Part shown: one piece after another, positions 1 to 64,000 of the stretch | Layout of the letters: the number at the start of each line of letters is the position of its first letter | Position numbering within the stretch: position 1 is the first letter of the stretch | Source of the DNA: a virus | Lineage: Duplodnaviria; Heunggongvirae; Uroviricota; Caudoviricetes | IMG/VR virus record: IMGVR_UViG_3300042922_001018 | Length of the DNA: 64,000 bases | Direction: 5' to 3' (one strand) | Made by a program: the position numbers and the translations under genes | Notes under the pieces: generated by a model | Seen by the model: only the letters and a program-made list of their open reading frames with translations | What the model was told of the DNA's origin: nothing | The model's database searches: none

Positions 1-55
1 TGTCAACGGCGCCCTCCACCTTGCGCCTGGTACTCGCGCGTGGTACACTCAGGGC

Positions 56-724
56 ATGGACACCACGCGACTCGCACTGAAGGACATGACTCCTGAGCTG
101 CTCCTTCACGAAATCGTGCAGACGTTCCCGGACGTGTACGAGGCAGCAGTGTTCGCGGCCTACTACCACCGCCACGACACCCGCGGCCCCCGTGGAAAGC
201 TCCCGGCTGACCCGTACATCGCTCACCCCTACCGCGTGACACTTCGTCTTCTTCGCGGCGGCATGCTCGACGAGTTCACCGCGAAGGCGGCTCTGCTGCA
301 TGATGTGTTCGAAGACCACGCCGAAGACATCCACCGTGAAGAAGGAATGCCCGCAGACCTCTATCTCCCGGCAACCTTCGGCGATGACACCTGGAACGTC
401 ATCTTCGCGGTCTCCAACCCGCCGGGTAAGCTCACCCCCGAGCAGTACGCAGAGCATGTCCTGGAAATCATCGAGGACGGTGACATCCGCGCCTTCGCCG
501 TCAAGAACAGTGACCTGAGCGACAACGCCCTCTCGCTCCACCACACCCCCGGCCCGCGCCGCGGCCGTCTGGCTCGCAAGTACCTTCCAGTCGCGGAGCC
601 AGCCATGGCCCGTCTGCGTACCGCCGATGCCCGAGCTTTCCTCAGCCCGCGCGGTGCCACCGAGTCGCTGGAGATGTGGGAGCGAGGGCTTCCGAAGCTT
701 CGGGAGTTCGCGCAGGAGCAGTGA
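56..724 (+). CDS. HD-domain RelA/SpoT-type (small alarmone hydrolase-like) protein
   Basis: PYIAHP...AALLHDVFED...VKNSDLSDN motifs; TACACT-6nt-ATG leaderless start. Confidence 0.8.
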   Translation: MDTTRLALKDMTPELLLHEIVQTFPDVYEAAVFAAYYHRHDTRGPRGKLPADPYIAHPYRVTLRLLRGGMLDEFTAKAALLHDVFEDHAEDIHREEGMPADLYLPATFGDDTWNVIFAVSNPPGKLTPEQYAEHVLEIIEDGDIRAFAVKNSDLSDNALSLHHTPGPRRGRLARKYLPVAEPAMARLRTADARAFLSPRGATESLEMWERGLPKLREFAQEQ

Positions 725-1455
725 TGTTCTACGAGGCGCTTGCTCTTGTCCAGCCACCCGCTCGCGGGGGCGCCATACCGCAGTGGAAGCCACTGGCGGA
801 ACGAATCATGGGCAAGCACGCAGAGCTGCGTCCGTATCTCCAGTACATTGACACACCGTTCGCTATGGAACGGTTCCTGATGGATGTTGCCGGGGTCGAA
901 GACATCGAGTTGGTCTACGGTATCGACGGGCGCGCGCTGGAAGGCGTCAAGCATCTCTATTTCCTCCTGCATCCGATGAACGAACTTCCGGCACCGGAAG
1001 GCATCGCGAACCTTCCGAAACACTTCATCTCACGAGCATACGCATTGTCGTTGGGTGTGAATGGCCCCGACCACTTCTACACCTGGCCTAGTCTCATCTC
1101 CCAGATTGAACCGGACCACATCTTCTTGAACGACGCTGAGAAGCAGAGGGATGAGCAGAACACTCAGCTCCACGTCTTCAGTCGGCTGTTGACTGCGTAC
1201 TCTCATGCGATAGCTCATGGTGGGGCTTGCAGCGAGGACCACATGGAAGCATGCTCTGAGTTCCGGAAGATTCTGAATGAGCTGGCACCGGGCAACTCGG
1301 AGACCGTTTCGCGAGCGTTGCACATCACATCGGAGATGCCGCTGGACACGGACCCCATCGCTTTCTGTGAGACCGTCCGCGAGCATGGTCTGCATGTGGC
1401 TCGGTCCGTCCATGTCGAAGGCGTCCCGCTGGAGTACGCGAGAGCAACGGTCTGA
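724..1455 (+). CDS. Hypothetical protein, C-terminal GVPxEY family
   Basis: ATG overlaps upstream TGA; ends EGVPLEYARATV. Confidence 0.7.
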   Translation: MFYEALALVQPPARGGAIPQWKPLAERIMGKHAELRPYLQYIDTPFAMERFLMDVAGVEDIELVYGIDGRALEGVKHLYFLLHPMNELPAPEGIANLPKHFISRAYALSLGVNGPDHFYTWPSLISQIEPDHIFLNDAEKQRDEQNTQLHVFSRLLTAYSHAIAHGGACSEDHMEACSEFRKILNELAPGNSETVSRALHITSEMPLDTDPIAFCETVREHGLHVARSVHVEGVPLEYARATV

Positions 1456-2030
1456 TGAGGAACCCGTTCGCGACGGTCCGCCTCCGCGCGCAGGACCGCC
1501 CGTGGTATGACAGGCTTCGGCACATCCATCCGGAGCTGAACCTGAACACGAGTCGGCGCGAGTTCCGTTCCCTCACGCTCGTAGAAGAGCATGTCATGGC
1601 GGCGAAGAGTCTGACGCGGGCGGAAGCCTACGACCTGCATCCGGATGTCCTCGACGTGCTGTACGGAGAGTCAATGCCGGATGGCTTCGCAACAGCGGAC
1701 AGCCGTGTCATTCTCTGGTCCCTGGCTCTGGTCCGCCTGTGGTTTGACCGCCCGCTCCTGGTGGAGTCCGGCGCGGAACGAATGACCGGCGTGGTACTGC
1801 ACCATCTTCTCGAAACGGGCGGCGACCCGAAGTCGGTTGCCTTTCAAGGAGCGCTAGCTGAGCACATGGCGCCGACTTATGGGAGCAGTGCCGCCATGGT
1901 AGCCGTGTACTGTCCGGACGACATCGACCCGTTGACGTTCGTGGCTTACGTGAAGGTGTGCGGACATGCCCACGCCGAGAACATGATTCGCCAGGGTGTC
2001 AGCTTGGAGTATGCGGCGGAGATTGTTTGA
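1455..2030 (+). CDS. Hypothetical protein, C-terminal GVPxEY family
   Basis: Coupled to previous gene; ends QGVSLEYAAEIV; shares DPxxF segment with 724..1455. Confidence 0.7.
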   Translation: MRNPFATVRLRAQDRPWYDRLRHIHPELNLNTSRREFRSLTLVEEHVMAAKSLTRAEAYDLHPDVLDVLYGESMPDGFATADSRVILWSLALVRLWFDRPLLVESGAERMTGVVLHHLLETGGDPKSVAFQGALAEHMAPTYGSSAAMVAVYCPDDIDPLTFVAYVKVCGHAHAENMIRQGVSLEYAAEIV

Positions 2031-2055
2031 CGCGTCGGCGTCGCTACGCTAAGCT
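2027..2055 (+). promoter_or_regulatory. SigA-type leaderless promoter
   Basis: TTGACG-17-TAAGCT-6-ATG(2062). Confidence 0.75.
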
Positions 2056-2061
2056 GTTCTC

Positions 2062-2637
2062 ATGACGAACTTCCGCATGCACAAGGCGCTCTCCTGGCTG
2101 AAAGACGCTGAAGTGCATCTGGTGACGGTTCACGGGTCACACCTGTATGGCCTGGCGCACGCAGACTCGGACAACGACATGTACACGGTCGCTGACCTCC
2201 CGATGTACCGCCCCGTTCAGTCGGTGGACGGTGACGATGACAACACCATCGTCCCGCTCGATGCATTCTTCGACGCGTGCTGGCATGGACAGCCGAAAGC
2301 GCTCGAAGCGCTGTGGTCGCCGACGGCCGTGAAGAGTCCGCTGCTGGTAGAGTTCTCGCGTACGTTCCGTGTGGGTTCAGGGACGGCGCAGGACTCCTTC
2401 CGCCGCACGCGTGAGCATCTGTTCCGGGGTGAGAACATCAACAAGATGAAGAGCCGTCGTCACGCTCTTCGGCTGGCGGTCCAGCTCCGGTCCATCATGG
2501 AGACCGGCCGTTTCAATCCGGTGCTGAACGACCACACGAAGTTCTTGCTGACTCGTGTCGCAACTCGATACGACACACAGGAGACGTTCATCCCCGTGAT
2601 GAACGCATGGTTCGACTGGGCTTCAGACGTTCACTGA
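2062..2637 (+). CDS. Pol-beta superfamily nucleotidyltransferase
   Basis: GSHLYGLAHADSDND motif. Confidence 0.8.
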   Translation: MTNFRMHKALSWLKDAEVHLVTVHGSHLYGLAHADSDNDMYTVADLPMYRPVQSVDGDDDNTIVPLDAFFDACWHGQPKALEALWSPTAVKSPLLVEFSRTFRVGSGTAQDSFRRTREHLFRGENINKMKSRRHALRLAVQLRSIMETGRFNPVLNDHTKFLLTRVATRYDTQETFIPVMNAWFDWASDVH

Positions 2638-3881
2638 ACTCGGCTCGGCGCGTTCCCGCTGCCCGGCCAGGTGACGTTCTTCTCCAGCTCGCGAGCTTCC
2701 CTCGTCATGTACTCGCGCATTCCCCGTCGCTGCATGACTGTGTGCACGATAGCTCGGTCCGCTTCGATGAGTTCCTTCATCTTCGCTATCCTGGTCGTCT
2801 TCTCTTCGAGCTTCTTCGCGTCGAAAGAGATACCGAGAGGGGTGTCGAGCGCGCTGGTCAACGCATGCGCGAGGGCTGGAGGAGTCGCCGGGTCGGCAAG
2901 AGCTTCGTTGGCTGCGGCAACTGCTTCGGTGGCTTGGACAGCCTTGACGTACCCTTCCCATTCACGGTGGGGGTTGCTGTACTTGTCGTAGTACCAGACG
3001 TTCGTGCTCGCCGCTGAAGTCTGGTCGAGGTCACCGTTCAACACGGCGAGCTTCGCATCGAGAGCATCGAGATGCTCCTGGCTGGGAAGTCCGCGGGTCT
3101 GGAGTCCGGAGGGGAGCCGGTTGTTGTCCTTCAACAAGTCCTCATGGCCGAGCTTCTTGGTCTGCTCGCGCAGCTCTGTGATGCGTTCGACTGTGACCGG
3201 GTTCCGAGGGAACACTACCCACGGAGCCGTGTGACCTTCGGCGATAGATTTCTGAAGGTTCCGCGCCTGCTCCTGGTTCCGCGCCTGAGCCGAAGTCTCG
3301 AACAGCGCTTGGGCTGCGTCACGGTCCACCTTGAAGGCGAAGTTCGCGTAGGTACTGTCTAACGTGTTGTCTTCATCCACAATGAAAGCGGGATGCTTTT
3401 GTAGGTTCTCTACAACGGCGGCAAGACAATCGGAGTCGTGATTGTCCCCATCGTCACAGTAGCAGTACCGGCCACCGGCTCCATTGCGCGTGTGGACCAT
3501 GGCAACGGGAGTACGGCCGGTCCAGCTATCTCCTGCACGCACGGTTGGCCACTTTTCAAGCGGCTTACCAAGGTCGGGCCAGGCTAGCCACGGACCGCTT
3601 TCGAGGCGACCGAAGTCCAACTTCAGCTCGTTGTTGAGATGGTCTTCCATAGTCGTGAGCTGACGCTCACCCAGTGACTCGAACTTCTCCGTCCACCGCC
3701 CGATGATGCTCTGCCCTTCATGGTCGAGCGGTACGTCATCCACGGTGAGGCCGTATCGCTCCAGTGCAGCCACCAGTTCGGGGGCCGCGGTAGACACGAG
3801 TGTTACCTCGGCGGCGGCGCCGGTTCTCTCTGAGAACCTCCCGGCGGTGTCACGCAGGACAGCAGTCTCGTCGAAGGGCAT
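2631..3881 (-). CDS. Leader-family protein (416 aa)
   Basis: Starts MPFDETAVLRDTAGRFSERTGAAAEVTL; start revised from 4115. Confidence 0.8.
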   Translation of the reverse strand: MPFDETAVLRDTAGRFSERTGAAAEVTLVSTAAPELVAALERYGLTVDDVPLDHEGQSIIGRWTEKFESLGERQLTTMEDHLNNELKLDFGRLESGPWLAWPDLGKPLEKWPTVRAGDSWTGRTPVAMVHTRNGAGGRYCYCDDGDNHDSDCLAAVVENLQKHPAFIVDEDNTLDSTYANFAFKVDRDAAQALFETSAQARNQEQARNLQKSIAEGHTAPWVVFPRNPVTVERITELREQTKKLGHEDLLKDNNRLPSGLQTRGLPSQEHLDALDAKLAVLNGDLDQTSAASTNVWYYDKYSNPHREWEGYVKAVQATEAVAAANEALADPATPPALAHALTSALDTPLGISFDAKKLEEKTTRIAKMKELIEADRAIVHTVMQRRGMREYMTREARELEKNVTWPGSGNAPSRVQ

Positions 3882-3889
3882 GTCTCGAT

Positions 3890-3898
3890 TGTAGGCGG
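3890..3898 (-). promoter_or_regulatory. CCGCCTACA element (first of 17 copies seen)
   Basis: + strand TGTAGGCGG begins at 3890, 11648, 14041, 16063, 20845, 22075, 23409, 23975, 32862, 33658, 36100, 36999, 51719, 53182, 55050, 55555, 56801; always 7-8 nt before a minus-strand ATG. Confidence 0.9.
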
Positions 3899-3900
3899 AC

Positions 3901-3929
3901 TTGACGCGTTGCACAAGCCCGAGTAGACT
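3901..3929 (+). promoter_or_regulatory. SigA-type leaderless promoter
   Basis: TTGACG-17-TAGACT-6-ATG(3936). Confidence 0.75.
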
Positions 3930-3935
3930 CATGGC

Positions 3936-4334
3936 ATGGATGACCGCAGGAACTACCTCGACCTCCCCGAGAACCCGACGTTCAAGGAGGCGCTCGATTA
4001 CGCGCTCGCCGACATGTTCCGGGGGCCGGAATCCGCGTTCCCAGTGTATCCGGATGCCGAGCGTTCTACGCACCCGATGTGGAAGGACTGGGATGAGGTG
4101 TCCCGGTACCTTCACGCGGTTCGCGACGGCGAGGATGTGTCGGGGTACGAAATCGTGAAGGTCTTCTCAGTGAAGACTGTGGACTGGACCGAGTTCCTCG
4201 ACACGGTGGCAGGCAACTCCGACCACGATGGCCTCGTTGCGGAGGTGGAGCGCGCCGACGGGTGGACCGGTCGCTACTGCATCGAAATCTCGTTGGCCAA
4301 GGCCATCAGCGCGTTGCAGGAGACACTCCGATGA
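3936..4334 (+). CDS. Hypothetical protein
   Basis: ORF with matching promoter. Confidence 0.7.
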   Translation: MDDRRNYLDLPENPTFKEALDYALADMFRGPESAFPVYPDAERSTHPMWKDWDEVSRYLHAVRDGEDVSGYEIVKVFSVKTVDWTEFLDTVAGNSDHDGLVAEVERADGWTGRYCIEISLAKAISALQETLR

Positions 4335-4516
4335 GCGGGTCGGTGATGGCTCGCTCGGTGGGCTTGGAGACATGGCCGTATTGCTCGACCGTACAGTGCA
4401 TGGAATGTAGCGCGATGCGCGCGGCGGGCATGCCTGCGTCGCCGGTTACTCCACGTCTTCCGCTCCGTGTACGCCTGCGCCTTGCGTTCGAGCGATTCTC
4501 TCGCTAGACTGCTGCC

Positions 4517-4786
4517 ATGATGTACGGCAAGCAGCTCATGGACGCGTTCGACGCCGAACGTCGGGACTTCCTTCGTCGTGACGAGTTCGCGGCGGCTGAG
4601 GTGATGAGCAACATGGAGAGCGCGGTGAACAACGTCATGCACGGACGCCCCGCTCAGGAGATTCATGACTACGCCGTTGACCACATCGGCCGCGTGCTCG
4701 GCGATGGCCGTATCGCGCTCTACCGTGCCGAGAGGGACGCGTACAAGTACGCCCTCGATGTCATCGACTCGGTGCCGGTGCCGTAG
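4517..4786 (+). CDS. Hypothetical protein
   Basis: TTGCGT-17-TAGACT-6-ATG. Confidence 0.7.
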   Translation: MMYGKQLMDAFDAERRDFLRRDEFAAAEVMSNMESAVNNVMHGRPAQEIHDYAVDHIGRVLGDGRIALYRAERDAYKYALDVIDSVPVP

Positions 4787-4794
4787 ACCGGTCG

Positions 4795-5022
4795 TTACTG
4801 CGTTGCAGCGACGCGCACAACCCCGGTGGGAAGTGTAGCGTTGGTCCGCAGCTCGCGCTTCAGCGCGCGCGTGATACGGCGTGCGAGCACCTCGCCTTCC
4901 ATGCGGTCGGCTGCGTGTCCGATAGCCCGGACAGCGCCGTTCACTCGTACGACAGCGCGGTAGCCGCCGTCGTAGAGTCCGTAGACGAGGGAGGTGAATG
5001 TGGGTCGTGGTGTTCTAGCCAT
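4795..5022 (-). CDS. Hypothetical protein
   Basis: ORF coupled to upstream small ORF. Confidence 0.55.
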   Translation of the reverse strand: MARTPRPTFTSLVYGLYDGGYRAVVRVNGAVRAIGHAADRMEGEVLARRITRALKRELRTNATLPTGVVRVAATQ

Positions 5023-5183
5023 CAGGCTAGTGTACCACCGCGGTCATCACTCGCGAGCTTCTCCCAGATAGGCATACCACCTTCGTTCTCCCAGCCGAGT
5101 TCATCGTCAGCCGCAAGCACTCCTGCGGTCGGGCTGACCTTCGAGTCGTCCGGCTCTTCGGGATGGCGCTGGTTCTCTGCCAT
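5022..5183 (-). CDS. Small hypothetical protein (53 aa, not in ORF track)
   Basis: TAGACT-6-ATG; MAENQRHPEEPDDSK... Confidence 0.5.
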   Translation of the reverse strand: MAENQRHPEEPDDSKVSPTAGVLAADDELGWENEGGMPIWEKLASDDRGGTLA

Positions 5184-5192
5184 GCCTCCAGT

Positions 5193-5387
5193 CTACACCC
5201 GGAGGAAGATGCCCTTGCGCGCGAGCCGGACGAGCTTCCGGGCGCGGAGCTGCGCAAGCCAGAGCCACGACGCATAGGTCGTGGCTACCACGGAGCCGTT
5301 GGCGGTGTCGATGAGCTGGATGACGTAGTCGTCGTTGATGTAGCTACCGAACCCGATGGCGGTGGTGTACTGCGGAGAGGTTCCCAT
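5193..5387 (-). CDS. Hypothetical protein
   Basis: TAGAGT-6-ATG. Confidence 0.55.
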   Translation of the reverse strand: MGTSPQYTTAIGFGSYINDDYVIQLIDTANGSVVATTYASWLWLAQLRARKLVRLARKGIFLRV

Positions 5388-5573
5388 ACCCTCACTCTAG
5401 CAAGTGTTGCGCGATGTCGCAAGCCTGTGATACAGTGGCACCATGAACAAGTTCTACTAGGTCATCCCTTACCTGGATTCCGGGTGATGCAAACCGTACC
5501 ACGCTAACCGTAGCTGTACACAGTTTGTTCCAATCACCCATAGCCAATCGGCACCAGACAAAAGGAATCCATC

Positions 5574-6173
5574 ATGACCACGTTCACCCGCACCTCCCGC
5601 CTCGACAAGCGCGACGCTCACCTCATCGCGAAGCACGGCGATGACATCAAGTCTCTCCTCGTAGAGATGCGCGAGCACTCCGCCCGCGCTCCCTTCGACC
5701 CGGCCACTGCTTCGTTCGATGAGATGAAGCTTCGCTTCAACACCATCACTGCGTACGCCGACTCGGTGCTCTCGAAGTTCCCGTACGCTCAGCGTGCCTT
5801 CTTCCCGCACAACCTCTCTGGCGTCCCCATCGCGTTCATTCCGGCTGACTCTCAGTTCATCGAAGTGGTGCTCCGCAAGCGCCCGCACCGCTACGGTGTC
5901 AAGCCCGCGGAGACCCCGTACGAGTACCACTCGGTGCTGCTCCCCGCAGAGCTGTTCGGCGGTCGTATCGGCGCCATCACCAGCTACACGCGGACGACCC
6001 TGCGGTCCAACCGTGACGACCAGGCTCGGAAGGACCGGGAGGCCGCTGAAGCTGAGCAGAAGCGCCTCGTGGCCGAGCGGGACAAGCTGGACAAGGACAT
6101 CGCTGCGGCCGAGAAGAAGCTCGAAGCCATGCGTGAGAAGAAGGAGAAGCTCCCGGTCCCTGCGACGGCGTGA
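5574..6173 (+). CDS. Hypothetical protein with C-terminal coiled coil
   Basis: AAAGGA RBS; strong GC3 codon bias. Confidence 0.8.
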   Translation: MTTFTRTSRLDKRDAHLIAKHGDDIKSLLVEMREHSARAPFDPATASFDEMKLRFNTITAYADSVLSKFPYAQRAFFPHNLSGVPIAFIPADSQFIEVVLRKRPHRYGVKPAETPYEYHSVLLPAELFGGRIGAITSYTRTTLRSNRDDQARKDREAAEAEQKRLVAERDKLDKDIAAAEKKLEAMREKKEKLPVPATA

Positions 6174-6224
6174 TGATGTGATGGGTGAACCGTGCGAGTC
6201 ACATACGGTTCACCCATCACATCA
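6174..6224. terminator. Long hairpin between convergent genes
   Basis: 20-bp inverted repeat TGATGTGATGGGTGAACCGT/ACGGTTCACCCATCACATCA. Confidence 0.65.
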
Positions 6225-6746
6225 CTCCGATAGGGAAGATGCTATCGCGTATTCAATCGCGACCCCATTGGCGTGATATTCCTGGATGTCGCTCTCATAA
6301 AGCCCCGCGCGGATTAGAGCGGCCGCGTATTCGACAGGCACACCCGCGGTATGCAATCTCTCAGAAACTTCTACAGGTGCCGGAAAGCTTGGACCGCCCT
6401 CTTCCATCAGGTGCAAGGCATGTGCAGTGTTCACCGCGCCGATGTACTCGGGCGGCGTAGAAGATGCCATTGCATACTGGAAGTCTACGTCATCGCCCAT
6501 GTGAACAGCTAGCGTGACTGCCGCAACCCTCTCTGGCGTGAACCCATGTTCGTAGGCGTGCTTATATGACCCCGCCCCGTCTCGATGGTCTCCGCCTCCG
6601 CTTGAAAGCTGTTCTACTGCGCCCTCGCGCAGTAGACTCCAGGAGGGAAGGTCTTCTTCGTTCTGTGGCCCGAAGTTATCGGACCACATCCTTTCTTCGG
6701 CGCCTCGGGCGTCCCGTAACCACGCGGAGAAAGGAATCGTGCTCAT
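6222..6746 (-). CDS. Hypothetical protein, GVPxEY family
   Basis: AGVPVEYAAAL...NGVAIEYAIA. Confidence 0.7.
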   Translation of the reverse strand: MSTIPFSAWLRDARGAEERMWSDNFGPQNEEDLPSWSLLREGAVEQLSSGGGDHRDGAGSYKHAYEHGFTPERVAAVTLAVHMGDDVDFQYAMASSTPPEYIGAVNTAHALHLMEEGGPSFPAPVEVSERLHTAGVPVEYAAALIRAGLYESDIQEYHANGVAIEYAIASSLSE

Positions 6747-6791
6747 ATCCCGATGTTACCAGCAGCGTACAGCTCTGGTGATTGAAGCTGG

Positions 6792-7325
6792 TCAGTCTTC
6801 CATCACCAGCTCTACCGCGAACTCGGCAGCGATGCCCTGCGTGAACACGTCGATGATGCGCCCCGATACCGGGCCGTACGCCCGCAATAGCACTGCTGCG
6901 TACTCCGCGGGTACTCCCGCCGAATGAAGGCTCTTAGTCGCGAACGTCGGGTACGGGCTAGGGCTGAACCCTTCCTGTATGAGCCTGTCCTGGTAGGCAT
7001 CATTCACTGTGCGCTGATACGTTGCGGGGATACCGCTTTCGATAGCGCGGAGAAGGTCGCCATCATTACCTTTCCAGACGGCTCGGGACAGCTCTGCCAT
7101 CTCCTGTGAGCGGATGCCCAGGTCGAACGCACGATGGTAGTGCTTGGCTGCGGTGCTGTGAGGCCAGAGCTGACGTGCATCGAGGTAGTTGTCCCAGTCG
7201 GCCAGGCTCCACTTCGGGCGCTGGAAGATGTTGTGACCTACCTCGCGGTACCAGAGCGCTTTCTCGGCCTCGGACACGAGCGTTGCCCATCGGGCGATAG
7301 CGGCTTCTCGCTCCTTCAAGTCCAT
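6792..7325 (-). CDS. Hypothetical protein, GVPxEY family (paralog of 6222..6746)
   Basis: LHSAGVPAEYAAV...QGIAAEFAVEL. Confidence 0.7.
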   Translation of the reverse strand: MDLKEREAAIARWATLVSEAEKALWYREVGHNIFQRPKWSLADWDNYLDARQLWPHSTAAKHYHRAFDLGIRSQEMAELSRAVWKGNDGDLLRAIESGIPATYQRTVNDAYQDRLIQEGFSPSPYPTFATKSLHSAGVPAEYAAVLLRAYGPVSGRIIDVFTQGIAAEFAVELVMED

Positions 7326-7326
7326 G

Positions 7327-7764
7327 TCAAGTCTCGATGACGTTCAGCGCTTCGCGCAGCATCCGGAGTTGGTCTTCTGTGGCTTCGACCGGCGCTTTCG
7401 TCTTGTCGTAGAACTGACGCGACGGAATAACGCCTCGTACACCTCCACGAGGGTCTGCTACGTCCCCTGGGCGCCGTGGGATGAAGTGCCCGTGTGCGTG
7501 CATGATGGTCTGCCCGGCAGCGGGTCCACAGTTCCAGCCGATGTTGAAGTCGGTGACTCCGGCGGCGCGATGAGCGCGAGCGAGAGCGTCGAAGACGCGA
7601 TGGGTGTCGTATCGCTCCTCTTCGCTCAGTTCGAAGTAGTCGGAGCGGTGCTCGACGGGGATGACAAGCACGTGTCCAGGTGCGACAGCATACCCGTCGA
7701 AGACGACGTAGACGGAGCCGAAGCGCTCTCCCGTGACGTTGCAGAAACGGCAGTCAGTGCTCAT
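7327..7764 (-). CDS. HIT family nucleotide hydrolase
   Basis: CRFC; PGHVLVIP; AGQTIMHAHGHFIPR. Confidence 0.9.
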   Translation of the reverse strand: MSTDCRFCNVTGERFGSVYVVFDGYAVAPGHVLVIPVEHRSDYFELSEEERYDTHRVFDALARAHRAAGVTDFNIGWNCGPAAGQTIMHAHGHFIPRRPGDVADPRGGVRGVIPSRQFYDKTKAPVEATEDQLRMLREALNVIET

Positions 7765-7776
7765 GCGCTCGCCAGT

Positions 7777-8031
7777 TCAGGAGAGGACCGCTGCGACTTG
7801 GAAGGCAGCGGTCAGCAGGAACAGCGCCAGGGCGCCAATGAAGATGAGCCGGTTGGAGGCATCCGGGTATCGACGCAACATGATGAAGCTGGTCACCGTG
7901 AACACTGTCAGGCCGATAAGGACGGAGTACAGAGGGGCGCCGATGAGTGCCATGATGATGGTGCCGACGGCCGAGCCTAGCTGTACCCAGTAGAGACCGG
8001 GGACGCGCGGCTTCTCGTTCTGCTTCTGCAT
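7777..8031 (-). CDS. Small membrane protein
   Basis: Three hydrophobic segments. Confidence 0.65.
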   Translation of the reverse strand: MQKQNEKPRVPGLYWVQLGSAVGTIIMALIGAPLYSVLIGLTVFTVTSFIMLRRYPDASNRLIFIGALALFLLTAAFQVAAVLS

Positions 8032-8069
8032 AGCCTCAGCGTATCACATGAGCGCGAGGCTCAGCCGAA

Positions 8070-8504
8070 TCACGATTCGGTGTCGTACCAGCTCTCGATG
8101 TGGAAGAGCAGCGGGCCGTCGATACTGGGGACGATGAAGCTCTCGTAGTCCTCGTGCCAGATGATGCGGCGTCGGTCGCTATACGGCAGCTCCACATCGG
8201 CGTAGTGATACGTGATGACCACGCGCGGGACGTGCTCACCGCTGGACCACCGGACCGGTCCTTCTTCATCATCGTCCACGTAAGCGGTGTGGTCGAGCGC
8301 CTCTTCGTCGTCGCGCGGGATGCCGCGGAACAGCTCTACTCGTTCCCACCCGAGTGGGTGGGCCTTCAGCGTGCGGTCTTCTTCGTTGGGCAACGGGTCA
8401 TCGTCCCGGTCGAAGACGAGGGTGATTTCCCAGTGGTCGGGGTTGAAGTCCAGACTGAACGTCGGCGTATAGATGTAGAGGTAGCCTTCGGCGTTTATCT
8501 CCAC
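8070..8504 (-). CDS. Hypothetical protein (start uncertain)
   Basis: Protein-like 3' part of ORF 8070..8849. Confidence 0.5.
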   Translation of the reverse strand: MEINAEGYLYIYTPTFSLDFNPDHWEITLVFDRDDDPLPNEEDRTLKAHPLGWERVELFRGIPRDDEEALDHTAYVDDDEEGPVRWSSGEHVPRVVITYHYADVELPYSDRRRIIWHEDYESFIVPSIDGPLLFHIESWYDTES

Positions 8505-8604
8505 ATGCCCAACGTCCTCGTGCCCCGCGAGCCGGGGGAGTCCGATGGCCTTGCGGCGGGGGACTTTCGGCAGGCGGGGCACGAGGTCGTAGAACACGAA
8601 GCGC

Positions 8605-9273
8605 TTACTCCTCGGTGTCGTCGAGCGGCTTGATGATGGGTTCCTGCGTGCCGCTGTCGTAGATGTCCTCGACCTCGGGGGTCGTGATGATACGCGAGGC
8701 GCGGTCGAGGGCTGCCTGACCGGTGTAGGTCTCCCCACCCTCTTCGATGACCATGAGGTCGGTGGGGGTGCCGCCGACGAAGGTGTCGAGCACGAACGAG
8801 CGGAACAGGTCAGCGGTCGTCCACGTCTTGTACTCAGCGACCATGTCAATGAGCTTCGACTGGTAGTTCTTGAAGGACGCGCGGTTCGAGATGACCTCGT
8901 CCTGTACCTTCGAGTACATCTCGGTGGTAGCGGTCAGGTCGGGGTAGGCCTCGGCGATGGCCGAGAACATGGAACCGCCCGTGCCCGGTTCCATAGCGCC
9001 GTCGTAGCGCCCCTGAATGGCGTCGGAGAGGATGTCGTTCAACTTCTCGCTCTGACGGTCAGCGATGCCGAGGGTCTCGTTGATGGTGAGGATGTTTCGC
9101 GAGAGTTCGTTCTTGTTGTCGCCGTACTGGGCGACGATGCGGTTCTCGCGTTCGATGGCGCCCCCGCGCGCACTGTTCACGGTGCTGTAGCCGATGATGA
9201 GGGCGATGATGAGAGCGACGGCGATACCGCCGAAGATGATGAGCTTCTTGGTGCGGGGCGAGAGAGCAGCCAT
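8605..9273 (-). CDS. Membrane-anchored helical protein (LemA-like architecture)
   Basis: GAAAGGA RBS; N-terminal TM then helical domain. Confidence 0.65.
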   Translation of the reverse strand: MAALSPRTKKLIIFGGIAVALIIALIIGYSTVNSARGGAIERENRIVAQYGDNKNELSRNILTINETLGIADRQSEKLNDILSDAIQGRYDGAMEPGTGGSMFSAIAEAYPDLTATTEMYSKVQDEVISNRASFKNYQSKLIDMVAEYKTWTTADLFRSFVLDTFVGGTPTDLMVIEEGGETYTGQAALDRASRIITTPEVEDIYDSGTQEPIIKPLDDTEE

Positions 9274-9335
9274 GAGACTTCCTTTCATGAGGTCTGTGTG
9301 AAGAATAGCACGAGTGCGGCGTCGGCCGCAAGTTG

Positions 9336-10778
9336 TCAGTGCTTCGCGTGCCAGCGCCGGTTGAGTTCAGCGAGCGGGTCCATCCAGCCGAGCGGCTGAG
9401 GGCTGTACGAGCCGTATCCGTAGCGGCCACGCACTGACATGGTGGGGGTGTATGCCGCCCAGAAGCCGAACGGTACGAGAAGCAGAAGGCTGAACACGGT
9501 CGCGAGGACGTAGAGGAGGGTCTGCTGCCCATCATCCGGCTCCCAGCCCGCTCCCAGGTATTCGAAGCCCGAGCCGATGTCATCTTCATCCACGGCGTCC
9601 ATACTGATACGCGCGAACTTGTTCGGACCGAACAAGGCATCCTCCAGGAGGCCGTCCGTTTTCGTGACACGTTCGGAGCCGGGCAGGAGCACCGGATGTC
9701 CGAGGAAGTTCTCGTCGATGACCTCACCTGTCAGCGTGCTCTCGATGGCGGTGGCGAGACGCTCGTTGCCGACGGGCATGCCAGTGAAAGCTCGGGTCCA
9801 CTCAGCGGTGGGCTTGCCGTCCTCTGTCCCCACACCGACGATGACGACGACTGCGTTCTTGGGAAGAGCGAACTTGCCCATCTCCGCACTCTGCCAGTAC
9901 GCCATCAGGGTGAGGCCGTAACGCTCTGCTTCGCTGGAGGGGACATCGTTCTCGTCGAGGAACACGACTCGCAGGTCTCCCTGGAGTTCGCTGCCGAGCG
10001 CGGCGCTCAGGTACATGGCGTCCTGTGAAAGCTGCTTGCGCTGCTCGTCATCCAGCTTCGGGCCTCCGAGGAACTGCGACTTCTCCATCTGGTAGATGTT
10101 GTGGAGGTCTTTGCTGATGGGCATGAGAAGGCCTTCAGCCTTGTACTCGTCGATGTCGGCTGAGTAGTGCTTCAGGATGGACGACTCGGATGCGAGGAGG
10201 TAGTTCTTGTACGAGTTCTGCTTGAACACGCCGCCCGGCTCACCCGCGTCGATACGGGCCTTGGCAGCGCTCCAGACGGCCGGAGGCTCGGTGACCTGCC
10301 CGCCGGGGATGGAGCGGTCGCCGCGGTACTGAGGGCCGGTCATGAAGGTTCCGACGTGGTAGTCCCCGAGGGTCGTACTGATGGTGTACGAGGTCTCCTC
10401 GGTGGAGTACGGGCAGTCGTGGTACCGAGTCTCGCTTCGGACACGGGTCTGCGTCTTGCCGTCACCGTCGGTGTAGGTCTCGACCCACGTGTACGTGTAC
10501 GGGTCGCAGTGGTATTCGTTCTGGCACGAGCCGTCGCGTTCGCAGGGCTGAGTGGAGAGCGAAGTTGCGGCTTCGTAGCCGCCCCAGAACTCCTGGAACG
10601 TCTGCTCATCGTTCTTCATGATGGTCGTCCCGATACCCCACGTTGCGGGGCCGACGATGGACGCCACGAGCAGTCCCGAAAGAATCGAGACTGTGAAGTT
10701 GACGAGGATGCCGCGGTGGTGGAGGAACCAGCCGACCGCGCCAGCGACAGCACCGAAGATGAGAGCGAACCAGAGCAT
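9336..10778 (-). CDS. Membrane protein with Cys-rich extracytoplasmic domain
   Basis: Two N-terminal and one C-terminal TM; TTGACA-18-TAGGAT-6-ATG. Confidence 0.8.
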   Translation of the reverse strand: MLWFALIFGAVAGAVGWFLHHRGILVNFTVSILSGLLVASIVGPATWGIGTTIMKNDEQTFQEFWGGYEAATSLSTQPCERDGSCQNEYHCDPYTYTWVETYTDGDGKTQTRVRSETRYHDCPYSTEETSYTISTTLGDYHVGTFMTGPQYRGDRSIPGGQVTEPPAVWSAAKARIDAGEPGGVFKQNSYKNYLLASESSILKHYSADIDEYKAEGLLMPISKDLHNIYQMEKSQFLGGPKLDDEQRKQLSQDAMYLSAALGSELQGDLRVVFLDENDVPSSEAERYGLTLMAYWQSAEMGKFALPKNAVVVIVGVGTEDGKPTAEWTRAFTGMPVGNERLATAIESTLTGEVIDENFLGHPVLLPGSERVTKTDGLLEDALFGPNKFARISMDAVDEDDIGSGFEYLGAGWEPDDGQQTLLYVLATVFSLLLLVPFGFWAAYTPTMSVRGRYGYGSYSPQPLGWMDPLAELNRRWHAKH

Positions 10779-10923
10779 GCCCTCATCCTAGGGCTTAGCG
10801 ACGGCCTCTGTCAAGTCGAGGATGGGAAACGGCCACGGTCGAACTCAGCGACCTGCAAGGCGTATCGTTTCTTCATGAGCAGAGCGAAGAGCAGACCGCT
10901 CACGGCCAGGCCTCCGAGGAGGT

Positions 10924-11640
10924 TCAGGAAGCCCAACGGGTTCCGCCTGTGTACCCGTGCTTGTTCTTCTCGGCACCCCACACGTAGTCCGCGTAGCGCT
11001 CCTCGCCTACCAGAACCGTGAGGACCGTCTTAGACTCGTGTGCGAACGCGAGTGCGGCTTCCGCTTCGGCGTACGGGTGGGGACCAGGCTCCGGCGAGTA
11101 GCCGTACTCGCGTGCGAAGTCTTCCACGTCGTCCATCGAGAACTCTTCGGCGACCTGAGCGGTCTCGGCGAGCGCGCCCATGGAGTCGCCGACAGAAGGC
11201 GTCTCAGTGACTCCGAGGCCGGTGCCGTAGTCGATTTCCGCCTGGCGGAGGAAAGGACCGTCCTTCACAGAGAGGCGGCACTTGTAGTCGTAGGACGGAG
11301 TGCCGTCATCGAACAGCGTCGCGCCTTCGACACGTTCAGCGACACCGCGAATCTTGTCCTGCTGGGAGAGGAAGTTCGCACGCTCGAACACGTCATCGAA
11401 CCCGGTCTCGTCCGCGTTGCTGGAAACACGGACGGTTCCGTTCGGAAACCTGGATGCGCGCAGTGCCGTCTTGCCGGGGCGCATCGGCCGCTTCTCGCCA
11501 ATCTCCATGACAGGCTTCTGAGCCTCGCGAGAGTGCAGCGCATCGCTGAGCGATACCTCGGGCGCAGTGCCGTTCTTTTCGGAGAACCGTCCGCCCTGGT
11601 CGCGTACTACCTTCGCTTCTTCGAATGCAAGATTGGTCAT
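10924..11640 (-). CDS. Leader-family protein
   Basis: MTNLAFEEAKVVRDQGGRFSEKNGTAPEVSL; CCGCCTACA 7 nt upstream. Confidence 0.8.
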   Translation of the reverse strand: MTNLAFEEAKVVRDQGGRFSEKNGTAPEVSLSDALHSREAQKPVMEIGEKRPMRPGKTALRASRFPNGTVRVSSNADETGFDDVFERANFLSQQDKIRGVAERVEGATLFDDGTPSYDYKCRLSVKDGPFLRQAEIDYGTGLGVTETPSVGDSMGALAETAQVAEEFSMDDVEDFAREYGYSPEPGPHPYAEAEAALAFAHESKTVLTVLVGEERYADYVWGAEKNKHGYTGGTRWAS

Positions 11641-11955
11641 GTGTGCCTGTAGGCGGGTCATGCCGTTGCGGGCATTAGTCGTATGACCGGCGACAGCATG
11701 TTAGCGTCCCGTCGCATTGCACGAGTTCGATGGGATTCGTGAGCGGCCACATTTCGAGACTCTCCTCGGCTGAGGATTTCTTGGGCGCTCGACCGTCTCG
11801 CAGCATCTCTGTGGTGATGTAGTTCAACTCTTCGGGGACAGGACTTTCCGTGAGGTGACTCGCAGAATGCGCAAGCAACGTCTGAGGTTGTACCCAGGTG
11901 GGGCGTCTAGAACTACCAGACACCGTTCAGTCTACGTCTTCCTCTTCGCGGAGCA

Positions 11956-12669
11956 TTACTCGCGTCCTTCCCCGAGGGTTGCGGTGCGTTCGTTGAGGAT
12001 GGCGCGGCGTGCAGCGTGAGCGGCGACCTGCTGGGTGAACGCACGAAGCTGCGGAGAACGCGCTTCGGTCATTCCGTTCTCGTTGAACGTCTTGTCGAGG
12101 CTGGTGAGGACGGACTCGACGTTCTGCGAGAGCGCTGCGGCGTCTGCCTGAGAGAGTTCGACCTCCTCGCCGTCTACCCACCACTCGTCGTTCAGCGGGT
12201 CGGAGGAGTCGGCGATGGCCGGACCACCGAAGCGGGTGAGCTTGCCGTTGCGGTAGTACAGCCCGCTGCCGTCACGGGTGTCGATGATGCGCACGGCGGG
12301 ACCGTTGCGACGGTTCAGCAGCCCCTTCTTGTAGAAGCGCTGCTCGCGTGTCGGCTTGCCGTCTTCGGTCGTGGCGTCGTCTTCGTCCATAGCGTCGTAG
12401 TCGCCTTCCGCTGCAAGCTCCTCGGGGGTCTTCTTGTCGTGGCTTTCGCCCCACGCCTGGACGGCTTCAGGACTCGGCTTCGGACCGCTGGTGGCGCCGC
12501 AGTTCGGGCACTGGCCGATGAAGACTTCGCCGCGTTCCTGCTCCAGTTCTTCGAGAGGCTGGTTCTCGTCGAAACCGAGTTCGGGAACCTCGCCTTCCTT
12601 GTCGGAGAACTTTCCAACGCCATCACGGCGGACCTTGGACTCGTCGAACTGGTTCTGTGAGAAGCTCAT
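11956..12669 (-). CDS. Leader-family protein with CxxC and G-K-L-x-R-x-x-G-P-A repeats
   Basis: FDESKVRRDGVGKFSDKEGEVPELGF; CPNC; YYRNGKLTRFGGPAI. Confidence 0.8.
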   Translation of the reverse strand: MSFSQNQFDESKVRRDGVGKFSDKEGEVPELGFDENQPLEELEQERGEVFIGQCPNCGATSGPKPSPEAVQAWGESHDKKTPEELAAEGDYDAMDEDDATTEDGKPTREQRFYKKGLLNRRNGPAVRIIDTRDGSGLYYRNGKLTRFGGPAIADSSDPLNDEWWVDGEEVELSQADAAALSQNVESVLTSLDKTFNENGMTEARSPQLRAFTQQVAAHAARRAILNERTATLGEGRE

Positions 12670-12711
12670 GATTGTGATTCTACCGTTCCTGTTTGGGCGT
12701 GGTGAGCGTGG

Positions 12712-13509
12712 TTACTTGTCGAGTTCGGCAGAGCGTTCCATCGCCTGCTCGAAGAGGATTCTGCGCTGAAACGGGTCCAGCGGGGTCTCATCGGTGAGAG
12801 CAGCGAACTGCTCCGTGATTTCGCTCCGGTTTCCGCTCTCGCGGAAGGCGTTGCTGTCAGGAAGGCGACTGTATTCTGCGCGCTCACCTTCAGCCCGTAG
12901 TTCACGGCTGCGGCGCGCTGCCATGATGGTCGCAGCCTTCAGGTAGAGCGCTCGCTGGTCAGGTTCGAGCGGCCCTGTCGCCTGCTCACGGATGAGGTTC
13001 TTGTACGTCACGTCAACGTCGCGTAGCTCCGACACGCGTGCGAAACGTTCGCCGGTCTCGTCCATGTAGTCCGCGGCGCCGTAAGTCCCGTACATCATCC
13101 GCGTCTCGAAGTTCGCCGCCTCACGTCGGCGGCGCTCGGCGTAGTTCAGGTGCGGAAGCCCCAGCGCATCATCGGCGCCTTCGACAGCCATCTGGACAAC
13201 CTGCGACTCAGGGTCCATGGGCTTGTGGTTCAAGAAGACGCGGGTGGGGCGTCCTTCACCGTCGATGTCTGCGCTGTACTTCACGGTGCCGTCGTCCTCG
13301 ATGAACTCTACGAAGCTGTCTCGTCCGGCAGCGACCGGCTCGTGGACCGTGTAGTTCGCAACGCCCCACGCCTGGGCGATACCGGCCGCAGCAATGTGTG
13401 CGGGCGTCTGTACTTCTGCGGTGTCGAGTGCGACCTCCGGCTGCGCGCCGGTCTTCTCGGAGAACTTGCCGGAGGTGTCACGGCGCACCTGTGCTTCGTC
13501 GAATGACAT
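12712..13509 (-). CDS. Leader-family protein
   Basis: MSFDEAQVRRDTSGKFSEKTGAQPEVAL. Confidence 0.8.
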   Translation of the reverse strand: MSFDEAQVRRDTSGKFSEKTGAQPEVALDTAEVQTPAHIAAAGIAQAWGVANYTVHEPVAAGRDSFVEFIEDDGTVKYSADIDGEGRPTRVFLNHKPMDPESQVVQMAVEGADDALGLPHLNYAERRRREAANFETRMMYGTYGAADYMDETGERFARVSELRDVDVTYKNLIREQATGPLEPDQRALYLKAATIMAARRSRELRAEGERAEYSRLPDSNAFRESGNRSEITEQFAALTDETPLDPFQRRILFEQAMERSAELDK

Positions 13510-13517
13510 GGCGCGCC

Positions 13518-14033
13518 TCAGTCCTGGGTCTCGAACGGGCGGTACGCGACTGCCCAGCCCTCTTCGTAGGTCTGACCCGTTTCCGGCTCGTCCTCGTCCG
13601 GGTATGAGGCGTAGACGGCTACGTAGTAGCCGGGGCGTTCCAGGATGTCTCCGGCCATGCGTCCGCCGAGCTGCTCGGAATCATGCATCCAGGGGCCGTC
13701 GTAGCCGTGCTGCCCGGTGTACCCGGAGAGCAGCTCCCACCCTTCGATGCTGCGGTGGTACGGGTCTACGTTGAAGCAGTCTGGGGCGTGCTTGTGCTGT
13801 ACGCCGTCGTACACGTCGCCGTTGTCGCCGACTGCGATGACGTGGTCGAACTCCATCAGGTTGGACAGGTTGCCGTCTTCACGAAGGTCTGGACCGTCGT
13901 ACTTCTTCCAGTCTGAGGAAACTGCGGGAAGCTCGACAGGAGTATCACCCAGGTTGACCTCTGGGGGCCAGCCGTTCTTCTCAGCGAACTTTCCGCCGTT
14001 GTCGCGTGCTACTGCCGTCTCGTCGAATGCCAT
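13518..14033 (-). CDS. Leader-family protein
   Basis: MAFDETAVARDNGGKFAEKNGWPPEVNL; motif at 14041. Confidence 0.8.
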   Translation of the reverse strand: MAFDETAVARDNGGKFAEKNGWPPEVNLGDTPVELPAVSSDWKKYDGPDLREDGNLSNLMEFDHVIAVGDNGDVYDGVQHKHAPDCFNVDPYHRSIEGWELLSGYTGQHGYDGPWMHDSEQLGGRMAGDILERPGYYVAVYASYPDEDEPETGQTYEEGWAVAYRPFETQD

Positions 14034-14472
14034 GCTCATCTGTAGGCGGCTCCTGCTCCTTCTTCGCAGCTACTTCTGCCCGCATCCATCGCGGGACCAA
14101 CCGCAGCGGCGGAAGCTTCTCAGAGACAAGCCAGATGGCGAAAGCGAGCGGGATGAGCGCGAGTAGGAGAGCGCCGAGTACGTAGAAGAGATGGGTGTTG
14201 CCTGTCATCTCGTCCGGACCTTCCGGCCAGAGCGCTTTGTGCAGCGCGCTCGCGAGGATGAGGATGTAGAACGGTGTGATGAGGTAGATGGTCCCCAGTG
14301 GGATACCGGGGAGGCGCAGCAGTCGCTTTGGCCGAAGGACACCGAACCAGATGAGTCCAGCGAGGATTTGCAGCGCAACAACGCCCCATGTGAGCCACGG
14401 TGGCATGGCGGAGATGACTTCAGCGAGCGCTTCGAGGAAGCGCTGAGCGCGCTCGGTACGTTCCACGCTCAA
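13981..14472 (-). CDS. Membrane protein
   Basis: Three TM segments. Confidence 0.65.
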   Translation of the reverse strand: MSVERTERAQRFLEALAEVISAMPPWLTWGVVALQILAGLIWFGVLRPKRLLRLPGIPLGTIYLITPFYILILASALHKALWPEGPDEMTGNTHLFYVLGALLLALIPLAFAIWLVSEKLPPLRLVPRWMRAEVAAKKEQEPPTDEHGIRRDGSSTRQRRKVR

Positions 14473-14987
14473 TCCTCTTCGTCGGTGACCACCCAGACAT
14501 CACGGAGATAGTCGTCCTGTTCCCCGTTGCGCTCGTAGACACCTTCCATCGCTTCAGGTACCTTCAACGCGCGGCAGTGGGCATCGAAGACGGTCACTTC
14601 GTCGATGGTGGGCGGCAGCACAGAAGTGGTGCCTTCCGCATCCGTGCGCTCGACTCCGTAGAGGTCTGCGGAGTACCCGTCGGAGCCGTTGCCTGCGACG
14701 ACATGCAGTCGGGAGATGCTGGAGTCGAGTGTGCGGAACACACTGAGAATCTGGTTGCCTTCGTGGCGGACCCGTAGCGCTTCGAGCTTGTAGTACAGGA
14801 TGTCGAGGCGAGCTTCTTCGCCACGGGACAGCTCCCGGCCGACTGCGAGGTCCACGAAGGACTCGAACTCGGCAATCTCCTTGGGGATGCCGCGCTTGCT
14901 TCGGAGAGCGATTTCTGGCGCGGTGCCCTCCTTCTCGGAGAACCGGCCGTCTGCTTCGCGAGGCTGCTCAGGGGTCGGGGTGCTCAT
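14469..14987 (-). CDS. Leader-family protein (variant leader)
   Basis: MSTPTPEQPREADGRFSEKEGTAPEIAL; TAGGAT-7-ATG. Confidence 0.75.
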   Translation of the reverse strand: MSTPTPEQPREADGRFSEKEGTAPEIALRSKRGIPKEIAEFESFVDLAVGRELSRGEEARLDILYYKLEALRVRHEGNQILSVFRTLDSSISRLHVVAGNGSDGYSADLYGVERTDAEGTTSVLPPTIDEVTVFDAHCRALKVPEAMEGVYERNGEQDDYLRDVWVVTDEED

Positions 14988-15029
14988 GGGTGTCATCCTA
15001 TCGAACACGGTCGTGCGAACCGGGCGAGG

Positions 15030-16055
15030 TCAGCGGACAGAGCGGGCGGAGCGCATGACATCGAGGACTTCCGCGATGTCATCTGCGGGCACATCACGGT
15101 ACAGCCAGTTGCGGCCGTACTTGTAGTCGGTCTGCGGGTCGTTCGGGGTTTCATCGAGGCGTTCGGCGGTCGTCAGCTTGCGGCCGAGTTCTTCTTCGCG
15201 CTTCGCAATCCATGCGTCCTGGAACGGGGTACCGGCGTTCAGGCCGTTGAGGTGGTTCTTGTCCCACAGCTCGGCGACGCGGGTGGGGTCAACATCGACG
15301 GAGGCGGAACCCTTCTTGAACGGCTCTGCACCGTAGAAGTAGTCGCCGACCTGGCCGCTGCCTTCCCAGGCACCGCTCTTGCTGCGGATGTCGCCGGTCA
15401 TGCTGAAGTCGTAGCGCTTGTTCACGGTGACACCGTTGATGTCGTTCGCGAGCTTGGAGACGCGTTCGAGGGAGACGGCCGCGTACAGACGCTCGCCGTT
15501 CGGTCCGGTGGCGAGGCGCATCAGGTCCGGGGTGCTGTACGACCAGTCTCCGGAGTCCTTGTCGCCGTTCATGAGCGGTCGGGGCACGAGAACGCCGTCG
15601 CGGATTGCGCGCTCTGCTTCGATTTCGATGTGGCGGTCGTTGCGCTCACGCTCGTCCTTGAATGCGCCCATACCGAGCGCTGCCTGCGCGGCGTCCTCGG
15701 CTGCGCGGAATGCCTCGCTGTCGTAGCGGACGGCTTCGCCTGCAACGTAGACGCGTGCGGGGACACCAGTTGCGTCGGGAGTGAACTTGTAGTGGATGGC
15801 GCCGTTCTCTTCCATGAGACCGATGCTGTAGCCGTCCGACTCCATGACCTTCGCGATGCCGAGAGTGCTGTTCGGGGCGAACGCCTTCGCGACCGCCTGG
15901 GCGGCGGTGATTTCGTCGTCGGTGAGGTCAGCGGTCAGTGCATCGTAACGGTCTGCAAGCGCGTCCGTGTCGAGGGACAGCTCGGGTGCGGAGCCGAGCT
16001 TCTCGGCGAACTTGCCGTCGTTCTCGCGGGGGTGGTCAGTCTCAGAGAAAGTCAT
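15030..16055 (-). CDS. Leader-family protein
   Basis: MTFSETDHPRENDGKFAEKLGSAPELSL; motif at 16063. Confidence 0.8.
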   Translation of the reverse strand: MTFSETDHPRENDGKFAEKLGSAPELSLDTDALADRYDALTADLTDDEITAAQAVAKAFAPNSTLGIAKVMESDGYSIGLMEENGAIHYKFTPDATGVPARVYVAGEAVRYDSEAFRAAEDAAQAALGMGAFKDERERNDRHIEIEAERAIRDGVLVPRPLMNGDKDSGDWSYSTPDLMRLATGPNGERLYAAVSLERVSKLANDINGVTVNKRYDFSMTGDIRSKSGAWEGSGQVGDYFYGAEPFKKGSASVDVDPTRVAELWDKNHLNGLNAGTPFQDAWIAKREEELGRKLTTAERLDETPNDPQTDYKYGRNWLYRDVPADDIAEVLDVMRSARSVR

Positions 16056-16133
16056 GCCTCGTTGTAGGCGGCGTGCGGCTGTTGTCCAGCTCCGGGGAAA
16101 TCGGGCGAGGAACGCGCACTTGGTATGGGCCAG

Positions 16134-16243
16134 GTGAAAACGCACCCGGCGTGGGGCAGATGGAGGGGAGAGGTGGAAAACGGGCATATCTCCGCCATGG
16201 GGCTTAGGGGCAATCCGTCCGTGAAAACGGGTGTGGCGTGGGG
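16134..16243. repeat. Bipartite direct repeat GTGAAAACG-N5-GGCGTGGGG (2 copies plus a partial)
   Basis: 16134-16156 and 16221-16243; partial GGAAAACGGG near 16175. Confidence 0.7.
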
Positions 16244-16434
16244 TGGCCGAGCGAGTTATTCCACTAAGCGGATTCTCTGCCCCCTGGATACCGATGAGAG
16301 GAAGATGAATGATGAGTTACGAAACAAGCCAGCTATTGTGCGAGGTACTGGTGGTATTGCTGACCTTGGTATGGCAAGACAGAAGGCCACCACGGTACTA
16401 GACACGCGGCCGGTGACCGTGTACGCTGTTCAGC

Positions 16435-16989
16435 ATGACACACGACTTCGATACTCGTGACGAGTACATGGCAAGTCGTGCAGGGCGGTACGAGCATCGG
16501 GCTGTCCGCTACCGTGCCGCAGCGGACTTCTTCACCAGCCTTCAGCTCGATGACACGAGCACCGTCTATGACCTTGGCGCCGGGTGGACCGAGTTCGACT
16601 ACACGCTGCGCGCCGAGTACGGGTGGCGCGGTCGCTACATCCCGGTGGATGCGGGCATCGCCGAAGTGGACTTGAACCATTGGGTGCCGGAGCGGCCGGT
16701 CGAGTTCACCGCGGCGCTCGAAATCATCGAGCACCTGTACGACCCGATGCGTCTGGTCCGCGCGATGCAGAAGGTCACGACCCGTGGTATTGCGGTCAGC
16801 GTGCCGAACCCGCGGACGGTGGATGTGCTGGCCATCGACGAGACCCATGTCGCCATCATCACGCCGGAGATGCTGGAAGCTGAAGGATTCCAGGTCGAGG
16901 AGCGGACGTTCTACGGCGGGGTCTACTCGAACGGTGAACCCGACGCGCTGTTCGCTACTTGGACGGCTCAGCCGCCCGCGCGAATGTAA
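16435..16989 (+). CDS. Class I SAM-dependent methyltransferase-like
   Basis: VYDLGAG motif I; LEIIEHLYDP; VSVPN. Confidence 0.75.
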   Translation: MTHDFDTRDEYMASRAGRYEHRAVRYRAAADFFTSLQLDDTSTVYDLGAGWTEFDYTLRAEYGWRGRYIPVDAGIAEVDLNHWVPERPVEFTAALEIIEHLYDPMRLVRAMQKVTTRGIAVSVPNPRTVDVLAIDETHVAIITPEMLEAEGFQVEERTFYGGVYSNGEPDALFATWTAQPPARM

Positions 16990-17786
16990 CCACGGCTGAG
17001 GTCGAGAGCGCGTTCGTTCGCGAAAAGGTTCCCGACGATGGGGTCGCGCTTGATGCCCTCGCGGGCGAGGGCGACCCGCTCTGCAAGGGTGTACTCAGTC
17101 CCCGTGTTCTGGACTACCGCCTTCGCGATAGCGAGGTCTGTCGAGCTGAGCCGGTCGCTCTCATCCAGGACATCGTCTGGGACAAGCGTCTCGACGTTCT
17201 TCATGCGAACACGGTTCGCAACCTCAGAAATCCAGGCCGAGCTGAAGTCTCGGAGAGCCTCTTCGATGGTGTACTCGTAGAGATAGTCGGGGAGTTCCAT
17301 CGTCACGCTGTACGTGATTGAGGACGCGTCCACGTACTCAATGCGGTAGCGTTTCTGCTCGTCGGCGGAGAGCGCCCAGTTGAAGAGGTTCGTGAGCGCT
17401 CGCGTGTAGGAGCCTTCGGCCGGGATGGGAAGCGGGTCCGAGTACGGGACTGTCTGTGTCGCGATAGCCTGGTTCTTCCCACCGACTCGACGGACGATGA
17501 CGCTCTCCCATTCCCAGTCGGCGACCTGAGCGGTGTACTCCGTGTCATCCTTCAACACGTATACGGGCATGACGCTCTCGTCTGCGCGCATACCACTGCG
17601 GCGATGACGTGCGACGTACGCGCTCATGTCTTCAGAGCTAGTGGTCTCGGGAAGTGAGAACAGCCGGATGGCGCCTTCAAGCGAGACGACGCGCGGGCCG
17701 TCTACGGTGTCCAGGTGGTAAAGGGTCTTCGATTCGAGTGGCTGAGTTTCCAGCGCCTCGCGCTGTGCCTGCTCGGACTCGGTCAT
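16968..17786 (-). CDS. Hypothetical protein
   Basis: 272 aa ORF in operon. Confidence 0.7.
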   Translation of the reverse strand: MTESEQAQREALETQPLESKTLYHLDTVDGPRVVSLEGAIRLFSLPETTSSEDMSAYVARHRRSGMRADESVMPVYVLKDDTEYTAQVADWEWESVIVRRVGGKNQAIATQTVPYSDPLPIPAEGSYTRALTNLFNWALSADEQKRYRIEYVDASSITYSVTMELPDYLYEYTIEEALRDFSSAWISEVANRVRMKNVETLVPDDVLDESDRLSSTDLAIAKAVVQNTGTEYTLAERVALAREGIKRDPIVGNLFANERALDLSRGYIRAGG

Positions 17787-17791
17787 GCGAA

Positions 17792-18136
17792 CTAGCTTAC
17801 CGGAGAAGGAGCGGGAACCTGATTGCTTGCCGCTCCGGGATGACGCCAGATTGTCCGTGCGATTCGCGTCGTATCGTCACTCACCGCGACCCATGTGCGT
17901 CCTGCGAAATCGGTGAACTCTTCGCCACGGCTACTGTCAAGCCAGCGGATTTCTTCAGGCTCGTATGTGTCCACTACGCCATACAGGAATCTGCCTAGGT
18001 CGAAGCCTGGACCCTTCGGGACTTCCAGGAGAAGACCATGCCCGCTCAGGATGACCTGGCCACGGGCACCGCGCGGGACGGGTCTGTCCAGGTCGCGCGG
18101 GTGGACGAGTCGAAAGCGTAGGACAGCGTCAGTCAT
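17792..18136 (-). CDS. Hypothetical protein
   Basis: ORF in operon. Confidence 0.6.
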   Translation of the reverse strand: MTDAVLRFRLVHPRDLDRPVPRGARGQVILSGHGLLLEVPKGPGFDLGRFLYGVVDTYEPEEIRWLDSSRGEEFTDFAGRTWVAVSDDTTRIARTIWRHPGAASNQVPAPSPVS

Positions 18137-18518
18137 GTGGATAGCTTACCGAGTCCGGACCTGGAGGATGCTCAGACCCGGACACCAGAACGAGCAGCGC
18201 GAGTTGCCCGATGAGAGGAACGGTGGCTAGCAGCGTTAGCCATGGGGAACGCCCGGCACCTCGGAGCCGTCGTGCGGTCAAGGAGATGAGAGGGAGCTGG
18301 AGCAGTACGATGACGACGAAGGCGAGTTCGAACGGCGCCATGCTGAGAAGGAAGAAGCCCACTCGGTCCTCGTAGAAAGAAGCGAGAACGAAGACGGCTA
18401 TGGCGATGGGCACGCTGAGGAGCGTGATGCTGATGAGGTACGTGTAGAACTCGGCACGGCTCGTAACGCCTCTGAACTCGAAGAGGTTCAGCCAGGGCGT
18501 AAAGAAGTGCCGGAGCAT
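18129..18518 (-). CDS. DUF805-like membrane protein
   Basis: FEFRGVTSRAEFY...SLTARRLRGAGRSPW. Confidence 0.8.
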   Translation of the reverse strand: MLRHFFTPWLNLFEFRGVTSRAEFYTYLISITLLSVPIAIAVFVLASFYEDRVGFFLLSMAPFELAFVVIVLLQLPLISLTARRLRGAGRSPWLTLLATVPLIGQLALLVLVSGSEHPPGPDSVSYPHD

Positions 18519-18600
18519 CGAGAGCGCCTTTCTCGTCGCGTCCTAGGGTACCAGAAACCCTAGTCCGGATTGCGAATGAACGCACGGTAAACTCTGGTAC

Positions 18601-19398
18601 GTGAGTGAACTGGAACCAGACGCCCCGTCACCCCTCTCTGAAATGGTGACGCTCCGTAAGAGCGACTGGGACGAATACAAAGAGTACGTTGCGGGCCTTG
18701 AACTGGAGGTCCAGAACAGCCGTATGCGTATCCAGGCGTACGAGACGACGGAGCGCGAGGAACAGGAGAGGAAGAAACTCGCTCCGGCCTGGGTGAAGGC
18801 AGCTCCAGCCCGGAAGCGGAAGTGGAAGTTCCCTTGGGAGGTCATGGGTATCCTGGCCGTCAACATTCTGCTCTTCGTAGCGAACGTCTACATGCTGTCG
18901 CAGACGGTGCCTCTCGTTCCTCACGGTCTCGTCATCGTGGGCGTGCTCGTATTCGGCCTCATTGCTCTCATCGTCATCACGCGGGGAACGTTCACGAAGT
19001 CGGTGATTCCGGGGACCGTCATGACGCTTCTCCTCATCGTGGCCACGGTCGTCACTCAGGGCTTGTACGACGGGAAGATTTCTGCCGACCCAGACGAGTA
19101 CGTTGTTCAGGTGACTACCCCGAAGGGCGGTCTTCCTCCGTACACGTTGACGATTCTGGATGAGACGGGGACTGAGAAGCAGCGCGTGGAGCATACAGGT
19201 ATCGAAGCGTACTACCGGGTGCTACCGAGTGAGGTGGAGCCGCAGGACACTATCGTGATTCAGACGAGCGCACCTGACTCGACATGCTCCGTCCAGCTTG
19301 ATGGGAAGAAGCTGCTCGAAGCCGCGTACACGGCTCCTGGACCGCTGGAATGCCGCTACACGGTCCTGGAAGCGGCTCCTGCTACTCCGACGCCGTAA
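18601..19398 (+). CDS. Membrane protein
   Basis: Coiled coil, 3 TM, beta-rich C-terminus. Confidence 0.7.
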   Translation: MSELEPDAPSPLSEMVTLRKSDWDEYKEYVAGLELEVQNSRMRIQAYETTEREEQERKKLAPAWVKAAPARKRKWKFPWEVMGILAVNILLFVANVYMLSQTVPLVPHGLVIVGVLVFGLIALIVITRGTFTKSVIPGTVMTLLLIVATVVTQGLYDGKISADPDEYVVQVTTPKGGLPPYTLTILDETGTEKQRVEHTGIEAYYRVLPSEVEPQDTIVIQTSAPDSTCSVQLDGKKLLEAAYTAPGPLECRYTVLEAAPATPTP

Positions 19399-19848
19399 TC
19401 AGCGCGTGCACGCCTCCACGAGGCGCACAGCGACCTCCTGAGCATCTTCATCGGTGTAGGCACCCTGCCCCTGGCCGCGGATAGCGTCCTCGTAGTCGAG
19501 AACCGGCGCGAGGAGACCGTCGCCGTCAGCCCAGTTGGTCTTCAGTTCCTCCGCAGTGTGGATACCGACGATGTCCATGTAGCGCTCTTCGCCAGGGAGC
19601 TTCACGACCATGTGATTCCACCCGGTAGGGTCATCTTCGGTAGTGACTGCTGTCAGCTCGCCGACACCGAGTTGTTCGAGAGCACGCGCCAGTCGATAGC
19701 ATTCACCGGCCGTGTATGTGTCCATCTCGTACTCATCGAAGGGCCACTCATCCGGCTCCTCGAAATGCGCGAGCGCAAGGTCGGGGGCGCTGCCGAGCTT
19801 CTCCGCGAACCTACCGTTCATGGCGCGCGGCTGCGTGCCGTCGAACAT
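19399..19848 (-). CDS. Leader-family protein with putative Cys-His-Asp domain
   Basis: QPRAMNGRFAEKLGSAPDLAL; YTAGEC...WNH...MDIVG. Confidence 0.75.
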   Translation of the reverse strand: MFDGTQPRAMNGRFAEKLGSAPDLALAHFEEPDEWPFDEYEMDTYTAGECYRLARALEQLGVGELTAVTTEDDPTGWNHMVVKLPGEERYMDIVGIHTAEELKTNWADGDGLLAPVLDYEDAIRGQGQGAYTDEDAQEVAVRLVEACTR

Positions 19849-19850
19849 GC

Positions 19851-20837
19851 TCAGAACCGTTCGCCGAAGCGGTAAACGCGGGCGCTCTCCTGAAGTCCGA
19901 GACCCTTGTCCGGGTCTACGAACTCACCCCACTCGCTGTTGTTGTCGATGAGGACGGTACCGTACTCGTCGAAAAGGCCTTCGTTCTCGAAGCGGGAGAG
20001 GTAGTGACTGTAGCCACCCTCCCAGCCGGAGATGTCCTCGTACCCGTCGATGAGAGGCTTGACGGTGCCGTAGTTTCGTCCGCTCCCCTCTTCGGGCAGG
20101 TCAGTCTCGACACCGACAAGGTATGGCTCACCGTTGTATGCGTCGAAGCTCACAAGGAGTCCACGAACTTCGGGGTGGTTCTCAGCGAGGTAGCTCTCGG
20201 CTTCGTATTCGAGAAGACGGTATTCGGCACGGTTCGCGGCTGTCCGCAACGCGGAGATGTCGTTCAGGGTCACACCGCTGTCGTCAAGCGATTCGACTCG
20301 AAGCTTCTCGGTGACTCGGTTCAGTTCCGAAGAGAGCGGTTCCGGGAGTTCGGCGGCGACGATGTCGAAACCTACATGGAACTGCTGCGCGCTGTCCCAT
20401 GCCTTCTGGAGAGACTCTCCGCTCAGCTCTTCCGGGTGCTCAGGGTCGATAGCCACGGAGAGCGTTGCGTTGTTCTCCAGTGCCCAGTCCACCTTCGTCT
20501 GCGTGTTCCCGTTCGCGGGGAAGCCTTCAGGGAAGTTGGGGTCTCCTGCGGGTCTCGGAAGGTCTGCGCCGACGATGTTGAAGCGGTCACCGGGACGCCA
20601 TCCGTCCCACCACTTCTGCAACCGGGGACCAGCCAGCTCGACGGTGCCGCTGTCCACCTCCACGCGGAGAGAGGCTCCGTTGACGTATGCCCACTCGATT
20701 TTGTCTTCGTTCCGGCCGTTCACCGGGAAGCCGATGGGGTACTGTGGGGCGGCGAGCGAAACCTCAGCGGCGGCGCCGACCTTGTTCGTGAAGGTGCCGT
20801 CAGTGGAGCGGGGGTGTGCGGATTCAGAGAAGCTCAT
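19851..20837 (-). CDS. Leader-family protein with internal duplication
   Basis: MSFSESAHPRSTDGTFTNKVGAAAEVSL; GFPxNG...K[IV]xWA twice. Confidence 0.8.
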   Translation of the reverse strand: MSFSESAHPRSTDGTFTNKVGAAAEVSLAAPQYPIGFPVNGRNEDKIEWAYVNGASLRVEVDSGTVELAGPRLQKWWDGWRPGDRFNIVGADLPRPAGDPNFPEGFPANGNTQTKVDWALENNATLSVAIDPEHPEELSGESLQKAWDSAQQFHVGFDIVAAELPEPLSSELNRVTEKLRVESLDDSGVTLNDISALRTAANRAEYRLLEYEAESYLAENHPEVRGLLVSFDAYNGEPYLVGVETDLPEEGSGRNYGTVKPLIDGYEDISGWEGGYSHYLSRFENEGLFDEYGTVLIDNNSEWGEFVDPDKGLGLQESARVYRFGERF

Positions 20838-20868
20838 GCCCGGATGTAGGCGGTATCGGACGCTGTTC

Positions 20869-21570
20869 TCAGAAGTCGATGCGCCAGACGCCGCCGACCT
20901 TGCGTGACGCGATGTCTTCCAGGTCGGACTCCGTCTCGATGACGTGGCTGCTGTACTGCGAGAGTGACCGTTCGACCTGTTCCAGACCTTCGAAGCTTTC
21001 CGTCGGCGCCTCGTTCCAGACGAGCGGCTTCTGGCCGTCCACGGCGACGAGGGAGATGTCAGCGATGTCGCCGTTCTCCTTGGTTTCCACCTCGAACACG
21101 AGAGCGGTCGCGTCCGGGTAGACCTGGCGCGTCTGCTCCCCTAGAACGGCAGGAAGCTCCTTACGAAGCTGTTCTTGTGCGTCTCGGTACTGAGTCCAGA
21201 GAGCGTTGCTGCGCCCGAGGAAACGGTCGGATACGGTGGTCTCGCCTTCCGGGTCGCCGGGCATGCGTACAGCGATGACTTCGACGGGTGTCGAGTCAGA
21301 GTCGAAGAACTCGCGCGCCAGGCCCAGTCCGTTCTCTGTGACCTGATGCCGACCGATGCGCAGAGTCACCTCTGCGTCTGTGCGCAACGCCCACGCGACC
21401 TGCTCGTGCACGGGACGGTCGTGTGGGAAGTCGGCGGGGAACTGTGCCCGTAGGTCCGCGATGGTCTCATCGTAGAAGCTTGGCCCGACCGACACATCCG
21501 GCGCCGTGCCGACCTTGACCGCGAACGTGCCGTCCTTCGAGCGGGGGTGGTCTTCGGGGGTGAACGACAT
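20869..21570 (-). CDS. Leader-family protein
   Basis: MSFTPEDHPRSKDGTFAVKVGTAPDVSV; coupled start. Confidence 0.8.
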   Translation of the reverse strand: MSFTPEDHPRSKDGTFAVKVGTAPDVSVGPSFYDETIADLRAQFPADFPHDRPVHEQVAWALRTDAEVTLRIGRHQVTENGLGLAREFFDSDSTPVEVIAVRMPGDPEGETTVSDRFLGRSNALWTQYRDAQEQLRKELPAVLGEQTRQVYPDATALVFEVETKENGDIADISLVAVDGQKPLVWNEAPTESFEGLEQVERSLSQYSSHVIETESDLEDIASRKVGGVWRIDF

Positions 21571-22067
21571 CAGAACTTCATCTCCCACTGCGTGTTCGGC
21601 CCGCTGTTGCTGCGTACCGTCGCAGCTTCGTGCCAGTCGGACTCGATGTTTACGGCCTGGCTGCTGAACGTGTCGATGTCGTTCTCGATGCTCTTCAGCT
21701 TGCTGAAGTCGCCGCCGATGAAAGGCGCGCTCGCGAAGTCGAGACGTTCTGGGCCTTCCACTGCGATGAGACGCGTGCCGATGACTGTGCGTCCGTCATC
21801 GAGCGTCTCGGTCTCGAACACGAGTCCGGTGGCTTCGGGGTAGTATTCCCGAGTCCGCTCTGCGAGGACTTCAGGGAGCTGCTTGCGAAGCTCCTCCTGC
21901 TCGGTACGGTATCGCGTCCACGCCGAGCCGCTCCGGCCGAGGAACCGGTCTACGGCTGTCGTGTCGGTCACACTGATGGAGTCCAGTGTGACTTCCGGCA
22001 TTCCGCCGGTCTTCTCGGCGAACTTGCCGTCGGTCGCGCGGGGGTGCTCAGATTCAGCGAATGTCAT
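21570..22067 (-). CDS. Leader-family protein
   Basis: MTFAESEHPRATDGKFAEKTGGMPEVTL; motif at 22075. Confidence 0.8.
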   Translation of the reverse strand: MTFAESEHPRATDGKFAEKTGGMPEVTLDSISVTDTTAVDRFLGRSGSAWTRYRTEQEELRKQLPEVLAERTREYYPEATGLVFETETLDDGRTVIGTRLIAVEGPERLDFASAPFIGGDFSKLKSIENDIDTFSSQAVNIESDWHEAATVRSNSGPNTQWEMKF

Positions 22068-22348
22068 GACCTTGTGTAGGCGGAGCGCGTGTTGGCTGCG
22101 AGGGCTACCATGCCGGAGCCATCCACAGTTACCTGGCCGGAGGACTTCGCGTAGGTGAGGCCGTATTTGACCTGAGACATGGGAAGACGGAAGGACTTCG
22201 CAACCCGGTCGAAGAAGTCGGTGAGCCGCATCGGGTGACCGACGGTCACAAGCACTTCGACGATGTTCCCGGCTAGCTCGCCTAGGCGCGCCAATCGTGC
22301 TTCGTAGTGCATGTATTCGATGCCGTCAGGTACGCGGTTTCCCGTCAT
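22064..22348 (-). CDS. Hypothetical protein, possibly winged helix
   Basis: 94 aa; helix-helix-beta hairpin pattern. Confidence 0.55.
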   Translation of the reverse strand: MTGNRVPDGIEYMHYEARLARLGELAGNIVEVLVTVGHPMRLTDFFDRVAKSFRLPMSQVKYGLTYAKSSGQVTVDGSGMVALAANTRSAYTRS

Positions 22349-22375
22349 ACTCCGATGGTATCAGAAGCCTTCGGG

Positions 22376-23401
22376 TCAGTCGTTCTCGGCGACGTTGGTG
22401 ACCTTGTTGTCGCTGCGGTACGCGCTCTTGACGACGCCCGCTACCTCATCCCAGGAGCCGTAGCCACGCTGTGCGTCGAGCCGGACGGGGCTGTCTGGGG
22501 AGATGCGGGAGGTGATGGTGCCTTCGAGCTTCGCGTCCATGCCCCGCCCGTTCCACGGGTCGATGAGGAGGATGTACGGGTCGGTGAGCTGCACATCGCG
22601 CGCCGCGTCACGGTACGGCGAAGAGCCGGACATGCCGTATTCCTTCACGTCGTCGGTGGAGAGGATGCGAAGCTTCCACTGCTCGGATGCCTGGTGCTCG
22701 AAGTCGAGGCTGTTCTCGTTGATGAGCGTGGCGATGGCTTCACGGTTCGTGTCGTTCATCTCCAGGCCAGCGTCAGTGAGGGTCTTCTCGAAGACGGCCG
22801 TGATAGCCTTCCGGCGCTCGTCTTCGTCTTCCTCATCGGATGCTTCGCTGAGCGCGACGCCGAAGTCATCGTCATCTGTGACCGGGAACTGCATCAGCTT
22901 GCTCCGGGTAGCGCCAATGAGACCGTCCAGGATGTTGCTGTCGTCGTGCTCACGCACCCAGTCCTTCAGCTCGTCCTGGGTGTCGTAGTCGAGGTCATCC
23001 CATTCGTCGCTTCCGACGATGCCCTTGGCCAGCTCTTCGATGTACTCGAAGTCGTTGTCTTCGTCACCGATGACGTTCTCGTCAAGGGTCTCGTCGTCGC
23101 CGGTAAGGTAGGCATCAGCAGACTCATCGCTGAGTTCCTCGCCCTGGCTGATGTAGCGGATGGTAGGCTTCCACATCGGCGACTCCATGTGCTTCGCGGC
23201 GTTGGCCGCAGCGTCCGGGTAGTCCTCCAGAAGCTCATGAAGCTGCTCGTTCGCAGACTCCCATTCCGCGTTCGGCGCCGGGTTGGCCGCGATGATGGGG
23301 ATGGGCTGAGTCGGGATGAGAGCGATTTCGGGGCCAGCGCCGAGCTTCTCGGCGAACTGTCCGTTGGTAGCGCGAGGGTGTGCGGCGGTGTCGAAAGTCA
23401 T
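22376..23401 (-). CDS. Leader-family acidic protein
   Basis: MTFDTAAHPRATNGQFAEKLGAGPEIAL; motif at 23409. Confidence 0.8.
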   Translation of the reverse strand: MTFDTAAHPRATNGQFAEKLGAGPEIALIPTQPIPIIAANPAPNAEWESANEQLHELLEDYPDAAANAAKHMESPMWKPTIRYISQGEELSDESADAYLTGDDETLDENVIGDEDNDFEYIEELAKGIVGSDEWDDLDYDTQDELKDWVREHDDSNILDGLIGATRSKLMQFPVTDDDDFGVALSEASDEEDEDERRKAITAVFEKTLTDAGLEMNDTNREAIATLINENSLDFEHQASEQWKLRILSTDDVKEYGMSGSSPYRDAARDVQLTDPYILLIDPWNGRGMDAKLEGTITSRISPDSPVRLDAQRGYGSWDEVAGVVKSAYRSDNKVTNVAEND

Positions 23402-23967
23402 GCCTGCGTGTAGGCGGCGGTACGCACCCGAATCCACAACGCGATGGTCTCGTAGACCGAGATGAAGCTGCACTCGACGAAGCCGCGCGGGATAGAACTG
23501 AGGTCATAGAACAAGCAGGGGTCCATCTCGCCTGCCCGTGGGCCGCGAGCGACAACACGCTCCATCTCTACGGGCGCTACGTCAGGGAACGCACGGCGCA
23601 TCGCCCGGATGGACCGCTCGTTGTATGGACGAATGAGAGCCGCGAGAGGGAGTCCGAGGTCGCGCGCAGCTTCGGCGACTGCTCGCTTCAATGGCGCGTT
23701 GATGCCGGACCCTCGATAGGCGGGTGTGAGGACAGTCGTCGTCTGGTAGTGGGCGTGGCCGTTCACGGGAGCGAGAGCGAACAGACCGGCGTACTCGTCG
23801 CCCACCTGGATGCCCCAGAGACCAGGCTTCTCTGTTATGTGGTCGAGGTACTCACCGAATGTGTCGCATCCAGCGACCGGAGCGTCGTAGCCGTCTTTCA
23901 GACGTGCGAAAAGCGCTTCCTTGTCAGCTTTCGAGATGAGCGAGAACCGGCGTAGCTTCACTGTCAT
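23398..23967 (-). CDS. GNAT acetyltransferase
   Basis: LTPAYRGSGIN acetyl-CoA motif; NERSIRAM; CCGCCTACA upstream but no leader. Confidence 0.8.
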   Translation of the reverse strand: MTVKLRRFSLISKADKEALFARLKDGYDAPVAGCDTFGEYLDHITEKPGLWGIQVGDEYAGLFALAPVNGHAHYQTTTVLTPAYRGSGINAPLKRAVAEAARDLGLPLAALIRPYNERSIRAMRRAFPDVAPVEMERVVARGPRAGEMDPCLFYDLSSIPRGFVECSFISVYETIALWIRVRTAAYTQA

Positions 23968-24007
23968 GAGCGCCTGTAGGCGGAGAAATCCGCCCGTAAC
24001 ACAGGGG

Positions 24008-24208
24008 TTACGTCGGCGTCACGGTGAGCAGCTTGCACCCTCGTCCGCACTCGGAGAAGTTCTGGAAGGTCGCTGCGAGAGCGGCGTTTCCACGGTGATG
24101 CTGCACGAACCGGTGTACGGGCGTGTCGCTGGGCAGACCTTGGTCCTTGCAGTGCTTCTCGTACTCTTCGAGGAGCGCGAGGGCGCGCTGGATGCGATGT
24201 TCGCTCAT
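24008..24208 (-). CDS. Hypothetical protein
   Basis: Small ORF in operon. Confidence 0.5.
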   Translation of the reverse strand: MSEHRIQRALALLEEYEKHCKDQGLPSDTPVHRFVQHHRGNAALAATFQNFSECGRGCKLLTVTPT

Positions 24209-24216
24209 GGTCGGCC

Positions 24217-24546
24217 TCAGAGGTTGTTGAACTCGACGCCGAGGTCCGGGTACCGGACGGTAGCCGGGTTCTCACGCAGCTCTTCATCCGTTTCCAGGCC
24301 GAGAGCCTGGCCGAGGAAATACTTCATGCCGTACGCCGCGGCCAGCGGGTCGTATCCGTTCCCGAAGGACTTCAGTCGGACAGCGCGTACGGCGCCGATG
24401 ACTTCGTTGCGTTCCTCGACCATCCGGGAGAGTTCGGCGACTCGCGCGTCGTTGAACAGACGCGCGACATCTACGGCCTTGTCTGCATCTTCGGGAGAGA
24501 GACCGGCCTTGATGAGTTCATCGCGGAGGAAGGGGACTCGTGGCAT
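24217..24546 (-). CDS. Hypothetical protein
   Basis: TAGGAT-6-ATG. Confidence 0.65.
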   Translation of the reverse strand: MPRVPFLRDELIKAGLSPEDADKAVDVARLFNDARVAELSRMVEERNEVIGAVRAVRLKSFGNGYDPLAAAYGMKYFLGQALGLETDEELRENPATVRYPDLGVEFNNL

Positions 24547-24561
24547 GGGTCCATCCTAGCA

Positions 24562-24762
24562 TCACTCGTATCGCGAAACAAGCGGGCCTTGCGTGTCATG
24601 CTCAGAGGCGTATTGAGGGGCAAGAACTAGTGCGACGGGGACCAGCTCGATGACCCCATTCGGCTTGACGGTGACACGGTATGTGTCATGGTCAGCGTAG
24701 CGCCCTAGAGAGATGCGCGCACGCTCGTCTAGGGACACCACCCCTCTGCTCCGCTTAGCCAC
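24562..24762 (-). CDS. Small AbrB/MraZ-like protein
   Basis: SLDERARISLG...VKPNGVIELVP; TAGACT-6-GTG. Confidence 0.5.
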   Translation of the reverse strand: MAKRSRGVVSLDERARISLGRYADHDTYRVTVKPNGVIELVPVALVLAPQYASEHDTQGPLVSRYE

Positions 24763-24793
24763 TGGCTGAGTCTACCATACGCCGAATCGGCGG

Positions 24794-26479
24794 TCAGTCC
24801 ACGTGGTAGGCAGCGTAAACAGCATACCCGCCTGCTGTGCCGACGAGAACCTCATCGGTATCGAAACTGAAGTCGTCCTCGTCCTTTTCCTCATCCGGGA
24901 CTGAACCGTCATCGTTCAGCTTCTTGAAGATGAACATGATGTCAACGATTTCGGTGTACGCGGCCTCACCGGCCCAGTCGTCGAAGCAGTAGGGCTGTTC
25001 CTCTCCGTGGTCCCGTGCTTCGAGGCTGCCGCGCTTGGTCTGACGCATGCTGACAGACGGGAACTCACGCTTGCAGAACTCGAAGTCACCGTCCCGGCGC
25101 AGTTTTGCGTTGACGACGATGTTCTTCCGGTTGCTGCTCAGGCGCACGGAGATGGACGCCGGGTCAATCTCCTCGAAGCCCTTGAAGACGGGGGTATGTC
25201 CCGCAATCCACATCTCGTGGCCGTCTTCGTGTTCTTCGATGTCCTCCAGCGGGATACGGTACTCGTGCTCGTACGCGTTGTTCTCGTACGAGCGCACCTG
25301 GACGTCCAGGTAGACGTAGTGCTTCTTGCCACCGTGAGTGAAGGTGTGGACCGGCTTCTTGCCTGCCGAAGAGAACGCCTGAGCGTCTCGGCCTTCCAGC
25401 TTGTATTCCGAGACGAGGAGCGCGAACTGATGATGAGCGACATCCGAGGCGCCAGGGGCGAACTCCTCATCGGTTGCGGTCAGGCCGTCTGAGATGTCAG
25501 GGACCGGCTCGACACGGCGGTATTTGGTCGTGAACTGCGGAACCGCGCGCAGAGGCTCGGCCGTGCGGACCGTCTCGAAGTCGATGACCAGCTTCTCGGC
25601 TGTCGCATCGAACGTGACGACGGGTTTGCCTTGGACTGCGTAGCCGTTCAACGGTATACGACCACCGTGAGTGCGGTGGCCGTTCCCGATGTCATGGGCG
25701 ATGGCATCGAAGTAGCCCTGGAGGCCGACACGGAAACGCTGCGAGAACGTGCCGTCTGCGTTCTTACCGAGGTGCTCGACTTCGGGCGCCGATGCGGATT
25801 TTGCTTTGAAGTTCGCCGATGCCGGAACGGGAACCGGTTCCGAGATGATGACCATGCCGTTTCCCAAGTCGCGTGCGGTGGAACCAGGCGCGAACTGGGA
25901 CGGGGTGACCGGCGTCAGGTTCTCGTCGATAATCCCGAGGACGGCTTCGAGAGGCTGGGCGGTGCGTTCCTCGACGTAAGCGTAGAACGCTTTGCCGTCT
26001 CGGTAGAACGTCAGCAGCGGCTCCTTGTAGGCGAAGCCGGGGATTTCTTTCTCTTCGTCCCGGACGACAACGAACAACGACTCGCCCTTCGACGGGGTTG
26101 CCGTCGGCTGCCATTCCGCGCTCTGCGGGTCCACTCCCTCAGCGATGTCAGGGACAGCCACCATCTTGCGTTCACCGTGCGCGACAGTACGAGCGCGTGA
26201 CGTGTAGATATCGCCACGGGCGGCGGGCTTCGAGGGCACGAGGTCGGCATCAGCCACCTCCGCCGGGATGCCGAGGAGCGTGAGCGGTTCATCGGTGCGC
26301 TCGACGGTGAACGCGACGTACAGCACCTCGTCCTTGCGGTCGTACTGCGCGGTGAGACCGCGAAGGTCGGTGTAACCGGTCAGCGGGATGGCTCCACCAT
26401 ACAGCGACTCAGGTGCTTTGTGGCGCGCGCCGAAGAAGGCGTGCAGCGGGATGCCGAGCTTTTTACCGTAGCGTTGCAT
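24794..26479 (-). CDS. Hypothetical protein with internal repeats
   Basis: GGxIPLxGY...RTxEPL...VPDIxxG units repeated. Confidence 0.75.
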   Translation of the reverse strand: MQRYGKKLGIPLHAFFGARHKAPESLYGGAIPLTGYTDLRGLTAQYDRKDEVLYVAFTVERTDEPLTLLGIPAEVADADLVPSKPAARGDIYTSRARTVAHGERKMVAVPDIAEGVDPQSAEWQPTATPSKGESLFVVVRDEEKEIPGFAYKEPLLTFYRDGKAFYAYVEERTAQPLEAVLGIIDENLTPVTPSQFAPGSTARDLGNGMVIISEPVPVPASANFKAKSASAPEVEHLGKNADGTFSQRFRVGLQGYFDAIAHDIGNGHRTHGGRIPLNGYAVQGKPVVTFDATAEKLVIDFETVRTAEPLRAVPQFTTKYRRVEPVPDISDGLTATDEEFAPGASDVAHHQFALLVSEYKLEGRDAQAFSSAGKKPVHTFTHGGKKHYVYLDVQVRSYENNAYEHEYRIPLEDIEEHEDGHEMWIAGHTPVFKGFEEIDPASISVRLSSNRKNIVVNAKLRRDGDFEFCKREFPSVSMRQTKRGSLEARDHGEEQPYCFDDWAGEAAYTEIVDIMFIFKKLNDDGSVPDEEKDEDDFSFDTDEVLVGTAGGYAVYAAYHVD

Positions 26480-26568
26480 GGATGTCTTCCGGTTCTCGTC
26501 TCAGGAAGAGACGGCTTCACGACGAGTGTATCGTGAAGCCGTCTCTCTTGTCAAGCCGTCAGGCAGAC

Positions 26569-26952
26569 TTACCAGGCCTTCTCAGCCGCGCGGACGGTCT
26601 TCTTGTAGAGGCGTCCGTTCTTCCCGTACGGGTCGAGTACGTCTTTCAGCAGCTCGAAGGCGAGGTCGCGGCGGGATGCCACGACTACGTCGTTCTTGGC
26701 GAACCACCAGTTGTTCGGGACCGGGATGCTCGCGGTATCGAGCGAAGCAATCACTTCGTCCGAGACGGAATTCTCTTCCTGGTGTTCAACCGCCCATCGC
26801 GAGATGTGCTCGCGGTGAGGTTCGATGTGGACGCCGAAGATGTAGAGAGACCCGACCCGCTCAACTTCGACGCGCTTCGCGGAGCGGAGCTTCATCAGGT
26901 TGCTTTCCTCGAAGTTCGCGCGTGTGGCGAACGGGAAATCGGTGGTTGTCAT
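26569..26952 (-). CDS. Hypothetical protein
   Basis: AAGGAG RBS before MTTTDF. Confidence 0.65.
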   Translation of the reverse strand: MTTTDFPFATRANFEESNLMKLRSAKRVEVERVGSLYIFGVHIEPHREHISRWAVEHQEENSVSDEVIASLDTASIPVPNNWWFAKNDVVVASRRDLAFELLKDVLDPYGKNGRLYKKTVRAAEKAW

Positions 26953-26990
26953 CGTTCTCTCCTTCAGTTGTGTGCTGTGCCTGACGGGTG

Positions 26991-27197
26991 TCAGGGCACC
27001 GTACCCTGGACCGGAGCGGTGGGCACCGGCTGGGGGACGACCTGGGGGACGAGCGCGGGGCCGAGTGTGAACGCGAGCGCGAAGATAACCAGCGCGACGA
27101 TGACCCATACGATGATACGCAGGAGCCTCTGTCGTGCTGTGTTCTCCTCCCCTTCAGGGGGAAGGAACACTCCGCTACGCTTGCTCTTCTTAGCCAT
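26991..27197 (-). CDS. Small membrane protein
   Basis: One TM; TAGACT-6-ATG. Confidence 0.65.
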   Translation of the reverse strand: MAKKSKRSGVFLPPEGEENTARQRLLRIIVWVIVALVIFALAFTLGPALVPQVVPQPVPTAPVQGTVP

Positions 27198-27214
27198 GGC
27201 GCCAGTCTACACTA

Positions 27215-28096
27215 TTACTTCGCACGCGAGCTGCGAGTTGCCGTAGCCGTTTTCTTCCCGGTGGCGGCGGTTGCGCGCTTGGTGGTACCGTTCGCTCCGA
27301 TAGCCCCATTGGTCCGTTTCGCTGCGGCTCGGGCGGGCTTCTTGCGGGTAGCGGTGCCGCCCGCCTTGGGAGCGGGCGCTTTGCGCGGTGCACGCGGAGC
27401 TTTCGCGCTCTCCTGGGTGGTGCCGATGTGCCATTGCGGCTTCGACGACGGAGACAGATAGTCGAGGGGTTCGGAGAGAGCTGCCACCCGAGCGAACTCT
27501 TTCAGGTACTCCGCGGCAACGGCCGGGTCATGAATCTCGATGGCGTTCTCAATGCTGGACGACGCGTTGACCGTCCAGTTGAATGAGCCGGTCCATACGG
27601 CGGTCGGCTTGCCGCCCGTGAGACGTACTGCGAACTTGTGGTGCATCAGCGGAGAGTTCTGCACGCGGGCGCCTGTGTGACCGACGCAGCGTACCGGGTC
27701 GATGATGTCGCTGCGCGTCTGGTACATCCGGTTGAGTGGCTCCGGGAAGTCGCGGCGCCGGAGGCCACCGACGAGACGCGTCAGGCTCTCCCGCTGCCGG
27801 GCGGCGGAGACGCGGCCGGTCGGCTTCAGGAAGGGTTCCTTGTTGACGATGAGCGCGACGGGGCGCTGCGAGAGCAGGTCGATGAAGTCTCTTGCCGATA
27901 CCCAGGCGATGCAGCCGACGATTGCTTCGGACTCCGCGATGAACTTCATCAGCGCGGGGCGAAGGTCACCGAAGTGGGTGACTACCTTGGCGGGCTTGAC
28001 GTGCGTGGTGTCGCGGTGCCGCTCGAACCAGTCGTAGTCACTGCGCTCCTTCGAAGTCGGCGAGACATTGTTCAGGTCGTACATCATGCGTGGCAC
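27215..28096 (-). CDS. Phospholipase D-family (single HKD-type) nuclease-like protein
   Basis: MHHKF...WTGSFNWT...SIEN; Lys/Ala-rich tail. Confidence 0.8.
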   Translation of the reverse strand: MPRMMYDLNNVSPTSKERSDYDWFERHRDTTHVKPAKVVTHFGDLRPALMKFIAESEAIVGCIAWVSARDFIDLLSQRPVALIVNKEPFLKPTGRVSAARQRESLTRLVGGLRRRDFPEPLNRMYQTRSDIIDPVRCVGHTGARVQNSPLMHHKFAVRLTGGKPTAVWTGSFNWTVNASSSIENAIEIHDPAVAAEYLKEFARVAALSEPLDYLSPSSKPQWHIGTTQESAKAPRAPRKAPAPKAGGTATRKKPARAAAKRTNGAIGANGTTKRATAATGKKTATATRSSRAK

Positions 28097-28120
28097 TAGG
28101 CCAGCATATCAACCGACCCG

Positions 28121-28453
28121 TCAGGTGCCGGACGCGGGGAACCGTTCTTCCCACTGTGCGAAGGTGTACCGGTTCACTGTCACCTTGTCCACAGCCTCAC
28201 GCGCCTTCTCCAGCGCTTCCTCGAACGTGTTCCAGCGATACTGCCGGAACTGGTACCGCTCGGGCCATGCCCAGTTGCCCGCTCGCGAGAGCCACTGCGA
28301 ACCGTGCTTGACGGCGTAGCCCCCGGCTCCGTCCTCCGTCTTGTTGCCCCGCCACTCAACGATGAGAGCGAAGGCATGAGCTTCATGATGGTCGATGGGC
28401 ATGCCCGTGGGCAGCACCATGTACTGCTTGATGATTTCAGCTCGTTCGCTCAT
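28121..28453 (-). CDS. Hypothetical protein
   Basis: Coupled ORF. Confidence 0.65.
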   Translation of the reverse strand: MSERAEIIKQYMVLPTGMPIDHHEAHAFALIVEWRGNKTEDGAGGYAVKHGSQWLSRAGNWAWPERYQFRQYRWNTFEEALEKAREAVDKVTVNRYTFAQWEERFPASGT

Positions 28454-29094
28454 AGCAGGCTCGCTCCTAGTTCAGCCGGGATGCCTTCATGGTACAGCCG
28501 CACTACGGTCTTCGCGTTCTCTCGGTTCAGGGCTGCCCTGGGGAGAAGAGATGCGGCGTAATCGCTGGGGACGTTCGCCTCGTTCAACGTCATGACAGCG
28601 AGTGCCTCTTCAGGCTGAGCAACGGGGCGGCGCTGCCAGCTCTCGTGCATCACATCGCAGGCGTACACAGGTGAGACCGTCGCGTTCATCTGGACGTAGA
28701 ACGCGCGCCAACCCTCGTCTTCGAGCTGCTGCAAGAGGCCGTACAGTTTGTTCCGACGCTGGCAGAGGCTCTGGTGGAACCGTCGGCCCAGGTACTCAGC
28801 CTCCAGTTCGGCTTGCGAAATCCATGACGAAGAACTGAGGAATGCTTTCAGCCGCGCAGTCGCAGACCGCACATTCCCGATGGCTGTCGCATCGTCGTGA
28901 GTGGGGAGTACCGAGACGACTTCGGGAGCTTCGAGCAAGCCGTAACCCGCATACCGGCGCGCGACCACGGATAGACCATGTAAGCGTGAGAAGGCGCGCT
29001 CGCGTACAGTGTCATTCACCCCGGTGAACGCGACGGTGACATCGAGCAGCATCGCGTACCATTCCGCGACGAGGCTAGTGTAGGCCTTGTTCAT
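28450..29094 (-). CDS. GIPxEY family protein
   Basis: ANVPSDYA...EGIPAELG. Confidence 0.7.
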   Translation of the reverse strand: MNKAYTSLVAEWYAMLLDVTVAFTGVNDTVRERAFSRLHGLSVVARRYAGYGLLEAPEVVSVLPTHDDATAIGNVRSATARLKAFLSSSSWISQAELEAEYLGRRFHQSLCQRRNKLYGLLQQLEDEGWRAFYVQMNATVSPVYACDVMHESWQRRPVAQPEEALAVMTLNEANVPSDYAASLLPRAALNRENAKTVVRLYHEGIPAELGASLL

Positions 29095-29729
29095 GCAATG
29101 CTCGCAGCGAACTCTGCGGGGATGCCTTCCGCATACATCGCTTTCATCTGAGCGAGCTTCTCTTCGATGACGAGAGACTCGGGCGAGATGACACTGGCGA
29201 TGTAACCGGCCGGGATACCCGCAGCATACAGGTCTATGATGGCCTGGGCCTGTCCAGGCGTTGCCAGCGGGCGAGTCTGCGGACTTTTGCCGAGGATGGT
29301 GGCGTAGAACTCAGTGGGGATGGTGCCTTCCATCTCGTATCGCAGCATGTTGACGTGGCGAAGGTCTTTGCGGAGTTGGAAGAGCTTGTTCCAGCGGAGG
29401 TCGAGCTTCCGTTGGAAGTCGTATCGGCCAGGCCCGTGAACGTCGCTGGGGTACTCGACATAGCTTCCAGCGCTGATGACCGCATTCAGCCGTTCCAGGG
29501 CGTTAGAAGCCATCTGGGCGGCTCCTGCGGCTGGAATCTTCCCCATATCCTTCCTCGTTGTGAGAATAGGGGTGTGCAGCTCATCACGGTACTCGTTGCT
29601 GAGGCGCCCCAGACTGGCAGCGCGGGCTAAGACGTTCACGCGCTGACTGTCACTGGCTGAGCCGAAGACCCAGGCCACATGGATGAGCGTGCGGTGGCAG
29701 TCGATGAGGTAAGCGTTCAGCTCAGTCAC
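29091..29729 (-). CDS. GIPxEY family protein
   Basis: AGIPAGYI...EGIPAEFA. Confidence 0.7.
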   Translation of the reverse strand: MTELNAYLIDCHRTLIHVAWVFGSASDSQRVNVLARAASLGRLSNEYRDELHTPILTTRKDMGKIPAAGAAQMASNALERLNAVISAGSYVEYPSDVHGPGRYDFQRKLDLRWNKLFQLRKDLRHVNMLRYEMEGTIPTEFYATILGKSPQTRPLATPGQAQAIIDLYAAGIPAGYIASVISPESLVIEEKLAQMKAMYAEGIPAEFAASIA

Positions 29730-30367
29730 ACCATCACCCCCGCGTACTCGGCCGGGAGACCTTCCCGGTACGCTGACGTTACACGCTCGGCACGCTCTAC
29801 GTCAAGCGAATCTGGGTCGATGACCGTGAGGATGTACTCAGCGGGGACGCCGGACTCGTAGAGACAGGTGAGCGCAGCCAACACCGGTCGGATGTTCTCA
29901 GGCGAGATGGAGTGCGACGTGACTGTCAGCGCGTACTCATGGGGAACACGCGCCGCGAACTGGTGCGAGTGGAGCGCGGTTTCATGTGACCGCAGCGATG
30001 TGTATAGCCTGCCGAGCTGCCGCGTCTGCTGGGCCATTCCGCGGATGAACTCCACAGTGCCAGGCGTCGGTGCGGCCTCCAGGAACATGGTGTTCGCCCT
30101 CTGCCGGAGCGCCACAAGCCGGGCGAAGGCACGCTCCCCGTTCGCAATCGCTTCTCGCCTATCTGTCTGCGGGAGTACGACTTCTTCGGGGAGAGGCTGG
30201 CACCCGAGGACACCAACACTGCGGTTCCCATGAGCGACCAGCTCTTCGAGGAGCCGGGTGGTTCGCTGCCGGAGGGCGGCATTCACGGGACCGTAGACTG
30301 CGAGGACATCCACTAGTGTGGCGTGCCATTCCGCCAACAGCTCGGAGAACTCTTGGGGCGTGCTCAC
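29726..30367 (-). CDS. GIPxEY family protein
   Basis: GTGA overlap start; SGVPAEYI...EGLPAEYA. Confidence 0.7.
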   Translation of the reverse strand: MSTPQEFSELLAEWHATLVDVLAVYGPVNAALRQRTTRLLEELVAHGNRSVGVLGCQPLPEEVVLPQTDRREAIANGERAFARLVALRQRANTMFLEAAPTPGTVEFIRGMAQQTRQLGRLYTSLRSHETALHSHQFAARVPHEYALTVTSHSISPENIRPVLAALTCLYESGVPAEYILTVIDPDSLDVERAERVTSAYREGLPAEYAGVMV

Positions 30368-31044
30368 AGGAGTTCTCGTGCGTATTCGGCGGGGATACCG
30401 TCGTTGTATGCATCCAGAACTCGTTTCGCGCTTCGGAGCGAAGGGTTCTCGGTCCAGGGGACGACCATCCGCATGTAGTCCGCAGGAACACCGGCATGGA
30501 ACAGTTCGAGGGTCAGACGGCACACGGCGTACCCGGTGACGCGAGCTGTCTCGTACCCGCAAGTTTCGCGGAAGTCTTCGGGGATGGTCGCGAGAACTTC
30601 TGTCCGCCAGGCCTGCGTGCGCGTCTGCATCGCTTCGCTGTTCAGGCGGCTGAGGTCACTGATACGGGAACTGATGTCGCGGGTGTGTGCTTCGAAAATC
30701 TCGAACTGGTCGGGCGAGAGTTCGTCGTACATGGCGTACTCGAAGTCGGGGTAGAAGTTCATGAGCGCTTGGTGGGTCTTCTCCAAGCGTCGGTATACGC
30801 TGTCCGCAGCAGTCCCCAGGCCGGGCAGGGGAGCCGTAGACGGGCTGCGTACCTGGATGACGGGGAACCCGTAGAACGCGAAACGTTCACAAGTCCCCAC
30901 GACGCCCCCTGCCATCTTCGCGGCGTTCTGGGAGAGAGTTGTGCCGCCGCGGACGTTCCTGTACACCTCGCTGGTGTCGATGAGACCGTCATACCAGTCC
31001 TGGACGTGGCTAGCTACACTCGCCCACGTAGTCGCGTCAGTCAC
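30364..31044 (-). CDS. GIPxEY family protein
   Basis: AGVPADYM...DGIPAEYA. Confidence 0.7.
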   Translation of the reverse strand: MTDATTWASVASHVQDWYDGLIDTSEVYRNVRGGTTLSQNAAKMAGGVVGTCERFAFYGFPVIQVRSPSTAPLPGLGTAADSVYRRLEKTHQALMNFYPDFEYAMYDELSPDQFEIFEAHTRDISSRISDLSRLNSEAMQTRTQAWRTEVLATIPEDFRETCGYETARVTGYAVCRLTLELFHAGVPADYMRMVVPWTENPSLRSAKRVLDAYNDGIPAEYARELL

Positions 31045-31676
31045 AGTGTGGCCCTCACGTACTCAGGAGCAATGCCTTCGTGGTGGGCGGCGATGATGGC
31101 CTGGGCCACGGACCCGTTGAGCTGGTAGACAGGGCAGACGGCTTGGGCGTACTCCACCGGAACGCCTGCGGCGGCAAGTGCCTGCGCGGACTTGACAGCT
31201 TTGGCGTTGACCTTCTCGTCCCCGAATCCGGCCGCGTATTCAGGGGTCACAGTCGCATGTAGCTGAACCACACGGGCGCGGCGCGCTAGCTGCCGGGTAC
31301 GCATTCCGTGCTTCGACCAGCGGTCGTCGAGGTACTCCATGTCTTCTCGAAGAGTCGGCGTCAGAAGGTTCATGACCCGCGGGTCTTCGGATGTCAGAGT
31401 CGTCTTGAAAAAGTGTCCGGCGACGTTGAAGCGCTGCTGGATGGCGTCGGCTTCGGCAATCAGGTTCTCGCGGTTGCCGTAGACGGTCGGTGCCCAGTCT
31501 TCTCGGCGCACCGGGTACAGTTCGCGGCCGTGGAGCGTCAGCAAGCCAGCAACCTCACGGGCCGCGGTCGCGTACGGGCGCGCCGAAGCGGCGGAGACTC
31601 GGCTGAACGTCTGGGCGGCATCTGCCATCAGGTGATGGTACTGCGACAGACCGAAGGCGACGGTGTCCTCCGTCAC
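31041..31676 (-). CDS. GIPxEY family protein
   Basis: AGVPVEYA...EGIAPEYV; start revised to GTG at 31676. Confidence 0.7.
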   Translation of the reverse strand: MTEDTVAFGLSQYHHLMADAAQTFSRVSAASARPYATAAREVAGLLTLHGRELYPVRREDWAPTVYGNRENLIAEADAIQQRFNVAGHFFKTTLTSEDPRVMNLLTPTLREDMEYLDDRWSKHGMRTRQLARRARVVQLHATVTPEYAAGFGDEKVNAKAVKSAQALAAAGVPVEYAQAVCPVYQLNGSVAQAIIAAHHEGIAPEYVRATL

Positions 31677-31677
31677 G

Positions 31678-31962
31678 TCAGTCTTCTCGCTCGTCGTAGA
31701 GGTAGCCGCATTCGACGCAGACTCGTCCGGGGACTGTTCGAGCCTCTTCTCGCATCCGTCGCGACCACTCGATGATGCGGTCAGACGCTTCGGAAACATC
31801 CCAGTGGACCTCGAAGCCGCACAGGGCGTGCTTCGTTTCGTAGCCGGTGCTGACCAGCTCTTCACCCGGCTCCAGCCGTCGAATGTGGCGGAGCGACAAC
31901 TCGGTGGCAAGCCGGTTCTCGGAGAACGCGTAGGTCTGCGTCTTCCGCTTGCGAGAGGTCAT
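31678..31962 (-). CDS. Small putative Zn-binding protein
   Basis: H...ALCG...CVEC; TAGACT upstream. Confidence 0.6.
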   Translation of the reverse strand: MTSRKRKTQTYAFSENRLATELSLRHIRRLEPGEELVSTGYETKHALCGFEVHWDVSEASDRIIEWSRRMREEARTVPGRVCVECGYLYDERED

Positions 31963-32002
31963 GCGAGAAGTCTACACCGATATGACAGGTGACGCAAGCT
32001 GG

Positions 32003-32110
32003 AAACACAGAACCCCGGCACGAGGCCGGGGCTGTGAGTGTCGGAGAGTGGACGAACTAATGGATTCTGTAAATGAAAGTTTGGAAGGAAGCTCCTCCTG
32101 GGCCGACACC
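32003..32110 (-). ncRNA. Candidate small structured RNA
   Basis: TACAGT -10 at 32114-32119, paired ends, terminator 32006-32036, no credible ORF. Confidence 0.5.
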
Positions 32111-32173
32111 TATACTGTAGCACACCCTACGGACATCGGGTGCGCATCTCCCCTAAGCGTTACCGTTCTGTTA

Positions 32174-32854
32174 TCAGAAGCACATGCAGGAGCCGTCAAC
32201 CGACTTCTGCATGAAGCAGTCGGGGCAGACCTCAGGGGCCGCTGCGACGCGCTTGCTTTCGACCTTCTTCGCAGCCTCGGCGGCGCGCTCGCGGGTTGCG
32301 GCGATTTCGTCGGTGAGGTCGAGCATCTCAGCCCCTTCGACGTGCTTCGCCCAGGAAGCGGCGGTCTGTGCGCGGCGGCTTACAGTTTCACCTGAGTAGC
32401 CTCGCTCTTCCAGAAGCTCTTCGACACCGCCGTCGCCACGGTCGTTGTAGGTCTGGACGATGTCGCTGTCTGCGACCAGAGTGTTCAACATGGCGCTGCG
32501 CTGGTCCGGCTCCATCCCGATGAACTGCTCGCCGAGCGGGGTGAGGCCGTAGTGCTTCGGGTTCTCGTTGATGACATCGACCAGGCCCAGGTATCCTGCG
32601 GCATCGCCGTACATGTGACCGTTGCGAGACTGGGTCATACCGAGGGATTCCGCGACGGCGTCGGGGGTCTCCGCGCCCGCAGCGATAGCGTCCACGGCGA
32701 CGGCGACCTTGTCGAGACGGTCGGCCTGAGGCGCGGGGAAACCATTGCCACCTTCGGAGTAGGCGAGAGAGACCTCGGGGTCAGTGCCGAGCTTCTCGGC
32801 GAACTGGCCGCTGCCGGTACGAGGGTGAGCAAGAGGGTCGAATGTCATTGTCAT
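32174..32854 (-). CDS. Leader-family protein with winged-helix domain and C-terminal Zn motif
   Basis: FDPLAHPRTGSGQFAEKLGTDPEVSL; PQAD...YGDAAGYLGL...RRAQTAASW; CPDC...CMC. Confidence 0.8.
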   Translation of the reverse strand: MTMTFDPLAHPRTGSGQFAEKLGTDPEVSLAYSEGGNGFPAPQADRLDKVAVAVDAIAAGAETPDAVAESLGMTQSRNGHMYGDAAGYLGLVDVINENPKHYGLTPLGEQFIGMEPDQRSAMLNTLVADSDIVQTYNDRGDGGVEELLEERGYSGETVSRRAQTAASWAKHVEGAEMLDLTDEIAATRERAAEAAKKVESKRVAAAPEVCPDCFMQKSVDGSCMCF

Positions 32855-33032
32855 GACCGGATGTAGGCGGTACGAAGCGTCGTCATCGGGCCTGTAAAGA
32901 GAGCAGGCCCGAGCGAACCATAGTTCGCTGGCAGTGGAGGCTTGCCTCCACAACGCCCCACACACGTGGACACGCGGGTCTCGCCCCTTCAGCCGTTCCA
33001 GTTCTGAGACAATCGTCTCGATTTCGGAACGG

Positions 33033-33650
33033 TCAGTTGCTTCCCATCAGCTCTTCGAGCTGGTCTTCGCCGAAGAAGGCCTCAGCGCTCTGATGCACCT
33101 GACGCGCACGGTCGTAATAGGCTGTGGCGCGGGAGACGCTGCCGAACTCGCGGTAAACTCCGCTGTGCATGTCGAAGAACTCATCGGCGGGATGCTGCGA
33201 GCCGACTCGCGCTTCGTACACGGCGTCGTAGAGCGCGTCGTTGATGGCGATGCCACCCTCGCGCTCCAGGTCACCCTGAGTGTCGTAGTAGTCCACCGCA
33301 AGCTTCCGGTCCTCGCCGTAGCCGTCGGTGTAGCAGAGCAGGAACTTCACAAGCGGATACTCAGCGTCACGGTTGTCCGTATCGTGCTCGTAGTGCTCGT
33401 ACGGGAGCTTCGCGGCGGGGATGACGCGCACCTTCGACTTGGAGAGAAGGTCCGGGTTGTCCTCGATGAAGCCGGAGACCCCGACAGCGATGTCGTCGTA
33501 CTCATCTGGGCTAATGTTCTCGCGCCAGAAGATGCCGTTCTTGCCGCCCCGGAGCCGGTTGGCAGCGAGGTTCACCTCAGGCGTGGCGCCGGTCTTCTCG
33601 GTGAAAGTGCCGTCAGTAGAACGCGGGTGTTCTGAAGCATCGAAGGTCAT
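33033..33650 (-). CDS. Leader-family protein
   Basis: MTFDASEHPRSTDGTFTEKTGATPEVNL; motif at 33658. Confidence 0.8.
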   Translation of the reverse strand: MTFDASEHPRSTDGTFTEKTGATPEVNLAANRLRGGKNGIFWRENISPDEYDDIAVGVSGFIEDNPDLLSKSKVRVIPAAKLPYEHYEHDTDNRDAEYPLVKFLLCYTDGYGEDRKLAVDYYDTQGDLEREGGIAINDALYDAVYEARVGSQHPADEFFDMHSGVYREFGSVSRATAYYDRARQVHQSAEAFFGEDQLEELMGSN

Positions 33651-33737
33651 GCCCCAGTGTAGGCGGAACGGTGCCATCCGTACGATACGTCAGGATTGTC
33701 CTTATCGACTGTAACGATAAGCTACGTTGCTTCTAAT

Positions 33738-33827
33738 CGCCACAGGGCTGTCGGTAACTCGTCCTTACCGACAGCCCTGTGGCGGCTATGTTAGCCATAA
33801 TGCGACGTTGTGGCTAACATAGCCGCC
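33738..33827. repeat. Two overlapping long inverted repeats
   Basis: 20-bp stem 33738-33757/33765-33784; 17-bp stem 33781-33797/33811-33827. Confidence 0.9.
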
Positions 33828-33837
33828 ATAGCCTCGC

Positions 33838-34569
33838 TCAGATGGGGACGCGACCGTGCCGGTTCCAGGCTTCCTGCGTGATGGGCATGTACTCGGCGAA
33901 AGAAGCCTCCATCATGTCGGCGACCATCTCGATTTCGCGCTGCGGGAACGACGGGAACTTCGCCTCATCCAGGGGGCGCTTGGTGCGCAGCGAGAGGAAG
34001 TTCGTCAGCGCTCGCGTGTTCATGGTGACGAACGCCGACGAGTAGATGTTCAGCGGAAGGCCCATACGACTGACCTCGCGAGCGACCTCCGCGTCCAGCA
34101 TTCGCTGGTACCCGGCGTAGGCGGTCTCGGCAGTGTTACGCAGCTCCTCGTTCACGATGGCGTGCTGCTCCTCGGTGCCTGCGACGTACTCGTACGCGCC
34201 GGGCTTACCCTGCTGCACGAGGTTCCGCTCAGCGGCAGGCACGTAGAAGATGGGACGGAGAACCTTGTACCGGCCCGACTCCTCGTTGTACGAGGCCATG
34301 CGGTGACGCATGATTTCCCGCCAGACGAAGATGGGAGCCTCGACATAGAAGGTGAACGAGCAGTGCTCGAACGGGGAGCCGTGGCGGTCACGGATGAGGA
34401 AGTTGATGAGCTTCTCGATGCCCTGCGCGGCGGCATCTTCGACTGCCTTGTCGCCGAGCGTAGAGACGCGTGCCGCCTGGGCGATGAAGGGGTCATCGGC
34501 CGCGGCTCGTACGAGCTGCACGGTCATGTCGGAACGGAAAGTGAGCGGGATGGGTGCTTCTTCAGTCAT
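33838..34569 (-). CDS. thyX: Flavin-dependent thymidylate synthase
   Basis: HGSPFEH; RHRMASYNEESGRY signature. Confidence 0.97.
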   Translation of the reverse strand: MTEEAPIPLTFRSDMTVQLVRAAADDPFIAQAARVSTLGDKAVEDAAAQGIEKLINFLIRDRHGSPFEHCSFTFYVEAPIFVWREIMRHRMASYNEESGRYKVLRPIFYVPAAERNLVQQGKPGAYEYVAGTEEQHAIVNEELRNTAETAYAGYQRMLDAEVAREVSRMGLPLNIYSSAFVTMNTRALTNFLSLRTKRPLDEAKFPSFPQREIEMVADMMEASFAEYMPITQEAWNRHGRVPI

Positions 34570-34608
34570 TGCTTCAGCCTACCATCGGTGCAAGCCGACG
34601 ACGGGCGC

Positions 34609-34950
34609 TCAGGCGGGCAGAACGACGCCTGTGAGGTACTCGTACGAGATACCTGAAGCGTACCCCTCGATGGCCTTGTCGATGGGGACTCCCGTTGAGA
34701 CGCACTTCGCCAGGTAGCCGCGCGCCATCGGGTCGCTGACGGCTTCGATGAAGCTCCAGGTCGTCCAGTCGCCGGGACGCCAGTCCTCGATGACATCCTC
34801 AGGAATCATGAGGTAAGCGTTGGTGATGTCAGCGAAACCGGTAGTGCCGGTCGGTGACCCGTCCCAGGCATGGTCGCACCATTCGGCCAGCACCCAGGTG
34901 CCTTCTACGAGAAGTTCGACTTCGCCGGAGCGCGCGTCAGTCAGGTCCAT
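34609..34950 (-). CDS. Hypothetical protein, GIPxEY-like C-terminus
   Basis: TGVPID...YASGISYEYL. Confidence 0.6.
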   Translation of the reverse strand: MDLTDARSGEVELLVEGTWVLAEWCDHAWDGSPTGTTGFADITNAYLMIPEDVIEDWRPGDWTTWSFIEAVSDPMARGYLAKCVSTGVPIDKAIEGYASGISYEYLTGVVLPA

Positions 34951-35354
34951 GACCTCATGGTATCCCGGCTAGCGCCGCGAGTCAAGCGGTGACGTACGCG
35001 ACCGTGTGCTCGTGCGTTTCGATAACGATGACTCGTTCGTCGGCCCCAACGACTCTGGCGCCGAAATACTCGCGTCGGCCTTCGCCCAGGTAGACTCCGG
35101 TCCCCGTGGCAAGTACCTTGCGCGGCCCAGGCGCCCACAGGCCGGAGGTGCCATCGTTACGGCGCTGGTAGGTGTGTACGACTCCGCCGCTGTGGGCGCG
35201 CATCCAGTTCCGGAAGGAGGAGAACTGAATGTCAGCGGGGAGGTCGGCGTTGTGCTGCTGAATGTCTTCGTTGACGAGTTCGAGCGCGTTGATGATGTAC
35301 TCCTTGTGTCGATATTCTGCTAGTGGAGCGGGTTCAGGCGAAGTCTATCACCTG

Positions 35355-36092
35355 TTACGCACGAGGGAGCTGCGAGGCCCGGTGTGCGTGGCGAGCGTTA
35401 GAGACGTTGACGGCATTCGCGCGACCACGAGTTTCCAGCGCTTCCTTCAGGCTGCGCTCGTTGTTGTCGAGGTACTGGTTGGCGAGCTTGCGGGTGTCAC
35501 CGCGGTAGCCGGTGCCGATGACATCGCGGGGTCGAACGTTGCCCTGAACCAGACCGCGGCGCATCGCTTCGTTGCTCTGAAGCATCAGCTCCAGGCTCTC
35601 CTTCGAGAAACCCGGAGTCTTGCCTTCGAAGATGTCATCGAGGTAGGTGTCGAGGTAGTGTGGTTCCCCGGCCTTGAACGCACGCGCCGGGCCGTGCATA
35701 CGTGCGAGAACTTTGGCGCGCTTCTGCACCTTGTCGGCCTGGAGAACCAGTTCGTCCCGGACACGCTGGTCATTGACGGAGCGCACTTCCGGCCAGAGCT
35801 GGTTCTGGATGTCGATGGCGAGACGCTGTTCCGCCTCCGTGATGTCTTCGGGGTGGATTTCGTCGTGCTTCGAGTAGTTCGGGTCTTCGACGAGTTCGAG
35901 GGGAATGGGGCGCGGTTCGCCGTTGTCGTCGCAGCACTCTTCGCAGGTGATGTCGGCACCCCAGGGGCCACCGCAGCGTGGGCAGGTCGGTACGGCAATC
36001 GTCTCGCCGATGGAAGTCTCCGGTGCCGTGCCGGTCTTCTCAGCGAACTTGCCGCCCTTGTCGCGGACTACTTCGTTCTCTTGGAAGCTCAT
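35355..36092 (-). CDS. Leader-family protein with Zn ribbon
   Basis: MSFQENEVVRDKGGKFAEKTGTAPETSI; CPRC...CEEC; motif at 36100. Confidence 0.8.
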   Translation of the reverse strand: MSFQENEVVRDKGGKFAEKTGTAPETSIGETIAVPTCPRCGGPWGADITCEECCDDNGEPRPIPLELVEDPNYSKHDEIHPEDITEAEQRLAIDIQNQLWPEVRSVNDQRVRDELVLQADKVQKRAKVLARMHGPARAFKAGEPHYLDTYLDDIFEGKTPGFSKESLELMLQSNEAMRRGLVQGNVRPRDVIGTGYRGDTRKLANQYLDNNERSLKEALETRGRANAVNVSNARHAHRASQLPRA

Positions 36093-36116
36093 GCCACGAT
36101 GTAGGCGGCGATGCGG

Positions 36117-36557
36117 CTACAGGGCGCCACGGCCGATGGCTCGGTCTAGCGCAGTGAAGATGGAGCGTGTGCGACTAGGATAGCCGGAAACTCGTTCGCC
36201 ACCGTACTTCTCATCGAGAACCACCTCGTATGCGGTGCGCTTCTTCAGGTCGCGACGGATGCCTCGTGCCACCTTCACCGACGGTGTGCTCTCGTAGGAA
36301 CTAACGTAGCCGACGCGCTCACCGTCGAGGTAGACGGGCGTGCGAAGGTAGCCTGAGCCAGGCAAGATTTCTTCTTCCTCGCCGATACGGACATCGGCCG
36401 TCTCCAGCCGCTTGCCGTAGTAGCTCTCCTTCGACTTCGTGACCTTGCGAAGCTTCGGTTTTGGTGCAGCGTTCAGGGTGACTTCCGGCGCGGCCCCGGT
36501 CTTCTCGGAGAACTTGCCGCCCTGGTCTCGTTCTACCTGTGTTTCGTCGAATGCCAT
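36117..36557 (-). CDS. Leader-family basic protein
   Basis: MAFDETQVERDQGGKFSEKTGAAPEVTL. Confidence 0.8.
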   Translation of the reverse strand: MAFDETQVERDQGGKFSEKTGAAPEVTLNAAPKPKLRKVTKSKESYYGKRLETADVRIGEEEEILPGSGYLRTPVYLDGERVGYVSSYESTPSVKVARGIRRDLKKRTAYEVVLDEKYGGERVSGYPSRTRSIFTALDRAIGRGAL

Positions 36558-36991
36558 CAGAGAATCCCGTCGTGAAGTGCCTGGTTGAGTGAGTCGTGGA
36601 TAGCGGACCCGCGCTTCTCTGAGCGCGAGGCGCGGGTGCCGTACAGGTTCGGTGCTTCGTCGTCCAGAGCATGCACGTACATCGTACGCTCCTTCAAGTC
36701 CTGTCGCAGGCGCCCGCCACGGCCGACGCTCTTCGACGGCGTGACCGGGAACGCGTAGACGTATCCGGCTGCGTCTCCATTGAAGTAGACAGGCGTGCGT
36801 CGCACGCGGCCAGTGAGTTCTTCTGCGACCCCGACTTCCACCACGCCGTCTGCGAGCCGTGGATGCGTGTAGGAGTAGTTCGGGAGTGTGGTCTTGCGGC
36901 GTGACGACAGAGAGACCTCGGCTGCGGTCCCGGTCTTCTCCGCGAACTTGCCACCGCCGTCTCGGCTCACCTGGGACTCGTCGAATGCCAT
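36557..36991 (-). CDS. Leader-family basic protein (paralog of previous)
   Basis: MAFDESQVSRDGGGKFAEKTGTAAEVSL; RTPVY...GYV...DLK shared. Confidence 0.8.
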   Translation of the reverse strand: MAFDESQVSRDGGGKFAEKTGTAAEVSLSSRRKTTLPNYSYTHPRLADGVVEVGVAEELTGRVRRTPVYFNGDAAGYVYAFPVTPSKSVGRGGRLRQDLKERTMYVHALDDEAPNLYGTRASRSEKRGSAIHDSLNQALHDGIL

Positions 36992-37009
36992 GACAGGATG
37001 TAGGCGGTC

Positions 37010-37708
37010 TCAGAGGGTCTTGTACTCGCGTGTGGCAAGCGTCGAGAAGAGGATGAGGTTATCCCAGCTCGCGAAGGAGAAGTCCGGTAGTGCCGCAAGT
37101 TCCACGGCCACTCCGTCCCCACCGGCTTTCGGGTAGACGTTGCGTGAATGGCGAGGTGTCGCATGCTGCCGGTACAGGATGGTCGAGATGCTGTCCTGCT
37201 GCTCCTCGGTCCACGGGTCTTCACTCATGGAGAGGTCGCAGAAGACATGCTCGTAAGCAGCGTCGAGGTCGGTGATGATGCCTACGGGTGCAAGCCTTCG
37301 GCTAGGGGACGTTCCGAACATCCGGATGACCTCGGACTCATCGTAGTCGAGCCACTCGCCTGCGCGGCCGTACAGCAGGTTCGTGTTCTGAAACTCGGGA
37401 ACCGCGCCGACGTGGTGTGCGAGACTGCGCAACAGGACCATCGCGGGCGATACCTCCCCTTCCGCACTGAACGCCGGGTCCGCGAGGTACATCTTCCACG
37501 AGAAGGCTTGGTCCGCGAGGTAACGCGGTTCAACCGCGAGCAGGAGGCGAACGTCTGCCTCGGAGAATGTGCGACCGACTGACTCCAGTTTCTCCAGGGC
37601 GTCGATGAGAACACGGATGCCGTAACGCGTTGTGCGCCCGAGGGTCTCCGGTCGGGGAACGTAGACGGCATCGAAATGCCGAGCGATGAGTCGGTCACGC
37701 GATGACAT
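37010..37708 (-). CDS. Hypothetical protein
   Basis: TAGAGT-7-ATG; N-terminus loosely like 38490..40655. Confidence 0.6.
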   Translation of the reverse strand: MSSRDRLIARHFDAVYVPRPETLGRTTRYGIRVLIDALEKLESVGRTFSEADVRLLLAVEPRYLADQAFSWKMYLADPAFSAEGEVSPAMVLLRSLAHHVGAVPEFQNTNLLYGRAGEWLDYDESEVIRMFGTSPSRRLAPVGIITDLDAAYEHVFCDLSMSEDPWTEEQQDSISTILYRQHATPRHSRNVYPKAGGDGVAVELAALPDFSFASWDNLILFSTLATREYKTL

Positions 37709-37792
37709 GTTCGCCACTCTATCACGGTTGACAACCGCTCGTCCAGGCGCTAGCGTTGTGTCTGTCAGCAAGGCCAACTCGAAGGGAACATC

Positions 37793-38182
37793 ATGTCCAC
37801 TCCGCTCTCCGCCCCGCGTCCGTACATCGGAACCGGCACCATCGTCGAGTTCGACAGCGTCCGTTACGTCGTCCTGAAGCCGAACTCGGTGAATCTCCGT
37901 GTCGAGCGCGAGAGCGACGGCGTGCAGTTCAACCTCCCCCGCGCCGCGGCGTTCACCATCGTCGGCCAGAAGCAGTTCAGCGAGATGGTTCAGGCGCCTG
38001 ACTTCGAGCAGTACAACGTGGTCAAGTACGTCGGCCCGAAGTTCGAGAACAAGCTCATGGCCGTGGTCAAGGTGGACGTGTTCGGGAAGCGAGTGACGCT
38101 CGCCGACCTGGACCAGCCGCGGAACCGACTCAACAACGTCCCGTTCAGCAACGTCGTGAAGGTGAACGTCGCCGAGGTGTGA
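37793..38182 (+). CDS. Hypothetical protein (tandem SH3/KOW-like)
   Basis: TTGACA-17-TAGCGT promoter, GAAGGGA RBS, downstream hairpin. Confidence 0.75.
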   Translation: MSTPLSAPRPYIGTGTIVEFDSVRYVVLKPNSVNLRVERESDGVQFNLPRAAAFTIVGQKQFSEMVQAPDFEQYNVVKYVGPKFENKLMAVVKVDVFGKRVTLADLDQPRNRLNNVPFSNVVKVNVAEV

Positions 38183-38203
38183 CGCAGACGGAACGCCCGG
38201 CCC

Positions 38204-38326
38204 TCATGAAGGGTCGGGCGTTCCGCGTTTCCGAATGGCGCGCACTTTCCGCCGCTCTTTCCCTGCGGTGAAAGCGGCGAGACCATCGAACGCGGCCATG
38301 ATGAGATGGGCGATGAACTCGAACAC
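38204..38326 (-). CDS. Small protein (40 aa)
   Basis: TAGACT-7-GTG; MFEFIAHLIMAAFDG... Confidence 0.4.
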   Translation of the reverse strand: MFEFIAHLIMAAFDGLAAFTAGKERRKVRAIRKRGTPDPS

Positions 38327-38417
38327 GAGTCTCAGTCTACTCCATGCCGTGTTATCCTGAAGATGTACCGACAGGTCGTGTTCGTCATGCAGTGCAGACA
38401 GCCGACAGGTCACATGA

Positions 38418-38453
38418 TGAAGGGGCACCTCCCGTTTCGGAGGTGCCCCTTCA
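38418..38453 (-). terminator. Hairpin after TerD-like gene
   Basis: TGAAGGGGCACCTCC/GGAGGTGCCCCTTCA. Confidence 0.65.
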
Positions 38454-38489
38454 GTTGTTATGCGTCCATGAGCCGTGAGCGCTCTGCGC

Positions 38490-40655
38490 TCACAACCACT
38501 CGGAGAGCAGCTTCTCGACCTGGAACGCCGTGTCGGGTCCGTAGACCTCCTGAGCGTCCTCAGCCGATGCGACCACGGTCGCTCCTCGCGCCTGAGCGTG
38601 CTGGGCGACGAGCTGGCCCACGGTGACCGGCTTGCGCGTCGCGGCGGCTTCCACCATCCGCGAGAACTGGGAGCGGTGCGCTCCCGCAGCGTTCGTCCCG
38701 CGTCCGCGGGAAGACAGGCCGACCCACACCAGCTCGTTCGTCTCCATGTCGAAAACGAACGGCAGCACGCCATCGGAGTCCTGCGTCAACGAGAACGCCG
38801 TCTCGACGGTCTTGCCGTCGAACACTTCGCCCTTGTCCAGGTTCTCGCGAACCATCACACCCGCTACCGCCTCCGGAATCTCCGAGTACGGCTGGTGCGT
38901 GAACGACAGGACAGAGACAGCCGCATAGCGCGCACGGCCCGCCAGCTTCCGCAGCCCAGGGCGCGAGATGTCGATGTACTCCGCAGCGCCCTCCGGCGCC
39001 GAGGTGATGTCACCGGAGTGAACAGCCATCGCGTTGCGGAGGTTGTAGTACGCGACCTCAGAGGTAACCTCGAACTGCTCGTTCATGAACGAGAGGGAAA
39101 GGTCCAGGTCCACGCGGCCACCCCAAGAGTCGTCGCTCTGGATGTCCTTCCACCACACGAAGAAACGGAGGTACTCGCCGTCCTCAATGCGGATACGGGA
39201 GCCGCGTCCGATGACACGCGTCGCGACGCCCTGCTCGCGAACCTGGAACGGCACCGCGTAGTCGTAGAGTGCGGGGTCGATGAAGACCTTCGCGTTCTGC
39301 GGAACGGGAGACTTCGATGCGTACTGGAGACGGAGCGCGTTCATGACGACGTTCTGAGCGTCTTCAATGAGGCGCGCGTCCATCGGCGGAAGCGGCTGGG
39401 AGGCGAACTGGGCGCGCTGAGCGTTCCCCTTCGGGAGGAAGACACGGATGCCAGCGTCACGGTTCTCCAGCGCGTTGTACGCGCCCCACAGGGTACGCGC
39501 CGACGCACGGTGAGCGACCTTCGCGAAGGAAGCCAGCGTCTCATACGGCGCGCTGGACGTGCGCAGTGCCCAGTCCAGGTCACGAGCGAACTCACCCGGC
39601 TTCTCGGCGCGCAGCATGTTCGCACGAGGCTGCGATACCGCGCCCTGCTGGACGAGGCCACGGTTCGACTTCGGCAGCTTGCCACTGCGCACGTTCGAGA
39701 AGAACGTGAAAGCGTTCACGAACTCCGTGCGGTACTCGCCGACGTGGAGGAGCTTCCCGACGAGCTTCCACAGGCCCAGGCGGCGACGAACGTCGCCGTA
39801 GTCCGGAGTACCGGCGAGCATCTGGTTCATGCGGCCGAGGATGGCGCGACGCCACTCACGAGGAATGTTGCCGAGCTTCTCACCGCCCTGGGCGGGCTTG
39901 ACGAACTCCGGGTTGCCGCCAGCGACAGCCACGGCGATACGCAGCACATCGGTGAGCGAATCGGCGTACTTCACGGAGGAAGAGTCGCCGGACACCTTCG
40001 CAAACCAACCGAGGTTGGCGGAAGAACCGAAGGAGACGGCGCTGAGCGCCCCATCGAGGTAGCCCTTACCGTCCAGCGCCGACCGTAGCTGGTTGCGCGC
40101 GAGAAGGTAACGGATGTCGTCACGGTCCAGCTCCGACCATGCCGCCTTCTGGGCGGTGAGGCTGAGGAAGATGTCCACGCACGTCGCATCGAGGTCATCG
40201 ACGAGGGAGATGACCCGCAGCGGGCGAGTGCTCTTCGTCTCACCGCGGTCGAGCTTGTCGTACTCGGGCATGATGCGCACACCAGCCCAGGCGCCGAAGT
40301 AGTGCGCGATGGCGTTCAGGTACAGCTCTGCCGCCGATGCCTCTTCCACCTGACGGGGGAAGTTCGGGTACATGGGCTTGACGGGCGCTGCCTTGCCGTT
40401 GCGGTCCACGGCACCGACGAGCTGAGCCACGTCCGTGACGATGTCGTCAGCGTACTGGGCCAGGCGCCCCGCCTCGGAGACGAGCATTGCGCTGATGACC
40501 TTGTCGTCGAGCGTGTAACCGAGGCGCTCCAGACGGTTCTCCAGGTCGGCGACGACCTTGAAGGACTGACGGCCGACGGTCGGCTGCTCAGAATCGACGG
40601 GCTTCACGAAGACCGAAGTGCGGCGACGCAGAATGATGCTGATGGGGTTGACCAT
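38490..40655 (-). CDS. Large protein with C-terminal TerD-like domain
   Basis: PMYPNFPRQV; KPGEFARDLD; VDLDLS...HSGDITSAPEGAAEYIDI; GAAGGGA RBS. Confidence 0.8.
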   Translation of the reverse strand: MVNPISIILRRRTSVFVKPVDSEQPTVGRQSFKVVADLENRLERLGYTLDDKVISAMLVSEAGRLAQYADDIVTDVAQLVGAVDRNGKAAPVKPMYPNFPRQVEEASAAELYLNAIAHYFGAWAGVRIMPEYDKLDRGETKSTRPLRVISLVDDLDATCVDIFLSLTAQKAAWSELDRDDIRYLLARNQLRSALDGKGYLDGALSAVSFGSSANLGWFAKVSGDSSSVKYADSLTDVLRIAVAVAGGNPEFVKPAQGGEKLGNIPREWRRAILGRMNQMLAGTPDYGDVRRRLGLWKLVGKLLHVGEYRTEFVNAFTFFSNVRSGKLPKSNRGLVQQGAVSQPRANMLRAEKPGEFARDLDWALRTSSAPYETLASFAKVAHRASARTLWGAYNALENRDAGIRVFLPKGNAQRAQFASQPLPPMDARLIEDAQNVVMNALRLQYASKSPVPQNAKVFIDPALYDYAVPFQVREQGVATRVIGRGSRIRIEDGEYLRFFVWWKDIQSDDSWGGRVDLDLSLSFMNEQFEVTSEVAYYNLRNAMAVHSGDITSAPEGAAEYIDISRPGLRKLAGRARYAAVSVLSFTHQPYSEIPEAVAGVMVRENLDKGEVFDGKTVETAFSLTQDSDGVLPFVFDMETNELVWVGLSSRGRGTNAAGAHRSQFSRMVEAAATRKPVTVGQLVAQHAQARGATVVASAEDAQEVYGPDTAFQVEKLLSEWL

Positions 40656-40782
40656 GATGTTTCCCTTCTTCAGCCCCGCGCGTAACACGAGGTCTGCCCT
40701 GCTGACAGTAGACCAGCGTACCACACACGCCCGGCGTCTGGCAACATTGGTGTTTGACGGTTTCTTCTGATAGGCTGTACGC

Positions 40783-41388
40783 ATGGCAACGTCAGACATC
40801 GTGCACCGTTTCGTCGCAGAGCTGAAGCAGGAAGCGGAGGACATCAGCAAGGGCATCGAGAGCGAGATGATTTCGGCGGATGCCTCGCCCTCCGAAGTGC
40901 TGGAGGCGGTGGCAATCATCCTCGACTCTATCCTTGAAGCGGTTCCCGCGCCGGAAACACTCGGCGATGCGACCATCATCCTCGACTGCACGGAGCCGTT
41001 CGGCGAGGGTGGTCGAAACATGCTCATCTCCGGCGAGGACAACGAAGACCCGGACAACCCCGGCAGCGTTCTTCCGACGCCGGACGCCACCGACGAGGAG
41101 AAGCTCATCGCTTACGACTCGGTGCCGATGACCGCGGTCCTGAAGCTGGCGAAGCTGATGGATGTCCCCGCCTCGCTCGCCACCGATGCAGAGCGACAGT
41201 ACGTTCGCAACCACCGTCTCGTCAAGGGCGGCATCGACTACGACAGCATCGACAGTCTCCTGGAGTACATCCAGTCCCAGGTCGAGAAGGACGCTCTCGC
41301 GGACCTGGCGACGGGTGTAGAATGGGACATCCCCGAGGAACTGCGGGCCGCTTGGAGCGCAGAGGATGGAGAACAGAATGGGTCGTGA
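40783..41388 (+). CDS. Acidic hypothetical protein
   Basis: TAGGCT-6-ATG. Confidence 0.7.
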   Translation: MATSDIVHRFVAELKQEAEDISKGIESEMISADASPSEVLEAVAIILDSILEAVPAPETLGDATIILDCTEPFGEGGRNMLISGEDNEDPDNPGSVLPTPDATDEEKLIAYDSVPMTAVLKLAKLMDVPASLATDAERQYVRNHRLVKGGIDYDSIDSLLEYIQSQVEKDALADLATGVEWDIPEELRAAWSAEDGEQNGS

Positions 41389-41980
41389 AGCAGGAGTAAC
41401 GCTCTTCAACGTCGCGGACAACTTCGCGGGCCTTGCCCAGGCGGCTGCGGCCGGAGCAGAGGGTGTGGACCAGAACCCGCTCATCCAGGCAGGTATCACG
41501 CCCGAGCAACTTCTCGTGCTTGCGAACGTCGTTCATGGCTTCGGTCACCAGGCCACCATGTTCCCGGACCCGGACACGCTGGGTGCGCTCTCGGACCGAG
41601 TCAACTCGAAGCCCGGCGCCTATCCTCTCAACATCGTCATCGACCAGCCGGAGCCTCCACAGGAGAACACCTACATGCTCACCGAGATGGTCGAGATGGG
41701 TCGTCTCGCTCAGCTCCCCATCCTCCTCTCGACGCAGGAGCAGAAAGACCGCTTCACTTCGCATCCGCTGGTGCAGCAGGGGCTTCCCTCTTTCGTCTTC
41801 ATCCAGGTCGCGGCGCAGGAGAAGACGTTCATCGAGAACGCAGAGTTCTCTGACATCGCGCGGTCCTTGATGGAGGACGAGCCGGGTGTGTTCGGAACGC
41901 CCGAGATGCGTGAAGAGTCCCAGAGCACGGCCACCCCGCCGTTCGGGATGCCACATCAGCCTCATCGCAGCGAAGACTGA
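41378..41980 (+). CDS. Hypothetical protein
   Basis: Overlapping coupled ORF. Confidence 0.7.
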   Translation: MGREAGVTLFNVADNFAGLAQAAAAGAEGVDQNPLIQAGITPEQLLVLANVVHGFGHQATMFPDPDTLGALSDRVNSKPGAYPLNIVIDQPEPPQENTYMLTEMVEMGRLAQLPILLSTQEQKDRFTSHPLVQQGLPSFVFIQVAAQEKTFIENAEFSDIARSLMEDEPGVFGTPEMREESQSTATPPFGMPHQPHRSED

Positions 41981-41984
41981 TACC

Positions 41985-42026
41985 AACGAGTGAAGCCCCG
42001 AGAACGTTCTCGGGGCTTCACTCGTT
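41985..42026. terminator. Perfect 42-bp palindrome, likely bidirectional terminator
   Basis: AACGAGTGAAGCCCCGAGAAC|GTTCTCGGGGCTTCACTCGTT between convergent genes. Confidence 0.75.
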
Positions 42027-42031
42027 TCCGG

Positions 42032-42178
42032 TCAGTTACCGGCGAGCTTCGTGACGATGCTCAGCGCCTCTCGGAGTGTGCGCTTCTCCTCATCCCACAG
42101 GCTGCCATCGTGGCGAGCCAGGACGGACGCGAGAGCGGACTGGGCTTCGAGCGCTGTGCGCTGAGCGTCAGACGCCAT
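42032..42178 (-). CDS. Small protein (48 aa, not in ORF track)
   Basis: MASDAQRTALEAQSALASVL... Confidence 0.5.
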   Translation of the reverse strand: MASDAQRTALEAQSALASVLARHDGSLWDEEKRTLREALSIVTKLAGN

Positions 42179-42677
42179 CGGTGGAACCGTCAGGCTGCTC
42201 TTCGGTCAGCTCGACACGAGGCGCAGGCGGCGCGACGACATGCGGGTAACGCAGTCGAAGCTCCAGAAGACGCTCGATGTCACTGAACGCGCCCGACTCG
42301 CGGAGGCCGCTCTGGTTGACGCGTTCCTCCAGCTCTTCCAGCTCGTAGGTCTCGCGCTGGTGCATCCGGCGTCGGATTTCGTCGCGCATCTCGTTGCGGC
42401 GGATGACGGCGGCGCCGTCGATGTCATACAGCTCTGCGAACGTCACGACGGTATCGTTGCGGAGGATGACTTTCTCGTTGTTCAGGTCTACCACAGCGAC
42501 CTGAGGCGAGTCGTACGCCTGCGGGAACTCCAGGGCGAGGCGGTCGTACACGCTGCGGTATGCAGCGAAGAGGAGACCGACCTGCTCTTCGAGTCGCCGC
42601 TGAGCCTGTGAGAATCCCTGAAGGCTCTCGGTGATGCGGGACTCCGAGTAGGGCACGGTCGTTTCCGAGTTGGTCAT
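42168..42677 (-). CDS. Hypothetical protein
   Basis: TAGGAT-6-ATG. Confidence 0.7.
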   Translation of the reverse strand: MTNSETTVPYSESRITESLQGFSQAQRRLEEQVGLLFAAYRSVYDRLALEFPQAYDSPQVAVVDLNNEKVILRNDTVVTFAELYDIDGAAVIRRNEMRDEIRRRMHQRETYELEELEERVNQSGLRESGAFSDIERLLELRLRYPHVVAPPAPRVELTEEQPDGSTDGV

Positions 42678-42759
42678 GGACTCATCCTAGCACTGGTCTC
42701 AGACGTTGCCGAAGACTCCGACCCTCGCGCCTCCGGCAACAACCGGAACGGGTGCTTCT

Positions 42760-43095
42760 TCAGTCGGCGTCCGCTGCGCGGCGTCGCGCGAGCGCCCCAG
42801 CCTGACGGTCGATGTCCTCAGCAAGTCGCGCGAAGAGGTCGGCAGCGGCCGTGTCGGGGTGCTCCAGCTCGTACAGGGTCACGCGGGTGCCGTCGGCAAG
42901 GAGAATGGTCCCTGTGAGACCGTCGAAGTTCGCTACGGTCGGGGTCACCATACCCCTGTATGTCTCGGGCGCGTCCATCGCCAGCGAGTTGTACACGGCC
43001 TTGTACTTGTCGAACAGCGTGTAGATGTGCGAGGTGAGCGCCTCGTATCCGGAAACGTAGGCGCCTAGGGCGGCGCGCGGCGAAGGAGCAGTCAT
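42760..43095 (-). CDS. Hypothetical protein (loosely similar to previous)
   Basis: TTGACA-17-TAGACT-6-ATG. Confidence 0.7.
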   Translation of the reverse strand: MTAPSPRAALGAYVSGYEALTSHIYTLFDKYKAVYNSLAMDAPETYRGMVTPTVANFDGLTGTILLADGTRVTLYELEHPDTAAADLFARLAEDIDRQAGALARRRAADAD

Positions 43096-43284
43096 CTTCG
43101 AAGTCTACTCTCCCGGCGGAGTGGTGTCAATGGGGTGAGGCTGCCCGCACCGACCACAGCGATGGGGTGTCGAATGCCCTACCAGCTTGTAGCATGCATG
43201 GGTAGTGGCAACGCGGTGACCGGAGCCGTCCGCGCTCAGCTCGTCCCATGTGACGTGGCATCGCCCGTTCATGCTCTGAGTGTA

Positions 43285-43617
43285 TCACCGACCGGCCAGC
43301 GGAAGGCCTGCGAGAAGGCCTGAGACGCCGTGAGCGGGAGTGAACGCTACAGCGGTCACCGCATCGTCGAAATCCGGCTCATGGAACGCAACAGTATCGT
43401 GCTCAGAGTCTCGGAATGTCTCGATGGTCTCGCGCGGAGCAGCGAGGGCGATGACGTAGTTCGAGGTGGAGTTCCAATGACGGGCTGCATCCGCCCGTGT
43501 CAGGATGAACTCGGCGACAGCGTGAGCCACTTGGGCAATCTGCTGTCCCGGTCGAAGGGCGGAATCGACGACAACGTGAAGTCGTGCGTCGCGGAAAGGC
43601 AGCTAGTTCTCAGTCAT
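43285..43617 (-). CDS. PTH2-like peptidyl-tRNA hydrolase with in-frame TAG at codon 5
   Basis: MTEN*LPFRDARLHVVVDSALRPGQQIAQVAHAVAEF...FHEPD...TAVAF; TACGCT-6-ATG. Confidence 0.75.
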
Positions 43618-43629
43618 GAGGATAGCGTA

Positions 43630-43926
43630 TCACACCGCTCCGACATCGACTGCGCGGTGTGCATTCAACTCCCGAGAACGAGCCGCCCACAGGTCAGTGC
43701 TCACATCCGGGACGGGGATGGCGGGAGCTGGCTTCTCTTCGAGAATCACGAGAGCGTCACCGGCACACACGCGCCTGGTGCCGTGCTTGTCTTCGATGGT
43801 GACCTCGCCGCACATCATGTACTCATCGGCGGCGACAACCGTGAACTTTCCCGACTTGGCCCGGAGGAAAGTCACTCTGGCCCCGACCCTCATGCGTGGG
43901 TCCGGCCACACACTCAGTTCTTTCAT
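43630..43926 (-). CDS. Hypothetical protein
   Basis: Coupled ORF. Confidence 0.55.
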   Translation of the reverse strand: MKELSVWPDPRMRVGARVTFLRAKSGKFTVVAADEYMMCGEVTIEDKHGTRRVCAGDALVILEEKPAPAIPVPDVSTDLWAARSRELNAHRAVDVGAV

Positions 43927-44249
43927 GGGACGATGCTCCGAGCGGCACGGCGGGCCAGCTCTCGCAACCGGTCGGGAATCATCCCGAGGCTCTGGTCGTT
44001 CATCACCGCAGCGATGTCCTCGTCAGACAGTGGACTCCATCCGTGGTCGCGCAGCTTCTTGTCGGCCGCAGATGAGATAGCCTTCACGACATCGTCGGCG
44101 ACGCGCCATGAGTACACATCAGGGTACAGCCTCGTTTCCATCGGAATCTTCTCGATGGCTCGCTCGACCACTCGGTCAAGCGGAAGTGCTGGACGACCGT
44201 CGGGGCGCCCCAGACGGAATCCGTTCGCTACGGTCGGCTCAATGTCCAT
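43923..44249 (-). CDS. Hypothetical protein
   Basis: Coupled ORF. Confidence 0.6.
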   Translation of the reverse strand: MDIEPTVANGFRLGRPDGRPALPLDRVVERAIEKIPMETRLYPDVYSWRVADDVVKAISSAADKKLRDHGWSPLSDEDIAAVMNDQSLGMIPDRLRELARRAARSIVP

Positions 44250-44577
44250 GAGGCTCCTCGCTGGGAATCTCTTCCCACGGCCCGTAGGTGACTCGGCGCC
44301 GCATGAGCGTGGCGCGCGGCGTGAAGCCGCCTTTCTTCATGCGGTTGAGCACGTACCGGACAATGCCACGCGCTTCGTCTAGGTCGGCGTATTGGCGCAG
44401 CCGCGGGATGTCGGTCAGGTCGTCCATCGAATCGGGAATCGCTGCGCCGTAATGGTAGTCGGGCGCGGGCGCTTCGTCGATGAGCTGGGGAAGGTCAGGA
44501 ACCTGCACCGGGGCGTGAGCGGCGAGCCGGGCTTCCATCTCCTCACGGAGACAACGCGGCTTCGGGAGGTCAGTCAT
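44239..44577 (-). CDS. Hypothetical protein
   Basis: Overlapping ORF in operon. Confidence 0.6.
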   Translation of the reverse strand: MTDLPKPRCLREEMEARLAAHAPVQVPDLPQLIDEAPAPDYHYGAAIPDSMDDLTDIPRLRQYADLDEARGIVRYVLNRMKKGGFTPRATLMRRRVTYGPWEEIPSEEPHGH

Positions 44578-44887
44578 TGCTCGCAACTTCCTTCTCCTGG
44601 AGTCGGTCCCGTTCCACGCGGATGCCGCGCGCCACGCGCTCGCCTGTGATTTCGCTTCCGCCGATGTAGCTCCGCGCTTCGGAGAGGATACGGTCGTAGC
44701 TCTCGGAGAGCATCTGACGCACCTGGGACTCCGTTACCGGCGGCTCGTCGAGAACGTCTGCCATGCGGATGAGCAGTTCCCGCACCGCGTCCGTGTGGTA
44801 GTGGTCGTCCGCGAGTCCGCGAGCTGCTTCAGCAAGCTGCTTCGGAGTCTTGCCTTCGAACTCGTTCCAGCCGTCGAGTAGTTCCAT
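44570..44887 (-). CDS. Hypothetical protein
   Basis: AAAGGGAG RBS. Confidence 0.65.
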   Translation of the reverse strand: MELLDGWNEFEGKTPKQLAEAARGLADDHYHTDAVRELLIRMADVLDEPPVTESQVRQMLSESYDRILSEARSYIGGSEITGERVARGIRVERDRLQEKEVASND

Positions 44888-45082
44888 CAGCTCCCTTTCG
44901 CGTAGGTGACGGGGACGTGGCCCACCAGCGAAGTGCTGAGCAGACCAGCGATGTCTCCCAGCATGCCGGAGAGATGCGGGTTCTCAGTGCGGCCGACAAG
45001 GTCTTCCGAGAGTGCTCGTGCAACCTCGGTGAGGTCTACGAGCGGTGTAGTACCAACGAGAGCCATGCCATCCCTTTCGTTG

Positions 45083-45154
45083 TGCCCCTGACAGGAATCG
45101 AACCCGTGACGCGAGGATTTAGAGTCCCCCGTTCTGCCATTGAACTACAGAGGC
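45083..45154 (-). tRNA. tRNA with CUA anticodon (amber suppressor type)
   Basis: GCCUCUG UA GUUC AAUGGCA GAAC G GGGGA CUCUAAA UCCUC GCGUC ACGGG UUCGAUU CCUGU CAGGGGC A; full cloverleaf, CCA not encoded. Confidence 0.92.
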
Positions 45155-45184
45155 AAGACCGCCGAAGCGGCTTGTGGTTACAGC

Positions 45185-45607
45185 TTACACCACCTTGCGC
45201 CGACCCAGCAGCTCGTCCGCCTCGAAGTAGAAGCCGAGAGCGTAGAGCGTGGTGCCGTCGAGAGTGCCTTCCACGACCTCGAACTCCGCCGTCACCTCGT
45301 CGTTCTGAGCGACCAGCACATCGCCGAGCGAGATGTCGGTGACGCGGATTGGTTCGTACGACTCCTGCGATGCGTCCACGCCCGTGTCCGCCTTCTTCAG
45401 GACGGTGAGCTTGTCCGGGAACAGGCCGTGGGCGTTCGACGCGTTGATACCGATACCGGTCTCCGGGTCGCTCAGCTCGCCGCGCTCGCGGTAGGACGAG
45501 GGGACTTCCCACTCGACACGGCCGCGGTACTCGGGGTCGGTCTCATCGAACCACTCCAGCAGGACGCGGTCGCGGGGGGAGAAAAGGGTGCCATTCCAGC
45601 GTGCCAT
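45185..45607 (-). CDS. Hypothetical protein
   Basis: Paralog of 46085..46549 (DxVLLEW...DPE..GR..W.VP). Confidence 0.7.
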   Translation of the reverse strand: MARWNGTLFSPRDRVLLEWFDETDPEYRGRVEWEVPSSYRERGELSDPETGIGINASNAHGLFPDKLTVLKKADTGVDASQESYEPIRVTDISLGDVLVAQNDEVTAEFEVVEGTLDGTTLYALGFYFEADELLGRRKVV

Positions 45608-45609
45608 TT

Positions 45610-45849
45610 TCAGTTGCCTTCCTTGTTCTCGGAGGCTTGCGCTTCCGTTCGTTCTTCAGCCGGGCGGGTGCCCGAGGTCTTCTCCAGCCGTTCTGGCCGG
45701 AAATCTTCGATGTAAGGGGTGTTGCCGTAGCCGCCGTGAGGGAACTCAACGCGGACACGGACGGGCAGGATGCCGATGACCTTGCCCTCGTGCTTGTGCA
45801 CACGGGTCTTCAGGACGCGGACAGCATCGCCGATGATGAACTTCGTCAT
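45610..45849 (-). CDS. Small SH3/KOW-like protein
   Basis: FIIGDAVRV...GKVIGI...VRVEF. Confidence 0.6.
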   Translation of the reverse strand: MTKFIIGDAVRVLKTRVHKHEGKVIGILPVRVRVEFPHGGYGNTPYIEDFRPERLEKTSGTRPAEERTEAQASENKEGN

Positions 45850-46088
45850 GCGACGCTCCCGTCTACCGCTTCGAGGTACGCGATGCCCTTGCCGGTGAGC
45901 AGCACTTCAGGCTCCTCCTCCAGGGTCAGGTACGCTTCCGCCGTCAGGTACTCGTACGGCGCCTGGTCCACCTTACCCAGAAAACCCTTGACACGGTACT
46001 GCGGCACGCCGCGCGGCGGCGCTTTCCGGATGACATTGCCCGCTCGGACGTTACGCAGCGCATTGATGTGCTCGATGTTCAGCGTCAT
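45846..46088 (-). CDS. Hypothetical protein
   Basis: LTGKGIAYL, winged-helix-like end. Confidence 0.6.
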   Translation of the reverse strand: MTLNIEHINALRNVRAGNVIRKAPPRGVPQYRVKGFLGKVDQAPYEYLTAEAYLTLEEEPEVLLTGKGIAYLEAVDGSVA

Positions 46089-46549
46089 GATGCCACCTTC
46101 CGGAAGAACACAGTGTCGTCCTCGTCGAGCGAGAAGTCGAGGAAGTAGTAGAGCTGGCCGTATTCCTGACCCTCGATGGAGTCCTCCGTGAGCGTGTGCT
46201 CAATGGTGAGGGTCGTGCCGCCCCGAACCAGCGCAATGACCGTATCGCCGACGTTCAGCTCATCGAGCTTCACCTTGCGGAAGCCGATGAGGGAGATGGG
46301 GTCAGCGTCCGGCTCCAAAACCGTCAGCGTAGTGGGATGGACGTTCTCGTCTCCATTGATGATGAGACCGAGGCCACCCATCTCCTCGTTGTCATCACTC
46401 AGCTCTGCGAAGTCAGGGTCTTCCGTGGCACAGGACTCCGGAACGACCCAGACGGCCCGGCCGAGCTTCTCCGGGTCTTCAGTCCACTCCAGGAGGACGG
46501 TGTCCCCTGCGTGGAAAGGGACACCGTGCCAGAGGTTCGGGACGCTCAC
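46085..46549 (-). CDS. Hypothetical protein
   Basis: Start revised to GTG at 46549. Confidence 0.65.
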   Translation of the reverse strand: MSVPNLWHGVPFHAGDTVLLEWTEDPEKLGRAVWVVPESCATEDPDFAELSDDNEEMGGLGLIINGDENVHPTTLTVLEPDADPISLIGFRKVKLDELNVGDTVIALVRGGTTLTIEHTLTEDSIEGQEYGQLYYFLDFSLDEDDTVFFRKVAS

Positions 46550-46560
46550 GTCTGCGGCGC

Positions 46561-47937
46561 TCACTTGTCGAACTCGCAGATGTAGGAGACACGAATCTGC
46601 TCCACGTCCCAGACAACGATTTCGTTGTTGAGAACGCCGCAGGTACCGCCCTTGATGTTGATGCTGTTGAACGGCTTGCCCTTCGCGTCCACGCTGTTGT
46701 GCGCCTTGTTGAGGCTTGCCGAACCAGCCCAACCACCCTGCTGGTACGGGCGGAACTCGTTGCCGAGAACAACCTCGTTGAGGAGCATGAAGCAGTTGTC
46801 GCGCGAGCCGCCGGTCGCTCCGCCCCAGGAACCTGCCGAGTACCGCAGCGACTTGGTGGACTGGTCGGAGAAGTAGATGCCGTCACCGAACATGCGGCCC
46901 GCGATGCGGATGGTGGTTCCACGGACCGGCGGGACGAACAGACCCTTGCGGAGGATGGAGAGCAGGTTACCCGTGAGGGTGCCGTGCCACAGCTCGCGCA
47001 CGTTGCTGAGCTTGTCCTTCGCGTCCTTCCACTTCGCCAGGTGCTCGTCCGAGTCGGTGACGACGTAGACGCGCTTCAGCTTCAGTCCGGCGACATCGCG
47101 GTGGTGACGGTCGTTCTTCGTGTCCTCGAACATCTTCGAGATGCGCTTGAACTCCTTGCCCTTCGGGTCGAGGACATCGAGCGCGTAACGGAAGTCGATG
47201 GTGGGCGTCGAGGTCTGCGCGGCCTTCTGCGCGTCGGCGAGAGCCTTGGCGGTTGCGGTCTTCGCGAGAGCGACGGACGATTCGAGCTGGTCGAGAAGGT
47301 CGCGCTGCTTGTCGATGGTGGTGACCTTCGTGAGGAAGGTGTCGCCCCACCCACGGCGCGCGGGCACCTTCTGGGGGATGTAGGTCAGGTACTCGTCCAG
47401 GTCTTTCTGGCTGACGCCGCTCCCGCTGTCCGTCTGGTTCGCCAGGCGGTTGAGGATGACGCGAGCTTTCTGGATGTTGCCGAGGGAGACCACGCCGAGC
47501 GCGGTACGGACGATACCGTCATCCGAGACGGTGATGAGACCACCGGAGGCTGAGGTGATGGCGTGACGGTTCTCCGCGACGATACGGCGGATGAACGTGT
47601 CGAGTGCGGCGCGAGCGTCGGCCGTGACGTTCGCAGGCATGAGGGAGGCGAGAGCGGCGACCTCGACATCGACACCGTTGGTCCCGTTGCCTCCGGAGAT
47701 GGCCTTCGTGGTCGAAGCCTCGATGTCGGTGCGCTTGTAGCCCTTGCGCTCCTTCTCGCGGATGCAGCGGTCGTACGTGTGGCGACCGCTGCCCTTGTTG
47801 GACACGGTGCCTTCGACGCCGACGCGGCCCCAACGGGCGGTCACAGTGTCGTCATCGTGCAGAGTGACGTGGTAGAACTTGTTGTTGTTCTCCGCGCCGC
47901 TGACGAGAATCAGCATCGTCTCTTCGAGGGTGGCCAT
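46561..47937 (-). CDS. WGR-domain PARP-like ADP-ribosyltransferase
   Basis: NNKFY...WGRVG; YLTYIPQ; LWHGT, GRMFGDGIYF, KSLRY, NNEIVVW (H-Y-E triad). Confidence 0.93.
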   Translation of the reverse strand: MATLEETMLILVSGAENNNKFYHVTLHDDDTVTARWGRVGVEGTVSNKGSGRHTYDRCIREKERKGYKRTDIEASTTKAISGGNGTNGVDVEVAALASLMPANVTADARAALDTFIRRIVAENRHAITSASGGLITVSDDGIVRTALGVVSLGNIQKARVILNRLANQTDSGSGVSQKDLDEYLTYIPQKVPARRGWGDTFLTKVTTIDKQRDLLDQLESSVALAKTATAKALADAQKAAQTSTPTIDFRYALDVLDPKGKEFKRISKMFEDTKNDRHHRDVAGLKLKRVYVVTDSDEHLAKWKDAKDKLSNVRELWHGTLTGNLLSILRKGLFVPPVRGTTIRIAGRMFGDGIYFSDQSTKSLRYSAGSWGGATGGSRDNCFMLLNEVVLGNEFRPYQQGGWAGSASLNKAHNSVDAKGKPFNSINIKGGTCGVLNNEIVVWDVEQIRVSYICEFDK

Positions 47938-47946
47938 GTCTCTATC

Positions 47947-48171
47947 TTACTCGGGGGTTCCGACGTTGTCAAGCCGCGTACGCTCTGCATCCGCAGCCCG
48001 CTGACGACGCTCATCAGCCTGACGCTGGAGCTGCTTGACGCCTCGCTGGCGGGTGTCATCCTTGCCCTGCGCGTAGCGCACTGCGCCCGCGACGTTGCCC
48101 GTTCGGCCGAGACCGACAGCGTAATCGCGGATGGAGATGGACTTGCCGCCTCCGAGGTTGATGCGTGACAT
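47947..48171 (-). CDS. Hypothetical protein
   Basis: TTGACA-17-TAGGCT-7-ATG. Confidence 0.65.
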   Translation of the reverse strand: MSRINLGGGKSISIRDYAVGLGRTGNVAGAVRYAQGKDDTRQRGVKQLQRQADERRQRAADAERTRLDNVGTPE

Positions 48172-48203
48172 GTGTACGAGCCTATCTGGTCAGGTGCCGC
48201 GTG

Positions 48204-48554
48204 TCAAATCTGGTTCATGCCCGGCTCAGCGAACGCCGCCAGGGCGTCTGCGGCCCGGTCGATGTGTGCACGCACCGTGGTCTTCTCGTAGTACGAGCGG
48301 AGCAGCTCCATGTCAGCAGCGGTAGCGATGCGACGACCCACGCCGAAGCCATCAGCCTGCGGAGCGATACCCGTCGCGCTCAACTCCGCACCGTTCGGCG
48401 CCTGAACAGTGGCGCTTCGCCAACGAGTCTCATCATCCACCGAGTAGTAGATGACCGGCCAGCCGAGGCGCTCGGAGAGCGCGTATGCGAGCAAGCCGCT
48501 GTAGTGGCCGGTGAAGTAGTCCTGGTCGTTCGCGGACAGCGGCGAATCGTTCAT
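48204..48554 (-). CDS. Homologue of the 50207..50707 domain lacking the leader peptide
   Basis: FTGHYSGLLAYALSERLGW...ATGI. Confidence 0.65.
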   Translation of the reverse strand: MNDSPLSANDQDYFTGHYSGLLAYALSERLGWPVIYYSVDDETRWRSATVQAPNGAELSATGIAPQADGFGVGRRIATAADMELLRSYYEKTTVRAHIDRAADALAAFAEPGMNQI

Positions 48555-48844
48555 GCGAGTGTCTCCTGAGGCGGGGTGAAAGTGTACCCGGCGTAGACGC
48601 GGGTGACCCCGCCATGCCGGTAAGCGTGGAAAGAGACGGCGTCTCGGTTGAACTCGTGGCCGGGGAAGGCACGCTCCGTGCCGTAGACCACGAGGTTATT
48701 CTCCGGGTCGAGCAGCAGCGCGCGGCCTTCCGAAACGTGGGAAGCGAGCAGCGCGGCGAGACGGCGCTTCAAAACGTCGAGCGTATCGCCTGAGTCGCCT
48801 GCGGGAAGCTCAGCCCAGACATGGTACTGGTCACTCTCGCCCAT
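48551..48844 (-). CDS. Hypothetical protein
   Basis: Coupled ORF. Confidence 0.6.
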   Translation of the reverse strand: MGESDQYHVWAELPAGDSGDTLDVLKRRLAALLASHVSEGRALLLDPENNLVVYGTERAFPGHEFNRDAVSFHAYRHGGVTRVYAGYTFTPPQETLA

Positions 48845-49107
48845 CAGACGTAGTAGCCCTTGCCGCCGGGCATGATGATGAGCAGAATCTCGTGCGCGTA
48901 CTCGCGGAACTTGTCGCCCTGGTTCTCGCAGTACAGGCGGATGTAGTCCACCTTCGCAGCATCGGGATACGCGAAGTCAGAGTAGACCCCTTCCTCGTCC
49001 GCAATCATGTCGAGGATGCGCCCGGCGTGGTACGTGAACGCACGCTCGTCCTTGTGCTCGATGCAGTACGCCTCGATGGCGTTCAGGGCGGCGGGGATAC
49101 TGGGCAT
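48844..49107 (-). CDS. Hypothetical protein with internal duplication
   Basis: IxxYC...FxxxAxxILxxI twice; TTGACA-18-TAGACT-6-ATG. Confidence 0.7.
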   Translation of the reverse strand: MPSIPAALNAIEAYCIEHKDERAFTYHAGRILDMIADEEGVYSDFAYPDAAKVDYIRLYCENQGDKFREYAHEILLIIMPGGKGYYV

Positions 49108-49116
49108 GGGTCGAGT

Positions 49117-49332
49117 CTAACGTCGCTTGCGGCGTGTTGTCAAGTGCTGATGCATGATGCCGACTGCGGCAATGAACGTCCACCAGAAATAGACGTAGAG
49201 GAACACGATGATGTACCCGGAACGGTAGTACATGGCGAGAACCATCATGCAGAGCAGCCCGACAGCGCCGAATCGGTAGGCTAGGCGTTCAGGCTTGGAA
49301 ACTCGGTCGCGCCATCTCATCGTGCGGCCCAC
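49117..49332 (-). CDS. Small membrane protein
   Basis: Two TM segments. Confidence 0.55.
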   Translation of the reverse strand: MGRTMRWRDRVSKPERLAYRFGAVGLLCMMVLAMYYRSGYIIVFLYVYFWWTFIAAVGIMHQHLTTRRKRR

Positions 49333-49715
49333 TCACAGAAGTCTTCCATGATGTCCAGCAGCATGTCCCAGCCGTCCTGGTACTCCTTCAAGTCCACTGC
49401 GCTGCGCATCCGCAGGAAAGTATCGTACACGGAGCCGGGAAGCTCTTCGTACTGTTCGTCGGGGCTTGCCGTCCAGGGCCAGGCGAACTCACCCTCATGG
49501 AACAGGTGAATCGCATCCGTGATGCCATCAGGGATGGCTTCTACGAGAGGGATAGCAGCGTCGAGAAACGCCCGGTGGCCTTCGTACGTGATTTCCTCGG
49601 GCCAAGCGACGTTCAGATGCTCCAGCAGCTCTGAAGACAGCTCGTATACGTTCACGCCCGAACGGCGGTCCCAGTCACGAGGGACGCCGAAGCCATCCTC
49701 CGGACCATACGTCAT
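49317..49715 (-). CDS. Hypothetical protein
   Basis: TAGCCT-6-ATG. Confidence 0.65.
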   Translation of the reverse strand: MTYGPEDGFGVPRDWDRRSGVNVYELSSELLEHLNVAWPEEITYEGHRAFLDAAIPLVEAIPDGITDAIHLFHEGEFAWPWTASPDEQYEELPGSVYDTFLRMRSAVDLKEYQDGWDMLLDIMEDFCEWAAR

Positions 49716-49772
49716 ACCGGCAGGCTACCGTGTATGTCGCTGCGAGTCAAGAACACACGGTACGATGGCGTC

Positions 49773-50213
49773 ATGCACCTCGTCAAGGCACCGCAAGAAA
49801 TCCCCGAGTACGCTGACCTCTTCCTTGCTGGAGGTATCAGTGGGACCGGCGATTGGCAAGCGTACGCCGAGCAGCGACTCGCTCACTTCTCCGGCGTGGT
49901 CATCAACCCACGCCGCGACGGTCATCTGGAGCCGGAGTTCGAGGCAGAACAGGTCGCGTGGGAGCATGTAGCCCTACGGGTCAGCGACACCATCCTGTTC
50001 TGGTTCCCGAAGGAGACGCTGTGCCCTATCACGCTCTTCGAGCTGGGTGCATGGTCGATGACGAAGAAGCAGCTCTTCGTCGGGGTCGAGCCGGAGTATC
50101 AGCGGCGGACGAACGTGCTCGAACAGCTTCGACTGGCCCGGCCGGACGTACAGGTGCAGGACACGCTGGATGACACACTACGCCTGGCGTTGCGCACGCT
50201 ACTGCATCAGTGA
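49773..50213 (+). CDS. Nucleoside 2-deoxyribosyltransferase-like protein
   Basis: FLAGGI...DWQ...NPRR...QVAWE...PITLFELG; TACGAT-6-ATG. Confidence 0.85.
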   Translation: MHLVKAPQEIPEYADLFLAGGISGTGDWQAYAEQRLAHFSGVVINPRRDGHLEPEFEAEQVAWEHVALRVSDTILFWFPKETLCPITLFELGAWSMTKKQLFVGVEPEYQRRTNVLEQLRLARPDVQVQDTLDDTLRLALRTLLHQ

Positions 50214-50707
50214 CGAACACCCATGTCGTCCAGCCAGGAAATGAGCTGGTCGGCGACACGTTCAACACGGTCACGGTCTGAGTACGTCTGGAACTCGGTG
50301 GCGATGAACTCGCGTTCTGTTGGCGGCATCTCGGTCAGGAGAATATCGTCGGCCGCTTCCAGTTCCTCGTCAGTGAACGCATCCGCGTACCGGTCATCGT
50401 TCAGGATATGGTCGCCGTCGCTGATGCCGGTGGCGTCGAGAACATGACCGTCTGGTCCGCGAACAGCAGCGTGCGTCCAGCCGTGGCCGTCGGTCGTGAT
50501 GATGACCGGTTCCCATCCGAGGCGCTCGTGCAGCCTTTGGGCGAGATGGTTGCAGTCGCCGCCCGTGAAGTCGCTGATGTCTTGTTCGTCCAGCGGAGAC
50601 TCCTGGAAAGGGATGACTGGGGCGAGACCAACTTCGGGTGTGGCGCCGGTCTTCTCGGCGAACTTCCCGTCGGTCGCCCGGTTGACCTCGGTCTCGTTGA
50701 AGGTCAT
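50207..50707 (-). CDS. Leader-family protein with putative Cys-His-Asp domain
   Basis: MTFNETEVNRATDGKFAEKTGATPEVGL; FTGGDC...WTH...LDATG. Confidence 0.8.
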   Translation of the reverse strand: MTFNETEVNRATDGKFAEKTGATPEVGLAPVIPFQESPLDEQDISDFTGGDCNHLAQRLHERLGWEPVIITTDGHGWTHAAVRGPDGHVLDATGISDGDHILNDDRYADAFTDEELEAADDILLTEMPPTEREFIATEFQTYSDRDRVERVADQLISWLDDMGVRH

Positions 50708-51711
50708 GACGCACCGCCTCGGTCACCCTGTCGGTAACCCGGCCACGGCTCAGCCTTCGCCACACCGACGAACTTCGTCTCCGGAGTTCCACGTAGCTCC
50801 GTGTCCGAGGAGGCCGATACCACGAGACCCTTCGCCCCTTCTTCGAATTCGATGCGCGCGCGAGCGCCTTGTGCGATGACGATTGTCGGGTCGGACCCCT
50901 TCGGCACCTTGACTGTCGCGGTGGTGTCGAACGAGATGAGGACCGTGTCGGTGCCAGATGCTTCGATGGTGGGCGAGCCGCCCGAGAAGAGCGAGGCACT
51001 GGCCCCGTGCCCAGAAGCTTCTGCATGCCTGAGGCGTGTGTTCCGCCCCGCTTCGGTGGAGTCACCGAAGCCCGAGATGGCCGCGACCGCCTGAGACACA
51101 GCGCGCTCGTAGTTGTTCTGCGTCGCGAGTTCCGCCGCACGGGTGGCGTACCCGGCGGCGAGGTGCTTGTACCGACGGTTGGCATCCCGCTCGGAAAGCT
51201 CGCCGTCCATGTAGAGATTTTCGGGGGAGGTGTGCGCCTCGAACGCGTCGGCCAGGTCGCTCAGGTTACGAACGAAACCGAATGAGCCGCTCTTGGAGGG
51301 GCGGGTTTCTTCCTCCGGCTGGGGTTCAGTTTCGCGGCTGGCGCGCTCCGCGATGTAGTCATCGACCACGGCATCGGATAGGCGGACCTCTCCTTCGTAC
51401 TCGTGGAGGAAGAAGTCGTTGACCAGACCGTTCCGAGCGATTTCGGGATACAGGCGCGCATAGCTCTGGTCCTCGCGCATTGCCTTCACCTCGTCGAGCG
51501 TCCAGTTGTCCAGCACGCCTTCCACGTCGAACGCATTCGACTCGTCGTAGCCGAAGTACCCGCTCTCACCGTCGATGTCGAAGATGTTGCGACGGATGGA
51601 TGCGGTGACCGGCTCACGCTCAACAGTCAGGCCGACTTCCGGGGCTGCTCCGACCTTATCGGTGAACTTGCCGTCCGTTGCGCGAGGGTGGCCCTGGGAA
51701 TCGAAACTCAT
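50704..51711 (-). CDS. Leader-family protein
   Basis: MSFDSQGHPRATDGKFTDKVGAAPEVGL; motif at 51719. Confidence 0.8.
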   Translation of the reverse strand: MSFDSQGHPRATDGKFTDKVGAAPEVGLTVEREPVTASIRRNIFDIDGESGYFGYDESNAFDVEGVLDNWTLDEVKAMREDQSYARLYPEIARNGLVNDFFLHEYEGEVRLSDAVVDDYIAERASRETEPQPEEETRPSKSGSFGFVRNLSDLADAFEAHTSPENLYMDGELSERDANRRYKHLAAGYATRAAELATQNNYERAVSQAVAAISGFGDSTEAGRNTRLRHAEASGHGASASLFSGGSPTIEASGTDTVLISFDTTATVKVPKGSDPTIVIAQGARARIEFEEGAKGLVVSASSDTELRGTPETKFVGVAKAEPWPGYRQGDRGGAS

Positions 51712-51749
51712 GCCTCCGTGTAGGCGGAGAATCGTGGTAGCATGAGTTC

Positions 51750-51881
51750 ATGACAGAAACAGTCGAGCAGTCGCCTTCCGAACGCCGTCTCTTGTGGAGT
51801 GTCATCACCGTGCTGGGTGTCGCTGCGGTCGGCCTGTACGCGAGCGGCATCTCCATTGCCCTCCGGTTGGCCGCACTGTAA
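51750..51881 (+). CDS. Small membrane protein (43 aa, not in ORF track)
   Basis: TAGCAT-6-ATG; one TM. Confidence 0.5.
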   Translation: MTETVEQSPSERRLLWSVITVLGVAAVGLYASGISIALRLAAL

Positions 51882-51897
51882 CCGCCATCAGTCTCGG

Positions 51898-52524
51898 TTA
51901 GACCTTGAAGCGTCGGCCTAGACCGTACGCTTCCACTTCTGCGGGAGCAACCAGCTCTAGGTCTCCAGACGCCGAAATGACCTTCCCGGTCGCTCCAGGC
52001 TCGAACACGACTCGGATGGCAGAGTTCTTGCCCACAGCCACAAGGCCATGAGCGCCCTGTTTCACCGTAATGACGCCACCTGTCGTGCGTACCAGAGTCA
52101 CAGTCACGTCCTCATCGAACTCGTCTACCGGCTGGCCTCGGTCATACGCCACAGCGGTCTGTGACTCATGATGAGTCCACGTCTCCTTGAACCCGCCGCC
52201 CGGTGTACGCGATGCGTCGCCCTTGATGAGACTCGATGCCATGAATGCGGCGTGACCTGCGTTTTCCTTGTCGGCCAGCTCGATGAGGCGCGTGGTCACA
52301 TCGCCTGAGAAGGTGCGATTGAACCAGTCCATCGTTCCCCCGTCTTCGCAGCTTCGCTGCATCCGTCGGTAGCTCTCCAGCAGGTTCGGGATGTGGTCGA
52401 TGTCTTCGTACGAGCGAGACCGTGAGGCGGCCGGTTCGAGCGATACGTCTGGCCCAGCGCCTTCCTTCGGGCCGAACCGACCATCCAGTTCGCGGGGCTG
52501 CTTCTTGCTTCCGAAACCCAGCAT
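51898..52524 (-). CDS. Leader-family protein (variant leader)
   Basis: QPRELDGRFGPKEGAGPDVSL; paralog of next. Confidence 0.8.
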   Translation of the reverse strand: MLGFGSKKQPRELDGRFGPKEGAGPDVSLEPAASRSRSYEDIDHIPNLLESYRRMQRSCEDGGTMDWFNRTFSGDVTTRLIELADKENAGHAAFMASSLIKGDASRTPGGGFKETWTHHESQTAVAYDRGQPVDEFDEDVTVTLVRTTGGVITVKQGAHGLVAVGKNSAIRVVFEPGATGKVISASGDLELVAPAEVEAYGLGRRFKV

Positions 52525-53174
52525 TACGCCTCAGACCGCTCGCCGTAGCCGTAAGACTCCACTTCTGCGGGAGCGACAAGCTCCAGGTGGTCAGATGCCG
52601 AGATGACCTTGCCCCGAGCACCTTCCTCGAACACGATACGGACCTTCGCACCGTCGTCCACTGCGATGAGCGCGTGAGCGCCGCTCTTGATAGTCACGGT
52701 TCCACCGGACGTACGATGGAAGGTCAGGGTCGCGTCTGCGTCGTACGTGTCATCGGGCTGCCCACCCGTGTATGCGGTCACCGGGTTGGAGTGCTGTTTC
52801 CGCCAGTCTCGCTTGAAGCCGTTCGGGGTACGGCTTTCCTGGCCGCGGGGCAGCTTGGAGGCGATAGACGCCCACTTCTCGAAGTTGTCCTCGTCAACAA
52901 GCTCGATGATGCGGGTGGCAGCGTCTCCGGAGAAAGTCTTATCGACCCAGCCCTGGAGTGCGCGGTCGCTGCGTTCTCTTGCGGACTTCGAGTGATTCTG
53001 GAACGCCGAGTACACGTCCTCGACCGTGTTCAAGTCCATGTATGTGCGAGAGCGAGAAGGTCGCTTCTTCAGCGTGGTCCCCGGCGCCGTGAGCGAAACT
53101 TCTGGCGAGGCACCGGTCTTCTCAGTGAACTGTCCGGTGCTCGCACGCGGGTGGTCAGAAGGGTCAAACGACAT
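52524..53174 (-). CDS. Leader-family protein
   Basis: MSFDPSDHPRASTGQFTEKTGASPEVSL; motif at 53182. Confidence 0.8.
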   Translation of the reverse strand: MSFDPSDHPRASTGQFTEKTGASPEVSLTAPGTTLKKRPSRSRTYMDLNTVEDVYSAFQNHSKSARERSDRALQGWVDKTFSGDAATRIIELVDEDNFEKWASIASKLPRGQESRTPNGFKRDWRKQHSNPVTAYTGGQPDDTYDADATLTFHRTSGGTVTIKSGAHALIAVDDGAKVRIVFEEGARGKVISASDHLELVAPAEVESYGYGERSEA

Positions 53175-53196
53175 GCCCTGATGTAGGCGGAGACAC

Positions 53197-54030
53197 CTAC
53201 TCCGTGAGGAGTAGAGCGAAGTCCCGTGAGATGGGCGGGTTGAGCAGGTCGCCGATGGAACCGCGGCCGAGTACAGTCAGACTCCGCGCCCAGTCACCGT
53301 CGATGCCGCTCGCTTCGATGCGGCGGAGATGCCGTTCGTCAAGGATGGCGGGATGGAAGTACGCAGCGTTCTCATCAGGATGCTCAGGGTCATCCATGTA
53401 CAGCGGATGGGCATACCAGCCTGCCTTCGGTTTCGACAGCGGTGAACCTTGGATACGCAAAAGGGTGACGCCACCGATGCGTACGAGCTGCCCTACGACT
53501 TCACGGCCGAGAACGAACTCACCGTTCTGCTCCTTCGCCGCAAGAATCGTGTCAGCGAAGTACCGGATGCTTTCGGCTATCGTCATCGTCTTCAGCCACG
53601 CGGGCGTGTACGCGCTACGGCGGCGACGTGCGTACTCTCGGCGAATCGGCCCGAACATGGTGCCTTGCTCATGGAGTTCGCGCCAGTCACCAGGATTGAA
53701 AGTCCCTGCGTCCCACGCGGCTCGGACAAGGTCTCCGGGGATGCCGTCGCGGATGGCCTGGAGCGCTCTGGGGATGAGATACCGCGCTCCGTCAGGGTCG
53801 CCCTTGCGATAGACGACTGCGGGGTGCTTCGACCATTCCGCGCGGTCCGCGGTCGGGAGCATGTCCATCCCTACGTCAACCGGGAGGGCTACCAGGCGGT
53901 CAGGCCCAGGGCGAGAGTTCTTGACCTCATCGAACTGGTCAAGGCGGTTGTGTACCGCCCACGCTGTTGCTTTCTGGGGGTTCCCGCCTTCGGCGAAAAC
54001 TCGACGTGCTTGTGCTGGTACCGCGGCCAT
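53197..54030 (-). CDS. Hypothetical protein
   Basis: TAGACT-7-ATG. Confidence 0.7.
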   Translation of the reverse strand: MAAVPAQARRVFAEGGNPQKATAWAVHNRLDQFDEVKNSRPGPDRLVALPVDVGMDMLPTADRAEWSKHPAVVYRKGDPDGARYLIPRALQAIRDGIPGDLVRAAWDAGTFNPGDWRELHEQGTMFGPIRREYARRRRSAYTPAWLKTMTIAESIRYFADTILAAKEQNGEFVLGREVVGQLVRIGGVTLLRIQGSPLSKPKAGWYAHPLYMDDPEHPDENAAYFHPAILDERHLRRIEASGIDGDWARSLTVLGRGSIGDLLNPPISRDFALLLTE

Positions 54031-54067
54031 ACCCTACAGTCTAACGAGGGCATGGCCGCGGACTGAC

Positions 54068-54451
54068 TCACATGTCAGCGAGCTGGTTCACCGCCGGGTC
54101 GAACAGACGCCACTCGAACGCGAAGTCAGCCAGGTCGAACCACTCGTCGTCTCCCTCGAAGACGACATTCGTGCCCTGCGCAGCGACGACCGTGTAGATG
54201 GTCACGTCGCGTGTTTCCGGGTCGATGATGACCAGTGGGCTGCCGACGAGCGATGCGGTCGCTTCCTCCAGAACGCGGGCCACGTTGGCACGGTGCTTGG
54301 GGCTGCCGGACTCCCGCGCAATGAGCGCGAGCTGAGTGAAGATGAACTGGTCGATGGGGATACCCTTGGCCATGGCCAGAGCACGCGCCCGCTTGACGGC
54401 GCGGTTGGTGCGGACATCGGACTCGTAGAAGGGTTTGAGGTCTGTAATCAC
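54068..54451 (-). CDS. Hypothetical protein
   Basis: TAGGCT-7-GTG. Confidence 0.65.
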   Translation of the reverse strand: MITDLKPFYESDVRTNRAVKRARALAMAKGIPIDQFIFTQLALIARESGSPKHRANVARVLEEATASLVGSPLVIIDPETRDVTIYTVVAAQGTNVVFEGDDEWFDLADFAFEWRLFDPAVNQLADM

Positions 54452-54492
54452 GCCCCCTAGCCTACACGACGTTCCCGATGACAGCGGCTATG

Positions 54493-55041
54493 TCAACCGC
54501 GCAGCTTCTCCTCTGAAACCGTCTCGATGAGGCCGTCGGCTTCATCTCCGAAGGCGGAGTCCAGGAACTCGATAGAGTCGTCATCTCCCTCGGCCGCGGC
54601 TCGCGCGATGACAGCGAGAGCTTCCTCTGTCGTCTTCGGCGCCTCGCCCGCGGTGTAGATGGAATCCTCTCCCGCGTACAGCATGGTCACGGGTGTGCCA
54701 TCATGCGGGCTGGAGCTAGCGATGGCAGTGACACCCCGCTCTTCGACGAGTCGGGCAAGGCGCGTCTTAGCGTGACCGGTGAGGCGCGGGTCCGTGATGG
54801 GGTTGCGCGAACTCGACGGCTCCAGAGTCAGCAGGTCCGGCACCTGGAAACCGAAGTTCAGTGAAGCCAGGTTGAAGGAACCAGAGAAGTCGTCCGGGAG
54901 GAGACCGGACTCCGGTGCCGACCCGCGCTTCGCGGCGAACTTGCCGTCGCCCTTACGGGGCTGGGCAGTTGCCTGCGCGTATCGGTCAGCCGCGATACGG
55001 TCAAGGTTCTCACGGAGACTCTTGGGGTTCTTGTCGGTCAT
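54493..55041 (-). CDS. Leader-family protein (motif displaced ~20 aa)
   Basis: QPRKGDGKFAAKRGSAPESGL; motif at 55050. Confidence 0.75.
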   Translation of the reverse strand: MTDKNPKSLRENLDRIAADRYAQATAQPRKGDGKFAAKRGSAPESGLLPDDFSGSFNLASLNFGFQVPDLLTLEPSSSRNPITDPRLTGHAKTRLARLVEERGVTAIASSSPHDGTPVTMLYAGEDSIYTAGEAPKTTEEALAVIARAAAEGDDDSIEFLDSAFGDEADGLIETVSEEKLRG

Positions 55042-55079
55042 GCCTTCAGTGTAGGCGGACCGATGAGCTTCCGCAAGTC

Positions 55080-55547
55080 TCAGAAGCCTCGGACCTGTTC
55101 CCAGAATGAGCGCTTCGGGTTGACGATGCTCTGGTACTCGTCACCGAACAGCTCGCGAGCGATTGCGTGCTCCTCCTCGCCGACCCGGTTGTCGCGCTCG
55201 TAGGCGCGCGCCGCGAGAACGACATCGGCAATGGCCTGGTCTGCGGTTCCGTAGGCTCCGCTCTCCGCGTCCTCCGCCTTCTTCTCGCTCTGCTTCTTGC
55301 CCATCTCTGCGAACACGATGTCATGGCGGTCGAGGAAGGACCGAATGCGGACCGTGTCCGAAGGCGTCAACCGTTCGTTTTTGGCTACACCGCCGCGCGG
55401 CAGCTTGAACACGTCCGTGACTGGCCGCATGTCTCGGCGAGTAGCTGGCGCCGAATCAGAGCGAAGCGAAACCTCCGATGGCAGACCACGCTTGTCCGCG
55501 AACCGGCCTCCGGTATCGCGAACGGTGTCAGCCTCGTTGAATGTCAT
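55080..55547 (-). CDS. Leader-family protein
   Basis: MTFNEADTVRDTGGRFADKRGLPSEVSL; motif at 55555. Confidence 0.8.
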   Translation of the reverse strand: MTFNEADTVRDTGGRFADKRGLPSEVSLRSDSAPATRRDMRPVTDVFKLPRGGVAKNERLTPSDTVRIRSFLDRHDIVFAEMGKKQSEKKAEDAESGAYGTADQAIADVVLAARAYERDNRVGEEEHAIARELFGDEYQSIVNPKRSFWEQVRGF

Positions 55548-55566
55548 GACCCGCTGTAGGCGGTGG

Positions 55567-56136
55567 TCACCGCCCTCGAAGCCGGTCCCCCAGGGAAGGA
55601 GCGGGCGGCGACACGATGGCATCGTAATCAGCACCGAAGACTTCACGGGCCAGCTTGTCGCGGTCCTCGTAGTACCTGCGGGACTCTGGGAAGTCACGCG
55701 CCTTCCGCGCATTGTAGATGAGGTTGTAGAGGGTGTACCGAGAGCCGTGATGACCTTCGACGGTACCGGCTTTCAGGATACGCCCATCTGCGAAGCCGTA
55801 CTTCGCCTTGTAGAAAGCGCCGTCTTCGGTTGCGTGCCCTGTAGGCCTGATGAATACGGTGAACCCGGTCCTCTCCACGAAGTCTTCCACGCGAGCCACA
55901 TCACGCTCGCTCATGCCGGACTTCCTGTACAGCACGGGAACGGGGTAAGACTCCGCATCCTTCTCATACCCGAGTGGGCGCCGGAGCTTGCTGCCCAGCG
56001 ACGCTTCCGGTGCTTGCGGACGGCTTCCGTCCACAGCGCGCAGTGGTTCGCTGAGCGATACCTCTGTCGCCGAGCCGGTCTTCTCTGAGAAGCGTCCAGT
56101 CGTATCGCGACGAATCGCCGACTCATTGAATGTCAT
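55567..56136 (-). CDS. Leader-family protein
   Basis: MTFNESAIRRDTTGRFSEKTGSATEVSL. Confidence 0.8.
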   Translation of the reverse strand: MTFNESAIRRDTTGRFSEKTGSATEVSLSEPLRAVDGSRPQAPEASLGSKLRRPLGYEKDAESYPVPVLYRKSGMSERDVARVEDFVERTGFTVFIRPTGHATEDGAFYKAKYGFADGRILKAGTVEGHHGSRYTLYNLIYNARKARDFPESRRYYEDRDKLAREVFGADYDAIVSPPAPSLGDRLRGR

Positions 56137-56792
56137 CGCAGACCAGCCCCTACTCGTGCGTTGAGAATCTGTGCTCGGGTGTACTCCTGGATGGCTTCGA
56201 TAGCTGTGCGCCGCGCTTCCCAGTCCTCATCTACGGTGTACTTCGCCGTCACACCCGAAGTATCGAAGAGCATGTCCAGGTCATCCCACAGGTCACGCTT
56301 CTCCGCGTGGGTGAGTTCCACCTGTTCGCCGTCTACCCACCACTCGTTCATCGAGTCAGGAGCCGAAGAATCAATCAGGGCGGGGCCATCAGTTCGGTGA
56401 AGCTTGCCCTCGCGGTAATACTCACCGTCACCGGGCGGGGACCAGGCGAGACGGACTGCGGGAGCGCCCTCGCGGTGCAGCTTGCCGTCCTTGAAGAAGC
56501 TCTGCTTGACTGTCGGGAACACCTTCAGAGGCGAGATAGCGACCTCATCGTAGCCGGGGTTCTCACGATGGGCGTCCGCCGCCTCGTTTGCAGCCTTCGC
56601 AGACGAGAAGTCCCCGCCGTCCCAGCCACATCCTTTGCACCATGCGCGGGTCCAGGAGACCCGGACCTCGCAGACGATGCCGTCGCCGCGGTCGATGACG
56701 CCAGGCTTCAGAGCGACCTCAGCGGGCGCGCCGGTCTTCTCGGTGAACTTGCCGTCTGTGGCCCGACTGACCTCAGACTCTTTGAATGTCAT
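56133..56792 (-). CDS. Leader-family protein with CxxC and GKLHRxxGPA repeats
   Basis: MTFKESEVSRATDGKFTEKTGAPAEVAL; motif at 56801; related to 11956..12669. Confidence 0.8.
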   Translation of the reverse strand: MTFKESEVSRATDGKFTEKTGAPAEVALKPGVIDRGDGIVCEVRVSWTRAWCKGCGWDGGDFSSAKAANEAADAHRENPGYDEVAISPLKVFPTVKQSFFKDGKLHREGAPAVRLAWSPPGDGEYYREGKLHRTDGPALIDSSAPDSMNEWWVDGEQVELTHAEKRDLWDDLDMLFDTSGVTAKYTVDEDWEARRTAIEAIQEYTRAQILNARVGAGLR

Positions 56793-56967
56793 GCTTTCAG
56801 TGTAGGCGGAGTCGCGTGCTGATAGCAACGCTCGCCTTCAGATTTCACCGCGCGGTTGCAGTGCCACATACGGCCGAGGTCAGCACGGCTGTGTTTTCGC
56901 GCTGCGCTGAGACCACCGTAATGGCATGGCGCGCCGCAGACATGACGCGGTGGCGAGTACGCGCGCA

Positions 56968-57213
56968 TCAGTCTTCGTTACGACGGCCAGTCGCAGAGCG
57001 CCACGCGTTGTCCCACGCGGCTCGCCAGTGACCGAACGAGGATGCCACGATGAACCCGACCGTGAGAAGGCCGAGGACGACGCACGCGATGATTGCTCGC
57101 ACGACAACATCGCTGCTCAGCTCTACGTTGTTGCTTGCGTAGATGAAGACAGTGAGGACAGCAACCAGCAGCGCGCCGGAGATGAATGCCCCTGTGATGG
57201 CAACGCCACGCAT
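56968..57213 (-). CDS. Small membrane protein
   Basis: Two TM segments; coupled. Confidence 0.6.
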   Translation of the reverse strand: MRGVAITGAFISGALLVAVLTVFIYASNNVELSSDVVVRAIIACVVLGLLTVGFIVASSFGHWRAAWDNAWRSATGRRNED

Positions 57214-58283
57214 CAGGCAACCAGCGCTTTCGTGACCTCGCGCGGGTCTGTCGCGAAAAGGCCCGAGTTCAGCAAGCCGTTCAGCTCGACGATGAATGGC
57301 TCCCCCGTGTCGCCGTCCGTGGCGACATCGAGTACGTAGTCCACCAGTCCATGCTGGTCCGCCATCTCCGTGGCCACCTTCGTCGCGAAGTCGAGATAGT
57401 TCACCATCCGACGGACCTGCTCGACGACCTCCGACTTCGCTGCGCGATGCTGCCGCATGAACGGGTCGAATGGTACACCGGGCATCGCGTCAAGCGGGGT
57501 GTGCTCCTCGATGTTCGCAGCTCCCGTGACCGGCTTGCCGCCAACGACGAAGAACCGATACTCGTACTGCACGTTCATGTAGCCCTGAAGAATGAACGCT
57601 TCGGGCAGGCCAAGGAGCTGGAAAGCCCAGTCGCCAATCGAATCGTGTAGGTCTGACGGGACCGGGTTATCGCCCGCAGCGATGTCGAAGACGGTGAGCG
57701 GGAACCTCTTCGACCGGACCGACTTGATAGCGGCGCGCGTCAACCCTGCATCGCGGTATTCGAGGAGGCGTTCCTCGATGGTGACGCCCACGTCTTCGCC
57801 TTCGTACCCTTCGCCGACCGATACGAGGTCGATGCGTCGGCCAGAATGTGCCGTGTACGGCGCCAGGGAGGCGTACTGAGTCGCCATCTCCTCTTGGGGC
57901 AGTCGTACGGCGTTCGCGGGGCTGAAGCGCGACACAGGGCCGTACAGCGCGTAACGCTCGGGGTTCTCGCTACCGAGACGGTACGCCTCCGAGGCGTCGA
58001 AGCTCTTCTTGCCCCAGGACTTCTTCGTCGGGTTCACGATGGTCGCAGGCTTGTTGTCGATGGAGAGGTAAACAGCCTTCGCACCCGAGTTGAGTCCGGC
58101 ATGGAGCCGGTACGCCATCTCCCAGAAGTCCTCCTTGTCGCCTTCGCCGTTGTGAGGCAACGGTTCGACGAGCGTGCGCCAGGTCGCGAGGACTTCGGCG
58201 GCGAGCGGGCTGGACTCTGCTTCGGCCTCGACCGTTGCCGGTTCCGCCTGCCGGAGGATGGATACGAAGAGAGTCTTAGGCAT
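57213..58283 (-). CDS. ATP-grasp domain protein (R2K-like)
   Basis: EYRFFVVGG...YVLDVA...IVELN...SGLFA. Confidence 0.8.
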   Translation of the reverse strand: MPKTLFVSILRQAEPATVEAEAESSPLAAEVLATWRTLVEPLPHNGEGDKEDFWEMAYRLHAGLNSGAKAVYLSIDNKPATIVNPTKKSWGKKSFDASEAYRLGSENPERYALYGPVSRFSPANAVRLPQEEMATQYASLAPYTAHSGRRIDLVSVGEGYEGEDVGVTIEERLLEYRDAGLTRAAIKSVRSKRFPLTVFDIAAGDNPVPSDLHDSIGDWAFQLLGLPEAFILQGYMNVQYEYRFFVVGGKPVTGAANIEEHTPLDAMPGVPFDPFMRQHRAAKSEVVEQVRRMVNYLDFATKVATEMADQHGLVDYVLDVATDGDTGEPFIVELNGLLNSGLFATDPREVTKALVA

Positions 58284-58325
58284 GATGCGGTCAGTCTACC
58301 ACGGTTCGACGCGCCTTGACCAGCG

Positions 58326-58775
58326 TCAGTCGAGTGGCTCCCCCTGAAGTTCGAGACCGTGACGCTCCGCCATGTTCTCGAACTGATGCCACGTCCACGA
58401 GGGCATGATGCCGTAGGCGGTGTACCTCTCGCCCTGGAGTACCTTGATGGCGTTGCGCATCGCGTTGACTTCCTGGGCGATGGCGCGGTCCATGTGCTCC
58501 GGGCCACCGCGGTATCGTTCCCGCGAATCAGCAAGCAGCTCCAGCATCTCGATAGCCTGCGCGTAACCGGCAGCTCGCTCGCCACCCGCGACAGCAGCCT
58601 CGACTGATTTCAAGTCTTCGAGAGCGGTAGCGACCGTGTCGCTAATCTCCCAGAGCGGGGCGTCCTTGCTCCCCTTCCGCTTCCATAGCGTGCTTCCGTC
58701 ACCGGCCGCTTTCTGCTTGAAGCCGAGGTTCTTCAGCCGCGCATGGATGTCGTCAAGTTCGATGCTCACAGCCAC
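58326..58775 (-). CDS. Hypothetical protein
   Basis: 149 aa ORF; start could be 58769. Confidence 0.65.
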   Translation of the reverse strand: MAVSIELDDIHARLKNLGFKQKAAGDGSTLWKRKGSKDAPLWEISDTVATALEDLKSVEAAVAGGERAAGYAQAIEMLELLADSRERYRGGPEHMDRAIAQEVNAMRNAIKVLQGERYTAYGIMPSWTWHQFENMAERHGLELQGEPLD

Positions 58776-58778
58776 AGT

Positions 58779-59375
58779 CTACTCCATCAGCGAAACGCTG
58801 AGGAACTCCTCGATAGCAGGCACATGGGTCTTATCGAATCCGGTCGGCTTGGTCGGCCGTACCGCCAATGCGGGCACGTGAAAATCGGCCGCGTCGAACA
58901 GCCGAGTCGCCGAGTCATCCACCCAGATGAACGGAAGACTCTCCGCGGCAGTCGCAGCCTTCACGACATCGAGCTTCGCAGCGTCTCGCACATCGTCCAC
59001 GTTCGCGCTTGTCAAGCCGTCAGGCCACGGGTTCCACGGCATGTAGCCGAAGTCGAAGTCAGGACCGAGGAAGTGCTTGAACCGCAGGGAATCGCGCTCC
59101 CAGGTCGTGAGCCACCGCACACGGCCACCGCGCGCCTCCAGGGTCTTGAAGTACGCGATAGCGCCGGGGTAGAAGGTGACCTTCTCCTTGATGCGCCGGG
59201 AGTCCTCCACGCCGCGGTAGAGCGGGTTGTCGTCGAACCGGTCCTCGTACGGGGCATTCTTCGTACGGTTCTTCGGCCTCTGGCATCCTTCGACGTTGAT
59301 GACATCGTCGAAGTCCAGGAACACGTTGAACAGCGGCGCCGTGGTGGGGCCGTATGTGTCGAAGAGCGTGTTCAT
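58779..59375 (-). CDS. HAD-superfamily phosphatase (RNA-repair-associated type)
   Basis: FLDFDDVIN; WLTTW; K; FIWVDD. Confidence 0.85.
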   Translation of the reverse strand: MNTLFDTYGPTTAPLFNVFLDFDDVINVEGCQRPKNRTKNAPYEDRFDDNPLYRGVEDSRRIKEKVTFYPGAIAYFKTLEARGGRVRWLTTWERDSLRFKHFLGPDFDFGYMPWNPWPDGLTSANVDDVRDAAKLDVVKAATAAESLPFIWVDDSATRLFDAADFHVPALAVRPTKPTGFDKTHVPAIEEFLSVSLME

Positions 59376-59546
59376 GGAGCTATCGTACCGCTACGATGCG
59401 TCCGACGCAAGTCTCTCTGGTAGACTGTCTCTATCACGACTGGCCGTCTGTCCCCGACAAGGGGAGGCGGTCAGTTCTTTTGAAGCCAGCCGTCCTGCTA
59501 CACTGGGAGCAACACGACTAGCCGTTCTCTCCGTATGGGGAGGCGG

Positions 59547-60002
59547 CTAGTTTTCTTGAAGGGTCGCTCGCAGTTCCATCAGTAGACCACCAAGCCGGTT
59601 TGCGCCTTCGCCCGTTTTCGCGTCCACACCCCAGATGCGGTCGCCCCACTGGTTGTACTCGATGAGCACCGTGTCACCCGTGGACTTCAGACGGTAGGCG
59701 AGGCCGGGGTCCGAGAACTTCGCGGCGAGCGTCCGGCGCATCGCTTCAGCGGAGAAGTCGTTCCACGCATCCAGGTCGATAGCGAGACGCTTGCCCAACG
59801 TCTTCGACTCGCGGATGGAAGCCGCCTGGAGCTGGTCAAGCCACGCAGGCACCGCGGCCTTGTCACGGGCGAACATAGACTTGTGCGCCTGGAAGGCATG
59901 TTCAGAACTCGGCCAGGTGCGGCCGAGAACGGCGACGGGCGCCAGAGCGAAGTTCGACAAGAAGTGGTAGTCGCCTCGGAAGCCTTCGGTCGTCTCGTTC
60001 AC
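59547..60002 (-). CDS. NADAR (YbiA-like) protein
   Basis: FLSNF...SEHAFQAHK...AKF...DRIWG...GANRLGGLLMELR. Confidence 0.92.
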   Translation of the reverse strand: MNETTEGFRGDYHFLSNFALAPVAVLGRTWPSSEHAFQAHKSMFARDKAAVPAWLDQLQAASIRESKTLGKRLAIDLDAWNDFSAEAMRRTLAAKFSDPGLAYRLKSTGDTVLIEYNQWGDRIWGVDAKTGEGANRLGGLLMELRATLQEN

Positions 60003-60018
60003 GCATCCAGTCTATCAC

Positions 60019-60062
60019 GAACGACGAAGACCCCGACAGCGCTGTCGGGGTCTTCGTCGTTC
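60019..60062 (-). terminator. Perfect 44-bp palindrome
   Basis: GAACGACGAAGACCCCGACAGC|GCTGTCGGGGTCTTCGTCGTTC. Confidence 0.7.
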
Positions 60063-60066
60063 CTAG

Positions 60067-60765
60067 TCAGGCGCCGGTCAGCACCCAGTTGTTGCCCTGC
60101 ACGATGATGCGGTTCACCGCGTTGAGGCGGTGCTCAGGGAAGCCAGGGGACTGCACCACCTGGACAACTCGGAACTCTGTACCGCTCGGCGAGGAGGGGA
60201 GCTGCGCCTGCGGACCACCGGTCACGTTGACGAGCTGCCCATTCCGGAACCACTCGTAACGAAGGTTGCTCCCACTCGCGTAACCGGCCAGGTCCGCTTG
60301 CGCCACGACGAGCCGCTGCGCTCCCTGCGGGATGACCTGCTGGATGAACACGTTCGACGGTCGCGGCGCGATACCGGTCGTCGAAGTGAAGACTGTTGTC
60401 GTGTAGCCGGGAACGGTTACACGCGCTTCTAGAAGGAGCGATGAACCTCCGAGCTGGCGGGGGACGAGCGTGGAGGGACCAGCGGCGAACTGTCCGGAGA
60501 CAGAACGCCATGCGTACTGGACGGTCGCGCCGGGGGTCTGCTGCACGAGCTGCGCGGCCGGGCCGACAAGTTGAGCGCCCACGGTTGCCCCGACAGAGGG
60601 CGTACCTGTGATGTTGACGGCGCCTTGGACGGGAGTGACCTGGGCAGCGGCCTTCACGGGTGCGAGAGAAGGCACGGGTGCCGGGACTCCGGCGAGGGCA
60701 CCTGTTCCAAGAACTGCGGCTACTGCGAGGGTGGAGACGAACGTGAGACGGGTTCTGCTTGACAT
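60067..60765 (-). CDS. Secreted protein with two Ig-like repeats
   Basis: Signal peptide; ITGTPSVG...YAW...VTVPGY; GAAGGGA RBS. Confidence 0.75.
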   Translation of the reverse strand: MSSRTRLTFVSTLAVAAVLGTGALAGVPAPVPSLAPVKAAAQVTPVQGAVNITGTPSVGATVGAQLVGPAAQLVQQTPGATVQYAWRSVSGQFAAGPSTLVPRQLGGSSLLLEARVTVPGYTTTVFTSTTGIAPRPSNVFIQQVIPQGAQRLVVAQADLAGYASGSNLRYEWFRNGQLVNVTGGPQAQLPSSPSGTEFRVVQVVQSPGFPEHRLNAVNRIIVQGNNWVLTGA

Positions 60766-60897
60766 CGAGTATCCCTTCATCGGCGGAGGTGCCTTCACTT
60801 GTAAATGGGCAACCCTGTTCCCCATTCCTATGAGTTTGCTGGACGTACAGCCGTCGTTTAGCAACGCGAAATCTACCGCACATGGTAGGCTGTCCAG

Positions 60898-61449
60898 ATG
60901 CCTCACACTCATACCGAATCCGGTCAGTATGACTCGACAGTAACCATGATGGTTGTTCGCGAGGACGGCGAGCCGCGTGTGCTCCTGCCGTTGCACCGGA
61001 AGCTCGGCATCCGCCTCCCACCCGGCGGTCACGTTGAACTCAACGAACACCCGTGGCAGGCCGTCGCCCGAGAACTTCAGGAGGAGAGCGGCTACCACCT
61101 CTCGCAGCTCGAAGTTCTCCAGTTCCGTGATGCCCCGACGTTCAGCTACAACACCTTGCATCCGATGCCGCTACTCATCCAGTCGCACGGTACGCCAGTC
61201 CCGAACGGCACCCATCAGCACACCGACATGGACTACGCGTTTGTGACGAGTGAAGACCCACGTGACCCTATCGCCGATGACGAGTCGCCGCTGGAATGGT
61301 TCACTGCGGCGCAGGTCACAGCAATCCCGGAAGGCGACATCCCCGGAGACATGCGGATGATGGCTCTGGAGCTACTGGAGAACAGGGACCGCTACGTCCG
61401 CCGTGACCCGTTGGCGTACTCGCTGGACATCGCGCCGCTATGGCGATGA
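60898..61449 (+). CDS. Nudix hydrolase
   Basis: GGHVELNEHPWQAVARELQEESGY. Confidence 0.9.
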   Translation: MPHTHTESGQYDSTVTMMVVREDGEPRVLLPLHRKLGIRLPPGGHVELNEHPWQAVARELQEESGYHLSQLEVLQFRDAPTFSYNTLHPMPLLIQSHGTPVPNGTHQHTDMDYAFVTSEDPRDPIADDESPLEWFTAAQVTAIPEGDIPGDMRMMALELLENRDRYVRRDPLAYSLDIAPLWR

Positions 61450-61455
61450 CTTCAG

Positions 61456-62082
61456 TCACTCGCCGAGGCGTATGGACGAACCATCGGACATCACGACAAA
61501 CCCATTGGTGCTGAGAGTCCGATGCGGCGGGTACCCAGGTGTACGTGCCACCTGATAGACGTAGATGGGCTTGTTGAACAGCATCGTCGTGACCGGAAGC
61601 TTCACAGCGTCAGACATCAAGAACATCGAACCGAAGCGCCACTCGTAGCTGTAAGTCGTCCCCGGAGGGAACCCGCCCCGGTCTCCCTGCGCATACAGGT
61701 TATCGCCCTGAAGCTGAATGCCGACCTTGGACTCTCGTTCCGCGATAGGTTGCGTCTTCGCCGAGTAGGTCTTCGTCGTCAGTCCCGGCTCACGAACAGT
61801 GACGCGTAGCGACACGACCTCTTCGCTCGCGTGCCGAGTCACACGGAAGACCGGCTCGCTGCTGACGTTCCACACAACATCGGTCACCGACCACTGATAG
61901 CGGATGTCTGCGTCCTCGCTGAACTCGACGCCGATGAACTTCGGCTTCAGCGAGCTGCCTACCTCGCGGTCGCCAGAGATGTACAGGACACCCTTGGTCT
62001 CCGGAACGTCCGGTGCCGGAATCGCCATAACAGCAAGAGTCGCTACGAGGAGCGCGACTAAGGCGAGCCGGTACCGCTTCAT
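61456..62082 (-). CDS. Secreted Ig-like protein (paralog of 60067..60765)
   Basis: Signal peptide; ISGDREVG...YQW; YEW...PGYPPHR. Confidence 0.75.
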   Translation of the reverse strand: MKRYRLALVALLVATLAVMAIPAPDVPETKGVLYISGDREVGSSLKPKFIGVEFSEDADIRYQWSVTDVVWNVSSEPVFRVTRHASEEVVSLRVTVREPGLTTKTYSAKTQPIAERESKVGIQLQGDNLYAQGDRGGFPPGTTYSYEWRFGSMFLMSDAVKLPVTTMLFNKPIYVYQVARTPGYPPHRTLSTNGFVVMSDGSSIRLGE

Positions 62083-62083
62083 C

Positions 62084-62737
62084 TCAGTGCAGTTCCCGAA
62101 CGACCGAGACGTTGCCGTTCGGCTTCGGGTCGATGGAGATGCGGCCCGCTTCGGCGTCTTCGATGAACGCGTGAATCTCTTCCTTCGTCACCGGCCGACC
62201 CCATGCATCGAGGCCCGCGTGAAGCTGTCGCTCACCGCTGTACTTGCCGCTCCAATGGCTATGACCGTGAACGAGCCAGCGGCCGGTGTCGGGCACGCGG
62301 TAAGGCGCGAAGCGGTCGCCGGTCCCATCTTTCGCGAAGTCATGCTCGTTCGCGTCGTACGGGAAGTGGGAGAAGTTCACGTACCGACCGTAGACGCGCT
62401 CCGTGTGCTGAGAGCCGACGAAATCGAATGCCTGCGCCCACCGGTTGATGCGGTTCTGCGCCTTCCCACCGTGCGGGTTCACGTCGTTGTCGTGGTTCCC
62501 TGCGATGAACACCTTCCGGCCGGGCAGGGTCTCCACGAGCGACAACGCCGCTTCAGTGGCCTTCCCGCTTCCGACGGTGAGGTCGCCCAGCCAGAACGTA
62601 ATGTCGCGCTTGGTGACGTGGGAGTTGTACATGTCAACGAACCAGGCGTTGTGCTCTTCGATGGTCTCGAAACCCCGCAGCTCTGCGACGAGGCCGTGGA
62701 AGAGATGCGGGTCCGTCAGGACGAGGGTCTTCGACAT
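62084..62737 (-). CDS. Calcineurin-like metallophosphoesterase
   Basis: DPH, GD, GNHD, SHFP, HGHSH. Confidence 0.92.
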   Translation of the reverse strand: MSKTLVLTDPHLFHGLVAELRGFETIEEHNAWFVDMYNSHVTKRDITFWLGDLTVGSGKATEAALSLVETLPGRKVFIAGNHDNDVNPHGGKAQNRINRWAQAFDFVGSQHTERVYGRYVNFSHFPYDANEHDFAKDGTGDRFAPYRVPDTGRWLVHGHSHWSGKYSGERQLHAGLDAWGRPVTKEEIHAFIEDAEAGRISIDPKPNGNVSVVRELH

Positions 62738-63028
62738 ACGGACATCCTACCGCATTTCAGCGCCCAGCGCCAGTCAACGGGAGAAGCGGCTCTTGCCTAC
62801 CCATGAAGGGCGTCCGTTGCTCTGTGTCACCGAGTTGGCGGCATGACGCATGCGATGCGCCCCTGTCGCACCGAGCGAGCTGATTCGCCCGCCGTAGACG
62901 GCATGGCCGCGGGCTTTCCGTACACGACGACCGTGTTCTTCGTTCGGTATTAGCATTAGCAGATTTCCCGTCTACTCTAATACGGCTCGATTATTCCGTA
63001 CACGCGGATTCCCCGTCTATGGGAATAA

Positions 63029-63340
63029 TCAGCGTACGCGGGCACGTCGGTTAGCGATGAGAGCGCCCGCGAGTTTCGTCAGGGTTGTCCATCCAGACGC
63101 CACTGCGAGGACGAAGAACGCGGCAGCTACCGCAGCCACGAAGACGCCTACAGGACGCGACTCTCCGACATCGACCAGGAAGTGCGCGGCGGTCAGGGAC
63201 AGCGCAACTGTCGCTGCAACGAGGCCGACGAAGACGAAGCTCATCCAGAGGAGCGCGCGGCGGCGGTTGGCGAAGAATCGGCCGAGGTCAAGCCACACGG
63301 GGAAGAACGAACGCCGCGCGGGTGATGAGGTGACAGCCAT
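63029..63340 (-). CDS. Membrane protein
   Basis: Two TM segments. Confidence 0.6.
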   Translation of the reverse strand: MAVTSSPARRSFFPVWLDLGRFFANRRRALLWMSFVFVGLVAATVALSLTAAHFLVDVGESRPVGVFVAAVAAAFFVLAVASGWTTLTKLAGALIANRRARVR

Positions 63341-63344
63341 GATG

Positions 63345-63497
63345 TCAGTCTTCCTGTTCAGTGCGTTGACGTGTGCGGCGGACGGTTTGCCCGTTGCGGA
63401 TTTCTTCGTTAGCGCGGTCGAGGGCGGCTACGAGATTCTCGTCAGCCAGGAATGCCTTCTCGTATTCGGAAAGCGGCTCGGGGTGTTCCTCTGCCAT
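63345..63497 (-). CDS. Small protein (50 aa, not in ORF track)
   Basis: TAAGAT-7-ATG; MAEEHPEPLSEYEKAFL... Confidence 0.55.
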   Translation of the reverse strand: MAEEHPEPLSEYEKAFLADENLVAALDRANEEIRNGQTVRRTRQRTEQED

Positions 63498-63618
63498 GCC
63501 CTTCATCTTACACGAAGTACGGACATACAGCGGCGGTCCCCCGCTAATGCTGCTCTACGGGGGACCGCCTGAAGGACTGCTTCGTTTCCTGTTACCTCCA
63601 GGATACCACTGCGTCTAG

Positions 63619-63662
63619 AAAAGAACGACACCCCCACGCGAAGGGAAGCGTGGGGGTGTCGT
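63619..63662 (-). terminator. Intrinsic terminator
   Basis: 15-bp stem ACGACACCCCCACGC/GCGTGGGGGTGTCGT followed by TCTTTT on minus strand. Confidence 0.7.
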
Positions 63663-63728
63663 GTTGAGAGCCGGGCTGTAGTGTCAGCAGGCGCCCGGCT
63701 GGCCGACCCTACAGAGAGGGCCGGGGCT

Positions 63729-64000
63729 TCACGCGCGACGCGGGGTCGGCACGCCGGAGGCGTCGCTGAGGATGTCGCGGAACCGGTCCGAGAGGATGCG
63801 GGCGATGCTCATGGCGGCGTCCTGCGTCATCCCAATCTTGCGGGAGCGGGTGAGCAGTTCGCGGCCCTGGAGCGCGGCCAGCGCCTCGTGGAAGTCGCCG
63901 ACCTTGACCAGCACCTTGGCGACGTTCTCCATGTTCTCGGCCGTCGCCATGTTCGTCGCCATGACGATGATGGCGTAGACCTTGTCGGTGGTGAAGTTCT
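63729..64000 (-). CDS. Hypothetical protein, 5' end outside window
   Basis: Open frame with strong codon bias running off the edge. Confidence 0.6.
   Translation of the reverse strand, partial: NFTTDKVYAIIVMATNMATAENMENVAKVLVKVGDFHEALAALQGRELLTRSRKIGMTQDAAMSIARILSDRFRDILSDASGVPTPRRA

Follow-up and report, generated by a model that had tools for sequence, protein, structure and literature searches.

A portable N-terminal peptide on 25 proteins of an actinobacterial replicon: a plausible address tag for effectors delivered with DNA

The window, i.e. the whole 64-kb stretch of DNA analysed here, contains 25 open reading frames (ORFs) on the minus strand that encode proteins of 144-416 aa with a common N-terminal tag (Table 1). 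The original prediction had listed 25 starts for proteins sharing such a leader, and at each of them (25 of 25) an ATG, an open frame and the motif were found. When the six-frame translation of the window was searched with a profile HMM made from the 25 tags themselves, exactly these ORFs were recovered, with scores of 42.9-62.3 bits; the next best match scored only 5.5 bits, which is a clear gap to the background, and the plus strand gave no tag match at all. The tag begins at residues 1-5 in 24 of the 25 ORFs, the exception being the one that starts at 55041, and its full consensus of ~30 residues reads M-[TSA]-F-[DN]-E-x2-([HQ]-P or V-x)-R-x3-G-[KRQT]-F-x-E-K-x-G-x2-P-E-V-x-L, with the first 20 residues following [FW]-[DN]-E-x2-[HV]-[Px]-R-x3-G-[KRQ]-F-x2-K. 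The predicted invariance of R-x3-G-x-F was borne out: R, G and F are constant in all 25 tags, as is the second G, and K occurs in 24 of them. The downstream element [ED]-[VIL]-x-L, also claimed for the leader, applies to most ORFs and fails in those starting at 36092 (E-T-S-I), 55041 (E-S-G-L), 12669 (F as the last residue) and 21570 (V as the last residue). Each invariant residue is encoded by 3-4 synonymous codons, hence selection acts on the tag peptide and not on the DNA. Taken alone, the tag is predicted by AF2 to be a coil, as expected for a linear motif.

Table 1 Tagged ORFs and the promoter-like box in the window.
Positions	Strand	Feature	Score or evidence
2631..3881	-	Tagged ORF, 416 aa, V-x-R-D variant; tagged orthologue in Oerskovia island	50.7 bits
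10924..11640	-	Tagged ORF, 238 aa	52.8 bits
11956..12669	-	Tagged ORF, 237 aa; body paralogous to ORF 56133-56792	HMM, body comparison
12712..13509	-	Tagged ORF, 265 aa	59.1 bits
13518..14033	-	Tagged ORF, 171 aa	57.0 bits
14469..14987	-	Tagged ORF, 172 aa, Q-P-R variant	49.4 bits
15030..16055	-	Tagged ORF, 341 aa, H-P-R variant	59.5 bits
19399..19848	-	Tagged ORF, 149 aa; body paralogous to ORF 50207-50707	HMM, body comparison
19851..20837	-	Tagged ORF, 328 aa	56.4 bits
20869..21570	-	Tagged ORF, 233 aa; body paralogous to ORF 21570-22067	HMM, body comparison
21570..22067	-	Tagged ORF, 165 aa; example given in the original prediction	60.2 bits
22376..23401	-	Tagged ORF, 341 aa, very acidic, pI 4.1	HMM, pI
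32174..32854	-	Tagged ORF, 226 aa, DUF7226 body	HMM, domain scan
33033..33650	-	Tagged ORF, 205 aa	60.7 bits
35355..36092	-	Tagged ORF, 245 aa; start of body Cys-rich	55.1 bits
36117..36557	-	Tagged ORF, 146 aa, basic; paralogue of ORF 36557-36991	HMM, body comparison, pI
36557..36991	-	Tagged ORF, 144 aa, basic	59.6 bits
50207..50707	-	Tagged ORF, 166 aa; tagged orthologue in Oerskovia island	62.3 bits
50704..51711	-	Tagged ORF, 335 aa	56.1 bits
51898..52524	-	Tagged ORF, 208 aa; paralogue of ORF 52524-53174	HMM, body comparison
52524..53174	-	Tagged ORF, 216 aa	56.4 bits
54493..55041	-	Tagged ORF, 182 aa; tag at residues ~19-50, not at the extreme N-terminus	45.4 bits
55080..55547	-	Tagged ORF, 155 aa	50.4 bits
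55567..56136	-	Tagged ORF, 189 aa, basic	56.4 bits
56133..56792	-	Tagged ORF, 219 aa; tagged relative in Oerskovia island	HMM, orthologue comparison
3890..56809	-	Box CCGCCTACA, 17 copies, leaderless-type promoter-like element	7-8 nt upstream of ATG

Beyond the tag, the bodies are unrelated except for seven paralogous pairs, so the earlier statement that different bodies follow the leader is correct for most of the proteins and not for these pairs. No named Pfam domain was found in the 20 window bodies scanned, and 22 of the 25 tagged proteins are acidic (pI 4.1-5.9). The Kyte-Doolittle 19-mer maximum across the whole tagged proteins is 0.12-1.36; even the highest value falls short of a TM-like segment in any of the 25, which agrees with the predicted non-hydrophobic leader and lack of TM segments. 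A Sec or Tat signal peptide was ruled out, as the charged and polar tag has no hydrophobic h-region. The window also encodes many conflict enzymes that are untagged (PARP-WGR, NADAR, HIT, PLD, R2K ATP-grasp). Its phage-like content comprises many small orphan ORFs, a ThyX that resembles its counterpart in Streptomyces phages, and a protein of 872 aa that has homologues in jumbo phages.

The box CCGCCTACA is found 17 times in the window against 0.34 expected; it heads 16 tagged genes and one untagged ORF (23398-23967), and nine tagged genes lack it. The 16 of 25 tagged genes that start, without a leader, 7-8 nt after the box would fit an expression artefact, in which the conservation of the 5' coding stretch reflects leaderless-mRNA translation or promoter function and the peptide is irrelevant. 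We regard this as highly improbable and, because of the codon analysis, largely refuted: the invariant residues use 3-4 synonymous codons each. The nine boxless tagged genes, the boxed untagged one, and the presence of the same peptide inside giant proteins encoded by unrelated elements that differ greatly in GC content also speak against it.

The leader profile, as had been suggested with the original prediction, was run beyond the window. A search of 1.84 billion proteins gave 590 matches that fall into two classes: small proteins that carry it within residues 1-30, and giants with 3-14 internal copies. The latter are polyvalent proteins, score 50-104 bits against the 25-tag profile, carry each internal copy at the N-terminal edge of a module and are encoded directly after portal genes; one of them contains ART-PolyVal. 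Viral loci were recovered too, with a DNA-pattern scan giving at least >118 loci in IMG/VR, and 69 loci in a genome collection versus ~9 expected by chance; small viral and genomic ORFs carry the motif at residues 1-35. Among the matches listed, portal fusions account for 24 of 67 tagged viral proteins and are arranged as portal, tag and then Zeta toxin, Topo IB, NUDIX or ART; others terminate in an XkdF prohead protease, and stand-alone tagged viral ORFs sit among terminase, portal, MuF and minor-capsid genes. The carriers are elements of many bacterial phyla and one archaeal MAG. The widespread core is [FW]-[DENV]-E-x2-[HV]-[P/x]-R-x3-G-[KRQ]-[FW] with a basic residue three positions later; the window tags conform to it, and both the HPR and the V-x-R-D variants occur in the window and in distant phages. 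The P-E-V-x-L half belongs to this lineage only and is missing from the phage copies. Judged by sequence, the first ~20 residues of the tag are the same module leader that stands before phage effector modules; its portability, this identity and its genomic associations are direct observations. As the core motif lies on proteins fused or adjacent to portal, MuF and prohead protease, a cargo address appears to be a reasonable reading for phages. A literature search found no publication describing the leader motif, which is apparently undescribed.

The window belongs to a circular actinobacterial replicon of 450,372 bp, the origin of which has five DnaA boxes. Tagged proteins of the replicon include an ArdC-N+MPTase-PolyVal protein and a SprT-like protein, both encoded 8-10 kb to the left of the window, as well as CCA/HD enzymes. 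No capsid, portal, terminase or protease gene was found in the ~105 kb inspected (the window, 10 kb to its left, 20 kb to its right and one further stretch), and searches for a VirB4-like gene in the replicon itself recovered none. No entry for the replicon was found in IMG/VR. With its DnaA boxes and tagged ArdC and SprT proteins the replicon looks plasmid-like, and a tag outside recognisable phages, on such a replicon, is what is new here. The original prediction held that the leader routes effectors into the head. The portable leader, and the phage motif near portal, MuF and prohead-protease genes, speak for that part of the claim; the plasmid-like replicon without structural genes in ~105 kb speaks against it, and virion loading is doubtful for this replicon.

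Tagged arrays or orthologues are present in each of the relatives, namely an Oerskovia island, Isoptericola, Microbacterium, Kocuria and a 607-kb Curtobacterium plasmid. The arrays hold 12-23 matches each, and tag and body pairs are kept together at 28-33% identity between the replicon and the Oerskovia island. Three of four genomes (Oerskovia, Isoptericola and Microbacterium) encode a VirB4-like AAA_10 ATPase within the tag arrays or close to them, and the Curtobacterium plasmid, D40, which is non-mobilizable according to MOB-suite, has an orthologous gene. Phage_portal, Phage_capsid, Terminase_6C, TerL_ATPase and Terminase_6N had no match in or near the relatives' arrays, Replic_Relax had none in the related actinobacterial genomes searched, and T4CP matches occurred only elsewhere, in two related genomes. 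Since cultured carriers exist (Oerskovia enterophila DSM 43852, Curtobacterium sp. MCBD17_040 with plasmid D40, Kocuria dechangensis and Microbacterium sp. oral taxon 186), the delivery idea is directly testable.

From the match between the tag and the leader of phage-head effector modules it follows that the tag probably labels proteins travelling with mobile DNA. Our tentative main reading, with a probability of roughly 0.42, is that the tag is an address or handling signal read by DNA-delivery machinery and marking proteins for transfer with DNA; such a tag for effectors that are delivered together with DNA is plausible. Portable and unstructured, the N-terminal peptide sits on stand-alone, mostly small acidic proteins. 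Part of the element's machinery for DNA delivery would recognise it, and proteins acting in anti-defence or host takeover would thereby be marked to enter the next cell along with the DNA. The route in phages would be the capsid, and in this replicon more probably a conjugation-type (VirB4-like/FtsK-like) apparatus; receptor recognition, co-transfer and any processing of the tagged proteins are what we infer. In a wider form, the tag would be a general N-terminal secretion or translocation signal of a VirB4/FtsK-like apparatus of actinobacterial megaplasmids, injecting separate anti-defence and takeover proteins, and would also be read in phage heads. This is possible though doubtful; if true, phage heads and this apparatus would share a receptor, or a principle, by which proteins entering with mobile DNA are loaded. 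To our knowledge, known T4SS substrates have C-terminal or internal signals, not N-terminal ones. A single motif read by both capsid or portal and a T4SS is hard to explain, and the lack of a tag on many of the conflict enzymes in the window, the MOB-suite typing of plasmid D40 and the searches that recovered no VirB4-like gene in the replicon also count against a delivery address. What phage and plasmid tags have in common could, instead of delivery, be a step that follows entry or processing by a protease.

On a processing reading, the motif would be where a protease encoded by the element (in phages the prohead protease, in this replicon the MPTase or SprT zincins) docks and cleaves. Modules would be freed or activated in this way, and on stand-alone proteins the motif would be a removable pro-peptide. 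The motif stands at every module boundary of the polyproteins and between portal and effector, zincins of the replicon are themselves tagged, and Iyer et al. 2017 (PMC5512222) proposed zincin-mediated processing of polyvalent proteins, which supports this explanation. Nevertheless, we consider it unlikely: copies lie at polyprotein residues 4-16 or at residue 3 of >100 stand-alone proteins, where a cut before the motif frees few residues, and unrelated protease families would have to read one 20-residue motif. The residues before the internal copies are also heterogeneous across lineages, hence there is no universal cleavage site. A function after entry seems unlikely to a similar degree. Here the tag, independently of transfer, would bind nucleic acid or a conserved hub of the cell, either in the newly entered cell or in the donor, or set localisation or a timed half-life for a regulon of takeover proteins. 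Its spread over many bacterial phyla and an archaeal MAG is easier to reconcile with a universal partner than with lineage-specific machines, it has the character of a linear motif, and the private promoter-like box common to tagged genes suggests one co-regulated programme; however, the phage motif is concentrated on portal fusions and head-gene modules and not on early genes.

It is quite unlikely that the replicon is a jumbo phage whose leader loads effectors into the prohead in the manner of the T4 capsid-targeting sequence (CTS), with a prohead protease cutting after the conserved P-E. The core motif in phages is tightly tied to portal, MuF, prohead-protease and terminase genes, the small orphan ORFs, ThyX and 872-aa protein of the window are in line with a phage, and with ~105 kb inspected, about 170 kb of the replicon lies outside the inspected DNA. 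The structural genes missing from those ~105 kb, the absence of the replicon from IMG/VR, the DnaA-box origin and ArdC, the VirB4-like ATPase of relatives whose arrays gave no portal, capsid or terminase matches, and the phage copies without the P-E-V-x-L half all weigh against it. Leader removal between E and V of P-E-V-x-L, like the link to the T4 CTS, would be by analogy only.

If the tag is a delivery address, it would allow proteins dispatched by mobile elements along with their DNA to be listed from sequence; the tagged proteins are mostly unknown, small and acidic, and are likely inhibitors of host defence. The replicon and its relatives, with dozens of separate tagged genes, are the most extreme case seen. 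A tag outside recognisable phages bears on the origin of polyvalent proteins, by fusion of tagged modules, and on the question of whether capsid loading and conjugative protein transfer have a recognition principle in common.

Among known systems, the T4 CTS (IPI-III, Alt) is likewise a short, non-hydrophobic N-terminal peptide on unrelated cargo, which makes it a functional analogy. The CTS is ~10 residues long, and gp21 cleaves it behind L/I-x-E. A T4-type CTS was rejected, as the two peptides are not similar in sequence, the tag has three times the length and P-E-V-x-L does not fit L/I-x-E; no T4-like head genes were found in the DNA inspected. The T4SS substrates of conjugative plasmids (relaxases, ArdC, TraC1 primase, PsiB/SSB) are likewise anti-restriction or DNA-handling proteins, ArdC is tagged here and the relatives have a VirB4-like ATPase, but these substrates are not known to share a 30-residue N-terminal peptide, and transfer of the tagged proteins here would be by analogy. 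In phage effectors fused to portal, MuF or prohead protease, including MuF polymorphic toxins (Jamet et al. 2017, PMC5576092), the motif lies between the head-internal anchor and the effector, and stand-alone tagged ORFs occur in the same head modules, whereas inspection of ~105 kb of the replicon revealed no gene for a portal, MuF or protease; text search of the MuF-toxin paper found no leader motif. Polyvalent proteins (Iyer, Burroughs, Anand, de Souza, Aravind 2017, PMC5512222) have the same core motif before every module, although a text search of that paper found no mention of it. They have a domain repertoire in common with the tagged proteins (ArdC-N, MPTase-PolyVal, SprT, ART, GNAT), likewise occur in phages and plasmid-like elements, and the biology proposed for them, effectors delivered with DNA, is the same. 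They differ in joining many modules, 2-15 effector domains, in one giant polypeptide, whereas the window has 25 separate genes for single-body proteins of 144-416 aa, and this lineage adds the second half, x2-P-E-V-x-L, to the leader. The characteristic polyvalent domain families are represented by the tagged ArdcN+MPTase-PolyVal protein to the left of the window, and the window proteins work like disaggregated polyvalent modules rather than as polyvalent proteins.

The 25 ORFs of the window were indeed found to share an N-terminal leader peptide, hereafter the tag: all start with ATG and continue as open minus-strand frames of 144-416 aa in which the motif is present. When the leader profile search proposed in the original prediction was run on all six frames of the window, the 25-tag profile returned precisely these ORFs at 43-62 bits; the next-best match scored 5.5 bits, and the plus strand gave none. 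Of the consensus put forward earlier, R, G and F, together with the second G, are invariant in the 25 tags (K occurs in 24), and the P-E-V-x-L second half is strong without being universal. Since every invariant residue is spelled by three or four synonymous codons, it is the peptide, not the DNA or RNA, that is conserved, and an explanation of the tag at the nucleotide level is largely excluded. Modelled alone by AF2, the tag was predicted to be coil, which would fit a linear recognition motif. The feature is real and striking.

The expectation of different bodies behind a common leader was confirmed, as all-against-all BLAST of the 25 ORFs detected just seven paralogous pairs past the tag; likewise, a TM-like segment was found in none of them. 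Most of the tagged proteins (22/25) are acidic. Apart from DUF7226, Pfam and PHROGs gave no significant family for the bodies, and that of the 416-aa tagged protein had no match in the ESM Atlas. On the minus strand between 3890 and 56809, a box CCGCCTACA precedes an ATG by 7-8 nt at 17 sites (0.34 expected), 16 of which head tagged genes and one the untagged ORF 23398-23967. Because the boxed genes lack both an mRNA leader and a Shine-Dalgarno sequence, the box resembles a private promoter of leaderless transcripts.

Coordinates of features in the window, elsewhere in the replicon and in related loci
Feature	Location	Strand	Remarks
Box CCGCCTACA, example site	window 22075-22083	-	
872-aa protein	window 38490-41108	-	homologues on large plasmids and in jumbo phages
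Untagged WGR + PARP catalytic-domain protein, 458 aa	window 46561-47937	-	PARP E = 8e-25; mid accessory region
DnaA boxes TTATCCACA	L198 (left of window) 2985-3290		~6.7-7.0 kb left of window start
MoxR-like AAA_5 ATPase + DUF2201/VWA partner, SIMPL, dCTP deaminase/dUTPase, signal peptidase S26, DsbA-like thioredoxin	L216 2042-9009, L217 5328-7299 (right of window)		
Oerskovia enterophila island	contig C3, 38-110 kb		
SNF2 helicase	L201 (Oerskovia enterophila island) 6426-9983	-	
VirB4-like AAA_10 ATPase	L201 14717-19000	-	
Portal-tag-effector fusion, example	L029 (IMG/VR locus) 1306-3876	+	portals in this and other IMG/VR loci belong to four Pfam families

A search of 1.84 billion cluster representatives with the tag profile returned 590 proteins of two classes: small proteins with the tag within residues 1-30, and giants of 700-4660 aa carrying 3-14 internal copies of its first ~20 residues (consensus [FW]-[DN]-E-x2-H-P-R, or V-x-R-D, then x2-G-[KRQ]-F-x2-K). 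Every copy in the giants, including that at the very N-terminus, starts a module. The giants are polyvalent proteins, one with ART-PolyVal and others with sigma-70, SNF2, RelA/SpoT or FtsK domains, and their genes come directly after portal genes. A degenerate DNA pattern for the tag core, expected to match by chance about once per 1.4x10^11 positions, hit more than 118 loci in IMG/VR and 69 in species genomes, the latter against ~9 expected by chance. Among 67 tagged viral proteins, 24 are fusions to portals of four families, with the tag separating the portal from a Zeta toxin, topoisomerase IB, NUDIX or ART domain; an XkdF prohead protease forms the C-terminal end of four, and further ones carry MuF, LPD3, PBECR or InPase. 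Stand-alone small tagged ORFs of viruses sit among terminase, portal, MuF and minor-capsid genes, and in a Christensenella genome a Terminase_6N gene adjoins the tagged array. From these fusions and this head-gene neighbourhood it follows that in phages the motif marks proteins of the head interior. A tblastn search of a phage collection with the 31-aa tag gave no match, the query being too short for this to carry weight. Text searches under several spellings, covering papers on polyvalent proteins, jumbo phages and MuF toxins, found no description of the motif, and it seems undescribed in the searchable literature.

A 450,372-bp contig present in two JGI metagenomes encodes the window proteins with identical sequence. 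The window DNA is absent from IMG/VR. Both copies (Ga0456364_0000048 and Ga0456365_0000040) have this length, with permuted and reversed coordinates, which suggests a complete circular replicon. In the 10 kb left of the window, three tagged genes encode ArdC-N + MPTase-PolyVal, an SprT-like zincin and a CCA/HD enzyme. Between the last of these and a 352-aa ORF, a 660-bp non-coding gap holds five perfect DnaA boxes, four of them forming two inverted pairs; judged by sequence, it is an oriC-like origin. Another stretch of the replicon (L126) has an SSB, membrane-protein and M23-hydrolase block followed by 15 tagged ORFs. The 20 kb to the right bear no tags and contain untagged MoxR/VWA, SIMPL, dUTPase, signal peptidase and DsbA-like genes. 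Untagged genes of the window encode conflict and metabolic enzymes (PARP-WGR, ThyX, PLD, R2K ATP-grasp, NADAR, HIT, RlaP, HAD_SAK and GNAT). Plasmid homologues of the 872-aa protein are annotated as TerD-family or MXAN_6230/SCO0854 RING-domain proteins, and its jumbo-phage homologues occur in XacN1, SCTP-2 and Rhodococcus phage Weasels2.

Arrays of N-terminally tagged ORFs, with 12-23 profile matches apiece, were also found in cultured Micrococcales (Oerskovia, Isoptericola, Microbacterium and Kocuria). The Oerskovia enterophila island has tagged orthologues, SSB, a PDDEXK nuclease and a wall hydrolase in common with the replicon, and its own DnaE, SNF2 helicase and VirB4-like ATPase. Each of the latter two appears to contain an intein with a LAGLIDADG endonuclease, and precomputed Pfam hits point to such an intein in the VirB4-like orthologue of the Curtobacterium plasmid D40 too. 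The tagged ArdC has its best database match on Curtobacterium megaplasmids of 546-608 kb; on D40 one tag at least is clear, the ArdC bears a degenerate one, and a giant FtsK protein is encoded besides the VirB4-like orthologue. These actinobacterial genomes gave no match to Phage_portal, Phage_capsid, Terminase_6C or TerL_ATPase, and the sole Terminase_6N match was weak and on another contig. No VirB4 of the replicon was returned by a metagenome scan or a search of 5.8 billion proteins, for which an alignment of three actinobacterial orthologues served as the query. No tags lie within 8 kb of VirB4-like genes in ten metagenomic loci, which is uninformative, as the arrays sit farther off.

The tag cannot belong to the individual folds, because it is kept on orthologues with ~30% body identity and always leads a module. 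The simplest unifying reading is that it serves as a recognition peptide on proteins entering a new cell together with mobile DNA. The tag would be recognised and the tagged proteins would enter along with the DNA, in phages by way of the capsid and in the replicon through a conjugation-type apparatus; recognition, transfer and cleavage are all steps that we infer. For the replicon such an apparatus is favoured over a virion, and therefore the virion-loading mechanism originally proposed is supported only in part: the phage motif does mark head-interior proteins, but ~105 kb inspected of the replicon contain no capsid, portal, terminase or tail genes. That the replicon is nevertheless a phage whose leader loads the head is quite improbable.

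Two other roles compete with this reading. The tag might be a protease docking or maturation signal, but this is unlikely. The residues upstream of the internal copies are lineage-specific, so no universal cleavage site is visible there. It is similarly doubtful that the tag acts within the entered cell, in hub binding, localisation or timed turnover. The second half of the tag, [DE]-[AV]-x1-3-L, is common to the actinobacterial group, whereas the phage copies have a Gly-rich linker in its place; the window tags are an extreme, disaggregated and probably non-viral variant of a leader borne by effector modules that accompany mobile DNA.

Follow-up and report, generated by a model that had tools for sequence, protein, structure and literature searches.

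The late promoters of phage T4 carry TATAAATA at -10 without a -35 element, and are read by the phage sigma factor gp55 together with the co-activators gp33 and the sliding clamp; the mRNAs that they produce have leaders and Shine-Dalgarno sites. Type III effectors belong to the hrp box/HrpL regulon, where a bipartite promoter box (-35 and -10), yielding mRNAs with leaders, is read by an ECF sigma factor dedicated to it, and the proteins share an N-terminal export signal. Sigma-28 (FliA/WhiG) promoters follow the consensus TAAA-N15-GCCGATAA. Cluster K mycobacteriophages possess start-associated sequences (SAS), 5'-GGGATAGGAGCCC, with a GGAG Shine-Dalgarno-like core (Pope et al. 2011, PMC3203893). 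The SigA leaderless promoters of Actinobacteria carry TANNNT approximately 7-12 nt before the start site, and a -35 element is normally absent (Cortes et al. 2013, PMC3898074).

The present analysis concerns a nine-base DNA word, CCGCCTACA (the box), in a stretch of 64,000 nt (the window), where it occupies positions -16 to -8 when the A of the ATG is taken as +1. As with T4 late promoters, it is a short, highly conserved, -10-only element of the private regulon of a mobile genome, a single word with no -35. Its sequence, however, is unrelated to TATAAATA, the replicon is plasmid-like, and none of the 90 ORFs of the window belongs to a phage sigma family or to the sigma-70 family, so that a T4-type late promoter was rejected. 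As with SAS, it is an asymmetric, oriented word of about 10 bp that directly precedes the start codon of some genes in an actinobacterial mobile genome, and is kept across relatives before unrelated genes. In contrast to SAS, it has a start-site signature and no complement to the Shine-Dalgarno partner, and it can also stand 30-45 nt ahead of genes with a Shine-Dalgarno site of their own; this identity was rejected as well. The likeness to the hrp box/HrpL system lies in a probable private promoter word linked to a shared, putative N-terminal signal with unrelated protein bodies behind, although the host is here Gram-positive and the hrp box, unlike this word, is bipartite. Finally, the box is not a sigma-28 promoter: it has no TAAA or other -35 and aligns with GCCGATAA only over CCG, and on plasmid pS16 of Curtobacterium sp. 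MCSS17_016 the GCCGATAA-like words are not located at gene starts.

The box and its genes in the window

The box occurs in 17 exact copies, every one of them on the minus strand; shuffled sequence contains 0.34 on average and never more than 2. The initial annotation had placed them before an ATG, 14 with a spacer of 7 nt and three with one of 8 nt, and the same counts and coordinates were recovered; the three are the copies at 56809, 55058 and 3898. It had also assigned 16 of them to a leader family, i.e. genes for N-terminally tagged proteins; this too was confirmed (16/17), and the proposed match between regulon and family corresponds to a box-tag association with a Fisher p of 2e-11. Sixteen one-mismatch variants (nine minus, seven plus) are present, which is the chance level; all are intragenic and none is followed by a start codon. 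The density of the box reaches 266 per Mb in the window vs at most 3.5 per Mb in 404 Actinomycetes genomes, where such low values indicate that it is not a general host signal. An Rfam covariance-model search of the window gave no match at box sites, the sole match being a tRNA at 45083-45154.

Two of the copies with an 8-nt spacer, at 56801-56809 (ATG at 56792, product beginning MTFKESEVSRATDGKF...) and 3890-3898 (ATG at 3881), precede tagged genes and can also be read as TACACT-N6-ATG and TACAAT-N6-ATG, respectively. The third, at 55050-55058 (ATG at 55041), fronts a gene with a 27-aa N-terminal extension followed by the tag; 7 nt separate this box from the end of an 8-bp hairpin on its upstream side, and the orthologue in relative L110 retains both box and 8-nt spacer. 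All remaining copies have the 7-nt spacer and, with one exception, precede tagged genes. They lie at 55555-55563 (ATG at 55547), starting 3 nt past the upstream stop codon; at 53182-53190 (ATG at 53174), with an 8-bp hairpin ending 5 nt upstream; at 51719-51727 (ATG at 51711); at 36999-37007 (ATG at 36991), 2 nt past the upstream stop, and 36100-36108 (ATG at 36092), both kept in relatives L102 and L153; at 33658-33666 (ATG at 33650) and 32862-32870 (ATG at 32854, product MTMTFD...), both kept in L084; at 23409-23417 (ATG at 23401), kept in L116 and lying in the 3' end of an upstream ORF with an ATGA overlap; at 22075-22083 (ATG at 22067), embedded in the 3'-terminal part of ORF 22064-22348, which lies upstream; at 20845-20853 (ATG at 20837); and at 16063-16071 (ATG at 16055), 14041-14049 (ATG at 14033, product MAFDE...) and 11648-11656 (ATG at 11640, product MTNLAFEE...), all three kept in L164. 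The exception is the copy at 23975-23983 (ATG at 23967), which heads the only untagged box-led gene (189 aa). Several copies had been described as falling within the 3' end of the preceding gene, but only two or three do so (23417, 22083 and perhaps 14049); a further four lie 2-8 nt past the stop codon of the upstream ORF. The ORF start corrections that had been proposed (4115 to 3881, 16187 to 16055, 23473 to 23401, 32965 to 32854 and 55712 to 55547) are consistent with the alignment of the tags. Within GG-rich spacers, the GG-rich run ends 1-3 nt short of the ATG.

Tagged genes without a box

Nine tagged genes of the minus strand have no box, and each had been thought to follow a box-led gene. 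For seven of them, which are operon-internal, this is the case, and translation signals are present in the form of a Shine-Dalgarno site or an ATGA overlap. The gene at 50207-50707 overlaps, and lies directly 3' of, the box-led gene 50704-51711; those at 55567-56136 and 19399-19848 lie directly 3' of the box-led genes starting at 56792 and 20837; those at 51898-52524 (GAGG), 20869-21570 (GGGAG) and 12712-13509 (GAGG) have the Shine-Dalgarno sites given in brackets and lie 3' of the box-led genes starting at 53174, 22067 and 14033; and the gene at 36117-36557 shares a stop-start overlap with the box-led gene starting at 36991. The remaining two have a SigA-type leaderless -10 of their own, namely TAGAAT-N7-ATG at 11956-12669, with the same layout in the L164 orthologue, and TAGGAT-N7-ATG at 14469-14987. 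Box and Shine-Dalgarno site thus form a dichotomy: the sites of the boxless tagged genes are of the AGGAG type, with occasional GTG starts, whereas box-led genes have none, and the statement that no Shine-Dalgarno lies between box and ATG was borne out, no functional site being present in the spacers.

Comparison with SigA-type leaderless promoters

The window contains approximately 36 SigA-type leaderless promoters (TANNNT-N6/7-RTG), which front untagged genes and show a pyrimidine at -1 in 82% of cases. With these the box shares a single -10-region element, no -35, and a pyrimidine at -1 followed by a purine +1 that coincides with the start codon. It differs from them in being an invariant 9-bp word with a GC-rich upstream half, in its restriction to a private gene set, and in its rarity in actinobacterial genomes. 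The three copies with the 8-nt spacer fit TANNNT-N6-ATG (TACACT or TACAAT), but the other 14 fail: as had been noted, they have no final T, and read TACA(N)(C/G/A) followed by a 5-nt gap. In these 14 of 17 copies, the TA is moreover shifted by one base towards the start, so that recognition must differ from that of SigA. A SigA-type leaderless promoter, with TANNNT 6-7 nt before the start, was consequently rejected as the identity of the box (3/17 fit), and the sister boxes described below read CACA at this point.

Conservation of the box in relatives

Comparison with related metagenome contigs gave 11 orthologous pairs, with 70-84% nucleotide identity, in which the box is identical at 99 of 99 positions, vs 51% in the 60 nt upstream, 65% in the spacer and 61% at the third codon positions of the tag, which reads as purifying selection on the DNA word. 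The relatives were collected by an exact-box search, so that part of this 99/99 conservation is ascertainment. The box is nevertheless still kept at three orthologous sites outside the search pattern (those of 11656, 32870 and 55058), and the sites of 11656 and 32870, which did not match the pattern, provide an unbiased test. Among 74 non-redundant sites with the 7-nt spacer, conservation is absent throughout the stretch from -76 to -17 (at most 0.21 bit per position), so that the claimed lack of a conserved -35 applies to these independent sites as it does to the copies in the window. At -1, the 74 sites have C in 67, T in seven and a purine in none, and +1 is A, in accordance with the Y-1/R+1 rule. 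A strong hairpin ends 0-7 nt upstream of the box at no fewer than 10 sites; in L168 a 15-bp stem with TTTT adjoins it. In L133, two divergent boxes stand 7 bp apart, both with the 7-nt spacer, an ATG and the tag. Some genes in the relatives have the box 30-45 nt upstream, and these possess their own Shine-Dalgarno site. It was also observed that similarity between paralogues starts exactly at the box.

Sister boxes are found on megaplasmids of cultured strains. The megaplasmid of Arthrobacter sp. zg-Y1110 (NZ_CP104273.1) harbours 188 copies of CCGCACACA, with 98 pattern hits vs 0 in the control, and pS16 of Curtobacterium sp. MCSS17_016 harbours 59 ORF-heading sites of the form CCGC[G/A]CACA-N8, with 53 pattern hits vs 2. 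Of the Arthrobacter copies, 86 lack a start codon at 7 or 8 nt; counted from the box, their 8th downstream position holds a pyrimidine in 78% and their 9th a purine in 93% (59/61 in the TA class), and neighbouring positions are about 50/50; this is evidently a transcription-start signature independent of translation. The Arthrobacter TA class also has a -35-like cGG[G/T]GAGA 13 nt upstream of the box, and appears to be a real bipartite promoter in a relative.

A probable leaderless promoter and its alternatives

The box is best explained, with a probability of roughly 0.7, as the -10-region core of an element-specific promoter that would start a leaderless mRNA at the start codon. Host RNA polymerase, probably with a non-SigA specificity factor, would bind the extended -10-like box with no fixed -35, and transcription would begin 8 nt (sometimes 9 nt) past it, at the A of the ATG. 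We infer this start point, as well as the kind of factor that reads the box, from sequence. An mRNA starting at this A has neither leader nor Shine-Dalgarno site, and translation would begin at its 5'-terminal AUG in the manner of other leaderless genes of Actinobacteria; any genes that follow the box-led gene would share the transcript and be translated via a Shine-Dalgarno site or a stop-start overlap. In this element, the box would mark a regulon nearly confined to genes of N-terminally tagged proteins, and untagged neighbours would use ordinary TANNNT-N6/7 leaderless promoters. The adjoining hairpins and the 7-bp divergent pair are argued to leave no room for any other element. Perfect invariance over nine bases counts against a promoter core, being unusual for -10 elements read by sigma factors.

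That same invariance resembles a regulator site more than a -10, and the box could instead be an operator for a repressor or activator encoded by the element, overlapping a weak SigA -10 and timing the SigA holoenzyme. The three copies with TANNNT at the SigA distance, the LuxR-type HTH gene on pS16 and the normal absence of a -35 from actinobacterial SigA promoters (PMC3898074) would suit this alternative; it is nonetheless unlikely, given that the 14 copies with the 7-nt spacer have no TANNNT in any usable register, that the box is asymmetric and single, and that its spacing to the start-site signature is fixed. Moreover, the Curtobacterium and Arthrobacter boxes read CACA, without the T of TA, and therefore offer no SigA -10 on which a regulator could act.

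Less probable still is a non-Shine-Dalgarno translation signal in polycistronic RNA, bound by a factor or pairing with rRNA, as considered for the Cluster K SAS. The fixed distance to the start codon, the lack of Shine-Dalgarno sites and the position of some boxes within or right behind an upstream ORF would be in keeping with such a signal, but the operon-internal tagged genes are without the box, and genes 30-45 nt downstream of a box have Shine-Dalgarno sites of their own. Against it stand also the Y8/R9 pattern in Arthrobacter copies without start codons, the -35-like partner in one class, the terminator-like hairpins that adjoin the box and the divergent pair. The box is equally improbable as a processing mark, at which an endoribonuclease would generate a short-leader mRNA, or as a recombination or gene-conversion junction of a promoter-plus-tag cassette. 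The beginning of paralogue similarity precisely at the box, and the joint presence or absence of tag and box in most genes, could be so explained; however, the spacer and the third codon positions of the tag, unlike the box, have been free to diverge, which argues against recent copying, neither a partner site nor an inverted repeat was seen, a SigA-type -10 replaces the box in two tagged genes, and a cut at the box would leave a leader of 7-8 nt, still without a Shine-Dalgarno site. The reading as a dedicated promoter for leaderless mRNA, already put forward in the initial annotation, is accordingly retained in its non-SigA leaderless part, for which several independent sequence arguments speak, but its attribution to a phage and to late expression finds no support.

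The replicon and the factor that may read the box

None of the 90 ORFs in the window matches a Pfam phage virion family (0/90), and among complete replicons the combination of box and tag recurs solely on circular plasmids of 400-546 kb from cultured Arthrobacter and Curtobacterium. A phage-specific character of the box is not supported, and its replicon is regarded here as giant, actinobacterial and plasmid-like. Reading by a sigma factor is plausible, and the sigma factors encoded on the plasmids are candidates for it. The Arthrobacter plasmid has an RpoD-like sigma gene, which is itself headed by a box, and a WhiG-like one, and pS16 has only a FliA-like one, inside a flagellar cluster.

A wider reading can be offered tentatively, as a possibility that falls short of even odds: a family of giant plasmids, carried by Micrococcales and by related Actinobacteria from soil, may run its own transcription system, in which plasmid sigma factors read a private -10 box, CCGC-N-Y-ACA, in lineage-specific forms and two promoter classes. 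One class would be a promoter-plus-tag front end for dozens of proteins that are unrelated but for a common N-terminal peptide. The system would then be the equivalent, on plasmids of Gram-positive hosts, of the HrpL/hrp-box effector regulon, with leaderless mRNA. The box already allows many gene starts to be corrected, and could serve as a compact orthogonal promoter of 16-17 bp for leaderless expression in Actinobacteria. Since Arthrobacter sp. zg-Y1110 and Curtobacterium sp. MCSS17_016 grow in culture, direct tests of the start sites and of the factor are feasible. If the explanation as a leaderless promoter is correct, the box provides a sequence handle on a large undescribed regulon, with dozens of tagged proteins per replicon, whose carriers would be half-megabase plasmids in common Actinobacteria of soil and plants; such plasmids, like phages, would hold a transcription programme apart from that of their host.

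The box and the genes it leads

The nine-base word CCGCCTACA, referred to here as the box, occurs in 17 exact copies in the 64-kb window, all of them on the minus strand; in shuffled sequence the mean is 0.34 copies and the maximum 2. The ATG comes 7 nt after the box (N7) in 14 copies and 8 nt after it (N8) in three (56809, 55058 and 3898). The initial annotation of the box is borne out with small corrections. It had also linked the box to a family of leader genes, and 16 of the 17 box-led genes do encode the N-terminal peptide (the tag) M-x-F-(D/N)-E-x-x-(HP/V-x)-R-x-x-x-G-(K/R/Q/T)-F-x-E-K-x-G-x-x-P-E-V-x-L, against 9 of the 84 other genes (Fisher p = 2e-11). The tag of the gene starting at 55041 is preceded by a 27-residue extension, and the gene downstream of box 23983 (189 aa) is untagged. 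One-mismatch variants of the box (n = 16) are scattered over both strands within genes and none stands before a start codon, which indicates that functional copies are essentially invariant and that the rest are due to chance.

The nine boxless tagged genes had all been placed behind a box-led gene. This holds for seven, which lie directly behind one and have a Shine-Dalgarno site or overlapping stop and start codons, but not for the other two, which carry a SigA-type -10 of their own in place of the box: the gene at 11956-12669 (minus strand; TAGAAT-N7-ATG, an arrangement kept in the related metagenome contig L164) and that at 14469-14987 (minus strand; TAGGAT-N7-ATG). Tag and box are therefore separable.

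A TANNNT exactly 6 nt before the start codon is very common among untagged genes on both strands (30 cases); a gap of 7 nt occurs in nine, and other distances give counts of 0-4. The window consensus of these SigA-type leaderless starts is gTAG(R)(M)T-N6-ATG, with a pyrimidine at -1 in 82%. SigA-type leaderless mRNAs of this kind have been described for mycobacteria (PMC3898074). Ordinary SigA-type leaderless transcripts thus seem to be numerous in this element, and the box forms a second, distinct class. The 14 N7 copies of the box are not readable as TANNNT, and their TA is shifted by one base towards the start relative to the SigA-type promoters of the window; the sister boxes described below have CACA. 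Together these features make plain SigA recognition unlikely.

Setting of the box-led genes

The window has a G+C content of 62%, and the minus strand carries nearly all of its genes. Genes with PARP catalytic plus WGR, R2K ATP-grasp, PLD-like and ThyX domains lie at 46561-47937 (minus strand) and at about 57213-58283, 27215-28096 and 33838-34569; NADAR, nucleoside 2-deoxyribosyltransferase-like, RlaP and HAD_SAK_2 ('Swiss army knife' RNA repair) domains are found elsewhere in the window, and a GNAT domain is also among its Pfam matches. This cargo has a conflict and repair flavour and is without virion genes. The sole Rfam match is a tRNA gene (45083-45154, minus strand), placed midway along the array of tagged genes. 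The designation as a phage is unsupported, in that Pfam recognizes no virion protein family among the 90 window ORFs; INPHARED phages have only a short ThyX stretch in common with the window.

Conservation and start-site context in metagenome relatives

When JGI and ENA metagenome contigs were scanned for the exact pattern, more than 30 were found to carry the box, here too standing before tagged genes; they are 70-84% identical to the window in syntenic stretches. Across 11 orthologous pairs the box is identical at 99 of 99 positions, a figure that is partly ascertainment because the scan required the box, while the upstream 60 nt are 51% identical, the spacer 65%, and the tag codons 84% at positions 1-2 and 61% at position 3. 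Three orthologous sites that the scan pattern did not fit, those corresponding to 11656, 32870 and 55058, have kept the box as well.

At 74 non-redundant N7 sites the stretch from -76 to -17 is without information (at most 0.21 bit at any position), -2 and -3 are mostly G, and -1 is a pyrimidine throughout (C in 67, T in 7). A pyrimidine at -1 and a purine at +1 form the usual start-site context, to which the SigA-type leaderless starts of the window also tend. No -35 was detected by position or by 5-mer enrichment in the window family, as had been noted before, or in the Curtobacterium plasmid pS16, the same searches being positive only for the Arthrobacter classes described below. Box-led genes across the relatives have no Shine-Dalgarno site, as the initial annotation had noted for the copies in the window, whereas boxless tagged genes are preceded, at 6-12 nt, by clear AGGAG-type sites and in some cases begin with GTG. 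Five box copies in related contigs lie 30-40 nt before tagged genes with their own Shine-Dalgarno site, and all five have a purine as the 8th base following the box.

The architecture can be very compact. In L133, another related contig (Ga0136636_10002503), two divergent boxes stand 7 bp apart at 8109-8133 (TGTAGGCGG-GAGCCAA-CCGCCTACA), each leading over a 7-nt spacer to the ATG of a tagged gene, and the pair constitutes a minimal bidirectional unit. At 10 or more sites a strong hairpin stands just before the box, ending 0-7 nt from it, for example a 15-bp stem with TTTT abutting the box in contig L168, a 23-bp stem in contig L120, and at window copies 53190 and 55058; a gene behind such a hairpin would need a new start site, for which only the box and 7 nt are available. 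In contig L129 (about 188-215) the box and N7 are followed by AGG rather than ATG, with the tag frame otherwise intact (xTFSEQNVNRDQAGKFGEK); this AGG may reflect a sequencing error, a start codon that no longer functions, or non-canonical initiation.

Sister boxes on megaplasmids of cultured strains

With one tag as query, tblastn against PLSDB led to megaplasmids of Curtobacterium and Arthrobacter. Plasmid pS16 of Curtobacterium sp. MCSS17_016 (NZ_CP126255.1; 546 kb, circular), whose products include a type IV coupling protein and a giant protein resembling FtsK, has 53 matches to CCGCNYACA-N7/8-ATG against 2 for the reversed control. Its 59 ORF-heading sites read (c)(G)CCGC(G/A)CACA(T)-N7-RTG (ATG 52, GTG 7), always with a pyrimidine at -1 (47 C, 12 T), and their products mostly have, by eye, tag-like N-termini in several forms, of which a strict pattern flags 19. 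The 400-kb plasmid NZ_CP104273.1 of Arthrobacter sp. zg-Y1110 has 98 matches against none for the control, and its 188 copies of CCGCACACA fall into two classes. One class (about 50 copies) has the spacer GGNGGGC, usually N7, at most a weak CTGCTCC or TGCGC word upstream, and tagged proteins (...NRQPEGIPAGGQFA...) downstream. In the other, the TA class (121 copies), which heads untagged genes, the box continues as TA(G)GGG and a -35-like cGG(G/T)GAGA lies 13 nt upstream; 59 of these copies are leaderless at N8, and 61 are leadered, their Shine-Dalgarno site and start codon following 30-45 nt downstream. Since 121 of the 188 copies combine the -35-like word with untagged genes, the box would act here as a promoter core of general use on the plasmid. 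Other genes on NZ_CP104273.1 are secE, trxB, Lsr2, two Bax-inhibitor-like genes and those for two sigma factors.

The most telling test is provided by the 86 copies of NZ_CP104273.1 without a start codon at 7 or 8 nt. Counting from the box, 78% of these have a pyrimidine at position 8 and 93% a purine at position 9 (59/61 in the TA class), and positions 10-16 are near 50/50. The box therefore appears to position a start-site-like dinucleotide where the first base of a leaderless start codon falls, independently of translation. Homologues of only 9 of the 90 window ORFs are found on the two plasmids; what these and the window have in common is the system of box and tag together with some cargo genes, rather than an evident common backbone.

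Outside such replicons the word is rare. The box pattern reaches at most 3.5 per Mb in 404 Actinomycetes genomes, about twice the reversed control, compared with 97 per Mb in pS16, 245 per Mb in the Arthrobacter plasmid and 266 per Mb in the window. Ordinary genomes do not use the box word, and none of the searched genomes is enriched, a statement that depends in part on ten unpublished genomes included in the census (G265, G375, G009, G038, G032, G045, G034, G026, G017 and G306). The exact box-plus-tag-start pattern gave single chance matches only, none tag-encoding, in 185,579 species genomes, and single matches only in IMG/VR. In the literature library searched, the full-text matches to the 9-mer were primers and unrelated constructs only, and no paper there mentions the word in the sense of a promoter class.

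Candidate readers and interpretation

The box is best explained, with a probability of about 0.7, as a dedicated non-SigA promoter giving leaderless mRNA, and to this extent the core reading of the initial annotation is upheld. The late timing that it proposed is unsupported. A single-strand (leading-region) promoter is rejected, since pS16 and the Arthrobacter plasmid carry boxes in both orientations and divergent pairs occur. Pairing of the box with an internal segment of 16S rRNA is conceivable.

Reading of the box by a sigma factor is put forward as a hypothesis. The sigma factor that the initial annotation had suggested searching for is not encoded in the window, where no sigma-70 domain is recognized by Pfam among 90 ORFs, and homologues of the sigmas of the two plasmids were not found in the window or the metagenome loci examined. 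The one sigma-70-family gene of pS16 is FliA-like and lies inside a flagellar cluster; that cluster is complete (about 349000-364000 of the 546-kb plasmid). This protein is an unlikely reader, because the regions upstream of flagellin and flgB share TCTGNCGAGTAGGT rather than the box; a near-box, CCGCCCACG, is found about 55 nt before the flagellin start. A second region-4 match in pS16, a LuxR-type HTH protein, was ruled out as a hidden sigma, only its C-terminal HTH matching. NZ_CP104273.1 encodes a WhiG/FliA-like sigma (279 aa; 130173-131012), beside an Lsr2 gene and outside any flagellar cluster, which is 42% identical to the FliA-like protein of pS16. It also encodes an RpoD-like sigma (370 aa; 355261-356373, plus strand) whose own gene is preceded by box-N8-ATG (gene and box within 355244-356373), which suggests autoregulation or membership of the box regulon. 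The segment at the region 2.4/3.0 boundary of sigma reads the extended -10, and in the RpoD-like protein it is PIHYHD, as opposed to PVHxVE in four Streptomyces Hrd sigmas.

New in this analysis are the footprint of the box across orthologous pairs, the dichotomy between box and Shine-Dalgarno site as measured over relatives, the box variants and two promoter classes on megaplasmids of cultured strains, and the start-site signature in leadered copies. Judged from sequence, the box is probably an alternative promoter class that defines the private regulon of a mobile replicon.

What the first reader, a model, noticed from the sequence alone, without database searches (positions are those of the whole stretch)
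43285..45154. Peptidyl-tRNA hydrolase-like gene gated by an amber codon, 1.5 kb from an amber suppressor tRNA
Seen: TACGCT-6nt-ATG at 43617 has the same leaderless geometry as neighbouring genes and reads ATG ACT GAG AAC TAG CTG CCT..., in frame with the PTH2-like ORF. The first conserved strand (RLHVVVDSALRPGQQIAQVAHA) lies upstream of the ORF-track start at 43530, and no ATG, GTG or TTG occurs between the TAG (43603-43605) and that strand. A complete CUA-anticodon tRNA lies at 45083-45154. Inference: programmed UAG readthrough makes the enzyme depend on the phage tRNA or on low RF1 activity. Without readthrough the gene is a 4-codon minigene, a class known to cause peptidyl-tRNA drop-off, so feedback control is plausible.
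Basis: partly seen in the sequence, partly recalled or inferred. Interest (0 to 1): 0.85.

Follow-up and report, generated by a model that had tools for sequence, protein, structure and literature searches.

The report
Amber-gated Pth2-like gene with suppressor tRNA
A small tRNA-hydrolase-like gene on a giant actinobacterial phage- or plasmid-like element keeps the stop codon UAG as its fifth codon and has its own UAG-reading tRNA 1.5 kb away, a pairing repeated in dozens of distant phage lineages, so the enzyme is probably made only when that tRNA overrides the stop.

Summary
The window's only tRNA has anticodon CUA and lies 1,465 nt upstream on the same strand.

The TAG is not an error. Three independent metagenome relatives (91-95% protein identity, dS about 1, dN/dS 0.03-0.05) keep promoter, in-frame ATG, TAG and a CUA tRNA. 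The 24 codons between the TAG and the first canonical start differ only synonymously, so they are translated.

Across 66 distinct homologous loci (GC 24-66%), 55 carry an early in-frame stop 1-8 codons after a start. Of these, 46 have a suppressor tRNA in the locus, always cognate to the stop: 44 TAG/CUA, one TGA/UCA, one TAA/UUA. The median distance is 269 nt.

Gating stops are never followed by T, unlike ordinary terminal TAGs in the same loci. TAG still ends genes in this window and no other gene is gated, so the code is not reassigned.

Most likely this is suppressor-dependent translation of a Pth2-like hydrolase. Its purpose is inferred and nothing is experimental. I found no paper describing it. 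This scan has noted the same module many times on other DNA.

The parts
45082..45154 (-). tRNA with anticodon CUA (amber suppressor type). Class I, 5-nt variable loop, G1-C72, A73, CCA not encoded. It is the only tRNA in the window.
   Evidence: ARAGORN. Rfam RF00005 62.2 bits, full length, all pairs standard. A CUA tRNA sits at the syntenic place in L082-L084.
45175..45187 (-). Putative -10 box TAAGCT (45187-45182), which overlaps the TAA stop of the upstream gene, plus a 6-nt spacer. The predicted transcript start is about 20 nt before the tRNA, with a short GCCGC-UUCG-GCGG hairpin in the leader. This part is inferred only.
   Evidence: Read directly from the sequence. The geometry is the same as the enriched TAnnnT-N6 motif.
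43630..45066 (-). Five tightly packed small ORFs of unknown function between the tRNA and the gated gene: 44887-45066, 44570-44887, 44239-44586, 43923-44249 and 43630-43926. All are on the same strand.
   Evidence: ORF list. No Pfam or PHROG family matches them. They are partly conserved in L082-L084, with a variable set of genes.
43618..43632 (-). Extended -10 promoter TG-A-TACGCT (43632-43624) plus a 6-nt spacer. This puts the transcript start at the A of ATG 43617, giving a leaderless mRNA.
   Evidence: TGnTACGCT-N6-ATG is conserved in L082-L084 while the spacer varies. All 13 high-GC gated loci show TAnnnT 6-7 nt before the mini-ORF start, many with TTGACA at -35.
43606..43617 (-). Mini-ORF: ATG ACT GAG AAC (Met-Thr-Glu-Asn), in frame with the gene.
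   Evidence: L083/84 read ATG ACC GAG AAC. L082 reads ATG ACC GCA CAC ACG, one codon longer and still in frame.
43603..43605 (-). In-frame TAG (codon 5), followed by C. This is the gating stop.
   Evidence: It is identical in L082-L084 at dS about 1. 55 of 66 homologous junctions have an early stop.
43285..43602 (-). Pth2-fold ORF of 105 codons plus TGA stop (43285-43287). With the mini-ORF and the read-through codon the product is 110 residues.
   Evidence: AF2 model pLDDT 95.2. Foldseek top hits are 3erj, 2zv3, 1q7s, 1wn2 and 1xty. Profile against PDB gives 1wn2 at E 5e-5. phrog_1866 at 5e-7. dN/dS is 0.03-0.05.

Best explanation
The gene at 43285-43617 (minus strand) encodes a 110-codon Pth2-fold protein whose fifth codon is UAG.

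Its mRNA is predicted to be leaderless. An extended -10 box (TGATACGCT) sits 6 nt before ATG 43617, so ribosomes load on the 5'-terminal AUG and translate Met-Thr-Glu-Asn before reaching UAG.

If the element's own tRNA(CUA) (45082-45154) has been transcribed, trimmed, given its CCA end and charged, it inserts an amino acid and the ribosome goes on to make the full protein. Otherwise release factor 1 ends translation after four residues. Production of the protein is thereby tied to the activity of the suppressor tRNA.

Shown by sequence and comparison:
- the anatomy;
- conservation of the stop;
- translation of the codons just after it;
- the cognate stop/anticodon pairing across many lineages;
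- the Pth2 fold.

Inferred:
- that the tRNA is expressed and charged (the amino acid is unknown);
- that readthrough rather than re-initiation gives the protein;
- what the protein does.

My best guess for the logic: the hydrolase acts on ester-linked tRNA species that arise from suppression. These could be the suppressor's own aminoacyl- or peptidyl-tRNA, or peptidyl-tRNAs released after read-through stalls. Gating would then make its dose follow suppressor activity, as a coupling or negative-feedback device. Ungated homologues also sit next to suppressor tRNAs, which points to a functional partnership beyond mere regulation.
For: 1. Anatomy and promoter geometry.

2. Close relatives. L082 (95% protein identity) and L083/L084 (91%) keep TGnTACGCT-N6-ATG, an in-frame mini-ORF (4 or 5 sense codons), TAG CTG CCT, and a single tRNA, anticodon CUA, 1.1-2.3 kb upstream on the same strand.

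3. Purifying selection. dN/dS is 0.03-0.05 at dS 0.74-1.2 between the window, L082 and L083/L084 (L083 vs L084: dS 0.2). The 24 codons between the TAG and the first canonical start show only synonymous differences.

4. Wider family, 66 distinct junctions:
- 55 are gated: 53 TAG, 1 TGA, 1 TAA.
- The mini-ORF has 1-8 sense codons and starts with ATG in 52 and GTG in 3.
- 46 of the 55 have a suppressor tRNA in the locus, always cognate to the stop.
- The median distance is 269 nt; 45 of 46 are on the same strand.
- In 11 gated loci the suppressor is the only tRNA within about 20 kb.

5. At 60% identity there are 43 clusters: 32 gated, 11 not, none mixed. Locus GC ranges from 24 to 66%.

6. Initiation signals serve the ATG before the stop. 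A -10 box lies 6-7 nt upstream in all 13 high-GC loci, and Shine-Dalgarno sequences precede the mini-ORF ATG in L018, L022, L025, L053 and L055.

7. The base after gating stops is A 41, G 11, C 3, T 0. After terminal TAGs of long ORFs in the same loci it is A 56, T 51, C 47, G 39 (Fisher p = 7e-7 for T, 2e-9 for A).

8. Eight of the 11 ungated homologues still neighbour a suppressor tRNA. No other protein family is conserved around the gene.

9. Fold.
Against: - Nothing is experimental. Expression, charging and identity of the tRNA are unknown, and similarity to other tRNAs gave no isotype.
- The closest database proteins (P0002-4) start with ATG exactly where the window has CTG. In 7 gated junctions an ATG or GTG follows the stop at once, and in one more (L063) at the next codon. 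In 30 others the codon after the stop is ATT, ATA or ATC. Stop-then-restart therefore cannot be ruled out.
- The window lineage has C after the TAG, unlike 52 of the 55 gated junctions.
- TAG ends at least 7 genes of this window. Readthrough would extend them by 51-253 codons, and 5 of them would fuse with the next gene. An efficient suppressor should therefore be costly.
- Nine gated loci show no suppressor tRNA within the DNA held.
- The loci are related to one another, so the counts are not independent events.
- The Lys and Asp that I recall as catalytic in Pth2 are Gln and Glu here.
Confidence: 0.75

Rival explanations
1. Upstream mini-ORF with restart. Ribosomes translate the 4-codon ORF, terminate at UAG and re-initiate at the adjacent codon (CTG here; ATG, GTG or ATT in others). 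The stop is then a uORF-type throttle read by RF1, and the suppressor tRNA is linked for another reason, or it tunes the termination/restart ratio.
For: P0002-4 begin with ATG at the position of the window's CTG. The codon after the stop is a canonical or near-cognate start (ATG, GTG, CTG, ATT, ATA, ATC) in 39 of 55 junctions. In cluster C1 mycobacteriophage records the gene is annotated from the GTG after the TAG.
Against: - Sixteen junctions have GTA, ACA, AAC, AAA, AAT, AGA, AAG, GTT or GGC after the stop.
- The stop type co-varies with the tRNA anticodon (TAA/UUA, TGA/UCA), which a restart model does not predict.
- CTG is a poor start, and no Shine-Dalgarno sequence lies in the 15-18 nt leader of the window or of L082.
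- The absence of T after the stop fits weak termination.
Confidence: 0.12
2. The tRNA(CUA) is not mainly a translational suppressor. It is a substrate, cofactor or decoy of the Pth2-like protein, and the early stop senses release-factor 1 activity or general read-through rather than this tRNA.
For: Eight ungated homologues also sit beside suppressor tRNAs, so the link does not depend on gating. The canonical catalytic residues are changed. Suppressor sequences are very diverse and are swapped even among close relatives, while the anticodon is kept.
Against: The tRNAs have ordinary elongator cloverleaves. The perfect match between stop type and anticodon in 46 of 46 loci is most simply explained by decoding.
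Confidence: 0.08
3. The whole element reads TAG as an amino acid (a recoded genome, as in code 15 phages), and the Pth2-like gene is just one of many genes with internal TAGs.
For: It carries a CUA tRNA. TAG is the rarest stop among my rough gene calls: 6 of 88, against TAA 11 and TGA 71.
Against: - No other ORF in 64 kb needs TAG as sense.
- TAG ends at least 7 well-supported genes, several as part of the next gene's -10 box TAGACT.
- In the homologous loci TAG ends 193 of 1103 long ORFs.
Confidence: 0.03
4. The TAG is a sequencing error or a recent inactivating mutation, so the gene is a pseudogene.
For: The automatic gene call is a truncated 81-residue protein from GTG 43530 (P0001).
Against: The same TAG is present in three independent assemblies. 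dN/dS is 0.03-0.05. The segment before GTG 43530 shows only synonymous changes. Early stops occur in 55 of 66 junctions.
Confidence: 0.02

Closest known systems
Archaeal/eukaryotic peptidyl-tRNA hydrolase 2 (Pth2, Pfam PF01981; PDB 3erj, 2zv3, 1wn2, 1xty, human Bit1 1q7s)
   Same: Same fold and size (TM 0.64-0.70, Foldseek probability 1.0). Shared motifs: the first strand, AQxxHA and a late conserved Thr. PTH2 has been noted in jumbo phages (PMC7824862) and in tRNA arrays of cluster C mycobacteriophages (PMC5966550).
   Different: - The window protein is below the Pfam threshold (15.2 against 23 bits).
- The Gly-Lys of Pth2 is Gly-Gln/Tyr here.
- The Asp of the DAG motif aligns with the Glu of an invariant Glu-Pro-Asp.
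- No canonical Pth2 is known to carry an in-frame stop or to be paired with a suppressor tRNA.
- Activity is untested.
Stop-codon-recoded phages with phage-encoded suppressor tRNAs (TAG read as Gln, 'code 15'; crAss-like and Lak phages). The comparison is recalled from my own knowledge; a Crassvirales review (PMC10136315) appeared in my search hits but I did not read it.
   Same: A mobile element carries its own CUA tRNA, and an in-frame TAG must be decoded to make a protein.
   Different: Here one gene, not a whole class of late genes, holds the TAG. TAG remains an ordinary terminator in the window and in the related loci. The target is a translation-related enzyme next to the tRNA.
prfB (release factor 2) autoregulation through an early in-frame UGA
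   Same: An early in-frame stop in a gene of the translation apparatus makes its output depend on how that stop is decoded.
   Different: - prfB uses a +1 frameshift and its own product reads the stop.
- Here a dedicated tRNA reads it.
- Whether the product feeds back on the tRNA is unknown.
Orphan suppressor tRNAs of standard-code jumbo phages (for example Xanthomonas phage XacN1, PMC5852040; Agrobacterium phage Atu_ph07, PMC6102473)
   Same: Large phages with the standard code carry CUA or UCA tRNAs together with a peptidyl-tRNA hydrolase gene.
   Different: The XacN1 authors read through the terminal amber codons and state that they could not identify target genes. The early stop inside the Pth2-like gene supplies a target that they did not look for.
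Lambda bar minigenes (two- to few-codon ORFs that cause peptidyl-tRNA drop-off). Recalled from my own knowledge.
   Same: Without suppression the 5' end of this mRNA is an AUG, 1-8 codons and a stop, which makes it a minigene.
   Different: No evidence here for toxicity or drop-off. In bar the minigene is the whole unit, whereas here it is in frame with a conserved ORF.

Membership tests
Pth2 (PF01981) peptidyl-tRNA hydrolase family | Pth2 alpha/beta fold | tested here: met
   AF2 pLDDT 95.2. Foldseek hits to 3erj, 2zv3, 1q7s, 1wn2 and 1xty at E 1.5e-5 to 8e-4, TM 0.64-0.70.
Pth2 (PF01981) peptidyl-tRNA hydrolase family | Score above Pfam's gathering threshold | tested here: not met
   The window protein scores 15.2 bits against 23. 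Some relatives pass: L004 35.4, L074 31.4, L016 27.9. A profile of the family hits 1wn2 at E 5e-5.
Pth2 (PF01981) peptidyl-tRNA hydrolase family | Conserved Gly-Lys before AQxxHA and Asp of the DAG motif (catalytic residues as I recall them from work on the Sulfolobus enzyme; not re-read here) | tested here: not met
   Alignments to 1wn2, 2zv3 and 1rzw put Gln/Tyr at the Lys position and the Glu of invariant Glu-Pro-Asp at the Asp position.
Pth2 (PF01981) peptidyl-tRNA hydrolase family | Hydrolysis of peptidyl-tRNA | not testable with these tools
   Needs an enzyme assay.
Amber suppressor tRNA | Complete cloverleaf with anticodon CUA in a 7-nt loop | tested here: met
   ARAGORN. Rfam tRNA 62.2 bits with all pairs standard; the loop reads CUCUAAA.
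Amber suppressor tRNA | Aminoacylated and used by the ribosome at UAG | not testable with these tools
   Isotype by similarity is inconclusive. The short variable loop excludes bacterial Leu, Ser and Tyr types. CCA is not encoded.
Programmed stop-codon readthrough of a single gene | In-frame stop conserved among relatives while neighbouring sites diverge | tested here: met
   (dS about 1). 55 of 66 junctions and 32 of 43 clusters carry it.
Programmed stop-codon readthrough of a single gene | Sequence downstream of the stop evolves as coding sequence in the same frame, with no usable start of its own | tested here: met
   Only synonymous differences occur in the 24 codons before GTG 43530. 44 of 55 gated junctions have no canonical start between the stop and the first strand. 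A CTG start is not excluded.
Programmed stop-codon readthrough of a single gene | Full-length product containing an amino acid at the stop position | not testable with these tools
   Needs mass spectrometry or a reporter.
Genome-wide TAG reassignment (code 15 type phage) | Many genes need TAG as sense, and TAG is not used as a terminator | tested here: not met
   No other such ORF in 64 kb. TAG ends at least 7 genes.
Actinobacterial leaderless gene | -10 hexamer TAnnnT 6-7 nt before the start codon, so that the transcript begins at the start codon | tested here: met
   TGATACGCT-N6-ATG. The motif occurs 39 times against 4.97 expected. It is conserved in L082-L084. No transcript data.

The most novel reading that the evidence does not exclude
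The suppressor tRNA and the Pth2-like protein form a self-contained homeostat carried by many phages and giant mobile elements. The tRNA is needed to translate the hydrolase. The hydrolase in turn strips the amino acid or nascent peptide from that same tRNA, or from tRNAs stranded by readthrough. Stop-codon suppression in the infected cell would then be switched on but held at a set level. This would give the 'orphan' suppressor tRNAs of standard-code phages both a target and a controller.
Probability: 0.2. Interest if true: 0.9.

Novelty: new variant of a known kind. Interest (0 to 1): 0.78.

Why it matters
Large phages with a normal genetic code often carry suppressor tRNAs for which no target gene is known. 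The authors of the XacN1 genome say so explicitly (PMC5852040). A conserved early stop in the neighbouring Pth2-like gene, always cognate to the tRNA, supplies a concrete and easily tested target. It suggests a natural single-gene translational switch built from a tRNA and one stop codon.

Several cultured mycobacteriophages (cluster C1, such as Alice, with ATG-TAG-GTG behind a consensus leaderless promoter) share the design. Genetics and proteomics in Mycobacterium smegmatis could therefore settle it.

It also corrects annotation. The gene is routinely called truncated, or from the codon after the stop.

Finally, it raises the question of how an element tolerates its own suppressor when its TAG-terminated genes would fuse to their neighbours.

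Tried and rejected
- Megablast of the region against isolated phages gave no match.
- No whole genome is held for this window.
The DNA of the 70%-identical proteins P0002-4 and of the 450-kb contig therefore could not be inspected.
- Two scans of one-genome-per-species contigs found no relative. A third attempt failed because the alignment lacked a conserved stretch.
- Guessing the tRNA's amino acid by similarity to 356 other tRNAs from the loci gave scattered weak best hits: Lys 13, Arg 9, Glu 5, Met 5, Trp 4 and His 4 of 54, the rest scattered. I rejected this as evidence.
- An amber initiator tRNA was considered and rejected. The tRNA has a G1-C72 pair and only two of the three G-C pairs in the anticodon stem, and the mini-ORFs start with ATG.
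- A search for other conserved neighbouring proteins found none beyond the Pth2-like gene itself. Pfam on downstream ORFs gave nothing except a weak HD-domain hit in fused forms.
- Papers on Pth2 active-site residues were not held, so that point rests on my memory plus the alignments.
- No RGPP or RAPP arrest-type peptide is visible in the small ORFs between the tRNA and the gene.
Full report
**1. What is there**

On the minus strand the upstream gene ends at TGA 43632-43630. That TGA is the start of TGATACGCT, an extended -10 box. Six bases later comes ATG (43617), then ACT GAG AAC TAG (43605-43603), then CTG CCT TTC CGC GAC and on to TGA 43287-43285.

No ATG, GTG or TTG lies in frame between the TAG and GTG 43530, and the first conserved strand (RLHVVVD) lies before that GTG. 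The window's single tRNA, anticodon CUA, is at 45082-45154 on the same strand, 1,465 nt upstream. It scores 62.2 bits on Rfam's tRNA model with every pair standard. Its CCA end is not encoded.

Five small ORFs without family matches lie between the tRNA and the gene.

**2. The leaderless geometry is real**

- TACRCT-N6-ATG occurs 7 times against 0.27 expected.
- TANNNT-N6-ATG occurs 39 times against 4.97 expected, with at most 11 in 100 shuffles.
- The next gene but one downstream has a textbook TTGACA-17-TAGACT-6-ATG.
- In my rough gene calls, 36 of 88 genes have TAnnnT 5-7 nt before the start.

This is the known actinobacterial arrangement in which the transcript begins at the start codon (established knowledge; no transcript data here). 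For the Pth2-like gene it means the ribosome should load on AUG 43617. Its only way into the ORF is then through the UAG.

**3. The TAG is conserved, not an error or decay**

The one metagenome scan returned three syntenic relatives: L082 (95% protein identity) and L083 and L084 (91%).

- All keep TGnTACGCT, a 6-nt spacer of different sequence, and an in-frame ATG.
- The mini-ORF is ACC GAG AAC in L083/84 and ACC GCA CAC ACG in L082, one codon longer and still in frame.
- All then read TAG CTG CCT TTC.
- Each has exactly one tRNA, anticodon CUA, 1.1-2.3 kb upstream on the same strand.

Between the window, L082 and L083/L084, dS is 0.74-1.2 and dN/dS is 0.03-0.05 (L083 and L084 differ from each other by only dS 0.2). 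In the 24 codons between the TAG and GTG 43530, all differences among the four sequences are synonymous. That segment is therefore translated in this frame. The automatic 81-residue call (P0001) is wrong, and the gene is not a pseudogene.

**4. The same design in distant lineages**

A profile of the family found 80 loci in viral contigs (27-40% identity, many from contigs of 150-460 kb). tblastn against isolated phages found 210 records, nearly all Mycobacterium phages, annotated 'peptidyl tRNA hydrolase'. In phage Alice the gene lies 250 nt before 'tRNA-suppressor (cta)'.

Over 66 distinct junction sequences:

- 55 have an in-frame stop a few codons before the first strand, and an in-frame ATG (52) or GTG (3) 1-8 codons before that stop.
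- 53 of these stops are TAG, one is TGA and one is TAA.
- 46 of the 55 have a suppressor tRNA within the DNA held, and its anticodon is cognate every time: 44 CUA with TAG, UCA with TGA (L016), UUA with TAA (L025, 9 nt away).
- The median distance is 269 nt, 40 of 46 lie within 1.5 kb, and 45 of 46 are on the same strand.
- In 11 gated loci the suppressor is the only tRNA in about 20 kb.
- 44 of the 55 have no canonical start between the stop and the first strand.

At 60% identity there are 43 clusters: 32 gated, 11 not, none mixed. Locus GC spans 24-66%. L031 has a second, internal TAG.

**5. Signals that discriminate readthrough from a start after the stop**

- In all 13 high-GC gated loci a TAnnnT box lies 6-7 nt before the mini-ORF start, often with TTGACA at -35. 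Alice is an example: TTGACA-N18-TACCGT-N6-ATG TAG GTG.
- Where Shine-Dalgarno sequences are visible (L018, L022, L025, L053, L055) they precede the mini-ORF ATG, not the codon after the stop.
- The base after gating stops is A 41, G 11, C 3, T 0. After terminal TAGs of ORFs of at least 120 residues in the same loci it is A 56, T 51, C 47, G 39 (Fisher p = 7e-7 for T, 2e-9 for A).

As I recall from E. coli work on four-base stop signals, U after the stop gives the strongest termination and A or C the weakest. The gating stops would then sit in leaky contexts. This is memory, not tested here.

The caveat is that the codon after the stop is ATT in 25 junctions and a canonical or near-cognate start in 39 of 55. 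The closest database proteins, P0002-4, begin with ATG where the window has CTG. Stop-and-restart therefore stays a live rival. It does not explain why the stop type follows the anticodon.

**6. Not a recoded genome**

A scan for ORFs that are whole only if TAG is sense found nothing but adjacent genes that happen to be in frame. A scan for the ATG, few codons, stop, long ORF design found no gene other than the Pth2-like one; that scan's GC3 filter excluded the Pth2-like gene itself.

Stops in my rough calls are TGA 71, TAA 11 and TAG 6, plus two small TAG-ended genes. In the related loci TAG ends 193 of 1103 long ORFs.

**7. A cost**

Several TAG stops here are the first three bases of the next gene's -10 box (TAGACT-N6-ATG). 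Readthrough would therefore fuse neighbours in frame. The seven TAG-ended genes I checked would be extended by 51-253 codons, five of them into the next gene. Either suppression is weak or brief, or these fusions are tolerated. This argues against a very efficient suppressor and is the main internal tension in the model.

**8. What the protein is**

- The AF2 model (54-sequence alignment) has pLDDT 95.2.
- Foldseek's best 13 PDB hits are archaeal Pth2 chains and human Bit1 (TM 0.64-0.70).
- A family profile hits 1wn2 at E 5e-5.
- The window protein itself is below Pfam's PTH2 threshold (15.2 bits against 23). Some relatives pass.
- Invariant residues across 54 sequences are Q24, H27, W43, E75, P76, D77 and T83.
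- In the alignments to solved Pth2 structures, the Gly-Lys before AQxxHA is Gly-Gln/Tyr, and the Asp of DAG aligns with E75.

It is a Pth2-fold protein with an altered active site. Its substrate is unknown.

Eight of the 11 ungated homologues still lie next to a suppressor tRNA, and no other neighbouring protein family is conserved. The partnership with the tRNA therefore seems functional, not only regulatory. Six loci fuse the domain to a C-terminal part of about 200 residues with a weak HD-domain hit.

**9. The tRNA**

Suppressor sequences are very diverse (54 distinct).

- L083/84 share the window tRNA's acceptor, D and T arms but have another anticodon stem.
- L082 has an unrelated CUA tRNA.
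- The anticodon is what is conserved.
- The isotype could not be inferred.
- The tRNA lacks initiator features.

**10. The element**

The window's 81-residue call occurs on a contig of 450,372 bases. An 872-residue protein has relatives in Rhodococcus and Mycobacterium phages and in jumbo phages. Most large ORFs have no Pfam family; exceptions are a WGR-PARP protein and an R2K ATP-grasp protein.

Earlier notes of this scan regard the genome as a giant actinobacterial plasmid-like element with a tRNA array and its own RNase P RNA about 61 kb before this window. I could not check this, so I leave open whether it is a phage or a plasmid.

**11. Literature**

- The XacN1 paper states that no target of its CUA suppressor tRNAs could be identified.
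- The Atu_ph07 paper lists an opal suppressor and peptidyl-tRNA hydrolases without linking them.
- A jumbo-phage survey notes PTH2 without mentioning stops or suppressors.
- A tRNA-array paper notes the PTH2-like gene in cluster C arrays.
- Four full-text searches aimed at this found no description of a stop-gated Pth2-like gene.

This scan itself has noted the same module many times on other DNA: 264 notes in at least 191 genomes.

**12. Verdict**

Restart after a mini-ORF is the main rival, at about 0.12.

Noticed in passing
window 43105-43107, 49117-49119, 58779-58781, 5193-5195, 36117-36119 (minus strand): TAG stops that are followed in frame by the next gene. Four of them are the first bases of that gene's -10 box (TAGACT-N6-ATG or GTG). 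Amber readthrough would fuse the two proteins, extending them by 56-253 codons. The arrangement at 43107 is kept in L083.
   Followed up: partly
window, whole (39 sites, e.g. 43093-43107, 43270-43284, 55039-55053): TAnnnT-N6-ATG is about eight-fold enriched (39 sites against 4.97 expected). A large share of genes in this element look leaderless, each with its own -10 box, often overlapping the previous gene's stop.
   Followed up: partly
window 46561-47937 (minus strand): A 458-residue protein with a WGR domain and a poly(ADP-ribose) polymerase catalytic domain (Pfam E 8e-25). It lies about 1.4 kb upstream of the suppressor tRNA and is conserved in L082.
   Followed up: no
window 57213-58283 (minus strand): A 356-residue protein with an R2K-clade ATP-grasp domain.
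   Followed up: no
L016, L017, L024, L049, L056, L074 (Pth2-like ORFs of about 300-319 residues): The Pth2-like domain is fused to a C-terminal part of about 200 residues. In L016 this part gives a weak HD-domain hit (E 0.0008-0.002). This may hint at RNA-end chemistry.
   Followed up: partly
L031:10001-10345: This Pth2-like gene has two in-frame TAGs, one at the start and one 38 codons later.
   Followed up: no
L082:2834-2909, L083:1503-1574, L084:864-935 compared with window 45082-45154: Close relatives have swapped the suppressor. L083/84 keep the window tRNA's acceptor, D and T arms with a different anticodon stem (A31-C39 mismatch). L082 has an unrelated CUA tRNA. Only the anticodon is constant.
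   Followed up: partly
L086:427-584, L087/L088:3573-3851: Ungated Pth2-like genes preceded by odd tRNA calls: a four-base anticodon 'aact', and anticodons with A at position 34 (aaa, aat, aac). These may be unusual or mispredicted tRNAs.
   Followed up: no
L009, L022, L041, L047: A phage tmRNA gene lies within a few kb of the Pth2-like gene and suppressor tRNA pair in several loci. This suggests a wider ribosome-rescue toolkit.
   Followed up: no
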